A stretch of DNA of 43,706 nt from IMG/VR virus record IMGVR_UViG_3300001282_000003. The stretch is one strand, 5' to 3'. Under the pieces are notes generated by a model, which did no database searches, had not been told where the DNA came from, and saw only the letters and a program-made list of their open reading frames with translations. This DNA comes from an uncultured virus (IMG/VR IMGVR_UViG_3300001282_000003) (taxonomy: Duplodnaviria > Heunggongvirae > Uroviricota > Caudoviricetes). Position numbers and translations under genes: made by a program. Positions 1-43,706 of the stretch are shown one piece after another; the stretch's first letter is position 1; the number at the start of each line of letters is the position of its first letter.

Positions 1-1
1 T

Positions 2-481
2 TACTTTAATCAAATATGGAAACCACTTCCAAATAACTTAGATGTTATACATCGCATAAATAAATTCAATAAGATTTATGCTAAACAATTATTCAAGTTA
101 GAACCATTGAAGTTCGAGGTAAGAGTATTCTCACCAAAGTGGAAAATAGCTGGAATGATTGACTCTTTATTTTTATATAGAGGTAAGATTTACATTCTTG
201 ACTGGAAAACTAATAAAGATTTTACAGATGATAATCATCCTAAAGGAATCTATGAGAAATTACTTGCTCCTTTTCAAGACCATTTCAAAAATCATCTTAA
301 TGAATACTCAATACAACTTTCACTTTACTCACTTATCTTAGAAGAGTGGGGCTTTCAAGTAGGTGGTGCTTACATTGTTCACATTGGACCAGGAGATGAA
401 GATGCTGAATTATATAAAGTAGTTGATATGAGAGACAATCTAAAATTATTCTTAAATGGATCTATACAAGAGTCTAATTAA
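2..481 (+). CDS. PD-(D/E)XK exonuclease (Cas4/RecB-like), 5'-truncated by the window edge
   Basis: Frame is open from base 2. Motifs E..VFS...IAGMIDSLF...IYILDWKT and QLSLY are typical of phage PD-(D/E)XK nucleases. Confidence 0.8.
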   Translation, partial: YFNQIWKPLPNNLDVIHRINKFNKIYAKQLFKLEPLKFEVRVFSPKWKIAGMIDSLFLYRGKIYILDWKTNKDFTDDNHPKGIYEKLLAPFQDHFKNHLNEYSIQLSLYSLILEEWGFQVGGAYIVHIGPGDEDAELYKVVDMRDNLKLFLNGSIQESN

Positions 482-761
482 TGACGATGAATTCTTAGAT
501 TACTTCTGTGATGTCTTAGAGGATAACATTTCCGAAAAAGCAAAATATAAAGTTAGTATTGGTTTTAAGAAACATGACATGTCTATATTCTTTTTTATAG
601 ATGGTTCATCTATATTACAGGTTATGCCTGATAAGGATTTACAATACACATATGCTAATGTTCCTTCTTATGAAGATGAAATACAACATTCGATTAATAT
701 TATTGAGAAACAATATAAACGAGATAAAACGATAGAAGATATCATAAAAAAAGAGAGTTAA
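456..761 (+). CDS. hypothetical protein with shared C-terminal tag
   Basis: 101 aa, overlaps the upstream stop, ends YKRDKTIEDIIKKES. Confidence 0.7.
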   Translation: MDLYKSLINDDEFLDYFCDVLEDNISEKAKYKVSIGFKKHDMSIFFFIDGSSILQVMPDKDLQYTYANVPSYEDEIQHSINIIEKQYKRDKTIEDIIKKES

Positions 762-779
762 ATATTTAACTCTCTTTTT
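748..779. terminator. bidirectional intrinsic terminator
   Basis: Perfect 32-bp palindrome AAAAAGAGAGTTAAAT/ATTTAACTCTCTTTTT between convergent genes. Confidence 0.85.
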
Positions 780-799
780 GTTTATAGATATTTTACAGA

Positions 800-1288
800 T
801 TAGATTTGTGGACCTACAGCTTCACCTGAAACAGTTTCAACTTCAGTGTAGTACACACCTTTTTCTTTAATAACTTCTAAGATTTGCTCAGTAGCATCGA
901 TGTTATCTGTATTAAAAATAACTTCCATTTTACCCATAACCAAATTGATTGAATTAGCAGTAGCCCATTCTTCAACAATAACTGCTAGTTGTTCAAAAAC
1001 ATTTGTATTTAATTCATCAGACATTTCTTTAAGTTTTCTTTTAAAGTCTTGGTCTAATTTCATTAATTTGTCTTGGATTTGTCTAAATGCTTCCATATCT
1101 CTTTTTTGAGATGCTTCATCCAGTACTAAATCTGATTGAGATCTTTTAATGATAGTTTCCATTTCCTTTTTATCAGGATCTATACTTTCTAACATTTTTC
1201 TTTTTTCAGATTCGATTTGTTTGTAACCTTCAACATATGGTTGAAAGTTTCTTGTTAAAACTTCAAAGTCTATTACTCTTAATTCCAT
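800..1288 (-). CDS. OmpH/Skp-family chaperone-like protein without signal peptide
   Basis: N-terminal RVIDFEVL..NFQPY, long coiled coil, C-terminal IVEEWATANSINLVM...VIF..DNIDATEQILEVI matches the Skp/OmpH layout. Confidence 0.7.
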   Translation of the reverse strand: MELRVIDFEVLTRNFQPYVEGYKQIESEKRKMLESIDPDKKEMETIIKRSQSDLVLDEASQKRDMEAFRQIQDKLMKLDQDFKRKLKEMSDELNTNVFEQLAVIVEEWATANSINLVMGKMEVIFNTDNIDATEQILEVIKEKGVYYTEVETVSGEAVGPQI

Positions 1289-1305
1289 TTAAAATATTTT
1301 TTCTT

Positions 1306-1334
1306 ATTATAGATTAAATAGGTAAAAATGTTTA
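1306..1334 (-). promoter_or_regulatory. putative phage promoter TAAAC-N18-TATAAT
   Basis: Same bipartite motif with exact 18-nt spacer also lies upstream of ORFs 3541, 20551(-) and 30444. Confidence 0.6.
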
Positions 1335-1342
1335 ATGATTAT

Positions 1343-1894
1343 TTAAGAAAGAAGATAGTCAATAGCCACTTTATATCTATTAACTAGATTAGTTTCCTCT
1401 GATGCTTGAGGATTTTCAATATTTACTATTACACTTGATGTTGCTCCAAGCTTAGTAACTTCTAAATAAGTAACTCTTGTACCAATCAATTTAGCGTATT
1501 GTTTATTTTGTAAATAATATTTAGCGTCTTCTGAGAGTTGATCCATTTCTAGAATCTTACCAAGATTCTGATTATTATTATCTCTGAAAATATTAAATCC
1601 CATTTGATAAACACCCTTTGTATCTAAAGCTTTTTTAATTTTTTTAGAAACGGGTGTGTTTGTTTGAAATAATATCTCTTCCCAAGTTTTATTTTTAACA
1701 TCTGCTATACTAGAATAATCTTTTATGTCAATTTGATAACTATAAAATAAAGTTAATTCAAGGTAATTATAATCACCTTTAGAGATTAAATCATCTATTA
1801 TTTTATGATACTCATAGATTTGTTCTCTACCTTTTGTAGCTAACTTATCTATTTGATTAAATATCTTTTGAATTTTCTTTTTATCTGGACTCAT
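1343..1894 (-). CDS. hypothetical protein (late class)
   Basis: 183 aa ORF; AATATATA box (1899-1906) 4 nt upstream of ATG. Confidence 0.75.
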   Translation of the reverse strand: MSPDKKKIQKIFNQIDKLATKGREQIYEYHKIIDDLISKGDYNYLELTLFYSYQIDIKDYSSIADVKNKTWEEILFQTNTPVSKKIKKALDTKGVYQMGFNIFRDNNNQNLGKILEMDQLSEDAKYYLQNKQYAKLIGTRVTYLEVTKLGATSSVIVNIENPQASEETNLVNRYKVAIDYLLS

Positions 1895-1904
1895 AATTTA
1901 TATA

Positions 1905-2345
1905 TTAATCTTCTACTCCGTCTTCATCATGACTAGAGTGTTGTATATGACAAACGATAGAAAACATAGAAGATTCAGCAAATGAAAACTCTGGTTCAAA
2001 TCCTACTGTATATCCCATTGAGTTTAGTCTTTCTTTAATATCATCTAGTAATGAAAATAAATTAGTCATCTCTTTACTCATTGCTAGTAAATCGGTACAA
2101 CCCCAAGTATTACCAGCGTCAATCCAACCAAATGAATTTTGAGATTCTTTCTTTAAATCAAAGTGGTATTTACCATAGTTACCCAAAGTGTTTGAGCCGT
2201 TGCTATAAAACTTATCAATATATCCTAGGTCAAAAACTTCAATAAATATTTCCTTTATATCTTCTACACTTAGATATTCAACTTTAGATTCAAATGTTTT
2301 GAAGTCTAATATATTACGCTCCTGCTGCTGCTTCACCGCCACCAA
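1905..2345 (-). CDS. hypothetical putative head-internal protein; start uncertain (GTG at 2336 plausible)
   Basis: Near-N-terminal ILDFKTFES motif; no ATG upstream of the motif; overlaps the preceding gene. Confidence 0.6.
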   Translation of the reverse strand: MVAVKQQQERNILDFKTFESKVEYLSVEDIKEIFIEVFDLGYIDKFYSNGSNTLGNYGKYHFDLKKESQNSFGWIDAGNTWGCTDLLAMSKEMTNLFSLLDDIKERLNSMGYTVGFEPEFSFAESSMFSIVCHIQHSSHDEDGVED

Positions 2346-3438
2346 TTATTTTATCAATCTCGGCAACTTTGTCTTTGTTAGCTTCATCGGAAATAAAGTC
2401 AACGAAAGTTCCTACTTTCTTTATGTTTTCCGGGTTCTTGGTTTTTAAATCACCTAGTTTTTTAACTAAGTCTTCTTGACCTTCTGCTTTTACTTCTTCA
2501 GTCTTCATAAGTATATCACCCATTGTCTTAGTAAAATCAGCTCCTTCAAATGATACTTTATCTCCTTCTATTTTAGAAATCTTTTTAATACCAATTGCTT
2601 CAGCCTGAAGTTCTTTCATCTTACCTTCATTTGGTTTCTTCTTATCATCATCTGTTAAGGCATCCCATTTAGCTTGGTCAAACTTCTCTCTTTTATAAAC
2701 TACATTATCTCCTACTTTATATCCACCTTCTGGACCAGCCTCAGGTACCGGTATTTTTCTAGATTCTAAATTTTTATTAACCTCTTCCTCTGTAATAGCA
2801 TCTGCGAATTTATCAAGTTGAGGAAAAAGTGTTTTCTCACACCAGTTAACAATAGCATCTTTTTTCTTTTTACCATCAGTAGCAGCAGTTAATAACTTTT
2901 TAACATCTGGTAAGTGAGTCATATCTTTCAAATCAATATTAATTTTCTTAGGATCTACTTTACCATCTGTTGATGCTCCGAATTTATATTGAACAATAGC
3001 CTTGGTTCTAATTGTGTTAAAGAAATATTCAAATGTTGCGTACTGAGAGCTTGCTGGTTCACCTTCTTGTGGTGGATAAGCTTTCTTCAAAGTTTCGTAA
3101 AGTGGAGCTAATCCTTGTTTACCTAAAACTCCAGTTTCTGGATTTAAGATACTATCAACTAATGTTAATGCGTCTTGATCATTTGCCTCTGGTTTCTTTT
3201 TGAACTCATCCATAACATTCTTGAATAAGTAGTTATTATCGGCTGGGTTAAACGGATTATCAGCAATCCAATCTTTAACCTCTGTTGTATCAGGATCTTC
3301 TCCTAATTTTTTCAACTCCTCCATTGCTTTAGTCCACAAACCTTTAAAAAAGTTTATAACACCACCTAACAACTCTTCATTAATAGGTTCTAAATTTTTA
3401 GATGTTCTGTGTGATTCAAATGTTTTTACATATTTCAT
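2314..3438 (-). CDS. putative virion internal protein
   Basis: ATG at 3438 gives MKYVKTFESH (T4 internal-protein-like N-terminus), then INEE and an amphipathic helix; AATATATA at 3463-3470. Confidence 0.65.
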   Translation of the reverse strand: MKYVKTFESHRTSKNLEPINEELLGGVINFFKGLWTKAMEELKKLGEDPDTTEVKDWIADNPFNPADNNYLFKNVMDEFKKKPEANDQDALTLVDSILNPETGVLGKQGLAPLYETLKKAYPPQEGEPASSQYATFEYFFNTIRTKAIVQYKFGASTDGKVDPKKINIDLKDMTHLPDVKKLLTAATDGKKKKDAIVNWCEKTLFPQLDKFADAITEEEVNKNLESRKIPVPEAGPEGGYKVGDNVVYKREKFDQAKWDALTDDDKKKPNEGKMKELQAEAIGIKKISKIEGDKVSFEGADFTKTMGDILMKTEEVKAEGQEDLVKKLGDLKTKNPENIKKVGTFVDFISDEANKDKVAEIDKIIGGGEAAAGA

Positions 3439-3491
3439 AATATACAATTTATTTCTATGATTTATATATTATTTTTTCATTTTCATTTTAT

Positions 3492-3520
3492 TAAACCAAA
3501 TACCTAAATTTTCATATAAA
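3492..3520 (+). promoter_or_regulatory. putative phage promoter TAAAC-N18-TATAAA
   Basis: TAAAC caaatacctaaattttca TATAAA at the head of the metabolic operon. Confidence 0.6.
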
Positions 3521-3540
3521 CTTCAAATAATTAAATTATA

Positions 3541-4017
3541 ATGGAAAAAATCGATTCACTCAATCAAGTTGCTGAATTTCACAGAACTTTTAACGCACCA
3601 ATCTTAGACACACCTCAAATCCCATCTGAACAAAGATGTCAACTTCGTGTATCTCTTTTACAAGAAGAGTTAGACGAATTAGCTCAAGCTCTTAAAGACA
3701 AAGATATTGTTGAAGTTGCTGATGCTCTTTGTGATATTCAATATGTACTTTCTGGTGCTGTATTGGAATTTGGCTTAGGAGATAAATTCGTAGACTTATT
3801 CAATGAGGTTCAAAGAAGTAATATGTCTAAAGCTTGTTCAACTGAAGAAGAAGCTCAAAAAACTTTAGAACATTACAAACAAAAAGATGGTACAGAAGGC
3901 TACTATAAAGAAATAAATGGTAAGTGGTTAGTTTACAGAACATCAGATGATAAAGTTCTTAAATCTATCAACTACTCACCAGCTGACTTGATTTGGCAAT
4001 TAAAAAAATATATTTAA
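3541..4017 (+). CDS. MazG-like all-alpha NTP pyrophosphohydrolase
   Basis: VAEFHRTF, LLQEELDEL, EVADALCDIQYV, EVQRSNMSK, KVLKS..YSP motifs. Confidence 0.88.
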   Translation: MEKIDSLNQVAEFHRTFNAPILDTPQIPSEQRCQLRVSLLQEELDELAQALKDKDIVEVADALCDIQYVLSGAVLEFGLGDKFVDLFNEVQRSNMSKACSTEEEAQKTLEHYKQKDGTEGYYKEINGKWLVYRTSDDKVLKSINYSPADLIWQLKKYI

Positions 4018-4018
4018 A

Positions 4019-5041
4019 ATGAAAACAATTTTAATAACAGGAGGAGCAGGGTATATTGGATCACACACAGTTGTAGAACTGCTAAAAAATCCTGAGTATG
4101 ATGTTATTATAATTGATAACTTTTCAAACTCAAATCCTGAAATCATTAATCGACTTTATGACTTAGTAAAAAGACCAATTAAAATCTATCATAGAGATTG
4201 TAGAGATCAGATGGATGATATTTTATCTGAACACAAAGTAGATTCTATTATTCACTTTGCTGCTTATAAAGCTGTTGGTGAATCAGTTGAAAGTCCTATT
4301 CAATACTATGATAATAATATCAATTCTTTATTGAATATGTTAGATACGGCTAAACATTTCGGTATTAAAAACTTTGTATTCTCTTCTTCTTGTTCACTTT
4401 ATGGTAATCTAAAAGAACTACCCGCAACTGAAGAATCTTCTTTATCTGAACCAGAATCACCTTATGCTTATACTAAATTAATAGGTGAACAAATTCTTAA
4501 AGACTTCTCAAAAGTTAATCCTGACTTTAAGATTGTTTCTTTAAGATACTTTAATCCAGTTGGTGCTCACGAATCTGGTTTGATTGGTGAATCACCGATT
4601 AACAAACCAAATAACATCTTGCCTGTAATTTGTAACTCTGCTGAAACTGGTGAAGAGATGATGGTATTTGGTAGTGATTATGAAACAAGAGATGGTTCTT
4701 GTATTAGAGATTATGTTCATGTTTCTGATATCGCTGAAGCTCATGTTAAAGCATTTGAATATTTAATAAGTGATAACTCTTTAAGTTATGATGTTTATAA
4801 CTTAGGATTAGGAATAGGTAATAGATTTGAATCTAATGGATTGTCTGTACTTGAAGTTATTAATGCCTTTGAAAGAGTTAATAATGTTAAAGTTAATTAT
4901 AAAATAGGTGATAGAAGAAGTGGTGATGTTGTTGAAATATACTCTAACTCAACTAAAGCCAGAAAAATAGGATGGAAGCCAGTAAGAACAGTTGATGATA
5001 TGGTATCAAGTGCTTGGAAGTGGCATAAAAATAAAATATAA
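4019..5041 (+). CDS. galE: UDP-glucose 4-epimerase
   Basis: ITGGAGYIGSHT, HFAAYKAVGESV, YAYTK (YxxxK), LRYFNPVGAH, RDYVHV. Confidence 0.95.
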   Translation: MKTILITGGAGYIGSHTVVELLKNPEYDVIIIDNFSNSNPEIINRLYDLVKRPIKIYHRDCRDQMDDILSEHKVDSIIHFAAYKAVGESVESPIQYYDNNINSLLNMLDTAKHFGIKNFVFSSSCSLYGNLKELPATEESSLSEPESPYAYTKLIGEQILKDFSKVNPDFKIVSLRYFNPVGAHESGLIGESPINKPNNILPVICNSAETGEEMMVFGSDYETRDGSCIRDYVHVSDIAEAHVKAFEYLISDNSLSYDVYNLGLGIGNRFESNGLSVLEVINAFERVNNVKVNYKIGDRRSGDVVEIYSNSTKARKIGWKPVRTVDDMVSSAWKWHKNKI

Positions 5042-5044
5042 AAT

Positions 5045-5890
5045 ATGAATATTGGAATTATAGGACAAGGATTTGTCGGTAGTGCTGTATATGAAGGAAT
5101 GAAAAATTACTTTGAAACTTACACATTTGATTTAAATGGAAAATGTACAGAACAATCATTGTTTAGTTTAATAGAAAAATCTGATATGACTTTTCTTTGT
5201 TTACCAACACCAATGAGAAAAACAGGAGAATGTGATTTATCAATTGTTAGAAATTGTCTCTCTCAAATAGATTTGATTGTTAAATCATTAGATAAAAAAG
5301 ATTTTATTGTTATTATAAAATCAACAGTTCCACCTGGGACAACAGAATTACTAAATAAGGAAAATGAAAACATACATATTGTTTTCAATCCAGAATTCTT
5401 AACAGAAGCTAATGCGGTTGAGGATTATAAGAATCAAAATAGAATTATTGTTGGTGGTGATAGACCATATACATCTAAAGTAAAAAATGTATTTGAGAAA
5501 GCTTTTCCACAAGTTACAATTGTTAAAACAAGTTCTACAATTGCTGAGATGATTAAGTATGTAACAAATACTTTCTTAGCAACTAAAGTTTCTTTTGCTA
5601 ATGAGATGTATCAAATTTGTCAAGGATTGGATATTGATTATGATAAAGTAATTGAATATGCTCGTTATGATAACCGATTAGGAAATTCACATTGGTCAGT
5701 ACCAGGACCAGATGGTGACTTTGGATATGGTGGTCATTGTTTCCCTAAAGACATTGCGGCTTTACAATATGTAGCTAAAGAAATGAATGTTTCTACTACT
5801 GTGTTAAATGCTTCAATTGAAAAGAATAAAGAAGTTAGAACTGATAAAGATTGGGAAAAACAAATCGGAAGAGCTGTCTCAGAAGATTAA
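5045..5890 (+). CDS. UDP-glucose/GDP-mannose dehydrogenase family protein (short form, no C-terminal UDP-binding domain)
   Basis: GQGFVG, LPTP, KSTVPPGT, FNPEFL, AEMIKYVTNTFLATK, GYGGHCFPKD; only 281 aa. Confidence 0.9.
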   Translation: MNIGIIGQGFVGSAVYEGMKNYFETYTFDLNGKCTEQSLFSLIEKSDMTFLCLPTPMRKTGECDLSIVRNCLSQIDLIVKSLDKKDFIVIIKSTVPPGTTELLNKENENIHIVFNPEFLTEANAVEDYKNQNRIIVGGDRPYTSKVKNVFEKAFPQVTIVKTSSTIAEMIKYVTNTFLATKVSFANEMYQICQGLDIDYDKVIEYARYDNRLGNSHWSVPGPDGDFGYGGHCFPKDIAALQYVAKEMNVSTTVLNASIEKNKEVRTDKDWEKQIGRAVSED

Positions 5891-5891
5891 T

Positions 5892-5923
5892 TTTGGCTAA
5901 AATAAAAATTGTTTGTATATTTG
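5892..5923 (+). promoter_or_regulatory. Bacteroidetes primary-sigma-type promoter
   Basis: TTTG (5892-5895), 20 nt, TATATTTG (5916-5923), then 4 nt to ATG at 5928. Confidence 0.75.
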
Positions 5924-5927
5924 TAAC

Positions 5928-6290
5928 ATGAACATTTCCAACCACGAGAAGAAAAGACGACAACATGAGAAAGAGTTGAAGTCTTTTAGAAATAAAATGG
6001 GTAAACATATTGTTTGGTTTGATTCTTTATCAAAGACCAAGCAATATGATTTGCTATTTGGTTGGAAAAGAGAGAAGAATTCTAACAAGTTACAAGCACC
6101 GGAAGAGAAAACAATCCTGAGACCTGCTTATGTTGGTTATAGAAGAAAGATGGTAAAACAAAAAATTACTTCTTATCCATCATCACTTAAACACTTTATA
6201 GTTAAGTGTAGAGTGAATCCTCAATTTCAACCACATAGAACAAGAGTTAGGGATGCGGCTATTGATATACTTTTAAATAGTAAAAAATAA
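5928..6290 (+). CDS. basic hypothetical protein with shared C-terminal tag
   Basis: ATG at 5928 directly after the promoter; ends VRDAAIDILLNSKK. Confidence 0.7.
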   Translation: MNISNHEKKRRQHEKELKSFRNKMGKHIVWFDSLSKTKQYDLLFGWKREKNSNKLQAPEEKTILRPAYVGYRRKMVKQKITSYPSSLKHFIVKCRVNPQFQPHRTRVRDAAIDILLNSKK

Positions 6291-6305
6291 TAAAAAACAA
6301 CATAT

Positions 6306-7268
6306 ATGAAAATTTTCAGCGGATCATCAAGTCAAGAATTAACAAACCAGATTTGTCAAATTCTAAACAAAGAACAACAACGTTTCTCTTCAATGGGTAT
6401 TGTTGAACAAGAAATTATCCCAGGTAAATTAAAAATTGATAAATTCTCAGATGGTGAAATTCTACCATTATTTCAAGAATCTGTCAGAGACGAAGATGTC
6501 TTCCTTGTACAAACAACAAACAGTTCAGATAACATAATGGAAACATTATTAGTTATTGATGCTGCTAAAAGAGCTGGTTGTAAATCATTTACATTAGTTG
6601 CTCCTTTTCAAGCTTACTCTCGTCAAGATAAAACAGACCATCTTCGTTCTTCAATTGGCTCTAAAGTATTAGCCGATATTTTAACCACGGCTGGTATGAC
6701 ACGAGTAATGACTATTGACTTACACGCTTCTGCTATTCAAGGTTTTTATAATGTGCCTGTTATTCACTTGAATGGTAACAAAATCTTTATTGATTACATC
6801 AAAGAACATCAAATTGAAGACCTAACAATTGTTGCTCCCGACCAAGGTGCTGTTAAAAGAGCTTCTGACTTCTGTAAAGCTTTCCCAGATGCTTCATTCG
6901 CAATGATTAATAAGAAAAGAATTAAACCAAATGAGATTCATTCAATGGAACTTGTTGGTGATGTCACTGGTCGTAATGTTATCATTGTTGATGATATGGC
7001 TGATACCTTAGGAACTATGTGTAAAGCCGCTGAACTTCTTATGGAGAAAGGTGCGAAGTCTGTTAGAGCGATTGCTACTCACGGTATTCTAAGTGGTAAG
7101 GCTTATACAAACTTAGAGTCTTCAGTTTTAACTGAGTTATTAGTATCTGATTCTATTCCAGCAAAATTGTCACCTAAGTTGAAAGTTATTTCTTGTGATA
7201 ACATTATTGCTAGGTCTATCTGGGGTTTAGTTAACAAGAAAAGTATCCACGAATTAAACTCAATCTAA
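6306..7268 (+). CDS. prs: ribose-phosphate pyrophosphokinase
   Basis: FSDGEI, YSRQDK, DLHA..IQGF, VAPDQGAVKRA, IIVDDMADTLGT, ATHGILSG. Confidence 0.95.
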   Translation: MKIFSGSSSQELTNQICQILNKEQQRFSSMGIVEQEIIPGKLKIDKFSDGEILPLFQESVRDEDVFLVQTTNSSDNIMETLLVIDAAKRAGCKSFTLVAPFQAYSRQDKTDHLRSSIGSKVLADILTTAGMTRVMTIDLHASAIQGFYNVPVIHLNGNKIFIDYIKEHQIEDLTIVAPDQGAVKRASDFCKAFPDASFAMINKKRIKPNEIHSMELVGDVTGRNVIIVDDMADTLGTMCKAAELLMEKGAKSVRAIATHGILSGKAYTNLESSVLTELLVSDSIPAKLSPKLKVISCDNIIARSIWGLVNKKSIHELNSI

Positions 7269-7597
7269 TGTTAGACGATACAGATAATTATATAAAAGAT
7301 AATCTTCAAAATATCATTGATGGTAAGTTTGATGATAAGTTTTCAAAAGAACAATTAAAGATGATGTTAGAAATGTCATTTTTATATAATCATATTAGTG
7401 TTGAAAATGATTCAGTTATATTTGAGTATGATAGTCAGGAATTAAAAATCTCAGGTATTAATGACCTTGTACATTCAATACCAACCGGTATAGATTATAA
7501 AAATCAAATATTTTCAACGATTAAAAGTGATGTAGTTTTCAAATCGGCTCTTACTCAATTTTTGAGAGATAAAAAAATTAATGAAATATTAGAATGA
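7268..7597 (+). CDS. hypothetical protein with shared C-terminal tag
   Basis: TAATG overlap with prs; ends FLRDKKINEILE. Confidence 0.7.
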   Translation: MLDDTDNYIKDNLQNIIDGKFDDKFSKEQLKMMLEMSFLYNHISVENDSVIFEYDSQELKISGINDLVHSIPTGIDYKNQIFSTIKSDVVFKSALTQFLRDKKINEILE

Positions 7598-7962
7598 AAG
7601 TATTTTTAATAGACATAGACGGAACTTGTTGTGATGATATAATGAACGAAGATGCTCATTTATATCCAACAGCTAAAGTGATTGAAGGATCACTTGAACA
7701 AATTAATAAGTGGTATGAAGAAGGTAATCATATCACTTTCTTTACTGCTCGAGAATCAAAAGATAGAGAAGTTACAATCAAATGGTTAGATGATAACGGT
7801 TTTAAGTACCATGGTTTGGTAACTGATAAACCAAGATGTATAAACCCAGAAGATGAATATGTTTGGGTTGATAATAGAAAAGTAAGAGGTATTACATATA
7901 ATTCAGTTTGGGGCGATCTCAAAGAAGTGAATAAAAAAATTTTAACATTTGGAGATGAATGA
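7594..7962 (+). CDS. small HAD-superfamily phosphatase
   Basis: LIDIDGT motif I, FFTAR motif II, KPR, WVDN. Confidence 0.85.
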   Translation: MKVFLIDIDGTCCDDIMNEDAHLYPTAKVIEGSLEQINKWYEEGNHITFFTARESKDREVTIKWLDDNGFKYHGLVTDKPRCINPEDEYVWVDNRKVRGITYNSVWGDLKEVNKKILTFGDE

Positions 7963-8608
7963 TTTTAAAAATTTAGGAATTAAATACGGTACAGATAAAG
8001 TAAATCCGCATGGTTATAACTTTTTCTACCCTAGATACTTAGAGCCTTTTAGAGGTGATGAATTTAACATGCTTGAAATTGGATATCTAAAAGGTCATTC
8101 TTGTAGAATGTGGCAAGAATATTTTCCTAAAGCAAATATATTCGCAATGGACATAAATATAGAAGGTAGATTTGAAAATCATACAGTATTTAAAGGTGAC
8201 CAATCAAATATAAATGACTTAAATAGAGTCTCTAATGAAATAGGTTCAGCTAAATTTATTATTGATGATGGTAGCCATCAACCCACACATCAAATAGAAA
8301 CCTTTAATTTTTTATTTAAGAATCTATTAGAACCAGGTGGTGTTTATATAATCGAGGATATTGAGTGTAACTATTGGGATGAGGAATCTTCAATATATGG
8401 ATATAAAATAGGTTTATTCAATGCCATCGATTATACAAAAAAACTAATAGATTATGTGAATAGTGAGTTTTCAAAAAAAGAAAATAAACTAAAAATATCG
8501 TCAATTACTTATGCTCAAAATTGTATAATAATCACAAAACAAACCAAAGAAGAAGAAATCTATTTCAATAGAAATTATAGATTCTCAAACTGTCTAAAAT
8601 ATAACTAA
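7949..8608 (+). CDS. class I SAM-dependent (sugar O-)methyltransferase
   Basis: GTDK..HGY...Y, MLEIG, AMDIN, GDQS, IIDDGSH, GGVYIIED; start may be the ATG at 7955. Confidence 0.8.
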   Translation: MEMNDFKNLGIKYGTDKVNPHGYNFFYPRYLEPFRGDEFNMLEIGYLKGHSCRMWQEYFPKANIFAMDINIEGRFENHTVFKGDQSNINDLNRVSNEIGSAKFIIDDGSHQPTHQIETFNFLFKNLLEPGGVYIIEDIECNYWDEESSIYGYKIGLFNAIDYTKKLIDYVNSEFSKKENKLKISSITYAQNCIIITKQTKEEEIYFNRNYRFSNCLKYN

Positions 8609-9249
8609 TGAGTTACTTAAATGAAATAAAAGCTTATATGAGAGATATCAATCTTGACATCCTAATGAATTGTCCGGATGTCAAGATTGATATTTCCAAA
8701 AGATACTATAATAAGTTTAGACTTTTTTACCCAAGTCGTAAGCTTATTAAATACACTACCGAAATTGGTGGTGTCTTGGTTGGATCAAGAGCAATTCGTT
8801 GCTTTACAATTGATGGTAAGCCAATTCTTGAGAGAAGAGTAAATGATTGGGATTTTATTGTTACTCTTGATATGGCATTTAAGATTTGTGATGATATGGG
8901 AATTGAAGAAATTCCACAAATTGATGGTGTGATAAGTGTTAAGAATCAAAGAAGATGGGCTCACCCAGACTATCAAAGTGCTTACAGAGTTGGACCAGTT
9001 GATGTTCAGTTGATTGTAAAAGAAGAACTGCCTGATTATACAGAGGTTGATGGGGTTAGAATTGCTAACTTTGGTTATTCTGTTTCACAAAAGATTGGAT
9101 TGACTACTGATTTACAAAGTAAATTGAGTGGTAAAACTCCAAACCATAGAGTACCTGAAAGTATAGATGAGCAATATCACAAACACATTTCTGATATGAA
9201 AGAAATGATTATAAAATTTAATAGTTTAAAATGGAAACAACCAGCTTAG
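8608..9249 (+). CDS. putative Pol-beta-superfamily nucleotidyltransferase
   Basis: VLVGSRAI...RRVNDWDFIV (hGS...DxD) and later VDVQL. Confidence 0.5.
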   Translation: MSYLNEIKAYMRDINLDILMNCPDVKIDISKRYYNKFRLFYPSRKLIKYTTEIGGVLVGSRAIRCFTIDGKPILERRVNDWDFIVTLDMAFKICDDMGIEEIPQIDGVISVKNQRRWAHPDYQSAYRVGPVDVQLIVKEELPDYTEVDGVRIANFGYSVSQKIGLTTDLQSKLSGKTPNHRVPESIDEQYHKHISDMKEMIIKFNSLKWKQPA

Positions 9250-10142
9250 CAAATATATTAGACGGTAAATTAGTATCTAATCACATACTCACAGGAGTTA
9301 AAGAAAAGATAGATAAACACGTTGATGAATCTAAAGAAAGATTAGGATATACAATTGCTAAACCAAGTATGGCTATTGTTCTTGTTGGTAATAATCCTGC
9401 TTCTGAATCTTATGTCAAAGGTAAATTAAAAGCCTGTGAGAAAGCCGGTATCAATCATCATTTAATTAGATTTGACGAATCTATATCTGCGTTTGATTTA
9501 TTAACAGAAGTTAAGAATCTAAACAAATCTTCTTATGATGGTTTTATAGTTCAACTTCCTTTACCTGCTCATATTAAACCTGATCCTATTATCAATGAGA
9601 TCAGTGCTTACAAAGATATTGATGGGTTTCATCCACTTAACTTTGGTAAGATGGCTTTAGGTCAAAAGGCTATGAGACCAGCAACTGCTTATGGTATTCT
9701 AAAGTTGTTAGAGTATTATCAAATTGAAACAAAAGGCAAACATGTAGTTGTGATTGGTCGTTCAAATATTGTCGGTAAACCTATTTCTATTATGCTAGGT
9801 AATGACTTTAACATCGGACGAGCTACTGTTACCTCATGTGATATTAACACTCCCAAATCGCTCCTAAATGAAGAATGTCAAAAAGCAGATATCGTTATTG
9901 TTGCTGTTGGTAAACCTTGTTTAGTAACTGCTGATATGATTAAAGAAGGCGCGGTTGTTATTGATGTGGGTATTAATAAATTAGATACTGGTAAGTTAGT
10001 TGGTGACTGTGACTTTGGTGCTATTGCTGAGAAAGCAAGTTGGGTTACTCCTGTACCAGGTGGTGTTGGACCAATGACTATATCTGGTTTGATTCTAAAT
10101 ACTTATGAGGCTTGGAAGATGAAAAACTTTATTCAGGAATGA
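9231..10142 (+). CDS. folD: methylenetetrahydrofolate dehydrogenase/cyclohydrolase
   Basis: ILDGK, VGNNPASESYV..K, VQLPLP, KDIDGFHP, GRSNIVGKP, IDVGIN, TPVPGGVGPMT. Confidence 0.95.
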   Translation: METTSLANILDGKLVSNHILTGVKEKIDKHVDESKERLGYTIAKPSMAIVLVGNNPASESYVKGKLKACEKAGINHHLIRFDESISAFDLLTEVKNLNKSSYDGFIVQLPLPAHIKPDPIINEISAYKDIDGFHPLNFGKMALGQKAMRPATAYGILKLLEYYQIETKGKHVVVIGRSNIVGKPISIMLGNDFNIGRATVTSCDINTPKSLLNEECQKADIVIVAVGKPCLVTADMIKEGAVVIDVGINKLDTGKLVGDCDFGAIAEKASWVTPVPGGVGPMTISGLILNTYEAWKMKNFIQE

Positions 10143-10399
10143 AAGTAAAGTGTTTGAATATCAGTAAATACAATCAATATGATAGACTACCTCTAACAGT
10201 AGGTAAAGTATATGATGTGATAGAGGTTACACATATTCCTTTCAATTCCAGGAGGTATGATGATTATACAGGACCTTTCTATAAACTAGTTAATGATAAT
10301 GGTGAATTATCAGGTTACACAGATGAATGTGTTAGAGTTCTTACTTTAGATGAAAAGAGAGAATTAAAAATTGAAGATTTACTTAATGGAGTTCTATAA
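10139..10399 (+). CDS. small beta-barrel-like hypothetical protein with shared C-terminal tag
   Basis: ATGA overlap with the folD stop; KVKC..LTVGKVYDV..YKLVNDNG; ends KRELKIEDLLN. Confidence 0.7.
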   Translation: MKVKCLNISKYNQYDRLPLTVGKVYDVIEVTHIPFNSRRYDDYTGPFYKLVNDNGELSGYTDECVRVLTLDEKRELKIEDLLNGVL

Positions 10400-10679
10400 C
10401 TTATTTAAGATAGTATTTTCAATTGTAATTTACATTATACTATCACCAGTCATTATTCCTATTTTATTAATCAATGAAGTAAGATGGAATAAAGGTGTTT
10501 GTAGAAAGTGTAACTCTGATAGATATTATTTAGATTTCAGACCAGATAAGTTTATTAATCATCACTATGTTTGTAAGAAGTGTGGATATAGATTCTTATC
10601 ATCAAGACATAGAATTCAACCAAGTGATAACCAATTAAAAACTCTTATAAGAGGTAATAAGATAAATAAAATATTATAA
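10386..10679 (+). CDS. membrane-anchored Zn-ribbon protein with shared C-terminal tag
   Basis: Hydrophobic N-terminal helix, CRKC...CKKC, ends IRGNKINKIL. Confidence 0.65.
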   Translation: MEFYNLFKIVFSIVIYIILSPVIIPILLINEVRWNKGVCRKCNSDRYYLDFRPDKFINHHYVCKKCGYRFLSSRHRIQPSDNQLKTLIRGNKINKIL

Positions 10680-10680
10680 A

Positions 10681-10968
10681 ATGATTTATCCATCAAGAAT
10701 AAAAGGTCAGGAATATCCTCTTAGTAAGGGGGATATTGTTGTTTGTATAACTGAGAGTTTTCAAGAGTTCACTTATGGTAAGCAATATCAACTTTATTGT
10801 GATTTCGATTTAAACGTTTCGGTGACACACCGTTATTCAACTCTTCCAATTAACTCTGACTTAGGAAATCAACCTTTACCTGCTTATTACTCACCAACTG
10901 GTTATTACTTTCTACCTCTTCATATTTGGAGAGAATTGAAAATAAACAAAGTATTGGAAAATGAATAG
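10681..10968 (+). CDS. small hypothetical protein with shared C-terminal tag
   Basis: KGDIVVC...FTYGKQYQL...NSDLG; ends WRELKINKVLE. Confidence 0.7.
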   Translation: MIYPSRIKGQEYPLSKGDIVVCITESFQEFTYGKQYQLYCDFDLNVSVTHRYSTLPINSDLGNQPLPAYYSPTGYYFLPLHIWRELKINKVLENE

Positions 10969-11215
10969 AATATTGAAAATTGGAGACAGAGTTAGGAATG
11001 TAAGAGTAGGTGTTTATAAAGATGAACCTATTGTTATAGTTGGTGAATCTGACAATAACAATTCACTTAAAATTAAATTTAACAGATATCATATTAAATA
11101 TCTAAATGTTTTTACTGTTAGTGGTGATAATATGATGTCTTGGGTAGATGAAAGTGATATAGTTTTAGATATAGAATATTATAGAAACGAAAAATTAAAT
11201 AAGATATTAGAATGA
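10961..11215 (+). CDS. small hypothetical protein with shared C-terminal tag
   Basis: LKIGDRVR (SH3/KOW-like start); ends YRNEKLNKILE. Confidence 0.7.
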   Translation: MNRILKIGDRVRNVRVGVYKDEPIVIVGESDNNNSLKIKFNRYHIKYLNVFTVSGDNMMSWVDESDIVLDIEYYRNEKLNKILE

Positions 11216-12081
11216 TTGCTATATGTTCATTAGTTAGAAAACCTTTTAATTTTGATACCTGGGTTAATTATCATATAAGTATAGGCGTTTCTAAATTTCT
11301 TTTAAGTGTTGAAGACACACCAGAACTTAAAGAGGTGATTGATAGTTATGGTGAATTGATAGAAGCTGAATACATTTCAATGGATTCTAAGGATAAGTTT
11401 TATGATAGAAACTATTGGACTCTAATGGATAGACAAAAGACTTTTGTTACCAAATCAATAGAAAGATGTAAAGAGTTATCAATTGAATGGTTGATACATG
11501 TTGACACTGATGAACTTTTATGGTGTGGTGATTCTGTATTAGATTTAGTAAATAATGTAAGTAAAGATGTTGATTATATAACTGTCAAAAATTATGAAGC
11601 TGTTTATACATCAGATGATTTAGAAAATCCTTTTCTACAAACTAATACATTTATCAGCTCAAATATGACCGCATATGATAGTGGTAAAAGTATAGGTAGA
11701 ATTTCACCAAATTTAGAATTCAGAGGAGCTCATGCTTTCACTGGACAACACCAAAATATAGAAACTAAAAAGGCAGTTGTTTTACATTTTGAATCTGCTA
11801 CATTTGAAAAATGGTTTGAGAAATTCAACAATATAACTAATTCATATAATTTTTCAGATACTCAAGGGATGGGAGAGTATATGATAGATGATATGAAAAA
11901 TGAAATAAAAGAAGTTCCTATAACTTTTTATCGAGATTCATCAAGACTTGTACGATCAGGTGACATAAAAAAGTGTAGAGAGTATTATAACAAAATGAAA
12001 GTTTCTAGATATAACCCTCATACTTGGAAGTTATACTGGACACCATTACTACCAGAAAAAAATAGCCACTGGTTAAGATAA
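11212..12081 (+). CDS. GT-A fold glycosyltransferase (GT2-like/GT92-like)
   Basis: WVNYHISIGVSKF, RQK, WLIHVDTDELL (DxD), GKSIGR, VLHF. Confidence 0.8.
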   Translation: MIAICSLVRKPFNFDTWVNYHISIGVSKFLLSVEDTPELKEVIDSYGELIEAEYISMDSKDKFYDRNYWTLMDRQKTFVTKSIERCKELSIEWLIHVDTDELLWCGDSVLDLVNNVSKDVDYITVKNYEAVYTSDDLENPFLQTNTFISSNMTAYDSGKSIGRISPNLEFRGAHAFTGQHQNIETKKAVVLHFESATFEKWFEKFNNITNSYNFSDTQGMGEYMIDDMKNEIKEVPITFYRDSSRLVRSGDIKKCREYYNKMKVSRYNPHTWKLYWTPLLPEKNSHWLR

Positions 12082-12091
12082 ATAATAAATT

Positions 12092-12436
12092 ATGACAAAA
12101 ATATATTTAGCAATTCCGTATTCAAGATACGAAGAAAAAAGTTTTAAGTTAGCCAATGAAATTGCGGCTCAATTAATTAATATGGGCCACGTTGTGTTCT
12201 CACCAATCAGTATGTCACATCCAATTGCGGTTCACGGTAATCTAAAAGGTGACTGGGAAACTTGGAAAAGAATTGATTTTGAATTCATTAAATGGTGCGA
12301 TGAGGTAGTAGTTGTAAACTTTGATGAAGAAGCTGTTGCTAACTCAACAGGTGTTCAAGGTGAATTAGAATTTGCTACAGAACTTGGTAAAAATATCAGA
12401 TATTACTATGACAAGTCACGAGTGGAGAATAACTGA
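12092..12436 (+). CDS. DUF1937 / nucleoside 2-deoxyribosyltransferase-like protein
   Basis: KIYLAIPYS, VFSPISMSHP, D..FIKWCD, STGVQGELEFA..LGK. Confidence 0.7.
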   Translation: MTKIYLAIPYSRYEEKSFKLANEIAAQLINMGHVVFSPISMSHPIAVHGNLKGDWETWKRIDFEFIKWCDEVVVVNFDEEAVANSTGVQGELEFATELGKNIRYYYDKSRVENN

Positions 12437-12437
12437 T

Positions 12438-12695
12438 ATGATTGAAAAGGGATTAGTCAGCTATGTCAAAGGTGAAAAGGTTGTACTATTCCGTAGAAAA
12501 TCAAATGGTTATCCAAAAGGAATTAAAGACGGTGTTGAATATACTATAAGAGGAATCTATGGTGAAGGTATTGAAGTTGCCTTAAATTCTTCTAATGGTA
12601 TTGGTTTGTTACAATCAATAAAAGTACACAGAAGTTATATGATTCCAAAATATGCTCTACGAGATATCAATCTTAAAAAACTTCTTAATAGTTAA
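12438..12695 (+). CDS. small hypothetical protein with shared C-terminal tag
   Basis: ATG 1 nt after the upstream stop (alternative ATG at 12408); KGEKVV; ends LRDINLKKLLNS. Confidence 0.65.
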   Translation: MIEKGLVSYVKGEKVVLFRRKSNGYPKGIKDGVEYTIRGIYGEGIEVALNSSNGIGLLQSIKVHRSYMIPKYALRDINLKKLLNS

Positions 12696-12724
12696 ATACT
12701 ATAATAAAAAACAAAAAAGAATAA

Positions 12725-13903
12725 ATGGGAAAATTAGCCTTAAACTTTATCTGTAAAGATGAATCACATGTAATTGGTAAAATGCTTGAAAGTTGTAAAA
12801 CTATCACTGACTTAATCGTAGTTAATGATACTGGATCAACTGACGGTACACAAGATATAATCAGAAAATTCGGTGAAGAAAATAACATACCAACGTATGT
12901 TTTTGAAAGACCTTTCGATGACTTTGAAAAAAGTAGAACTCACGCAATGGAAAAACTTCGTGATGTTGTTAAAGAATTAGGTTGGGATCCAAACAAAGTT
13001 CATGGATATTGGTTTGACTGTGATGAGACTTTAATAATTGATCCTAAGTTTAGTAAAGACCAATTTGTTAATGACCTTTATATGATCAACACTTTCATTG
13101 GTCAGATGAAATACACTCGTAATACTTTCTTCAAAGTTTCTAAACCTTTTAGATGGTATGGTCCAATTCACGAATTTATTGTTTGTGATGAACAAAATAT
13201 CACATCTGGTTTAGCTGAAAATATTCACGTTGATGTTAAGATGACTGGTGCTTCTTGGCAAGGTGATATCCCAACTAAATATAAGAATCACGCTTTTGTA
13301 TTAGAAAAATATATTGATGCTAATCGTCAAGATCCTCGTTGGATTTTTTATACAGCTCAATCATATCATGATTCTGCTTCTATGCCTGATAATAAAGAAG
13401 AAAATGAAGAAAGATTGCGTAGAGCACTGAAGTACTATAAAGAAAGAGTTAATAGAACTGACGGATATGCTGAAGAGATTTATTATTCTCAGTTTCGTAT
13501 TGGAACTATTATGAGAAGTTTAGAAGAACCTTGGAACCTAACACATCAAGAGTTATTAAAAGCTTACAATATGGATCCGACGAGAGGCGAATCTATTAAA
13601 ATCATCATTGATTACTATCTACAAATGAATGAGTGGAATATGGCTTATCTTTACTCTAAGTTTGCTAAAGTAAATTTTCACGGTAAGAATCCTTATCCTA
13701 ATAGATTATTATTCGTTGATGAAGCACTTTATATCTGGAAGTTTGCTGAAGCTCATGCTGCCACTTGTTTCTACACAGGTAGAATGGACGAGGCTAAGGC
13801 TACATACCAAGAGATAGTTAATATTTCTAAAACATCACCACAATACTTTACTCCAGAAGACTTTGCTAAACTACAACAAAATGCTCAATTCTTCAATAGA
13901 TAA
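12725..13903 (+). CDS. GT2 glycosyltransferase with C-terminal TPR-like helical domain
   Basis: ICKDESHVI, DTGSTDGT, FDCDE, GPIHE, then FYTAQSYHD and TPR-like helices. Confidence 0.85.
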   Translation: MGKLALNFICKDESHVIGKMLESCKTITDLIVVNDTGSTDGTQDIIRKFGEENNIPTYVFERPFDDFEKSRTHAMEKLRDVVKELGWDPNKVHGYWFDCDETLIIDPKFSKDQFVNDLYMINTFIGQMKYTRNTFFKVSKPFRWYGPIHEFIVCDEQNITSGLAENIHVDVKMTGASWQGDIPTKYKNHAFVLEKYIDANRQDPRWIFYTAQSYHDSASMPDNKEENEERLRRALKYYKERVNRTDGYAEEIYYSQFRIGTIMRSLEEPWNLTHQELLKAYNMDPTRGESIKIIIDYYLQMNEWNMAYLYSKFAKVNFHGKNPYPNRLLFVDEALYIWKFAEAHAATCFYTGRMDEAKATYQEIVNISKTSPQYFTPEDFAKLQQNAQFFNR

Positions 13904-13905
13904 AG

Positions 13906-14385
13906 ATGATAAAGATAATAGTAGCAACATCAAAGAATAAAGTTATTGGTAACAATAATGAATTGATATGGAAACTATCATCTGATCTTAAACGATTCAA
14001 AGAATTAACTACTGGTCATCCAGTTGTGATGGGTAGAAAAACTTATGAATCAATTGGTAAACCTCTTCCTAATAGAAGAAACATAATCATAACGAGAAAC
14101 TTAGAATACGAAGTTAATGGTTGTGAGGTAGTTTCTTCTTTAGAAGAGGCTTTACTTTTAACAAACAATGATTGTTTTATTATCGGTGGTGGTGAAATCT
14201 ACAAACAATCATTAGAAGTAGCTGATAAAATTTATCTAACACTTGTTCATAAAGACTTTGAAGGTGATACAACATTCCCTGAATTAGGTAAAGAGTGGGC
14301 TACAATTGATACTAAAGACTTTGACGCTGATGAAAAAAACGAATATAACTATTCATTTATAGAATATGACAGATATGAATTCTAA
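13906..14385 (+). CDS. folA: dihydrofolate reductase
   Basis: IVA...VIG.NNELIW, DLKRFKELT, VMGRKTYESIGKPLPNRRNI, IIGGGEIY, GDTTFP. Confidence 0.97.
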   Translation: MIKIIVATSKNKVIGNNNELIWKLSSDLKRFKELTTGHPVVMGRKTYESIGKPLPNRRNIIITRNLEYEVNGCEVVSSLEEALLLTNNDCFIIGGGEIYKQSLEVADKIYLTLVHKDFEGDTTFPELGKEWATIDTKDFDADEKNEYNYSFIEYDRYEF

Positions 14386-14941
14386 GAAAGGTAAATTAAT
14401 TATGGTAATGGGTCCACCTGCTAGTGGTAAAAGTACATTAGCCGCTGAAGTTCATACAGAACTAAAGAAGAAAGGAATCAATTCTGCTTTCGTTAGTGAA
14501 GCAGCAACCGATTATATTGCTGAGTATGGAGTTCCTAACTCACCGTCAGATCAGATGGTGATTTTCTATAAACAGTTAAACAGAGAGAAGATGTTTTTAG
14601 AGTCAAAAGATTATATTATCTGCGACTCTAGTTCTATTCTTAATTACTTTTACTTTAGATCTTTATTTTCAACAGAACTTACTAATAAAGATATTGCTTC
14701 TATCAATCATATTCAAAAGGAAATTCTAAAACATATCAATACAATCGATATGGTGTTCTATGTACCACCGATCGATACAGATACTAATGATGGTATCAGA
14801 TTTCACCAGGGAGATGAAATAAAGAGACTTGGTGTCTTAATTAAGTCTTACTTAGAGATGGAGAATATTACTCACCAAGATTTAACAACGGTTGATATGA
14901 AAGACCGTGTTGATTACATAATCAAATCTATTTTAAAATAA
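14366..14941 (+). CDS. P-loop NTPase/kinase (NadR/AAA_28-like)
   Basis: GPPASGKST Walker A, VSEAA..Y, IICDSS, DGIR. Confidence 0.75.
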   Translation: MTDMNSKKGKLIMVMGPPASGKSTLAAEVHTELKKKGINSAFVSEAATDYIAEYGVPNSPSDQMVIFYKQLNREKMFLESKDYIICDSSSILNYFYFRSLFSTELTNKDIASINHIQKEILKHINTIDMVFYVPPIDTDTNDGIRFHQGDEIKRLGVLIKSYLEMENITHQDLTTVDMKDRVDYIIKSILK

Positions 14942-14944
14942 GAA

Positions 14945-14966
14945 ACCCATTCATTTCTGAATGGGT
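14945..14966. terminator. hairpin between convergent genes (probable terminator)
   Basis: ACCCATTCA-tttc-TGAATGGGT 9-bp stem; followed on the minus strand by TTCTTATTTT. Confidence 0.7.
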
Positions 14967-14997
14967 CTGTCAAGGGATGCTATCCCAAGAGGGGTTC

Positions 14998-16041
14998 TTA
15001 TTTATATGATTTTATAATAGAAGAAATCTCAGCTTTAATTTTACCTAACTCTTCATATCCAAATTCTTTAGGGAATTTATTACCTACTTTCTTAACACCA
15101 ACATAGTCAGATCTAAACATTACCTGACCGATATGTTCATCACAACAATGAATTTCAAAGTCATCTCCTGTTTGTTTTACTTTACAATCTTTTTGAGATG
15201 TAACTAAATCTTTAACTTTCTTTCTGAAAGAATCTTTCTTATCAGCTTTTACTTCTGTGTGTTTGTCTTTAGTTCTTACTGATTTCTCAGCAACACCTTC
15301 ACCTAACCAACTTGGTTTACCCATACCATCTTGCCAACCGCCTTCTGATCCAGAGTCATCATATCTTTCATCATCTCTTGGGTACATTCCATCTGGATCT
15401 TCTTTTTGAGATCTTCTTATTCTCTTTTCTCTTTTCTCAGCATCTTCTTTAGCTTTATGTGGAAAATTAGAGATTTCTGTTTTTTCTGATGGAGATAATT
15501 CCTCATCAGATTCATTAAGAGATTCAACAATTAAATCATCTAATTCATCTAATTTATATTTACCTATTGATTTAGAAATTTTATAATCAGATATCTTTTT
15601 CAATAACCATTCTAAATCTTCTTTCTTCTTTTCATCAGTTGCTTTGGCAAAACTTTTTTCAACACTTTCAATTAATTTATTTTTAACCTCACTGAACTTA
15701 AATCCATTAGGATATTCTTTTTTGAACTTTTCAACTTTCTTTTCTAATTCTCTTCTTTCATTTGGTGTTAAATCCGAATTCTCTTTAGCTAGTTTCTTTT
15801 TAACTTCTTCAATATCTAATGCTAACTTAACAACATTATCTAAAACAGCTTTAACAACCCTCCATTTATTCTCAATTGAAATAGTTTTACCAATTACTTT
15901 TAATAAAAGTGGAACTAATGGCTTCAATAAGAAACCAACTATTTTGAATGGTAGTTTAAGTATATCACCAATTAGTCCTTCGTTAATCATTTCTTGATTA
16001 TAAGACTCATTAAATTTTTCCCAGTTTTGGATATTTTTCAT
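14998..16041 (-). CDS. putative virion internal protein
   Basis: MKNIQNWEKFNES N-terminus, INE and LNE sites, amphipathic helix; TATATATA box at 16064-16071. Confidence 0.6.
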   Translation of the reverse strand: MKNIQNWEKFNESYNQEMINEGLIGDILKLPFKIVGFLLKPLVPLLLKVIGKTISIENKWRVVKAVLDNVVKLALDIEEVKKKLAKENSDLTPNERRELEKKVEKFKKEYPNGFKFSEVKNKLIESVEKSFAKATDEKKKEDLEWLLKKISDYKISKSIGKYKLDELDDLIVESLNESDEELSPSEKTEISNFPHKAKEDAEKREKRIRRSQKEDPDGMYPRDDERYDDSGSEGGWQDGMGKPSWLGEGVAEKSVRTKDKHTEVKADKKDSFRKKVKDLVTSQKDCKVKQTGDDFEIHCCDEHIGQVMFRSDYVGVKKVGNKFPKEFGYEELGKIKAEISSIIKSYK

Positions 16042-16084
16042 AAATAGATTTTATTTTATAGTGTATATATAAAATTATAAGCAC

Positions 16085-16109
16085 AAAAAAAACTCACCGA
16101 AGTGAGTTT
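16085..16109 (-). terminator. intrinsic terminator with UUCG tetraloop
   Basis: Minus strand AAACTCAC-TTCG-GTGAGTTT followed by a T run. Confidence 0.9.
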
Positions 16110-16127
16110 CTTAAATATTATTTGAAA

Positions 16128-16781
16128 TTATTTACTTAATAATCTGATTAAGTCTTCAGTGATTTTAGTAATCATCTTCTTACCTTCAACTTCTACTAAT
16201 GGAATATTTTTAACCATTGAATATTTATCATTACCATCTACACTAATTTTAGAAATAGCTTCAATAAACTTAGCATCTTTACCATATTTCTTAGTGTAAT
16301 ATCCTTTTAACTCATTAACGAATTTAGACAAATCAACACCTTCTTTAACGTTATATTTAACCATTTGAAGTTCGTTGTCTTGTTTTTCAACCATAATATA
16401 CCAAATAGACTTCTTAGAAACTTTAACATTCTCAAGAAAGTTATAAGCTTTAGATGCTTTAGTGTTTTTAGGGAATTTAGCAACTTTACCAAAAGTTTCT
16501 ACTTTACCTTCATGAGTTTTATCACCAGTTTCATCAATATCATTTTCAAATTCATCTTCGTCAGAAGGTAAATCTACTGTTTGGTCTTGAGGTATCAAGT
16601 TTTTTCTTGAAGCTGGTTTTTCAATTTTCTTAGAATCTCTAGACAAATTAGGATTTGCCGGCAAATCTGAATCAGTCATAGGTTTAACATCCAATGAAGG
16701 ATTAACCTCTTCTATCTTTGATTTACCTTTGATATCAGAGAATTTCTTGAACCCAACAATCTTTTTATTTTCTTCTGCCAT
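16128..16781 (-). CDS. hypothetical protein (late class)
   Basis: 217 aa; N-terminal IVGFKKFSD; AATATATA at 16806-16813. Confidence 0.75.
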   Translation of the reverse strand: MAEENKKIVGFKKFSDIKGKSKIEEVNPSLDVKPMTDSDLPANPNLSRDSKKIEKPASRKNLIPQDQTVDLPSDEDEFENDIDETGDKTHEGKVETFGKVAKFPKNTKASKAYNFLENVKVSKKSIWYIMVEKQDNELQMVKYNVKEGVDLSKFVNELKGYYTKKYGKDAKFIEAISKISVDGNDKYSMVKNIPLVEVEGKKMITKITEDLIRLLSK

Positions 16782-16845
16782 TTGATTTTATTACGTTTTG
16801 TCTATTATATATTAAATAATTTATTTAGTTTTTCGATTTTTGAAA

Positions 16846-17100
16846 TTATCTTTGTTTCCAATGATATTTATCTACCATATAGTTCTTAAAGTTCTTTATA
16901 ATATTCATTTGGTCAAACATTATAGAAACTAAGGGTTGCATTCTTTTCAACCAAGTATTCATTACATCATTCTCAAACATATGAGGCGATAAAGTTTTAT
17001 CAAGTATTGTCTCATCATATCTAATATACTTATCATTATCATCATCGTGTAGATGCTTCATATGAATCATTTCAGGTAACTGTCTTTCTTCGTATAACAT
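16846..17100 (-). CDS. hypothetical protein, possibly baseplate-associated
   Basis: 84 aa, 2 nt downstream of the gp6-like gene. Confidence 0.65.
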   Translation of the reverse strand: MLYEERQLPEMIHMKHLHDDDNDKYIRYDETILDKTLSPHMFENDVMNTWLKRMQPLVSIMFDQMNIIKNFKNYMVDKYHWKQR

Positions 17101-17102
17101 AA

Positions 17103-18824
17103 TTAAATTGGTCTATTTTTTCCGTCAACTGAGCCTTTTTTGATAATATTAACAGATTTTAAACCGTTACCATCAATATCATCTGAGTAATAAAGACCAT
17201 TTCTATCAAACCAACCACCTCTAATAATAGGAATTTCATTTGGCTCAAATACAATATCACCTAAAATAGAATCTAATCCTTTAGTTTCTGTTGGAATATA
17301 GTCAGGATTTATTGTTGATACTGATATATCATTTTGATAACTTGAATTATATTTATTCAATTTATTTTGAGCATCAGTCATTGCGCTCTTGTGATAGTCT
17401 TCGTTCTTTTTTGCTACAAATTGAACATCAACTGAGTGTATATCTTTAATAGTTGAAAGATTTCTAATAATATCTAATTTAGGTATTCTATCAATTCTCG
17501 ATAAGTCTAAGAAATAGTTAGAAATAACTTCTAAAATTTGAGAGTTAACTGAATCATCTAAAGCATCTGCGTATGGTATAACATAAACATTCATAACATA
17601 ATAAGATAAGTCTGGTGATTTGATTCTATACTTTTTAGTTAATTGTAAATTACCACCAGTCTTCAAATACTTATCAATTTTTGATATCTCATAAGAATCT
17701 AAGCTAAATGCTTTAATATCAATTGTAAAGTAATCAGAATCTGAACTTTTGAATAATTTAATATTTGGTGTTGCCATTATGAAAATAGTACCACTTCTTT
17801 CATAAGCGTTAACGTGCGAAAATACACCTAACTTTTTAATTTCATAAGCATATTGTTGAGGTAAACCTAATACAAAGTTATTAGAAGCAATAGGAAGAAT
17901 GTTTTTAGTAAACATTAAATCTTCTTTATCAGCACCAAAATTAATATCTGTATAAATATCAATATCAAATACTTTTGTTATATCTAAAGTATCTCCATTT
18001 CCGTCGAATACATCATCTAAGAATTTCCAATCATTTCTAGTTCTTCTGTAAATATTTCCATTAGCACCATCAGTTTTTATATAACTTATAAATATTCTTG
18101 AACTAATTTCAGGAATAGCACCAAAACCACCGTTTCCGAATATAACATCAATACCACCATTAAATCCTGTTCTAACTACACAAGCTTTTTCCTCTGGTAT
18201 CATTTCCCAAATGTGTTTTTTAATTGACCAGTATTCACCATTAACTAAAACTTCTACATTAAAGTTTTCAACATCTTTAACTGAACTTTCCGAAAAGTTA
18301 AATGTTTGTAATTGAGTACCATCACCTGTTCTTGAGTTTTCATTCCATTCACCTTGAATGATAGGTATAAAAAATTGATAGTTAGGAGTTATTTTATGAC
18401 TAACTCTCTCAACACCTGTATTAAGCATGTAGTATAAACTATTTGTTTCATTTTTTATTTTAGTTCTATTGACAATTAAAATTCTACCACCAGGTATTTC
18501 TTTATCTAAATCAATATTACTTTTTAATGTAAATCTTAATGTACCTGTAGCACTTATGCCTCTACCTGGATTATGACCAGCAAATATAGCAGCATTTCTT
18601 ATAATTCTTTCATTTAGTGAGTTGTTATCACCTAAATCAAATTGATTAATAGCATTTTTCAAATATAAAAAAGACATTTGGTGTAGATTCTCTAATACTG
18701 AAAGAATCTGACCATAAGGTGAAGCAGGGCTGAAAAGAATCTGACCTTTATTATGTTGTTCTCTCAGATAAACCTCAATCTGATATTTGATATTTGTATA
18801 AGTAATCTCTATAAAATTTGCCAT
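17103..18824 (-). CDS. baseplate wedge subunit (T4 gp6-like)
   Basis: ASPYGQILSVL, A.F.GHNP.R.ISATG, IIQGE, VIFGNGGFGAIPE...IFISYIKTDGANGN, GADKE resemble gp6/baseplate-J. Confidence 0.8.
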   Translation of the reverse strand: MANFIEITYTNIKYQIEVYLREQHNKGQILFSPASPYGQILSVLENLHQMSFLYLKNAINQFDLGDNNSLNERIIRNAAIFAGHNPGRGISATGTLRFTLKSNIDLDKEIPGGRILIVNRTKIKNETNSLYYMLNTGVERVSHKITPNYQFFIPIIQGEWNENSRTGDGTQLQTFNFSESSVKDVENFNVEVLVNGEYWSIKKHIWEMIPEEKACVVRTGFNGGIDVIFGNGGFGAIPEISSRIFISYIKTDGANGNIYRRTRNDWKFLDDVFDGNGDTLDITKVFDIDIYTDINFGADKEDLMFTKNILPIASNNFVLGLPQQYAYEIKKLGVFSHVNAYERSGTIFIMATPNIKLFKSSDSDYFTIDIKAFSLDSYEISKIDKYLKTGGNLQLTKKYRIKSPDLSYYVMNVYVIPYADALDDSVNSQILEVISNYFLDLSRIDRIPKLDIIRNLSTIKDIHSVDVQFVAKKNEDYHKSAMTDAQNKLNKYNSSYQNDISVSTINPDYIPTETKGLDSILGDIVFEPNEIPIIRGGWFDRNGLYYSDDIDGNGLKSVNIIKKGSVDGKNRPI

Positions 18825-18835
18825 ATAGCTATTTA

Positions 18836-19168
18836 TTATTTATTTAATTCGTTTAAGTACTCTTCAGAGAATCTATTTTTTTCAAAAATCTCTTTAACAT
18901 CAGATGTTAAATCATCTATGCTTGAAAATCTATCAACAAAATCAGCACTTTCATTAAGTGGATTTTCTGAATAAGACCAATTGAAACTATAGTTTTCCAA
19001 TTCTTTTTTAGATACTACCATCTTAACTTCTTTACCTTCATTGATAATAGAAACTTCAATGTAGTTACCAAGTTTTAAATTTGATTTTTCTTCTATTTTA
19101 ATCTCTGAATTTAGAAACTGTGAAAGAAGGTCACCGTGAATCTTATTGATATTATATTTAAAGTCCAT
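18836..19168 (-). CDS. hypothetical protein (late class)
   Basis: 110 aa; AATATATA at 19189-19196; heads the gp6 operon. Confidence 0.7.
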   Translation of the reverse strand: MDFKYNINKIHGDLLSQFLNSEIKIEEKSNLKLGNYIEVSIINEGKEVKMVVSKKELENYSFNWSYSENPLNESADFVDRFSSIDDLTSDVKEIFEKNRFSEEYLNELNK

Positions 19169-19289
19169 TTTTTTGAATTTATTTTATTTATATATTAAAT
19201 TAGACCTACTACTTATCATATTTTTAGACAAAATTAAAATTGGTAGTTTTTATAATAAATATATACCTTATAAAATATAGAAAATAGAA

Positions 19290-20009
19290 ATGGGTTTAAC
19301 AGACATAGCATCAATTATGGAGAAATATGGTTTCAAAGGATCCATATTTGTTATATTTGTGTTTTTGATAATATCAATGCTTAAAAGTAGTTGGTTTAGT
19401 GGCGTTTTGAGTAAACTATCTGATAGTTTTGTCGAAAAATTTATGAGAAGTAAAGTAAAAGATGTTAACTCTCATGTTAAAGCAATTGCTGACTCTGATA
19501 TTACTAATCACGATATCTTTAACTATATTGACTTCTGGACCTACTCTAAAGTTCCTACAATTCAATTCTCAACTGAATACAGAACTGCTGTATTTAGAAA
19601 ATACCTAACAATTTATCTTAAATCTTATAAAAGAAAAATATCTGAGTTTGTTAATTCCAAAGAGTATCAAGAGATGGATGATGCTAAAGTTTGGAAAGCA
19701 CTTCTTAACTTAATTAATAGCATAGTTTATGATTATGAAAAAGAAATGATTGAGTCTGGTTTACCTAAGATTGTTGTTGATAAGATGAAAGCTAAAAACA
19801 ATGATACAATCACTTTAACGATTGATTTGATTGAAGGTATTTGTAATTCTCAATTTTATGATTCAGAAAAGAACTTCTTAAAAGTTTATTCTATTCTTAA
19901 TATCTTATTATCTGTATTGGAAAATACAATCTCTAATTCAGAGAATGTTTGTAACTCTATTAATGGTCAATTGAAAGGTCTAAAATTTGACGGTAAGGTA
20001 GAACCTTAA
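19290..20009 (+). CDS. single-TM membrane protein (holin-like topology)
   Basis: N-terminal GSIFVIFVFLIISML helix plus large soluble domain; AATATATA at 19258-19265. Confidence 0.5.
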   Translation: MGLTDIASIMEKYGFKGSIFVIFVFLIISMLKSSWFSGVLSKLSDSFVEKFMRSKVKDVNSHVKAIADSDITNHDIFNYIDFWTYSKVPTIQFSTEYRTAVFRKYLTIYLKSYKRKISEFVNSKEYQEMDDAKVWKALLNLINSIVYDYEKEMIESGLPKIVVDKMKAKNNDTITLTIDLIEGICNSQFYDSEKNFLKVYSILNILLSVLENTISNSENVCNSINGQLKGLKFDGKVEP

Positions 20010-20551
20010 TCCATTAAATCATAAACATCATCTGAAGAAAATTCATGATCAGTAATCTTCAAGTCATAATCTTTATATTCTTGAAAATCAATATCATCAG
20101 CATCTAATCTTCTGCTTATTGAATCATTTTTATCTTGTCTACCTAAAAGTCTTGATTCTCTTACTCGTCTATCAATATCTAAGTAAACTACAAAACATCC
20201 TTTTCTCATTTCAGGTGTTAGATTATTAAACTCACCTGGTGTCATTATAAATACCTGTGATTCATTGAACTCTTGTAAAGTTACTCCGTAGTACCAAGTC
20301 TCTGGTTCTCTACCTTCTGGAGTAACATTAAATGTTTGATAAGTTAAAAATTTATTTTCGTTGATTGATTCTGTGAATTGTTCATCGCTAACAAAGTTAT
20401 AAGTAATACCTTGTTGTTCGTGCTTTCTTTGAGGTCTTGTTGTCCATTTTAGACATCCTTTTAATCCTCTTTCTACAAGTTTTCTCATTAAGTAATCTTT
20501 TCCACTTCCGGATTTTCCTAAGATAATTACTTTTTCATTCTTAACAATCAT
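20006..20551 (-). CDS. gmk: guanylate kinase-like protein
   Basis: GKSGSGKD, WTTRPQR..EQQGITYNFVS, WYYG, RRLDAD. Confidence 0.85.
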   Translation of the reverse strand: MIVKNEKVIILGKSGSGKDYLMRKLVERGLKGCLKWTTRPQRKHEQQGITYNFVSDEQFTESINENKFLTYQTFNVTPEGREPETWYYGVTLQEFNESQVFIMTPGEFNNLTPEMRKGCFVVYLDIDRRVRESRLLGRQDKNDSISRRLDADDIDFQEYKDYDLKITDHEFSSDDVYDLMD

Positions 20552-20570
20552 TTAGTTAATAAATTTATTA

Positions 20571-20599
20571 GTTATAATTTGGAATTATTAAAAAGTTTA
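20571..20599 (-). promoter_or_regulatory. putative phage promoter TAAAC-N18-TATAAC
   Basis: Exact 18-nt spacer, upstream of gmk. Confidence 0.6.
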
Positions 20600-20643
20600 A
20601 GTATAGTTATTTTAATATATAACCAAAATAGAAATATAATAAT

Positions 20644-21726
20644 ATGTCGGGGAAATATCTTACTGCTTTCACTAATGGTGTTCCAATACCAGGATTTGAA
20701 AATATAGGAAAAATAGCGGTTGATACTGAACCAGGATCAGGTGACTACTCACTTGGTAATTTTGTTGGTGGTGTTTCAAACTCTTATGATACCAATGGAT
20801 ATATTATTATATCAGATACAACTACAGCTGGTATAGCCGGAAGATCAACTGGTGGTAATACAACAGGAACAGCATCTGCTAACCAACCAACCTTTTGGGT
20901 ATCTACTCAAAAAACAGATAGTAGCTTTTTAGATTTAGTTAATAATTTACCAGCAAGATCAGGACAATCAGCTTTTGATAATGCTACAAGTGGTGCGGTT
21001 GAGGCGAGTACTTGGTTATCATCAAATGGTTACTGGACTTCATATGTAGCTCCTGTTCTATCTTTAGATGCTGGTAATACAGCAAGTTATCCAGGAACTG
21101 GAACAGTTTGGACAGATTTGGTAGATGGTAAAGAATTTAATTTACTTGGAGCGCCAAGCTCAGGAGTACCAACATATCAATCGGGAGATGGTGGTAAAAT
21201 TCTTTTCTATGCGGCTGGTGGTCACTATGCTGTTTGTAATACAAGTTTACCATCAATGACTAAATTCACATTATCAATTTGGCATTATTGGAATGGTGGT
21301 AATAGTGGTGGTCTTCCTTGTATAATATCAGAAATCTATCCGGGTACTAATGGAAAAATTAATTATTTCTTAGGTAATTTACAAGGTAATGGTTTAAGAG
21401 GTGGGTATTTTAATGGAGGATTTCAAATGTCTTCTGTAATTCCTGAAGCCGTTAACATAACTACTAATAATTGGTATCATATAGTTGTTACCTGTGACTC
21501 AAGCCAAGTTGTTAAAATTTATTTAAATAATACGTTAATTTCTCAAAATCAAACATCGGGAGATCAACCAACATCAAGTAATGGTGGAATACATTTAATG
21601 AGAAGATGGGATAATGCTGAGTTTTGGGATGGTTACCTGGCTAAAGTTGATATCTATAATAAAGATCTTAGTCAAGCACAAATTACTGAAATTTGGGATT
21701 CAAACAGATCAAGATTTGGATTGTAA
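20644..21726 (+). CDS. LamG/concanavalin A-like domain virion protein
   Basis: LSLDAGNTASYPGTGTVWTDL, FTLSIW, NNWYHIVVT, KIYLNN, IYNKDLS...I...RFGL; G/S/T-rich; AATATATA at 20614-20621. Confidence 0.85.
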   Translation: MSGKYLTAFTNGVPIPGFENIGKIAVDTEPGSGDYSLGNFVGGVSNSYDTNGYIIISDTTTAGIAGRSTGGNTTGTASANQPTFWVSTQKTDSSFLDLVNNLPARSGQSAFDNATSGAVEASTWLSSNGYWTSYVAPVLSLDAGNTASYPGTGTVWTDLVDGKEFNLLGAPSSGVPTYQSGDGGKILFYAAGGHYAVCNTSLPSMTKFTLSIWHYWNGGNSGGLPCIISEIYPGTNGKINYFLGNLQGNGLRGGYFNGGFQMSSVIPEAVNITTNNWYHIVVTCDSSQVVKIYLNNTLISQNQTSGDQPTSSNGGIHLMRRWDNAEFWDGYLAKVDIYNKDLSQAQITEIWDSNRSRFGL

Positions 21727-21972
21727 TTATCTAATTGGTTTGTAATTAGGAATAGCACCTTTGTAATTGTTGTTACTTTTTCTGATTTCTTCGTGTTCAG
21801 CTTCTGCTGCCGCTTGATATTCAGGATCATTCTTTTCGTCTTGTTTACAAGTCATACAGATGACATCTTCGTTAAACATAGACATTGTAGTAACACCATT
21901 AGTCGGTTCACCACATCTATCACAGATAGATTTATTCATTCCAAAAGATTCGTATGTTTTTAAGTGTTTCAT
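21727..21972 (-). CDS. small Zn-finger protein with internal-protein-like N-terminus
   Basis: MKHLKTYESF, CDRC...MSMFNEDVICMTC. Confidence 0.75.
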   Translation of the reverse strand: MKHLKTYESFGMNKSICDRCGEPTNGVTTMSMFNEDVICMTCKQDEKNDPEYQAAAEAEHEEIRKSNNNYKGAIPNYKPIR

Positions 21973-21973
21973 A

Positions 21974-22477
21974 TTATTTCTTAATAGTGTTTACATCAGT
22001 CTTTTGGAAGTTATCAAAGTTCATAACTTTCTTTTCACCGTTCTTAGTTTGACCTGCGGTAAAGTCTTGTCTTTTAGCAAAAACATTTTTAAGAGCCTTC
22101 AAATCTAATTTCTTTTCTCTGGACTTTTTACCAGTTCTAGCACCATGATTAGAACCCATCACAGGAATCTTTTGAAACATTCTATTAGATCCACCTGGGT
22201 TATAAGGAACAGAGACATCACCTGATCCAGCCTTACCACCACCTGATGCCCAACTTGTACCAATTGTTTGTCCTGCTAAACCTGAAGGTTGAGCATTAAC
22301 AACAGCACCCATACCACCCACTGAACCAGCAGGTCCGCCGGTAGCTGAAGTATTTTCAATTAATAATTCTCTTTGGGATATTTTCTCACAAAGTTTCAAA
22401 TATCCTTCTTCAGAAGAAAGATTTTCTTGTTCCATTTTCTCTTTTAAGAGATATAATTGATGTAATGACATTTTCAT
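21974..22477 (-). CDS. glycine-rich hypothetical protein (late class)
   Basis: 167 aa; AATATATA (22482-22489) 4 nt upstream of ATG. Confidence 0.75.
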   Translation of the reverse strand: MKMSLHQLYLLKEKMEQENLSSEEGYLKLCEKISQRELLIENTSATGGPAGSVGGMGAVVNAQPSGLAGQTIGTSWASGGGKAGSGDVSVPYNPGGSNRMFQKIPVMGSNHGARTGKKSREKKLDLKALKNVFAKRQDFTAGQTKNGEKKVMNFDNFQKTDVNTIKK

Positions 22478-22491
22478 ATTGTATATATTAA

Positions 22492-22794
22492 TTAGTGATT
22501 TCTATTTAAATCGAATGTTATTTCATACCCGTTTTTTTCAGACCATTCTCTAACAACATCTATCTTATCACCTAATTTAAATGGAAGATTAAGTTCTTCT
22601 AATTTTATTTCAGAATAAATCTTCATATCAGTGATGACATTTTTAACTTGTGTATAATAAATATGTAATTCAAACTTCTTAGACTTTCCTAAGAACCAAC
22701 TTTTATGATAGCCTTCTATAGCTAAATGATTCATAAATCTTCTTATGTTTGAACCACCCATAAATTCATTAAAATTTTTTATTTTATTACTCAT
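22492..22794 (-). CDS. hypothetical protein with internal-protein-like N-terminus
   Basis: MSNKIKNFNEF. Confidence 0.7.
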   Translation of the reverse strand: MSNKIKNFNEFMGGSNIRRFMNHLAIEGYHKSWFLGKSKKFELHIYYTQVKNVITDMKIYSEIKLEELNLPFKLGDKIDVVREWSEKNGYEITFDLNRNH

Positions 22795-22820
22795 AAATAT
22801 CCGAACAAATAACTGTTTGT

Positions 22821-22832
22821 ATTATATATAAT
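22821..22832. promoter_or_regulatory. palindromic TATA box between divergent genes
   Basis: ATTATATATAAT between 22794(-) and 22857(+). Confidence 0.5.
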
Positions 22833-22856
22833 TTATCAAATTCGGAAAAACAATCA

Positions 22857-23489
22857 ATGAATAAATTAAAGCAACTTGAAATAAAAAAATTAATGAAGGA
22901 ATTAGACTTCGTTGAGTCCGATTTTACATATAAAAACGAGATAGTACATGAAGCTGATAGTAACTTTATAAAAAGTGTTAATGATTTATTAGAACAACAT
23001 CCTTTATTGAAAGACGTATTTGATAAAAAGATTAATAATAAAATAGATAATATCTTTCAAAGAAGAACTGAAGAGTTAAAAGATAAAATAGAAACTATAA
23101 ATGAATCATATCAAGAGGATTCAATTGAGGAAGAAGTTATAGTTGAAAAGATTATTGATAAAAAAGTTAGAAAGTTATACAGAGAAATAGCCAAAATAAC
23201 ACATCCAGATAGAATTGATAATAGAAAATTAAATGACCTTTATATTAAGGCAACTATTTATTATAACAATAATGATATTGCTGGTACTTATTCAATATGT
23301 AACGAATTAGATATAGAGTATGAGCCAGATGATTCTGATAATCAATTAATATCTGGTAAAATAAATGGTCTTAAAAGTAGAATATCATTTATGGAATCAA
23401 CATTAACTTGGGTTTGGTATCACTCAACAGATGATAAGGAAAAAGAACAAATGATTTTAGGATATATTAAGAATCAATTAGATAATTGA
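22857..23489 (+). CDS. J-domain (DnaJ-type co-chaperone) protein
   Basis: KVRKLYREIAKITHPDRI (helix II plus HPD). Confidence 0.75.
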   Translation: MNKLKQLEIKKLMKELDFVESDFTYKNEIVHEADSNFIKSVNDLLEQHPLLKDVFDKKINNKIDNIFQRRTEELKDKIETINESYQEDSIEEEVIVEKIIDKKVRKLYREIAKITHPDRIDNRKLNDLYIKATIYYNNNDIAGTYSICNELDIEYEPDDSDNQLISGKINGLKSRISFMESTLTWVWYHSTDDKEKEQMILGYIKNQLDN

Positions 23490-24110
23490 TACTGTGACTT
23501 TTCTGTCGTTTAATAAAGATTGAAGTTCATCTTTTCTAAAGAATCTTTTGTAGACATCATTTTCTTTATCAAGATTCTGAAGCTCCCAAGTATTACCATC
23601 AGATGTAACATAGATATAGTTCCCATCACCATCAGTTACTTCAATTGTTTTAGATGATAGTTTATCATAGAACTTTTTAACATCACCATTTATCTTAAAA
23701 AACTTAACATCTTCCCATTCTTTATTAGTTTCATTCCAAACTTGAAAAGTAATGTAAAGAGGATTTTCTAACTCATTTGAGCTAATATCATAAATAAACA
23801 TCCATTTACAAGGTTTGTTAACAAATGTTTGATACTCTTCTGTGTTTTGAACTGGTGATTTCTTTAGACCTAAAGAAGATAATGAGTTAATGAATTCAAT
23901 ATTATCTGATAAGAAGTCTAAACTTAATCGTCCATCATAAAAATCTTTAGGTAGTTTCAAAGTATCAAAGATATCTTTCTCTTCTGCTGAAATTGCTGAT
24001 AGAAGTACATCATGCCATATATTCATTGATTCTAATATATCAACTGACATAACCATAAGGTCAATCACCAATGACTCTTTGAACTTATTATATGATTTTA
24101 TTACTCTCAT
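23478..24110 (-). CDS. hypothetical protein with internal-protein-like N-terminus
   Basis: MRVIKSYNKFKES; AATATATA upstream. Confidence 0.75.
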   Translation of the reverse strand: MRVIKSYNKFKESLVIDLMVMSVDILESMNIWHDVLLSAISAEEKDIFDTLKLPKDFYDGRLSLDFLSDNIEFINSLSSLGLKKSPVQNTEEYQTFVNKPCKWMFIYDISSNELENPLYITFQVWNETNKEWEDVKFFKINGDVKKFYDKLSSKTIEVTDGDGNYIYVTSDGNTWELQNLDKENDVYKRFFRKDELQSLLNDRKVTVSII

Positions 24111-24130
24111 TTCAAAAAAGAATTAATTAA

Positions 24131-24148
24131 TTTAATATATATATTAAA
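24131..24148. promoter_or_regulatory. bidirectional putative late promoter
   Basis: 18-bp palindrome TTTAATATATATATTAAA places AATATATA on both strands between divergent genes. Confidence 0.65.
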
Positions 24149-24167
24149 ATACTACAACACAAATCTA

Positions 24168-25547
24168 ATGAAATGGCTAAGAGATTATAAATTATTCAAG
24201 GAAGCAAGACAAGAGAAGGTTTCTTATAAGAACCTAGTTGGAGAAATCTGTACTGCGATGGTTTTGTTAAACAACGAATTCCTTGATAATATATTAGATA
24301 GAGGTTTGAAAGCTAGATATTCTGAAAATTCAGAAATATTTATCACAGACTTAAAGAATCTTCTTCTAGCTAAGAACAGATTAAACTTAGGTAGATTTGA
24401 AGGTGATACTTGTGTTACTGATGATGAGATATCTAAAGCTAGCCTATTATTTGATTCAATTGAATTTGACATTGAAAAAGATTGGGATAAATTAGTTGCT
24501 GCTAGAACAACTGCTAGAAATATTATTGATAAATTATTATTAGATTCTAAATTAAAACCTGAGATGATTAAAAACATTTTCTGGATTGGTCCTAATAAAG
24601 ATTCTGATCATCAAGAGGATATAGTTGTTGAAGATAAAGATGGTAATCAATATAGTTTTTACTTAAACAAAAACTTAGCAACTCAAAAGTCTGCTTCATT
24701 TAATTTATTTGCGGATGAGTTAATTGGTGCTGATATTGATAGATTATACAAAGAAGATTATTTATCTAAATGGGATAAACTAACTCAAGAGTGGATTAGA
24801 TTAATTTATGAAAATGCTAATAAAAATATTCAACAGTTGATTGAGAAGTTTATTGATGCTAAAAGAATTGATACTATTGGTTATTTTGAATACTTTGATA
24901 TAAGACACAAAGATCCTAAGTTCAAACATTTAGGTGAATTCATACAAGAATATGATAAAAACATTCTTAAATTCTCTGACTTAATGAATGAGATTTGGAA
25001 AAGTAAAGAAAATAGCTTTATGGATTCTGAAAGAGTTACCAAAGAGTGGATGGAAATTAAAATAGTTATTCTTAACTCTAAAATTCTTGAAAATCTTTTA
25101 ACATCAAGTCTTAAATCAAATCACACAGATGATATCCAAAAAGCTGAAGATGGTTGGAAACTTGCTGGTGGTACAGTTAAGATGAAATTATTTAAGACTT
25201 TAGTTGAGAAGATGGGTTGTTTAGAAAGACCTATTTACTTCTTAGGTAAAAATGGTGATATCTTTAATTTAGTTCCTTCAAGAGAATTCTTTAGAGAACA
25301 TTATGATGACTTAAAAATCAAATTTGATTATCATGTTAATTTTGAAGTTAGTGAAGAAGAAGAGAATAATGATTTTACAATAAAAATAAAATTAGAGTTA
25401 GACGATACTACTTTAATTGATATGTTTATTATTGTTAAGTTCTCTGGTGGTGAGATGTCTGGTAAGTTATCTGCTAAATATAAATTTGATATTGCCGACA
25501 ACTTCAACTATTTAATTTCAAAAAAACAGTCTAATCAGTCAGAATAA
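24168..25547 (+). CDS. hypothetical protein with internal-protein-like N-terminus
   Basis: 459 aa; MKWLRDYKLFKEA. Confidence 0.8.
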   Translation: MKWLRDYKLFKEARQEKVSYKNLVGEICTAMVLLNNEFLDNILDRGLKARYSENSEIFITDLKNLLLAKNRLNLGRFEGDTCVTDDEISKASLLFDSIEFDIEKDWDKLVAARTTARNIIDKLLLDSKLKPEMIKNIFWIGPNKDSDHQEDIVVEDKDGNQYSFYLNKNLATQKSASFNLFADELIGADIDRLYKEDYLSKWDKLTQEWIRLIYENANKNIQQLIEKFIDAKRIDTIGYFEYFDIRHKDPKFKHLGEFIQEYDKNILKFSDLMNEIWKSKENSFMDSERVTKEWMEIKIVILNSKILENLLTSSLKSNHTDDIQKAEDGWKLAGGTVKMKLFKTLVEKMGCLERPIYFLGKNGDIFNLVPSREFFREHYDDLKIKFDYHVNFEVSEEEENNDFTIKIKLELDDTTLIDMFIIVKFSGGEMSGKLSAKYKFDIADNFNYLISKKQSNQSE

Positions 25548-25598
25548 CTTTTAGGAATACATGATATAAAAATATATATCTAAAATCTTAAAAATTAA

Positions 25599-28500
25599 AT
25601 GGCTTTACCAGGATTATTTCCAATTTACCCAGATCCAGTTCCAATGTTGTATCAGGTTTCGCTATCATTGCCGATGCCTGAACCAAGTAAGATAGCCTTA
25701 TCTGTTGGTGTAACATCATCTAATCCATTTTTAGTTCCAAATGTAGATTTCCTACAAAGTTTCATCAAAGGTGATATTGGTATCAGTGATAAGATGATGA
25801 AAGAAGCAATGTTTAAGAATTTTAATAGTCCTATTGCTCAGAAAGATGAAAAAGTATTCAAACAATTTGCTAAAGTAACAAATTTTGATATACCAGATGT
25901 TAATAAATATAAAAAAGATGGTAAGATTAAACTTCCAAAAGAAGATGTTAATTTACCACCAATGGATGGTATTGGTTTTAAAGGTTTTGAAAAAACAATG
26001 CTAACATCAATGTTTGAAACTCAAAAGCCTTACTTTGAAGTTGCTAAATTAGTAATTGGTAATATTGCTAAGATAGAAGACATTATTGCTAGAGTTATGC
26101 CTTTATTGGGTGTTCCATTATCAACAAAGTCGTTAAAACCTGTTGGTAATATTGGAGTTAATGATGGTAGACCAAAAGCAATTGGATATCAAAATGCTAA
26201 AGAAATAAAAGTTGCTCTTGCTAAGTTACAAGAGTTCTCTAAAAGTGGTTCTAGAGTAAAGATTGATAAGTATGGTAATGCTGAAAGAATTAAAGATCCA
26301 ATTGGACCAACTGCTAGTGCTGCCGGCCCTGGTTCAAATCAAGATGCTAGCGGTAATAAAACTTGGGAAATAGTATCAACTGTTTATTCAACTGGTGTTT
26401 TCAAGCCAGATATTGAGTACAAATATATTTATGTTGACTTACCACCTGAAAAAGAAAAGCCAGAAGAAGTAACTGATTTAAATTTAGAAGATGATGACCC
26501 ATACAACAAATATAAACCTGAAAGAATTATCTTAGGTATATTTAGAGCTGATGGTACACCACTTAATCCTAATGAAATACTTAAAACTGTTGGATTAGAT
26601 TCAAACTTTAATTTAACCTATGTTAATACACCATTCAAAAGAGCTGATTGGATGTTAAGATCACCAAAGTGGCAAATGGATAATCTTTATCCAAATAATG
26701 AAATAACACTAGCAGAGCCTGTCAGAAATGCTTGGCCCTCTTTAGGTTCTCCAACATTTACTTGGGAAAGATATGCTGGTGTAGATAAACAAAATAGTAA
26801 AACTAAACCAAATCATAATAATCCTGGTCAAGAGTGGCAATTGAAAAAGTATAAAAAGGGTGACAAGAATTTAATAAACAATGAAGACGCTATTGAAGGT
26901 TCTCCAGTTATTGTTAGTTTTGATTTAACTGATACTGATTCACATAAGTCATTTTTTACTGATATTGTTAAGTATAAAATGTATCAACAAGAAGAGGTTG
27001 CTGATTTTTCAGTAGAACCTAAATTACACACAGAAAGAATTGAAAAGGATAAAGTAGCTAGTGTTATAATTAATAATTTTAATGTTCCGGCCCACGTTCA
27101 GAATGTTTATTTATATGGACAAGCTAAAGCTTCTGTTTATAAAGAAGTTAACGGTAAACCAGCTTTTCCAGACTTAATGAGAATGTCATTTAAACCATTT
27201 AGATTTTATTCAAATGATGCCAAGTATGATGGTAAAATAACAGAATATAATAAAACACAAAATATACCAGCTGGTTATATTTGGATTGACCCAGAAGCTG
27301 ACTATGAGACAAAAATAATTAGAATTGATCCAAGTACAAATATTGAGTTTGAAGAAGCTAAAGGTGAAGCAGAGATTAAATCTAATATTAAATCATTTGT
27401 TAAAAACAAAGTTATATTCAAAGTTTCTAATAATCAAAATTTCAATATTGATATAAGAAAGAATAATTTAAATGTAGAATCATTTACCAATGTTAATGAA
27501 TATGTTTTAGAAAATTGGAATTATAAGTCAGATGTTTCACTTGCTCCTGAAAAAAGAATTGAAAACGGTAATACTTATGTAGCTTCTATTTGGTCTGAAA
27601 ATTCAATAAAAGAATATGCTGATAAATCAGGCACAATCATTCTACGCAGAGAATTAGGCGCTTTGAGTCTATCGGACTTATTAAATGGAAGTAATAACTT
27701 ACTAAATGTTTATCAATTAGTTAAGAGTAATCGTATATGGCAGTATCAAAAGTATAAATGGATAATGTCAACTAAACAAATAGCTATATTAAGTATGGTA
27801 GGAATGACATCACCTGCTTTATTAATCTCATTAGTTTCTATTTATGAGAATGATCCAAATGCTAATTATACTATTAATTTAAATGTAGGTGACTTTATAG
27901 ATAATTTGGATGATTTGTTAATCAATGCCTCTGATGAATTCAATAAAAAAGTTAACTTTGATTTTGACTTTGTTGGTACAACTTATCGTTTTAATTTACC
28001 AATAGGTGATATTCTTAAAGCAATAAACAATATATTACCAGATGGTGATATAAAAAATGGTATTGTTTCTAGTTTGAAAAGTATAGGTTTCTCATATACT
28101 TTTAGATTGAGAGATTTATTTCCACGCAAAGAATTTGTTAAGTTAGATGATGGTATAACTTTGTTACCAGATAAACAAAAAACTAGAATACTACTAGAAA
28201 ATGGAGTAATTAAAAAATGGTATTATACTTATAATAAATTATTTATTGGTAAACTACCAAATTTCCCAGAAAATTATGAGACTTTACCGACTTTTGGTAA
28301 AGAGAAAACACTTTTATTAGACTATGATAAATCATTAGATGAGAATTCTAACTTATTAATAACATCAACCTCAAAAGATATTCCTCTTTATAAAATAAAA
28401 GCAGAGAATACTAACTTTCCTTATGGTAAGATAATTGATCCATCAAAGATTACAAATGATGCTTTAACTAAAGATGAATTATTTTCTACTGGTAAATACG

Positions 28501-30392
28501 GTGCTGGTGGTCCTGAGAATCCTCAAGAAATTGAAGTTATTAAAAGATATATGCTTACTGACTTAGATACTGAGTCTTACTATGTTATAGAAGGTGTCTT
28601 AGTTGATAAAAATAAACAAACTGAAGATGTTAAAGTAGGTGCCGGTGCGGGAGGACCAGGTGGTGGATATTATAAACTACCACACGCTATTGGCGCGGCT
28701 AAAGTATTTTTATCATTTGTAGTTGATATTGTAACAAAACTTATTCCACAAATAGTAAAACTCATTTCTTTATTTACCAACCCAGCAAAATTTGTTGTTG
28801 AGATATTAAAAGAAAAAATGGGTGAAGGTTTTTCTATCTTTTCAAAAGATTCTTTTAAAGCATTTGAATCTGCTAAGAAAGAAAAAGATAAAATGAAAGA
28901 TAAGAAACCATCGGAAAGATCTAGAAATGTAAAAGATATATTTAAGAATTCACCTATTTCAAATCACGTTTTTGTTAATAAAAAAGGCGATTATAAATTT
29001 CTTTTAGATGGATTAGCTTTGTTACCGTTTTCTATTTTTGGAAAAGATTTACCATTTGGAATGGATATGAACTTTGATAAACTACCTGATGGTGTTCCAA
29101 TAAATTTAATATTCAAAGAAAGTTTAGATAAAGCAAAAGTAAAAAACATTCAAGATTTCTTAAAACCAAAAATAAAAGATTTCAAAGGAACAGGTGCTAA
29201 TGGCTTAGCAGGTGGTTTGAACTTGTCAGAGTTAAAGTCATTTAAGGATGATCCTCTTTATAAATCAACTAAAGATAAAGGTAAAATTAATCCAAATGAT
29301 AACTTTGATATTCTAGATATCAAATACTCAACCGGTTCATTTATAAATGGTGTTAACTATAATTATGTTTATGTAAGTGAAGATACTGAGAAATTATTAA
29401 ATGAATCTAATAATATATTACAGACACCTGATGAATCTGTTAACTTAGAAAATGCTCAAAAGAAATTAGATGAGTTAGATAATGCTTTGAAAAAAGATCC
29501 TACTAACAAAGCTCTGAAAGATATGATTGGTAAACTTAAAGCTAAGTTTAGAGGGTTAAATGATAACTCACAACCTCTTCTAAAAATGTTATTAGGTTTT
29601 GTAACACTACCTATAAAAATAATAGGTGGTATAATTAAATGGTTAATGGATTTCTTCAAAGGTCTAACAAATCCTCTTACACTTCCATCGAAAATAGTTG
29701 AGTTGTTATCTTTTAGTTGGCTAATGAAATTTCTCACACCATTAGGTATATTAGAATTGGCTGGTGTTAAATTTGAGCCTAAAAAATTGGCTGAGTGGTG
29801 TGCTTTAGTTAAAGTTCCAAACCCAAAACCACCAAATGTCGCTCCTAAAATTCCAGATGGTTTTAATCTACCAACTGATCTTCCTTATAAAGATGCTTCA
29901 CCAAAAGGTAAGTTTTTGATACCGGATGACTATGAGTTAGTAGATTTGAATCAAGTTATTAGTATGCCGTTTATGCCTAAGTTACCAACTTATACCGCTA
30001 GACAATATAGAGAAAACTGTGTTAGACCTGTTAAATTAATAGTTCCATTCCTTTGTTTATTTGAAAAAGTAATCAATGGTATTATTGATTTTATTTGGTC
30101 AACATTAGGACTTGAGGCTTTAATACCAGCACCTCATATTAAATTATGTAGCAAATCACCTGATCCAGATATAAGTGATTTGGTGAAAATTAAAAAAGAT
30201 TTAGAAAAAGACAGTAGTGAACCTACAAAAGATACTGGTGATACTAATAAAGATAATGTTATACCAACAGATGCTGGATTTTTATATGATATTACACTTG
30301 ATGATGGTACTGTTATCAAAGGTTTAGACTATGATGGTCTTCAAAAATACGTCAAAGACCACGAAGATATTGGATATGATTTTAAATTCTAA
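25599..30392 (+). CDS. large (1597 aa) putative structural protein
   Basis: Long ORF, AATATATA at 25571-25578, duplicated YSTG.F...Y.Y.YV motif, amphipathic helices. Confidence 0.75.
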   Translation: MALPGLFPIYPDPVPMLYQVSLSLPMPEPSKIALSVGVTSSNPFLVPNVDFLQSFIKGDIGISDKMMKEAMFKNFNSPIAQKDEKVFKQFAKVTNFDIPDVNKYKKDGKIKLPKEDVNLPPMDGIGFKGFEKTMLTSMFETQKPYFEVAKLVIGNIAKIEDIIARVMPLLGVPLSTKSLKPVGNIGVNDGRPKAIGYQNAKEIKVALAKLQEFSKSGSRVKIDKYGNAERIKDPIGPTASAAGPGSNQDASGNKTWEIVSTVYSTGVFKPDIEYKYIYVDLPPEKEKPEEVTDLNLEDDDPYNKYKPERIILGIFRADGTPLNPNEILKTVGLDSNFNLTYVNTPFKRADWMLRSPKWQMDNLYPNNEITLAEPVRNAWPSLGSPTFTWERYAGVDKQNSKTKPNHNNPGQEWQLKKYKKGDKNLINNEDAIEGSPVIVSFDLTDTDSHKSFFTDIVKYKMYQQEEVADFSVEPKLHTERIEKDKVASVIINNFNVPAHVQNVYLYGQAKASVYKEVNGKPAFPDLMRMSFKPFRFYSNDAKYDGKITEYNKTQNIPAGYIWIDPEADYETKIIRIDPSTNIEFEEAKGEAEIKSNIKSFVKNKVIFKVSNNQNFNIDIRKNNLNVESFTNVNEYVLENWNYKSDVSLAPEKRIENGNTYVASIWSENSIKEYADKSGTIILRRELGALSLSDLLNGSNNLLNVYQLVKSNRIWQYQKYKWIMSTKQIAILSMVGMTSPALLISLVSIYENDPNANYTINLNVGDFIDNLDDLLINASDEFNKKVNFDFDFVGTTYRFNLPIGDILKAINNILPDGDIKNGIVSSLKSIGFSYTFRLRDLFPRKEFVKLDDGITLLPDKQKTRILLENGVIKKWYYTYNKLFIGKLPNFPENYETLPTFGKEKTLLLDYDKSLDENSNLLITSTSKDIPLYKIKAENTNFPYGKIIDPSKITNDALTKDELFSTGKYGAGGPENPQEIEVIKRYMLTDLDTESYYVIEGVLVDKNKQTEDVKVGAGAGGPGGGYYKLPHAIGAAKVFLSFVVDIVTKLIPQIVKLISLFTNPAKFVVEILKEKMGEGFSIFSKDSFKAFESAKKEKDKMKDKKPSERSRNVKDIFKNSPISNHVFVNKKGDYKFLLDGLALLPFSIFGKDLPFGMDMNFDKLPDGVPINLIFKESLDKAKVKNIQDFLKPKIKDFKGTGANGLAGGLNLSELKSFKDDPLYKSTKDKGKINPNDNFDILDIKYSTGSFINGVNYNYVYVSEDTEKLLNESNNILQTPDESVNLENAQKKLDELDNALKKDPTNKALKDMIGKLKAKFRGLNDNSQPLLKMLLGFVTLPIKIIGGIIKWLMDFFKGLTNPLTLPSKIVELLSFSWLMKFLTPLGILELAGVKFEPKKLAEWCALVKVPNPKPPNVAPKIPDGFNLPTDLPYKDASPKGKFLIPDDYELVDLNQVISMPFMPKLPTYTARQYRENCVRPVKLIVPFLCLFEKVINGIIDFIWSTLGLEALIPAPHIKLCSKSPDPDISDLVKIKKDLEKDSSEPTKDTGDTNKDNVIPTDAGFLYDITLDDGTVIKGLDYDGLQKYVKDHEDIGYDFKF

Positions 30393-30421
30393 TAAACATT
30401 TTAATTAACTTTAGATATAAC
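30393..30421 (+). promoter_or_regulatory. putative phage promoter TAAAC-N18-TATAAC
   Basis: TAAAC attttaattaactttaga TATAAC upstream of ORF 30444. Confidence 0.6.
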
Positions 30422-30443
30422 TAAAAACATAAAAATAATTCAT

Positions 30444-30659
30444 ATGGGAAAAGCAGCAAAAGAACATCGTAGAAAAGTTCAAGCAAGAAACAACAAATTA
30501 AAGCAAGAAAAAGACAAGGTTCAAAAGTTTCAAAGAGAGTTTATCATGAATATGATTAAACAAGAACAAGAAAAAGGAATGTTTGAAAATAATCAAACTA
30601 TCAACCCAGTCATTGACGGACCAGCTATCGATACAACAATTGAAGGACCTTCAATTTAA
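30444..30659 (+). CDS. small protein with basic N-terminus
   Basis: 71 aa MGKAAKEHRRKVQARNNKLK; has its own promoter. Confidence 0.75.
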   Translation: MGKAAKEHRRKVQARNNKLKQEKDKVQKFQREFIMNMIKQEQEKGMFENNQTINPVIDGPAIDTTIEGPSI

Positions 30660-30670
30660 TATTATTTAAA

Positions 30671-30847
30671 CTAGATAAGGCTTTGTTTGATTGAACTAGA
30701 TAATTTAGTTCTTTCAAACAAAGCCTTATTTATTTTAGCAACCAGATACTTTCTAGCTAGTTCCGTCTTAGGGCAAGATGGTTTTTCCATCTTACACTTA
30801 ATTAAGTACCAATTTGCTAAAAGAATTGAATCTACGTCTTGTTTCAT
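30671..30847 (-). CDS. small basic protein (58 aa, not in the ORF track)
   Basis: MKQDVDSILLANWYLIKCKMEKPSCPKTELARKYLVAKINKALFERTKLSSSIKQSLI*; palindromic TTATATATAA at 30872-30881 upstream. Confidence 0.5.
   Translation of the reverse strand: MKQDVDSILLANWYLIKCKMEKPSCPKTELARKYLVAKINKALFERTKLSSSIKQSLI
30675..30729. repeat. long inverted repeat (55-nt hairpin)
   Basis: ATAAGGCTTTGTTTGA/TCAAACAAAGCCTTAT 16-bp arms plus inner GAACTA/TAGTTC. Confidence 0.85.
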
Positions 30848-30905
30848 TTATTAAATAAACTTTTAATGACATTATATATAAAAAAATAAAACTAATTTTC
30901 TTATT

Positions 30906-31991
30906 TTGAAAAATAAATCTAAATACATCGGTCCAACTCTAAATCTTAATGTAAATAAAGATGATGCTGAGTTAAATGACTTTTTATATTGTTGGGAGCA
31001 ATTTGAATCTCGACCTAATAAAATAGTTATACATAATACATATTCAACAAAATTATTTGTTGATGTATTAAACACATACATAATTGAAAGAAACTTCTTT
31101 ACTGAGGTTTTACCAGATGAAGAAAAATTCATCATCAATGATAAAATGTTTGTTAAATTAAGTGAAGATACTTATTGTTCTTATATCATAATTGATAGAA
31201 AACATGAAAACTCTATGGTTAATGAAGTAACCTTCTTTTATAAATCAGAAGATAACTTTGAAACTATACAAGAAATAGTTGAAAAATTAAATGATTGTAT
31301 TGTTAATTTTGAAGAAGATGAATCTAATAAGTTAAGCACCATAGCTCTCAGTTCTACAAGTGGTTTAGAAATTGAACCAATTGATATGTCTGAGTTTGAT
31401 ATTGATAACTTCTCACTTTACTATGCTAAACAAACTGGAAAAGATATTAATAAACTTATAAAAGAAATTAAGAAGTCTAATAAAGGTTTAAGTATTCTTC
31501 ACGGTGAAAGAGGTACTGGTAAAACATCTGTTATCAACTACATAGCTTCTAAATTAGACAGAACTGTTATCTTCATACCTAACAATATGATCGAACACAC
31601 TATAAACAATCCAGAGTTCAGAAAGTTCTTAAAAAGATATAGTAAGCCAGTTATTATTATAGATGATTGTGAAATGCTTTTTCACGAATACTTTACTAAA
31701 TCTAATATGTTCGCAAATAATCTTTTACAAATGGTTGATGGTTTTTTATCAGATTCAATGGAAGTTAATATAATTGCTATATTTAATGTTGAAGATGAAG
31801 ATGAAATAGATCATTCACTCTTAGAATCAAATAACTTAATCAGAGTAATTGACTTTGAATATTTATCACCAATTGAATCGGTAGAGTTATCTGAATATCT
31901 AGGTAATAATAAACAATATAAAAACAAAACTACGGTTTTAGATATAATAAGGAATAAGAAACCTAAAGAACGTAAAGAGTTTGGTTTCTAA
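30906..31991 (+). CDS. AAA+ ATPase-like protein
   Basis: HGERGTGKT Walker A, IIIDDCE Walker B, NLLQMVDGFL; TTG start uncertain. Confidence 0.85.
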   Translation: MKNKSKYIGPTLNLNVNKDDAELNDFLYCWEQFESRPNKIVIHNTYSTKLFVDVLNTYIIERNFFTEVLPDEEKFIINDKMFVKLSEDTYCSYIIIDRKHENSMVNEVTFFYKSEDNFETIQEIVEKLNDCIVNFEEDESNKLSTIALSSTSGLEIEPIDMSEFDIDNFSLYYAKQTGKDINKLIKEIKKSNKGLSILHGERGTGKTSVINYIASKLDRTVIFIPNNMIEHTINNPEFRKFLKRYSKPVIIIDDCEMLFHEYFTKSNMFANNLLQMVDGFLSDSMEVNIIAIFNVEDEDEIDHSLLESNNLIRVIDFEYLSPIESVELSEYLGNNKQYKNKTTVLDIIRNKKPKERKEFGF

Positions 31992-32007
31992 AAAAAATAT
32001 ATATACT

Positions 32008-32340
32008 ATGATTTCGGAACTAAAAGACGATGAGATACTTGAATTTCTAATGACTTCAGAGTTTGAGGATGATTATTCTCCAACTGAGTTAAAGTATTTA
32101 TTAATTAAATGGAGATATTTTTATAGACTTAAACAAGGAAACTTAGAAAGAAAAACAGTTGACTTTGAAGGTCAAATACAAAATTTGGAAAATAAAATTA
32201 AAGGTCAAGAAAAAGAAAAATTGAATTTACAAGTTCAATTAGCTGATAAGCAAAACGTCATTGATAGTATGAAAAACAGAAATCTTACACTCAAGGAAAG
32301 ATGGTCTGGAAAAATTATTCTTAAAGAAAATGAAAATTAA
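32008..32340 (+). CDS. coiled-coil hypothetical protein
   Basis: ATG at 32008 lies 4 nt after AATATATA (31996-32003). Confidence 0.7.
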   Translation: MISELKDDEILEFLMTSEFEDDYSPTELKYLLIKWRYFYRLKQGNLERKTVDFEGQIQNLENKIKGQEKEKLNLQVQLADKQNVIDSMKNRNLTLKERWSGKIILKENEN

Positions 32341-33454
32341 TGAATTTAAAAAATTAGAAGAAAAAATAAATGGTCAGAATTTTAACCAAGGATATAAAAA
32401 TATCAATGTGGTTATGTTATTACTTTCTATTTTTGGACACTTTGCTTCTATATTTTTAGCTTACTTTGCTTTATCAAAAGTATTAGGTGGTGTTATTGAA
32501 AATAATCCTGTTGCTGTATTTATAGCTTCTATTGTTATGTTAAGTGGTCTTGAATTACTTAAAAGAGATATCTTTGATAAATTTAGTATTCAATATTTAA
32601 AGGTCAAAGCATTCACAAAAGATGTTTTACCTTTATTTATATTAAGTTTAGCAATTATTGGTACATCATTTTATGCTTCTATTAATGGTGCTAAAGAATT
32701 CTCTTCTAAAGAAGCTGTAATTGAACAAACTCAAAAAGAAAATGTTAATCAATTCTCTGATAGTTTAACTAAAGTTTATAATGTTAAAATTACTGATATT
32801 GAGGCTGAGATTAAAGTAAACAAAGATAAGCTTGATGCTAAAGATAAAGAACAAACTGAACTTGAAGCAATTCAACCACCAACTCGTTCTCAAAAAAGTA
32901 GAATAAAAGACTTAAAAGATGAGAAAACAACTTTAAGATCAGATATTACTAAATTAGAAGCAGATGAGACTACTGTTAAGACTGAACTTGCTACTAAAAT
33001 TAAAGAACACGAAACAACTGTTGGAGCTGAGACAGAAGATAAAAAGAAAGATAATAGTTCAAACTCATTGGCTTTTATCTTAATCTCAACTTTAATTGAG
33101 TTAGTTATCTTAGCTGGTGTTTATTTTAACGAATACTATAAATTCCGTTCTTATAAAGAATTTAGAGATAGACTTGAAAAAGATCCTAACTATCAAAAAT
33201 GGATGCTTTACGATCAGATGCTAAATATTATTTACACAGAAGATACTAAAATGAATCAAAAGTTACCTGCTAATAAAGGTATTGCTGATATGTGTAAAGT
33301 AAATGATATTATTGTTATGCCTAAAGATGTAACAGACTTCTTAAAAGTTATGAATGGGTTAGGTATTATCAAAACATCAGGCTCAAGTAGATATGTTAAC
33401 AAACAAAGAGATTTAGCTTTTGAGATTCTAAGAAAACAATTTAATATTCAATAA
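32330..33454 (+). CDS. multi-TM membrane protein with long coiled coil
   Basis: Three N-terminal hydrophobic helices, about 120 aa coiled coil, fourth TM helix, soluble C-terminal domain. Confidence 0.8.
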   Translation: MKINEFKKLEEKINGQNFNQGYKNINVVMLLLSIFGHFASIFLAYFALSKVLGGVIENNPVAVFIASIVMLSGLELLKRDIFDKFSIQYLKVKAFTKDVLPLFILSLAIIGTSFYASINGAKEFSSKEAVIEQTQKENVNQFSDSLTKVYNVKITDIEAEIKVNKDKLDAKDKEQTELEAIQPPTRSQKSRIKDLKDEKTTLRSDITKLEADETTVKTELATKIKEHETTVGAETEDKKKDNSSNSLAFILISTLIELVILAGVYFNEYYKFRSYKEFRDRLEKDPNYQKWMLYDQMLNIIYTEDTKMNQKLPANKGIADMCKVNDIIVMPKDVTDFLKVMNGLGIIKTSGSSRYVNKQRDLAFEILRKQFNIQ

Positions 33455-33455
33455 T

Positions 33456-33484
33456 AAAAAAGCCACTCTATGAGTGGCTTTTTT
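33456..33484 (+). terminator. intrinsic terminator
   Basis: AAAAAAGCCACTC-tat-GAGTGGCTTTTTT. Confidence 0.9.
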
Positions 33485-33556
33485 ATTTGTACTAAAGAAT
33501 AAAATCCAAAGAAAGTGTCATTTTTAATATATAAACCATAAAAAATAAAAATATTT

Positions 33557-33772
33557 ATGGAATACTTAGACAAATATGACAAATTAGTTAAGTTACTTAC
33601 TGAGGATTTTGAAATCGAAGGAAAGAATTTTAACTTGAAAGAAGACTTTGAAAAGTTTTTTGTTAAAGGAAACAAAACAGCAGGTACTCGTATCAGAAGA
33701 GCCATGCAAGAGTTAAAAAAGATATCTCAAGAAGTTAGAAATGATGTTCAAGAGTACAAAGGTAAAATATAA
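33557..33772 (+). CDS. histone H1-like (Hc1-family) nucleoid protein
   Basis: DFEKFFVKGNKTAGTRIRRAMQELKKISQEVRNDVQ matches the GNxxAGTRxRK core of Bacteroidetes/Chlamydia Hc1-like proteins. Confidence 0.8.
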   Translation: MEYLDKYDKLVKLLTEDFEIEGKNFNLKEDFEKFFVKGNKTAGTRIRRAMQELKKISQEVRNDVQEYKGKI

Positions 33773-33790
33773 ATTACTTAAATCATTAAT

Positions 33791-33818
33791 AAAAGTCGAA
33801 CAAATGTTCGACTTTTTT
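33791..33818 (+). terminator. intrinsic terminator
   Basis: AAAAGTCGAACA-aa-TGTTCGACTTTTTT. Confidence 0.9.
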
Positions 33819-33840
33819 CATTTAGAAAAATATAAATAAA

Positions 33841-34716
33841 ATGATAACCATAATCGCTCATAACAATAATTCTGGACTAACAAAAGATATAATTATACTC
33901 ACTGATATTTTAAGTAAGATAGGTAAAGTTGAATTTAGAGATAATTCTGATAAGTTAGAACCACTTAGTGACGATAATGAAATTTGTATATTCTTAGAAT
34001 CACTTGACAGAAGATACTATGGTAAATACAATATATTAATTCCCAATCAAGAATGGTTTTTTAGAGAATGGATTCAAGAGTTAGTAAATTTCCAATCAAT
34101 TTTTGTTAAAACAAAAATAGCATATCAAATATTTAGTAATGTACACAATAACGTTCACTACATAGGATTCACATCATTTGATATGTATAAAGATGTCGAG
34201 AAAGTAAAAGAATGTTTTCATACTCAAGGTAAATCGATTAATAAAGGAACAGAAATTTTAACTAATTGGAATATAAGTATGCCAAAACTTAATATAATAT
34301 CGAAGAGTCAAATAATAAAACCCAATGTTAACTTTATAGGAAATAGGTTAGATGATTCTGAATTTATAGATATGGCTAACCGAAACCTAATACACATTTG
34401 TCCATCAACTGTTGAAGGGTGGGGTCATTATATAAATGAAGCTAAATCAATGGCAAATGTTGTTGTTACAACCAACGCAAGACCAATGAGTGAATTAATA
34501 ACAGACTCAAGATTTCTTTGTGAAGTAGTTGATGTTGAAAAGAGGTTCAATAAATTAGGTAAATGGTCAATAACAAACATTCAGAAAATAGAATCTGTAT
34601 TATCTAACATAATAGATTTAGACTTAATCGAAATAGGAAAACAAAATAGAATTGAATTCTTAGAGAATGATAAAGAGTTCAAGGAGAGACTTATAAACTC
34701 GATGAAGACTATTTAA
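33841..34716 (+). CDS. GT-B fold glycosyltransferase (GT4-like)
   Basis: IPNQEWF, FHTQGKS..KGT, HICPSTVEGWGHYINEAKS (Ex7E), TTNARPMSEL. Confidence 0.8.
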   Translation: MITIIAHNNNSGLTKDIIILTDILSKIGKVEFRDNSDKLEPLSDDNEICIFLESLDRRYYGKYNILIPNQEWFFREWIQELVNFQSIFVKTKIAYQIFSNVHNNVHYIGFTSFDMYKDVEKVKECFHTQGKSINKGTEILTNWNISMPKLNIISKSQIIKPNVNFIGNRLDDSEFIDMANRNLIHICPSTVEGWGHYINEAKSMANVVVTTNARPMSELITDSRFLCEVVDVEKRFNKLGKWSITNIQKIESVLSNIIDLDLIEIGKQNRIEFLENDKEFKERLINSMKTI

Positions 34717-35173
34717 CAACTTCTATTATTACTTTGACTCTACCGGAAGATAAATTAGCAATTGAATCAAAAGCACAGATACTCAAATCAATTCTATTTG
34801 GTGACTTATTACCCATTCGGTCGATTACTTTAACAATAATAGATTCATTATTACTTAAATTAGTTACTTTCAAATAAGTTCCAAATTCTGCGTGATTATA
34901 TGCTGCTGTTAAAGAATCTTTATGAAATCTCTCACCAGATGCTGTATAGTGATTGTGTAAATTATACCAAGTAGCACTATGAATCTCGTCAAAAGATGTT
35001 TTAATTTCTTCAGGTCTAATAATCTTAATAGAAGATTTAATGATTTTAGTTGTAGTCTTAGTATCAATGATAACAGACTTGTCGATTTTATTTACAACAC
35101 TTTCTTTATCACTTTTTTGAAATATAAACGTGATAAAAAGAGTAAGTAAAATTATTTTAATTTTTTTATTCAT
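34709..35173 (-). CDS. rlpA: RlpA-family (double-psi beta-barrel) lytic transglycosylase
   Basis: ATWY...TASGERF..DSLTAA...FGTYLKVTNL..VIDR...RIDLS..AF; N-terminal hydrophobic signal/anchor. Confidence 0.85.
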   Translation of the reverse strand: MNKKIKIILLTLFITFIFQKSDKESVVNKIDKSVIIDTKTTTKIIKSSIKIIRPEEIKTSFDEIHSATWYNLHNHYTASGERFHKDSLTAAYNHAEFGTYLKVTNLSNNESIIVKVIDRMGNKSPNRIDLSICAFDSIANLSSGRVKVIIEVVK

Positions 35174-35236
35174 AATTGTTTTATAGGAAAAGCAGATTGT
35201 TGTTTTAATATATATAGTACAAATTGAGATTTATAT

Positions 35237-35821
35237 ATGAAAAAATTCAGTAACATATCAAACGTAAAGGTTTCAGAAGAACCTAAAGTAGAAGTTAAAC
35301 AGTTAAACGAAGAAGAAATGTTTAAGGTTAAAGTTATGAACTTGATGGAACAACTTCTTTCTATTAGAACATATGGTCCAATTGATAGATATTTAAGAGC
35401 TGGTAGTATCAAAGTTGCTGGTAAAGAAATGTTCTTAGAAGCTTTAATGGATTTGTTAAAAGATAAATCTTCAAAAGAAGAAAAGAAAATATTAGAATCA
35501 TTAAAATCCTCAGTATCTGATTGGGAAACAATCGATTCTAAAATTGATGAGGTAAATCAAAAGATCGCTGAAGGTCAAGAAAAAGATAAAATGATTCCAC
35601 ATAGAAATAAACTTAAATCTCTTTATAATAATTACGGCCAAGACGAAGAAATGTTTATGAATATGGTTCAAGAGTCTTGTAGTAAAATTACAAATGCTGA
35701 ATCAGCTTACCTAAGAGGTTTAACTGCTGAATATATGGCAAATGAAGGTAAATATCCAAAAGAAGTATTTACTAAAGTATCTGAGTTATTTAAGGAAAAG
35801 TCTAAACAATTAAGTAATTAA
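35237..35821 (+). CDS. hypothetical protein (late class)
   Basis: 194 aa, MKKFSNI; AATATATA at 35207-35214. Confidence 0.75.
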   Translation: MKKFSNISNVKVSEEPKVEVKQLNEEEMFKVKVMNLMEQLLSIRTYGPIDRYLRAGSIKVAGKEMFLEALMDLLKDKSSKEEKKILESLKSSVSDWETIDSKIDEVNQKIAEGQEKDKMIPHRNKLKSLYNNYGQDEEMFMNMVQESCSKITNAESAYLRGLTAEYMANEGKYPKEVFTKVSELFKEKSKQLSN

Positions 35822-35835
35822 TTCATAAAATCTTT

Positions 35836-36504
35836 ATGAATGATCTTAATATAGATTACATAAATGATATCCTATCTACTTCTGTTATATCACACAAAAA
35901 TTTAATTGGTGAAACACTATTTGTTAATAGCAATCCTGCTAAGGTAGAATCTGTTGAAGTTAAAAAAGTTAATAATAGTATTGTTACTAGTAGAACAAGT
36001 AATGATTATAAACTAGATTCAACTACAACTGAAATCAAGAATCTTGATACGCCTTCTTTGATGTGTTCAATATCATTATTACTTGATAATCAATTTATTA
36101 AATCATTAGAAATATTTGGTACAGATGAATTAGAGTTCTATAAGAAAGGAATTATGAAGTTACTCAGTAAGCCAAATCCACAAGTTATAGTTGATGAGAT
36201 AGGTGAATACTACGACTGGGTTATAACATCACCTAAAATTTTCAATTACTTATCAAAACATAAAAACTTTGAATCTTTAACAGATGAGAAAGTAACTTCA
36301 ATAAAGTTAAGAGGTAAGATAAATCAACTAAGTTTATTTGTAACAGATAATGTTGATAACGATACTTTATTCAAAGGAAGTTGTAAAGATAGTTCAAGTG
36401 TTATGTTAGATAGATTAAATATATCTAAAGAATCAAATATATATAATGTTAAGGTTGATTATTTATTTATCAATCGAGGCGTTAGAAAATTGATTTTAGA
36501 ATGA
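35836..36504 (+). CDS. hypothetical protein, possible degenerate gp23/gp24-like capsid fold
   Basis: ISLLLDNQFIKSL, DWVITSPKI..YL, GKINQLSLFV resemble T4 gp23 blocks; the ORF is solid, the fold is tentative. Confidence 0.5.
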   Translation: MNDLNIDYINDILSTSVISHKNLIGETLFVNSNPAKVESVEVKKVNNSIVTSRTSNDYKLDSTTTEIKNLDTPSLMCSISLLLDNQFIKSLEIFGTDELEFYKKGIMKLLSKPNPQVIVDEIGEYYDWVITSPKIFNYLSKHKNFESLTDEKVTSIKLRGKINQLSLFVTDNVDNDTLFKGSCKDSSSVMLDRLNISKESNIYNVKVDYLFINRGVRKLILE

Positions 36505-36737
36505 GTGAACTAACAGATAATCAACTTGATAAACTTTATGAAATGTCTGAGATACATTTCAAATGGTTTCAAATATACTGTCCTGATACTAAATACGAAG
36601 AAGTGTTACAACTTAATCATATTAAGATGATGAGTATAATGAGCGGGTGTTCAGATTGCTCAGAAGATATGTTAGACTTTATCTTTGATGCTATCATTAG
36701 AGATTACAAAGAAATGTTAAAAGATTATAGTAAATAA
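36501..36737 (+). CDS. hypothetical protein
   Basis: 78 aa, ATGA overlap. Confidence 0.65.
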   Translation: MSELTDNQLDKLYEMSEIHFKWFQIYCPDTKYEEVLQLNHIKMMSIMSGCSDCSEDMLDFIFDAIIRDYKEMLKDYSK

Positions 36738-36794
36738 TTAAAAAAAACAATTTTTAAAATAAATATATACATTATTAAAAAAATAATTAAAACT

Positions 36795-37325
36795 ATGAAA
36801 TACGTTAAAACCTTTGAAAACTTTTCTCAGGAAATGAGCTCTGAGATGGCACAAAGAGAACAAGAATTAGATATTAATTCACCCGAATATAAAGAGATGT
36901 TATTAAAAATAGCAGATGAAAAGGGAATTGATAATGCTGAGGTTCTTAAAATTCATGATGAAATAAAAGATTTACCAGTTGAGACAAACGAAGAGGTTGG
37001 TCCTATCGCTCTTCTTCTTGTTATTCCTATGTGTGTGACTTTATTTCTTACTAGTATGGGATTAAATGCTCTTACCGCACGCAAAGGTCTTAAAACATAT
37101 ATAACCGATTTAGCTAAGGGTAAAGTTACTGAATTAATCAAGAAAGATCCGAATCTTGCTGACAATTATGAGAATTTAGTAAGTAAAGCATATGACGAAA
37201 TGATGAATGACAAAGAATTCATAGCGAAAGTAAAAAAAGAGCAAGGTGATGGTTTATTCGTCCGTGGTCAAGAAAAATGGAAGGGATCGGGTGGTGTTAC
37301 ATTCGGTACAGCTGGTCGTTTTTAA
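36795..37325 (+). CDS. putative internal protein with TM helix
   Basis: MKYVKTFENF; TNEE then IALLLVIPMCVTLFL; AATATATA at 36762-36769. Confidence 0.7.
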   Translation: MKYVKTFENFSQEMSSEMAQREQELDINSPEYKEMLLKIADEKGIDNAEVLKIHDEIKDLPVETNEEVGPIALLLVIPMCVTLFLTSMGLNALTARKGLKTYITDLAKGKVTELIKKDPNLADNYENLVSKAYDEMMNDKEFIAKVKKEQGDGLFVRGQEKWKGSGGVTFGTAGRF

Positions 37326-37342
37326 TAGAATACTTTATAAAT

Positions 37343-37376
37343 AAAAAAAGAGTCCATAATAGGACTCTTTTTTTTT
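37343..37376. terminator. bidirectional intrinsic terminator
   Basis: AAAAAAAGAGTCC-ataata-GGACTCTTTTTTT between convergent genes. Confidence 0.9.
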
Positions 37377-37692
37377 ACATATTCTTTTGTAAATATTCTA
37401 TGACAGACTTATACTTGAATGAGATTTTATATTTTTTGTAAAAAATAACAAACACACCGAGTGATAGTAAAGTGTTGGTTGATACTACTAAAATATTAGG
37501 TAATATAGAAATGCAAATTACAGTTGATAATACTGAGAAAGCAAGTAAGTACTTAAAGTATCTTAGTGATTTATCCGAAATTGACTTAAATAATCTAAGA
37601 TCATTAATAAGTTCTCTTTTATCGAACACGTCTAAAGTTTGAAAGTATTCAACTAAGCTTGAGTTATCTGGTTTTTTAGAAATGAGAGTCAT
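37375..37692 (-). CDS. two-TM membrane protein
   Basis: 105 aa with two hydrophobic helices; has its own promoter. Confidence 0.65.
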   Translation of the reverse strand: MTLISKKPDNSSLVEYFQTLDVFDKRELINDLRLFKSISDKSLRYFKYLLAFSVLSTVICISILPNILVVSTNTLLSLGVFVIFYKKYKISFKYKSVIEYLQKNM

Positions 37693-37720
37693 TTAATAAA
37701 TTTTTTAGTGATTATTTATA

Positions 37721-37750
37721 CAAATATATTAAATTATTTTTAATACCAAA
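37721..37750 (-). promoter_or_regulatory. Bacteroidetes primary-sigma-type promoter
   Basis: Minus strand TTTG, 18 nt, TATATTTG. Confidence 0.6.
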
Positions 37751-37764
37751 ATTATTAAGCTCCT

Positions 37765-37792
37765 AAAAAGAGTTCTTATTGAACTCTTTTTT
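37765..37792 (-). terminator. intrinsic terminator ending the leftward rnpA operon
   Basis: AAAAAGAGTTC-ttatt-GAACTCTTTTT. Confidence 0.85.
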
Positions 37793-37795
37793 ATT

Positions 37796-38185
37796 TTAAA
37801 TAAGTTTATCTAAAGAATTTCTTCTACGATATTTTTGTTTAGACTTTTCTACTTCATCTTCAATCATGTTGTTACCATATCCCATGTAGTTTCCATAATA
37901 AAGAAGTGTTGCGTCTCCTAAATTCTCTTTAATACAATCATCACAGATAGCAATAATAAATTGGTCACCATCGTGTGTTGATCCATAACCGGCATCAATG
38001 ATATGAATAATACCATTATCAATCATTTCATTATTAACATTAACTAAACTACCATCTGGTCTTTTAGAATCTTTCCAAAGAATATCTTCTTCGTGTTGAG
38101 GTGGTGAATCTTCGGTTGAGATTTTAGAACTAACAGGTGGTGTGTTAGGAATTACATTATTTTTCTTACAACAAATACAATACAT
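37796..38185 (-). CDS. Zn-binding hypothetical protein with shared C-terminal tag
   Basis: CICC...GYGSTHDG...ICDDC; ends RRRNSLDKLI. Confidence 0.75.
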   Translation of the reverse strand: MYCICCKKNNVIPNTPPVSSKISTEDSPPQHEEDILWKDSKRPDGSLVNVNNEMIDNGIIHIIDAGYGSTHDGDQFIIAICDDCIKENLGDATLLYYGNYMGYGNNMIEDEVEKSKQKYRRRNSLDKLI

Positions 38186-38331
38186 TATAAATTAAATATT
38201 TTTTTAATTTTCATTTTTCTTATGAGTGCCTTTCTAATATTAACTCCAATATTATATGCTAATTGAGTTCTTGGATATAAACTAGCAAAGTCTAAATTTA
38301 CTATAATCGGTGAAGTCTCTATAGGTTCCAT
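38185..38331 (-). CDS. 48-aa mini-protein: DNA polymerase B motif A peptide plus C-terminal tag
   Basis: MEPIETSPIIVNLDFASLYPRTQLAYNIGVNIRKALIRKMKIKKIFNL*; TAATG coupling to the next gene. Confidence 0.75.
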   Translation of the reverse strand: MEPIETSPIIVNLDFASLYPRTQLAYNIGVNIRKALIRKMKIKKIFNL

Positions 38332-38444
38332 ATTCTTTTAATTTTTTCTTTTCTTTTTTCTTTTCTTTCCAATCTTTTAGCAAGTTGTAGTATTAAAGTA
38401 GTTTGATAACTCATAGACTCACCACCTTTTATCATTGAATTCAT
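38319..38444 (-). CDS. 41-aa mini-protein: RecA/UvsX-like peptide plus C-terminal tag
   Basis: MNSMIKGGESMSYQTTLILQLAKRLERKEKRKEKIKRIWNL*; ATGA coupling to the upstream gene. Confidence 0.65.
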   Translation of the reverse strand: MNSMIKGGESMSYQTTLILQLAKRLERKEKRKEKIKRIWNL

Positions 38445-39046
38445 TTCTCAGCTACTTTTCTAAAGTCTGTTAAAATTTCATTTCTAAGTTCTCTGAATTC
38501 AGTATCTAATTCTTCCCAAGTCCATCTTTTACTTTTAATTTTATTCCAGATAAAGTTGGCACAAGAGAAGTCAGTAATTCTACCAGAGGTTGCCACTTGA
38601 GTAGCAAACATAGGAATTCTTAAAGAGTGAAATAAAGATTTAACTCCAATGTAATAATCATCTTGTTCTAACTTTTTCTTCGACTTCACCCAACTATTAG
38701 AACTAATATGTGATGTAGCGTGTCTCAGTTTAGCCAGGTTCAACTTTAAATCGTATTTGATAGTCTCTTTCAACTTAGCCCAATCAGGTGCCCAAATACA
38801 CTCTAAATTGTTTATACGATGCCATTCTAAGTCAGCCTTAAACTTATCTGGAGTATAAACGTGAATGTTATATAAACCATTCTTAATTTCAATTACCTCA
38901 ACAGAGTTATTAGCAACCATAATGATATCCCAATCTGAGTCAGAGTTGGAAGTGGAATAAATTTGACTACCAAAAATATAAACATTGAACACACGACTTG
39001 TGTGTATTCCAGATGCTTTAATTATTGTTTCTAATGTTGGTATCAT
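38441..39046 (-). CDS. Pol-beta-superfamily nucleotidyltransferase
   Basis: VYIFGSQIY...SDSDWDIIMV (GS..DxD), helical C-terminus with KSLFHSLRI. Confidence 0.85.
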   Translation of the reverse strand: MIPTLETIIKASGIHTSRVFNVYIFGSQIYSTSNSDSDWDIIMVANNSVEVIEIKNGLYNIHVYTPDKFKADLEWHRINNLECIWAPDWAKLKETIKYDLKLNLAKLRHATSHISSNSWVKSKKKLEQDDYYIGVKSLFHSLRIPMFATQVATSGRITDFSCANFIWNKIKSKRWTWEELDTEFRELRNEILTDFRKVAEK

Positions 39047-39264
39047 ATTCCTAACTCTTTTAATTTCTCTTTTCTAATTTTATCTAAACTGATTAAGTTT
39101 GATTCATGAACTCCAATTTTAGAACCTAAATCATTTATCAATTCAATGTAAACACCGTCAGAAGAGTAAACCACTAGACCATTCCAATCTCCTTCATATA
39201 CTTTATTTTCAGTCATGTCAGATCTTTTATGCCAATCACTTCTTGGTTTATATACCCATTTCAT
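39043..39264 (-). CDS. small hypothetical protein with shared C-terminal tag
   Basis: MTENKVYE..IELINDLG; ends IRKEKLKELGI. Confidence 0.7.
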   Translation of the reverse strand: MKWVYKPRSDWHKRSDMTENKVYEGDWNGLVVYSSDGVYIELINDLGSKIGVHESNLISLDKIRKEKLKELGI

Positions 39265-39527
39265 ATTCCTAATTGTTCTAAAGTGTTATCTAATTTCAAT
39301 TCTTTATTCCATTCTTCTAAATCTTTCAAAGAATACTCACGACTAATCCATTTACCACCATATCCACTACTATCATACACTGCCTTTTCGGTACTATACC
39401 ACACAACGGCTTTAGCTCTATCATATTCAACATACAATCCATTAAACGGTGTTTCTACACTGATGAGTAAACCTCTACCATCTTTTGTATTTACTTCTTG
39501 AAATATTCTTAAAAAACTTGGTTTCAT
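39261..39527 (-). CDS. hypothetical protein, paralogue of the ORF at 43610
   Basis: MKPSFLRIFQEVNTKDGRG; ends LDNTLEQLGI. Confidence 0.8.
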   Translation of the reverse strand: MKPSFLRIFQEVNTKDGRGLLISVETPFNGLYVEYDRAKAVVWYSTEKAVYDSSGYGGKWISREYSLKDLEEWNKELKLDNTLEQLGI

Positions 39528-40063
39528 ATTCCTATCTTACTTAATATCTTACTTCTAATGTTTGCCTTTGTGTCCCAATAATCTTTCGTATCAAGATAAT
39601 ATAAATTCATACTACCTTTTGTTTGTGAGTTAAATGTTGGTTCTATAAATCTTATCTTCCAATCACCATCATCTTCATCTACATTTAGAATAACTAACTC
39701 TGTTCCTTTCGGAACTTTCCACCAGTTTGGTTTCTGACTTTGGTCAGAAGTGTTAATGAACTTCCTAAACTGACCATCATAGTAAAAGTCTTTCTTAACA
39801 ATAACAATCTCACCAGCCTCAGGAACATCATACTTACTTCTATCAAACTTAACTTTATCATTCATTATATTCATTCTAAAGATAACAAATAAACAAACAA
39901 TAGTTATTGCTGATATACTCACGAAAAGACCTGTAACGCCACCAAAATGTAAAGGTAGTGTAAATAAAAGAACAGATAACAACAATAAACTAAGTTTAAT
40001 CATTTCATTATTATCTAACCAACGATTGAATCTATAAAAACTATTTTTTAACATACTAACCAT
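39524..40063 (-). CDS. membrane protein (2 TM plus beta domain) with shared C-terminal tag
   Basis: Two hydrophobic helices; ends IRSKILSKIGI. Confidence 0.75.
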   Translation of the reverse strand: MVSMLKNSFYRFNRWLDNNEMIKLSLLLLSVLLFTLPLHFGGVTGLFVSISAITIVCLFVIFRMNIMNDKVKFDRSKYDVPEAGEIVIVKKDFYYDGQFRKFINTSDQSQKPNWWKVPKGTELVILNVDEDDGDWKIRFIEPTFNSQTKGSMNLYYLDTKDYWDTKANIRSKILSKIGI

Positions 40064-40389
40064 ACACTTTCTTTTGGTGTTTTATCTAAAACTTCATTAA
40101 TTTTAATTTCTCTTTTGTAAGCAATCATCTTACTTAAAGTTTCTCTCAAGAAACTTAAAGTCTTTTGCTTTCTCATATCACTTCTATAGTGAGTGTGTTC
40201 AATTTCATCAATATGATAATTCATCATTACAATATCCACCGTCATGTCTTGGTAATAGTTATTAGAATGCCTCCAATAAATAATCTCACCATCTTTTAAG
40301 ATGATATAATCTTTCTTCTCATTGAAAGGACATTGAAGTTCTTCAATGATATGATAATATTCTCCGTTACTATTTACTACAAATCTCAT
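40048..40389 (-). CDS. hypothetical protein, paralogue of 42930..43277
   Basis: MRFVVNSNGEYYHIIEEL...KREIKINEVL. Confidence 0.85.
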   Translation of the reverse strand: MRFVVNSNGEYYHIIEELQCPFNEKKDYIILKDGEIIYWRHSNNYYQDMTVDIVMMNYHIDEIEHTHYRSDMRKQKTLSFLRETLSKMIAYKREIKINEVLDKTPKESVWLVC

Positions 40390-41333
40390 GAGCCAAACAA
40401 ACTATTTAATAAATCATCACGATGAAAAGCCATATCCTCAAAATGTGAATAAGGGAAATAATTACTACGATTTAATTCATCAGTAATGTAAACCTGTAAA
40501 TATCCGTTTGAGTTCAAACTACTACTTCTAACCTCATATGATTTGTTAGCAACTAAAGCAATTTTATTACCATAAGGAACATCTTTCAAACACTTTAACA
40601 TAGTTCCGTTAGGAACATTCATTGAGCTTTTAATTTTATTTGAAATAGATGAAATAATATACTCTGAATTTAATTTACGAAAGTCAATTTTAGTTTCTTC
40701 CATAATCTCTACAAAACTACCTAATAGTTTCCTAGTAATATCAATCTCACGCTTAGGAACACTATCAAAGTTTAATTCTTGAACCGTATACCACCTAATA
40801 CTATTAAATAGTTGTGATTGGTTAACAAATTTCTCATAGAAATATTGTTTTGAATCATCATAAACCTCAACATTGTTTTGAATAATGTAATTCAAAAGAG
40901 GAATAATACAAGATTTCAAACCATCAATACTTTCACCACCTCTGCGACCGTAACTCATACGACCTCTTCTTGTTAAAGCGGGTTTAGAAACCCAACGACC
41001 ATTTAATAAACGATCGAATTGAGGACCATCCATTAGAATCTCATTGAATTGTCTTTGGGTTCTATTCATAAAAAACTTTTTCAATCTAACATTTTGAGTA
41101 GACTCAGCAATCAATGCCTTCGATTTTCGCCAAGTCATTCCTTCTATAACAGGATTAAATTTATCATTATATTTCATGAAATCCCAAAACTCAGCAAAGT
41201 ATTGAAGTCCAATATTTCTCATAACATTGGAATTAACCTCACCTCTCTCATATTCGGAGATAATTGGAAACAATTCTTTAGCTTCTGCGTAAGTTGCTAA
41301 GTTTTTTTTAATTAGATCGTAGTTTAACTTCAT
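40386..41333 (-). CDS. hypothetical protein with C-terminal small beta domain and shared tag
   Basis: 315 aa; LKCLKD..LVANKSYEV..ITDELN; ends HRDDLLNSLFGS. Confidence 0.8.
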   Translation of the reverse strand: MKLNYDLIKKNLATYAEAKELFPIISEYERGEVNSNVMRNIGLQYFAEFWDFMKYNDKFNPVIEGMTWRKSKALIAESTQNVRLKKFFMNRTQRQFNEILMDGPQFDRLLNGRWVSKPALTRRGRMSYGRRGGESIDGLKSCIIPLLNYIIQNNVEVYDDSKQYFYEKFVNQSQLFNSIRWYTVQELNFDSVPKREIDITRKLLGSFVEIMEETKIDFRKLNSEYIISSISNKIKSSMNVPNGTMLKCLKDVPYGNKIALVANKSYEVRSSSLNSNGYLQVYITDELNRSNYFPYSHFEDMAFHRDDLLNSLFGS

Positions 41334-41638
41334 ATTTTATTTAAGAGTTTAGTGATACTTTCTTTCATATCAGATAATTCAGGAACACCGGCTCCAATAT
41401 AAACAATAGCAATGTTTTTCTTAGGAGCAATTAACCCTCTGACAGATTCCTTCATATATCTTTTGATTTTGTTTCTATCAACAGCTCTTTTGAACTTCTT
41501 AGATGAAACAGCGAATAAGAATTTTGTAGAATCAGAGTCTAAGAATTTAATCAAAACAAATCCATCTGAAAGGTACTTGCCCTTTTCAAATAGATTGTCG
41601 ATCTCAGACTTTCCTCTCATTATAAAATCTTTTTTCAT
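41330..41638 (-). CDS. rnpA: ribonuclease P protein component homologue (copy 1)
   Basis: KSEIDNLFEKGK...FAVSSKKFKRAVDRNKIKRYMKES (RNR motif reads RNK). Confidence 0.85.
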   Translation of the reverse strand: MKKDFIMRGKSEIDNLFEKGKYLSDGFVLIKFLDSDSTKFLFAVSSKKFKRAVDRNKIKRYMKESVRGLIAPKKNIAIVYIGAGVPELSDMKESITKLLNKI

Positions 41639-41643
41639 AAGTA

Positions 41644-41674
41644 CAAAGATAATAAATAAATTCTAATAAACAAA
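41644..41674 (-). promoter_or_regulatory. Bacteroidetes primary-sigma-type promoter
   Basis: Minus strand TTTG, 19 nt, TATCTTTG, then 5 nt to the rnpA ATG. Confidence 0.75.
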
Positions 41675-41702
41675 AAAACCCACCAATTACTTGGTGGGTT
41701 TT
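41672..41702 (-). terminator. intrinsic terminator of clpP
   Basis: Minus strand AAAACCCACCAA-gtaa-TTGGTGGGTTTTTTT. Confidence 0.9.
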
Positions 41703-41719
41703 AACTCTTACGAAAATAA

Positions 41720-42526
41720 TTACTTCTTTGGAGTTCTCTTAGTAGGAGTTACTTTAGTAGTTATACTTGGAGTAGTCTTACTTGATAACTCAGGCATATG
41801 TAAGATTTCCTTTTGATAGTAATCTTCAAAACCATCCATCAAAGTTGTAATTGAAGATGTTTTATCACTAATGATAATTTCATCAATAAATCCAAAGTCT
41901 AATGCTTCTTGTGAATTCAACCACTTGTCTCTACGAGCACTTTCTAAAACTTCATCAAATGATCTACCAGAGTTCTCAGCCAACATCTTAAACAAGATGT
42001 AGTTGTACTTTTCAGACTCCATTTGTGAGATACGATTATCTTGAACGTGTCCTTGAGCACCTGAACTAACTTGGTGAATCATTACTTTAGAAAAGTTCAA
42101 TGAAGAACGTTTTCCTTTTGTTCCAGAAGAAAGTAAGATAGAACCCATCGATGCAGCCATACCAGTATTGATTGTTGCAACATCAGAGTTAATGTATCTC
42201 ATAACGTCAACCATTGATAACCCAGACTTAACTGAACCACCTGGTGAGTCAACGTGCATAATGATATCTCTTTTCTCAACGTTATCTAAATACATCAACT
42301 GTGCTTGAACAACTGTTGACATATTGTCATTAACTACACCAGCTACCCAAAGTATTCTATCTCTCATTAAACGTGAGAAGATATCCATTTGAGTTACCCT
42401 CATTTCTCTTTCTTCAAGAATGTATGGTGTCATACTGTTCTCTAAGTTTTGGTTAAAGTAATGTAAGTTCATTGAGGAGATACCTTCACTTAGTGCATAC
42501 TTTTTAAAATCTTTTCCGTAATCCAT
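41720..42526 (-). CDS. clpP: ATP-dependent Clp protease proteolytic subunit
   Basis: TPYILEER...MDIFSRLMRDRI, DSPGGSV, GMAASMG (Ser), MIHQ (His), RDKWL (Asp); Bacteroidetes-like MDYGKDFKKYA N-terminus. Confidence 0.95.
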   Translation of the reverse strand: MDYGKDFKKYALSEGISSMNLHYFNQNLENSMTPYILEEREMRVTQMDIFSRLMRDRILWVAGVVNDNMSTVVQAQLMYLDNVEKRDIIMHVDSPGGSVKSGLSMVDVMRYINSDVATINTGMAASMGSILLSSGTKGKRSSLNFSKVMIHQVSSGAQGHVQDNRISQMESEKYNYILFKMLAENSGRSFDEVLESARRDKWLNSQEALDFGFIDEIIISDKTSSITTLMDGFEDYYQKEILHMPELSSKTTPSITTKVTPTKRTPKK

Positions 42527-42588
42527 TTTTTGTTTTTAGTTTATTAATTCTATAATTTATGATATAATCATTTTATAAAAAAGTTTGA

Positions 42589-42620
42589 TTTGTTTTTTCT
42601 TTATTTTATTCTTATATTTG
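42589..42620 (+). promoter_or_regulatory. Bacteroidetes primary-sigma-type promoter
   Basis: TTTG, 20 nt, TATATTTG, then 7 nt to the rnpA ATG. Confidence 0.75.
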
Positions 42621-42627
42621 TTGCATT

Positions 42628-42933
42628 ATGAAAAAAGAGTTAATGTTAAAGAACAAGTCAGAAATCGACAAACTATTTAAGACAGGTAAATCTGTGTCTA
42701 GTGGTGTTGTATTGGCTAAGGTTATAAACTCTTCTTCTGGATTTGTTTTCGCAGTATCATCTAAGAAATTTAAAAGAGCTGTTGATAGAAACAGAATCAA
42801 AAGATTAATGAGAGAAGTTGTTAGATTGAATATGATTAAAGATAAGTCTGTTGCTTTTGTTTTCATTGGAGATTCAGTTCCAACTTATTTAGAAATTGAA
42901 AAATCTATTAAAGGAATAATTGAAAGAATATGA
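42628..42933 (+). CDS. rnpA: ribonuclease P protein component homologue (copy 2)
   Basis: LKNKSEIDKLFKTGKSV...FAVSSKKFKRAVDRNRIKRLMREV (intact RNR motif). Confidence 0.9.
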   Translation: MKKELMLKNKSEIDKLFKTGKSVSSGVVLAKVINSSSGFVFAVSSKKFKRAVDRNRIKRLMREVVRLNMIKDKSVAFVFIGDSVPTYLEIEKSIKGIIERI

Positions 42934-43277
42934 GATTTGTAGTAAATAATAAAGGAGAATATTATCATATCATTGAAGAACTTGTTTGTCCTTTCAATGA
43001 AAAGAAAGATTACATAATCTTAAAAGATGGTGAGATTATTTATTGGCAGAATGCTAATGACTATTATCATGATATGAAGTTAGACATTGAAATAACTAAA
43101 GAACATATTAGTAAAATTGAATTGACTAAGTATAGAAGTGAAACAAGAAAGCAAAAGACTTTAGGTTTCTTGAAAGAGACTTTAAGTAAGATGATTGCTT
43201 ACAAAAGAGAAATTAAAATTGAAGAAGTGTTAAATAAAATAACACCAGAAGATGAATACAAATATTGGGTATGTTAA
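42930..43277 (+). CDS. hypothetical protein, paralogue of 40048..40389
   Basis: MRFVVNNKGEYYHIIEEL...KREIKIEEVL. Confidence 0.85.
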   Translation: MRFVVNNKGEYYHIIEELVCPFNEKKDYIILKDGEIIYWQNANDYYHDMKLDIEITKEHISKIELTKYRSETRKQKTLGFLKETLSKMIAYKREIKIEEVLNKITPEDEYKYWVC

Positions 43278-43609
43278 ATTTAGAAAAGATATGGAAGTCA
43301 GCAAGAATAGAAGCTGATTGGTTAAGATATTATGGTCACTCAGAAAGTAGAATGTCCGAGAAGTTTGAAGATGTAAACTTTTATGATAGAATAATTAGTA
43401 TTGGATATGCTAAAAAGAATATCTCTTTACCACAAAGATGTTCTATGTTAAATGTAACATCAGATAAACCAGTATTGGATTCTGATATTATTGAGTTAAA
43501 AGAAGAATATAGTTTAAGAAATCATGATAATAATATTTATACGGCATTAGAATATTTAATTGCAAAAGGAATAGGAACTGACCAGTTAATTAAAATCATT
43601 AAAGGTTAG
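43265..43609 (+). CDS. hypothetical protein
   Basis: 114 aa, overlapping neighbours in the operon. Confidence 0.7.
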   Translation: MGMLNLEKIWKSARIEADWLRYYGHSESRMSEKFEDVNFYDRIISIGYAKKNISLPQRCSMLNVTSDKPVLDSDIIELKEEYSLRNHDNNIYTALEYLIAKGIGTDQLIKIIKG

Positions 43610-43706
43610 ATGAAACCAAGTTTTTTAAAAATATTTCAAGAATTAAATACCGAAGATGGTAGAGGAATACTCGTAAGTATAGAAACACCACACAACGGAC
43701 TTTATG
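43610..43706 (+). CDS. hypothetical protein, paralogue of 39261..39527 (3'-truncated)
   Basis: MKPSFLKIFQELNTEDGRGILVSIETPHNGLY, running off the window end. Confidence 0.8.
   Translation, partial: MKPSFLKIFQELNTEDGRGILVSIETPHNGLY

What the first reader, a model, noticed from the sequence alone, without database searches (positions are those of the whole stretch)
456..43277. About 17 unrelated small proteins share one C-terminal helical tag (R-x-x-x-[IL]-x-x-[ILV]-[ILFWG])
Seen at or near the C-terminus: 456 KRDKTIEDII; 5928 VRDAAIDILL; 7268 LRDKKINEIL; 10139 KRELKIEDLL; 10386 IRGNKINKIL; 10681 WRELKINKVL; 10961 YRNEKLNKIL; 12438 LRDINLKKLL; 37796 RRRNSLDKLI; 38185 IRKMKIKKIF; 38319 KRKEKIKRIW; 39043 IRKEKLKELG; 39524 IRSKILSKIG; 40048 KREIKINEVL; 40386 HRDDLLNSLF; 42930 KREIKIEEVL; 39261 KLDNTLEQLG (variant). 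It also occurs once N-terminally (8608 MRDINLDILM). The protein bodies differ (Zn ribbons, TM proteins, small beta barrels, enzyme peptides). The codons are divergent, so the conserved unit is the peptide rather than a DNA repeat. The tag is absent from the recognisable enzymes and from the AATATATA-class late genes. Inference: a modular address label that docks a library of early effectors onto one partner, such as a phage or host scaffold, a protease/adaptor (a phage ClpP is encoded amid them) or an oligomeric hub. I know of no description of such a system.
Basis: partly seen in the sequence, partly recalled or inferred. Interest (0 to 1): 0.9.

Follow-up and report, generated by a model that had tools for sequence, protein, structure and literature searches.

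The report
Shared end-tag on megaphage small proteins
About a quarter of the genes in this piece of a giant uncultured phage encode small, mostly unrelated proteins that all end in the same short helix; the label is real and conserved, but what reads it is still unknown.

Summary
In the window, 17 of 69 genes carry R-x3-[IL]-x2-[ILV]-[ILFWG] in their last 25 residues. Shuffles give 0.5-0.7.

The window belongs to a 630-640 kb relative of the Lak megaphages. In the complete relative LR745206.1, 174 of 975 ORF-genes are tagged against 8 expected. The motif ends 0-5 residues before the stop, most often 1.

Conservation is at the peptide level. Arginine is not replaceable by lysine, 149 against 8. 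With the tag removed the bodies are almost never related. Only 7 of 174 tagged proteins have a Pfam match.

Tagged genes avoid the AATATATA late-promoter class, 3/164 against 175/811.

Best reading is a portable recognition helix on early proteins, read by one shared partner. The leading but unproven candidate is the phage's own Clp protease. The relative encodes a ClpC-like unfoldase without N-domain, ClpS and two ClpP.

Clamp, capsid-cargo and membrane-anchor readings each failed a test.

This scan found the same tag earlier on other megaphage fragments. My three paper searches returned no description.

The parts
456..761 (+). tagged small gene (101 aa); tag codons 720-746, 4 residues after the motif
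   Evidence: no Pfam or PHROG match
5913..6290 (+). tagged gene (125 aa, or shorter from ATG 5928); tag 6249-6275
   Evidence: ortholog in LR745206.1 keeps the tag
7268..7597 (+). tagged gene (109 aa); tag 7565-7591, 1 residue after, ATGA overlap with the next gene
10112..10399 (+). tagged gene (95 aa, or from ATG 10139); tag 10358-10384; first of four tagged genes in a row
   Evidence: weak phrog_28187 match
10371..10679 (+). tagged gene (102 aa): hydrophobic N-terminal segment, CxxC...CxxC, then the tag at 10650-10676 directly before the stop
   Evidence: (weak zinc-ribbon hits)
10681..10968 (+). tagged gene (95 aa); tag 10930-10956
   Evidence: ortholog keeps the pattern
10961..11215 (+). 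tagged gene (84 aa); tag 11183-11209
12372..12695 (+). tagged gene (relatives start at 12408, 95 aa); N-helix, SH3/KOW-like barrel, then tag helix; tag 12660-12686
   Evidence: 27 homologs; Arg and last Leu of the tag invariant in 18 sequences; AF2 pLDDT 80, helix 81-94; fold matches mostly end at residues 81-83
37796..38185 (-). tagged gene (129 aa, Cys pairs at both ends); tag 37799-37825 directly before the stop
   Evidence: 696 homologs; Arg triplet, Leu and Asp of the tag invariant in 25 sequences; fold failed
38185..38331 (-). 48-aa mini-gene: family-B DNA polymerase motif-A fragment followed by the tag (38194-38220)
   Evidence: weak DNA_pol_B and phrog_262 matches; a 79-aa tagged counterpart exists in LR745206.1
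38319..38444 (-). 41-aa mini-gene that is little more than the tag (38328-38354)
   Evidence: its tail is similar to that of 38185-38331
39043..39264 (-). tagged gene (73 aa), Gly variant ending in Ile; tag 39049-39075
   Evidence: weak alignment to the last strands plus tag of the 12372 family
39261..39527 (-). 88-aa gene with a degenerate tag (Leu in place of Arg) at 39267-39293
39524..40063 (-). tagged gene (179 aa) with hydrophobic N-terminal segments; tag 39530-39556
   Evidence: ortholog keeps the tag
40048..40389 (-). 113-aa gene, paralog of 42930-43277; motif 40087-40113 followed by 12 more residues
   Evidence: 74% identity between the paralogs
40386..41333 (-). largest tagged gene in the window (315 aa); tag 40395-40421
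   Evidence: ortholog in LR756502.1 keeps the tag
42930..43277 (+). 115-aa paralog; motif 43206-43232 followed by 14 residues
23478..24110 (-). 210-aa gene that fits the regex 19 residues from its end; probably not a true tag (it lies behind an AATATATA site)
   Evidence: Pfam CLP_protease E 1.7e-53; also matches PHROG head-maturation-protease families

Best explanation
The tag is a portable two-to-three-turn C-terminal helix. Its pattern is a hydrophobic residue, Arg, [Asp/Asn/Glu], x, Lys, [Ile/Leu], x, x, [Ile/Leu], Leu, then usually 1-2 residues and the stop. It has been placed on a large, fast-turning-over set of small early proteins of this megaphage clade.

One face of the helix carries the invariant Arg, the Lys and three hydrophobic residues. 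I infer that this face is read in trans by a single shared partner, most likely a catalytic one that can handle some 170 different clients. My leading candidate is the phage's own Clp machine: a ClpC-like unfoldase without N-domain, two ClpP, and ClpS. The tag would act either as a degron that clears early proteins or as a tether by which small binder proteins deliver their targets.

Shown here:
- The tag is real.
- It acts at the peptide level.
- It is bound to the C-terminus.
- It is specific to this clade.
- It is modular.
- It is excluded from late genes.

Inferred: that it is read in trans by one partner. Speculative: that the partner is Clp.
For: Enrichment. 17/69, 11/61 and 10/53 genes are tagged against under 1 expected. 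In a complete genome the count is 174/975 against 8.1. By a position matrix, 183/975 exceed the 99th percentile of the null.

Position. The motif ends 0-5 residues from the stop in 149 cases, with the peak at 1 residue (63 cases). Internal hits are at chance level.

Peptide-level selection. Synonymous and conservative codon changes occur at the conserved positions.

Specific recognition. Position 1 is Arg 149 times and Lys 8 times. In internal occurrences of the same hydrophobic triad it is Arg 80 and Lys 125.

Modularity.
- Tag-stripped bodies give 2 related tagged pairs among 174.
- A domain of an untagged 560-aa protein recurs in a tagged 243-aa protein, and likewise for a 319/235-aa pair.
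- Tagged proteins include membrane-segment plus Cys-pair proteins, an SH3/KOW-like barrel, 41-48-aa peptides, a polymerase motif-A fragment and a gp23 capsid fragment.

Conservation. Tagged window proteins that have homologs keep the pattern: 9 of 10 best hits by regex, and the tenth ends in Val. Arg and the last Leu are invariant in 18 sequences, and Arg, Leu and Asp in 25.

Temporal class. AATATATA lies within 80 nt upstream of 3/164 tagged genes against 175/811 untagged. In the window it precedes the baseplate wedge gene and its neighbours. Units holding a tagged gene have TAnnTTTG upstream in 27/92 cases against 44/339.

Candidate reader. A ClpP lies in the window. LR745206.1 holds a 701-aa two-ring Clp ATPase with a VGF loop and no N-domain, and it is 83-100% conserved among the 120 best-scoring relatives listed. 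LR745206.1 also holds ClpS and two ClpP.
Against: No binding of any kind was tested or predicted.

The Clp link is circumstantial. Lak-A1 also encodes a Clp-type ATPase and ClpP yet shows 1 tag-profile hit, against 52 and 38 in the two tagged genomes. Clp presence therefore does not track this tag.

In the one good model the helix follows the last strand without a linker and has pLDDT 69-83. That would also fit a helix packed on its own body.

Within ortholog pairs the tag is only slightly better conserved than the body, at 0.53 against 0.41 identity.

Tagged genes abut or overlap a downstream same-strand gene more often than size-matched untagged genes, 55% against 37% (58% for all tagged genes). 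That leaves room for a translational role.
Confidence: 0.5

Rival explanations
1. The tagged proteins are one very large, fast-diverging early-gene family, or a few such families. The 'tag' is the only recognisable remnant of the family: the closing helix of a common small fold. It is not a module moved between unrelated proteins.
For: - Tagged genes stand in tandem runs. The window has 4 in a row at 10112-11215 and 8 in a row at 37796-41333. In LR745206.1 runs reach 7.
- Their sizes are similar, with a median of 110 aa.
- One body is an SH3/KOW-like barrel ending in the helix without a linker.
- hhalign joins the last strands plus tag of 39043-39264 to that family over 42 columns, at E 0.0033 but probability 9.8%.
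Against: - Only 2 tagged-tagged pairs among 174 stripped bodies at E<1e-3.
- hhalign probabilities are 0.2-9.8% for 4 window proteins.
- The tag also ends a membrane-segment plus zinc-ribbon-like protein, a Cys-pair 129-aa protein, 41- and 48-aa peptides, and fragments of polymerase and capsid genes.
- The same domain occurs with and without the tag.
- A fold-closing helix would not need an Arg that Lys cannot replace across different bodies.
Confidence: 0.2
2. The conserved C-terminal peptide acts while still in the ribosome. As a nascent chain 1-2 residues from the stop codon, it modulates termination and helps re-initiation on the overlapping next gene. This would serve a host that makes little use of Shine-Dalgarno pairing.
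For: - The distance to the stop codon is tight, peaking at 1 residue.
- Tagged genes are followed by a same-strand gene within 5 nt in 58% of cases against 37% for untagged genes of 60-170 aa. The ATGA overlap accounts for 33/127 against 33/272.
- Mini-ORFs of 41-48 aa that are little more than the tag exist.
Against: - 22% of tagged genes have no same-strand gene downstream, and about a quarter of the rest have gaps over 5 nt.
- One family keeps the motif 12-14 residues from the stop.
- The tag is nearly absent from Lak-A1.
- The denser packing may simply reflect early operon structure.
Confidence: 0.08
3. The tag is a sliding-clamp-binding tail like those of T4 gp43, gp55 and gp33. It brings many small DNA-acting proteins to the phage clamp.
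For: - It is a short hydrophobic C-terminal peptide shared by unrelated proteins, as in T4 (passages of PMC2988020).
- The phage has T4-like parts: a gp23 fragment match, family-B polymerase, and a short A/T-rich motif 10-34 nt upstream of late gene starts.
- Many tagged bodies look like small nucleic-acid-binding folds.
Against: - In T4 the polymerase tail and the gp55/gp33 tails are highly similar and interchangeable. Here the tail of the polymerase C-terminal piece scores -3.5 on the tag matrix, rank 103 of 826 untagged proteins.
- The tag follows the body without the flexible linker described for gp55.
- 18% of all genes is far more than a clamp's client list.
- Membrane-segment proteins carry the tag.
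Confidence: 0.06
4. The tag loads cargo into the capsid, as the T4 capsid-targeting sequence or encapsulin cargo-loading peptides do. The small proteins would then be injected with the DNA.
For: - A shared terminal peptide on unrelated proteins is how T4 and encapsulins load cargo (recalled, not from a call).
- The window's ClpP-family protein also matches PHROG head-maturation-protease families.
- Earlier notes favour this for other megaphage tags.
Against: - Tagged genes avoid the AATATATA class that drives the structural genes: 3/164 against 175/811, and 10/92 units against 111/339.
- No conserved cleavage motif lies next to the tag.
- 11 of 164 tagged proteins have membrane-like segments.
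Confidence: 0.06
5. The tag is a generic amphipathic membrane-targeting helix like the C-terminal ends of MinD or FtsA.
For: It is a short C-terminal helix with a hydrophobic face flanked by Arg and Lys. The MinD/FtsA comparison is recalled, not from a call.
Against: - Lys almost never replaces Arg, 8 against 149.
- Acidic residues are frequent at positions 2, 6 and 7.
- Only three to four hydrophobic residues are present.
- The tag also occurs on proteins that already have membrane segments.
Confidence: 0.04

Closest known systems
C-terminal degrons and adaptor tethers of AAA+ proteases (ssrA tag, other ClpX/ClpA C-terminal classes, the ClpX-binding tail of SspB): recalled knowledge, not from a call
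   Same: A short peptide at the very C-terminus on unrelated proteins, read by one catalytic machine. This phage clade encodes such a machine: a ClpC-like ATPase, ClpS and ClpP.
   Different: The sequence is unlike any degron I know. The tag is predicted helical, carries an invariant Arg 9-14 residues from the end, and tolerates 0-5 trailing residues. About 18% of all genes carry it. No degradation or binding has been shown. Clp genes are also present in Lak-A1, which lacks the tag.
Sliding-clamp-binding C-terminal epitope of T4 gp43, gp55 and gp33 (PMC2988020, passages read)
   Same: A short hydrophobic C-terminal peptide shared by unrelated proteins of one phage and interchangeable between them.
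   Different: In T4 there are three to a few clients, joined by a flexible linker, and the polymerase carries the same epitope. Here there are about 170 clients, there is no linker in the one model, and the polymerase tail is not tag-like.
Cargo-loading peptides: T4 capsid-targeting sequence, encapsulin C-terminal loading peptides, microcompartment encapsulation helices (recalled, not from a call)
   Same: A portable terminal peptide or amphipathic helix that addresses unrelated proteins to one protein shell.
   Different: Those cargos are made together with the shell. These genes avoid the late promoter class, and some have membrane segments.
Phage adaptor-like protein Gp53 of SPO1 acting on host ClpCP (bioRxiv 10.1101/569657; seen only as a search listing and the start of its abstract)
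   Same: A small early phage protein that redirects a ClpC-ClpP protease.
   Different: That is one protein acting on the host's ClpC. Here the case is a shared tail on many proteins, and the ClpC-like ATPase is the phage's own and lacks the N-domain.
Lineage-specific expansions of small proteins in giant phages (earlier notes e1-5388576 and e1-5709464)
   Same: Tandem arrays of small early genes that share only a C-terminal helix end.
   Different: Here the stripped bodies are almost never related, and the tag also ends gene fragments and proteins of other architectures.

Membership tests
T4-type sliding-clamp-binding epitope | The phage's replicative DNA polymerase ends in the same epitope as the other clients | tested here: not met
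   The polymerase C-terminal piece in LR745206.1 (474 aa) scores -3.5 on the tag matrix, rank 103 of 826 untagged proteins. Tagged proteins have a median score of 19.
T4-type sliding-clamp-binding epitope | The epitope is joined to the body by a divergent flexible linker (PMC2988020) | tested here: not met
   In the only confident model the last strand (residues 78-80) runs straight into the tag helix (81-94). This is one protein only.
T4-type sliding-clamp-binding epitope | A phage-encoded sliding clamp is present | tested here: inconclusive
   No match in LR745206.1 to PF02916, PF09116 or PF02768. A weak Rep_fac_C hit lay in a sugar-enzyme cluster. A divergent clamp could be missed.
Clp degron or adaptor tether | A Clp unfoldase and ClpP are available in the infected cell | tested here: met
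   ClpP in the window. In the relative: a 701-aa two-ring ATPase with a VGF loop, ClpS and two ClpP. Whether the window's own genome holds the ATPase could not be checked, because no whole genome is held.
Clp degron or adaptor tether | The signal sits at an accessible terminus of otherwise unrelated clients | tested here: met
   149 motifs end 0-5 residues from the stop. The bodies are unrelated.
   Lak-A1 has a Clp-type ATPase and ClpP but 1 tag-profile hit, against 52 and 38 in the tagged genomes. Its ATPase matches the family far more weakly (7e-16 against 6e-70). Only three genomes were compared.
Clp degron or adaptor tether | Tag-dependent binding or degradation | not testable with these tools
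This needs an experiment.
Capsid or shell cargo-loading peptide | Clients are expressed with the shell (late class) | tested here: not met
   AATATATA lies upstream of 3/164 tagged against 175/811 untagged genes. By transcription unit the figures are 10/92 against 111/339.
Capsid or shell cargo-loading peptide | Clients are found in the virion or shell | not testable with these tools
   No proteomics is available for this uncultured clade.
Membrane-targeting amphipathic helix (MinD/FtsA type) | Basic residues are interchangeable and recognition is by charge and hydrophobic moment | tested here: not met
   Arg 149 against Lys 8 at position 1. The background is Arg 80 against Lys 125.
Single expanded paralog family | The bodies are detectably homologous once the shared tail is removed | tested here: not met
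   2 tagged-tagged pairs among 174 bodies by phmmer at E<1e-3. hhalign probabilities are 0.2-9.8% for 4 window proteins against the A1 family. Very remote homology of a subset is not excluded.

The most novel reading that the evidence does not exclude
The tag is the docking handle of a phage-owned targeted-degradation system. Some 170 small, fast-evolving binder proteins would each grip a different host protein or early phage protein. Through the common Arg-Lys-hydrophobic helix they would tether it to the phage's N-domain-less ClpC-like/ClpP protease. This would be a bacterial-virus counterpart of the SspB tail, or of the poxvirus ankyrin/F-box adaptor families. Tagged fragments of the phage's own polymerase and capsid proteins would then act as baits for host sensors of those proteins.
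Probability: 0.1. Interest if true: 0.95.

Novelty: new variant of a known kind. Interest (0 to 1): 0.75.

Why it matters
Roughly one gene in five of these 630-640 kb phages is an orphan small protein, and this tag is the only thing such proteins have in common. It may therefore offer a single entry point to a large share of the unexplained coding capacity of megaphages.

A ten-residue peptide with one critical arginine is an easy experimental handle.

Either way it would add a new class of short linear motif. It would also give annotators a marker for the early gene class in these uncultured genomes.

Tried and rejected
1. DNA repeat or promoter inside the gene ends. Rejected because the codons vary synonymously and between Ile, Leu and Val codons.

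2. Alternative genetic code creating false C-termini. Table 11 and TAG=Q give equal coding in the window and in LR745206.1. Only Lak-A1 gains from TAG=Q.

3. Known family for the tag. A profile of 14 window tags found nothing meaningful in the PDB sequences (best E 0.084, a kinetochore peptide) or in Pfam.

4. Known family for the bodies. The 17 window proteins have no Pfam or PHROG match above threshold. Seven of 174 tagged relatives have a Pfam hit, and two of those are native ends that fit the regex by chance: ClpP's own C-terminus and a metallophosphatase. None of 21 larger tagged proteins has a PHROG match.

5. Second structure prediction, the 129-aa Cys-pair protein with 25 sequences. 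It failed at pLDDT 38, so I could not show by models that the folds differ.

6. Complex prediction of the ClpC-like ATPase with a tagged protein.

7. Looking for a clamp loader through Rep_fac_C. This led to a sugar-modification cluster.

8. The polymerase tail looked tag-like by eye but scores at the 90th percentile of the null only.

9. Proteasome/HslV-type partner. There is no Pfam match in the relative.

10. Co-occurrence of the tag with Clp genes across three genomes did not discriminate.

11. Foldseek against the PDB gave no match at E<=0.001 for the one good model. The VIA search gave only common small-barrel matches, with the best Z at 7.2.

Full report
WHAT THE WINDOW IS. The window is a 43.7-kb, 27-32% G+C fragment of an uncultured megaphage. 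Its best DNA matches are two 'uncultured phage' records of 634,780 and 642,428 bp. LR745206.1 matches at 79% identity over a folD segment, and LR756502.1 at 70%. The Prevotella Lak phages follow at 64-68%. No whole genome is held for the window.

The standard code fits. Reading TAG as Gln adds little coding in the window and nothing in LR745206.1, at 199,473 against 199,168 coding residues. Lak-A1 does gain from TAG=Q.

The window holds nucleotide and sugar enzymes: FolD, DHFR, PRPP synthetase, an epimerase, UDP-glucose dehydrogenase domains and glycosyltransferases. It also holds two RNase P protein paralogs and a ClpP. A block of structural genes includes a baseplate wedge protein, 17103-18824.

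THE OBSERVATION. The tag codons themselves are given under 'parts'.

With a greedy ORF set of 69 genes, 17 carry R-x3-[IL]-x2-[ILV]-[ILFWG] in the last 25 residues. Whole-protein shuffles give 0.51 (maximum 4 in 500). Shuffling only the last 25 residues gives 0.74. The 12,340 internal positions hold 2 hits against 4.6 expected. Among the 76 discarded overlapping ORFs there is 1 C-terminal hit. The first 25 residues hold none.

The 17th hit, 23478-24110, has 10 residues after the motif and sits behind an AATATATA site, so I regard it as chance. The 'variant' at 39261 has Leu for Arg. The N-terminal case at 8608 does not fit the pattern.

WHOLE-GENOME CENSUS. I fetched all of LR745206.1 and called 975 ORF-genes of 40 aa or more. 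Of these, 174 have the motif in the last 25 residues, and 149 have it 9-14 residues from the end. Shuffles give 8.1, maximum 16 in 100.

The number of residues after the motif is 0 in 13 cases, 1 in 63, 2 in 39, 3 in 13, 4 in 11 and 5 in 10.

The tag sits on small proteins:
- 27-33% of proteins of 60-130 aa
- 23% of those of 130-170 aa
- 11% of those of 170-250 aa
- 5 of 211 proteins above 250 aa

A position matrix built from the 149 finds 183 of 975 C-termini above the 99th percentile of a shuffled null.

A profile of 14 tags from the window alone was run over whole records in six frames. It finds 52 places in LR745206.1, 38 in LR756502.1 and 1 in Lak-A1. A 27-kb stretch of Lak-A1 has 0 tagged ORFs. 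The tag therefore belongs to this clade and not to the published Lak-A1.

PEPTIDE, NOT DNA. At the conserved positions the codons differ. Arg is AGA 13, CGA 2, AGG 1, CGT 1. The hydrophobic positions use ATT, ATA, TTA, CTT, GTT, GTA, GTG and TTG. Only the second-position T is constant, which is the signature of selection on hydrophobic side chains.

ANATOMY OF THE TAG. I took every C-terminal occurrence of the hydrophobic triad alone, 241 in LR745206.1. Position 1 is Arg in 149 and Lys in 8. In 1,628 internal occurrences it is Arg 80 and Lys 125. Position 2 is Asp, Asn or Glu in 59%. Position 4 is Lys in 46%. Position 9 is Gly in 16%, and 19 motifs in all are followed by a single terminal Ile.

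On a helical wheel (my inference) the preceding hydrophobic residue, Arg1, Lys4, and positions 5, 8 and 9 share one face. The acidic and polar residues lie on the other face.

ARE THE BODIES UNRELATED? In the window, BLAST finds only the paralog pair 40048/42930 (74% identity) and the untagged RnpA pair.

In LR745206.1, phmmer at E<1e-3 on tag-stripped bodies gives 2 tagged-tagged pairs among 174. It gives 17 tagged-untagged and 295 untagged-untagged edges. Some tagged proteins share a domain with longer untagged ones. Residues 344-530 of a 560-aa protein align to residues 49-197 of a tagged 243-aa protein. Residues 149-261 of a 319-aa protein align to residues 94-210 of a tagged 235-aa protein.

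Pfam names 7 of 174 tagged proteins. Two of these are native ends that happen to fit the regex, ClpP's own C-terminus and a metallophosphatase. One is a 67-aa gp23 capsid fragment. PHROGs names none of 21 larger tagged proteins.

In the window, 38185-38331 is a 48-aa family-B polymerase motif-A fragment plus the tag. It has a 79-aa tagged counterpart in the relative.

One body could be modelled. The 12408-12692 protein, with 18 sequences, gives pLDDT 80. It has an N-terminal helix, a small barrel, and a helix at residues 81-94. The barrel matches L21e, KOW, Tudor and SH3 domains at Z 5-7, and most matches stop at residues 81-83, before the tag helix.

Profile comparisons of that family with four other tagged window proteins give probabilities of 0.2-9.8%. 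The best joins the last two strands and the tag of 39043-39264. A subset may therefore be very old paralogs. The membrane-segment, Cys-pair, mini-peptide and gene-fragment cases cannot be.

The second model, of the 129-aa protein, failed at pLDDT 38.

CONSERVATION AND TURNOVER. Nine of the 17 window proteins have a homolog at E<1e-5 in LR745206.1 or in the 42-kb piece of LR756502.1. All of these keep the pattern; the one regex miss ends in Val. In nine ortholog pairs the nine tag positions are 53% identical and the rest 41%.

Within families the Arg and the last Leu, or Arg, Leu and Asp, are invariant. The 129-aa family has 696 members in the protein collection. Eight of 17 have no detectable homolog in the complete relative, which points to fast turnover.

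TEMPORAL CLASS. In the window, 12 of the 15 AATATATA sites lie 5-28 nt upstream of a called gene. These genes include the baseplate-wedge operon and the other structural-looking genes. None precedes a listed tagged gene.

In LR745206.1 the motif lies within 80 nt upstream of 3/164 tagged genes and 175/811 untagged genes, with preferred distances of 10-14 and 25-34 nt.

I grouped genes into 431 units. Of the units with a tagged gene, 10/92 have AATATATA upstream, against 111/339 of the others. They have TAnnTTTG upstream in 27/92 cases, against 44/339. TAnnTTTG is the Bacteroides -7 promoter element as I recall it. Tagged genes thus belong to the class that is not late, probably the host-polymerase-driven early class.

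TESTS OF SPECIFIC READINGS.
- Clamp. In T4 the tails of gp43, gp55 and gp33 are highly similar and interchangeable, and they hang on a flexible linker (passages of PMC2988020). Here the polymerase is split into two distant genes. The tail of its C-terminal piece scores -3.5 on the tag matrix, rank 103 of 826. No clamp family was found, which is inconclusive.
- Capsid cargo. This is contradicted by the promoter exclusivity and by membrane-like segments in 11/164 tagged proteins.
- Membrane anchor. This is contradicted by Arg 149 against Lys 8.
- Translational coupling. Tagged genes are followed within 5 nt by a same-strand gene in 58% of cases, against 37% for untagged genes of 60-170 aa (55% for tagged genes of that size). 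However, 22% have no such gene downstream, and one family keeps the motif 12-14 residues from the stop.

THE CLP LEAD. Besides the window's ClpP, LR745206.1 encodes a 701-aa two-ring Clp ATPase. Its Walker A motif begins near residue 89, so the usual N-domain is missing. It has a short UVR-like middle region and a Gly-Val-Gly-Phe loop of the kind that docks on ClpP. It is 83-100% conserved among the 120 best-scoring relatives listed, on contigs up to 634 kb, and none lists a Clp_N domain.

The same genome has ClpS and two ClpP. LR756502.1 has the ATPase and three ClpP-family matches. Similar N-domain-less ATPases occur in other giant phages.

This makes a phage-owned protease the most concrete candidate reader. 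But Lak-A1, which lacks the tag, also has a Clp-type ATPase, with a weaker match, and ClpP. No interaction could be predicted. The link is circumstantial.

LITERATURE AND EARLIER NOTES. Searches for 'Lak phage' with 'C-terminal' and 'motif', for 'megaphage' with 'ClpP', and for 'shared C-terminal' with 'small proteins' and 'early genes' returned no paper whose listed title or abstract start describes the tag; I did not open the two papers.

In the comparative review of jumbo phages (PMC7824862) I read only the passages around my search terms. It mentions ClpP and ClpS in jumbo phages and places Lak-B8 with T4-related group 2.2. The terms degron, C-terminal tail and C-terminal motif do not occur in it.

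VERDICT. The tag is a real, strongly conserved, clade-specific C-terminal recognition helix on about a fifth of the genes, confined to the genes that are not late. It is most likely read in trans by one partner, which I put at about 0.5. The phage's Clp machine is the best but unproven candidate. A fast-diverging-family origin for part of the set and a translational role remain open.

Noticed in passing
window 40048-41638 (-) and 42628-43277 (+), flanking ClpP 41720-42526: An inverted duplication. Each arm holds an RNase P protein (RnpA) homolog (102 and 101 aa, 51% identical) next to a 113/115-aa paralog (74% identical). A phage with two RnpA genes around a ClpP is unusual.
   Followed up: partly
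L020/L022 (LR745206.1 130568-131992, -) and L021 (232803-234344, +): The family-B DNA polymerase of the relative is split into two genes about 100 kb apart. The N-terminal piece ends, and the C-terminal piece begins, with sequence that looks like coiled coil, as if the halves zip together.
   Followed up: partly
window 38185-38331 (-); LR745206.1 83154-83393; L011:48158-48358: Mini-genes made of a fragment of a core phage protein plus the tag. The fragments are polymerase motif A and gp23 capsid residues 164-194 of the Pfam model. The full-length genes lie elsewhere.
   Followed up: partly
window, 15 sites; for example 16806-16813 (-), 19258-19265 (+), 24134-24145 (both strands): AATATATA lies 5-28 nt upstream of 12 called genes, mostly structural ones. 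At 24134-24145 two overlapping copies face divergent genes. In the relative the distances to the start codon cluster at 10-14 and 25-34 nt.
   Followed up: partly
L016:256-2361 (LR745206.1 423224-425329): A ClpC-like two-ring ATPase without the N-terminal domain but with an acidic 40-residue head and a VGF loop. Similar N-domain-less forms turn up in Rak2/GAP32-like and PA5oct-like giant phages.
   Followed up: partly
L024 (Prevotella phage Lak-A1 1-27322): Lak-A1 clearly reads TAG as sense: coding rises from 6,949 to 8,498 residues. The window and LR745206.1 do not. Related megaphages therefore differ in genetic code.
   Followed up: partly
window 800-1288 (-): An OmpH/Skp-like periplasmic chaperone homolog (Pfam E 2.9e-12) in a phage genome.
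   Followed up: no
window 8608-9249 (+): This 213-aa protein begins with a tag-like peptide at its N-terminus. The upstream methyltransferase gene ends in another frame with a one-base overlap. I could not tell whether this is chance or the trace of a rearrangement.
   Followed up: no
LR745206.1 123556-124221 (L018): The native C-terminus of ClpP itself fits the tag regex. This is probably coincidence, since that end is typical of ClpP proteins in general (my recollection).
   Followed up: no
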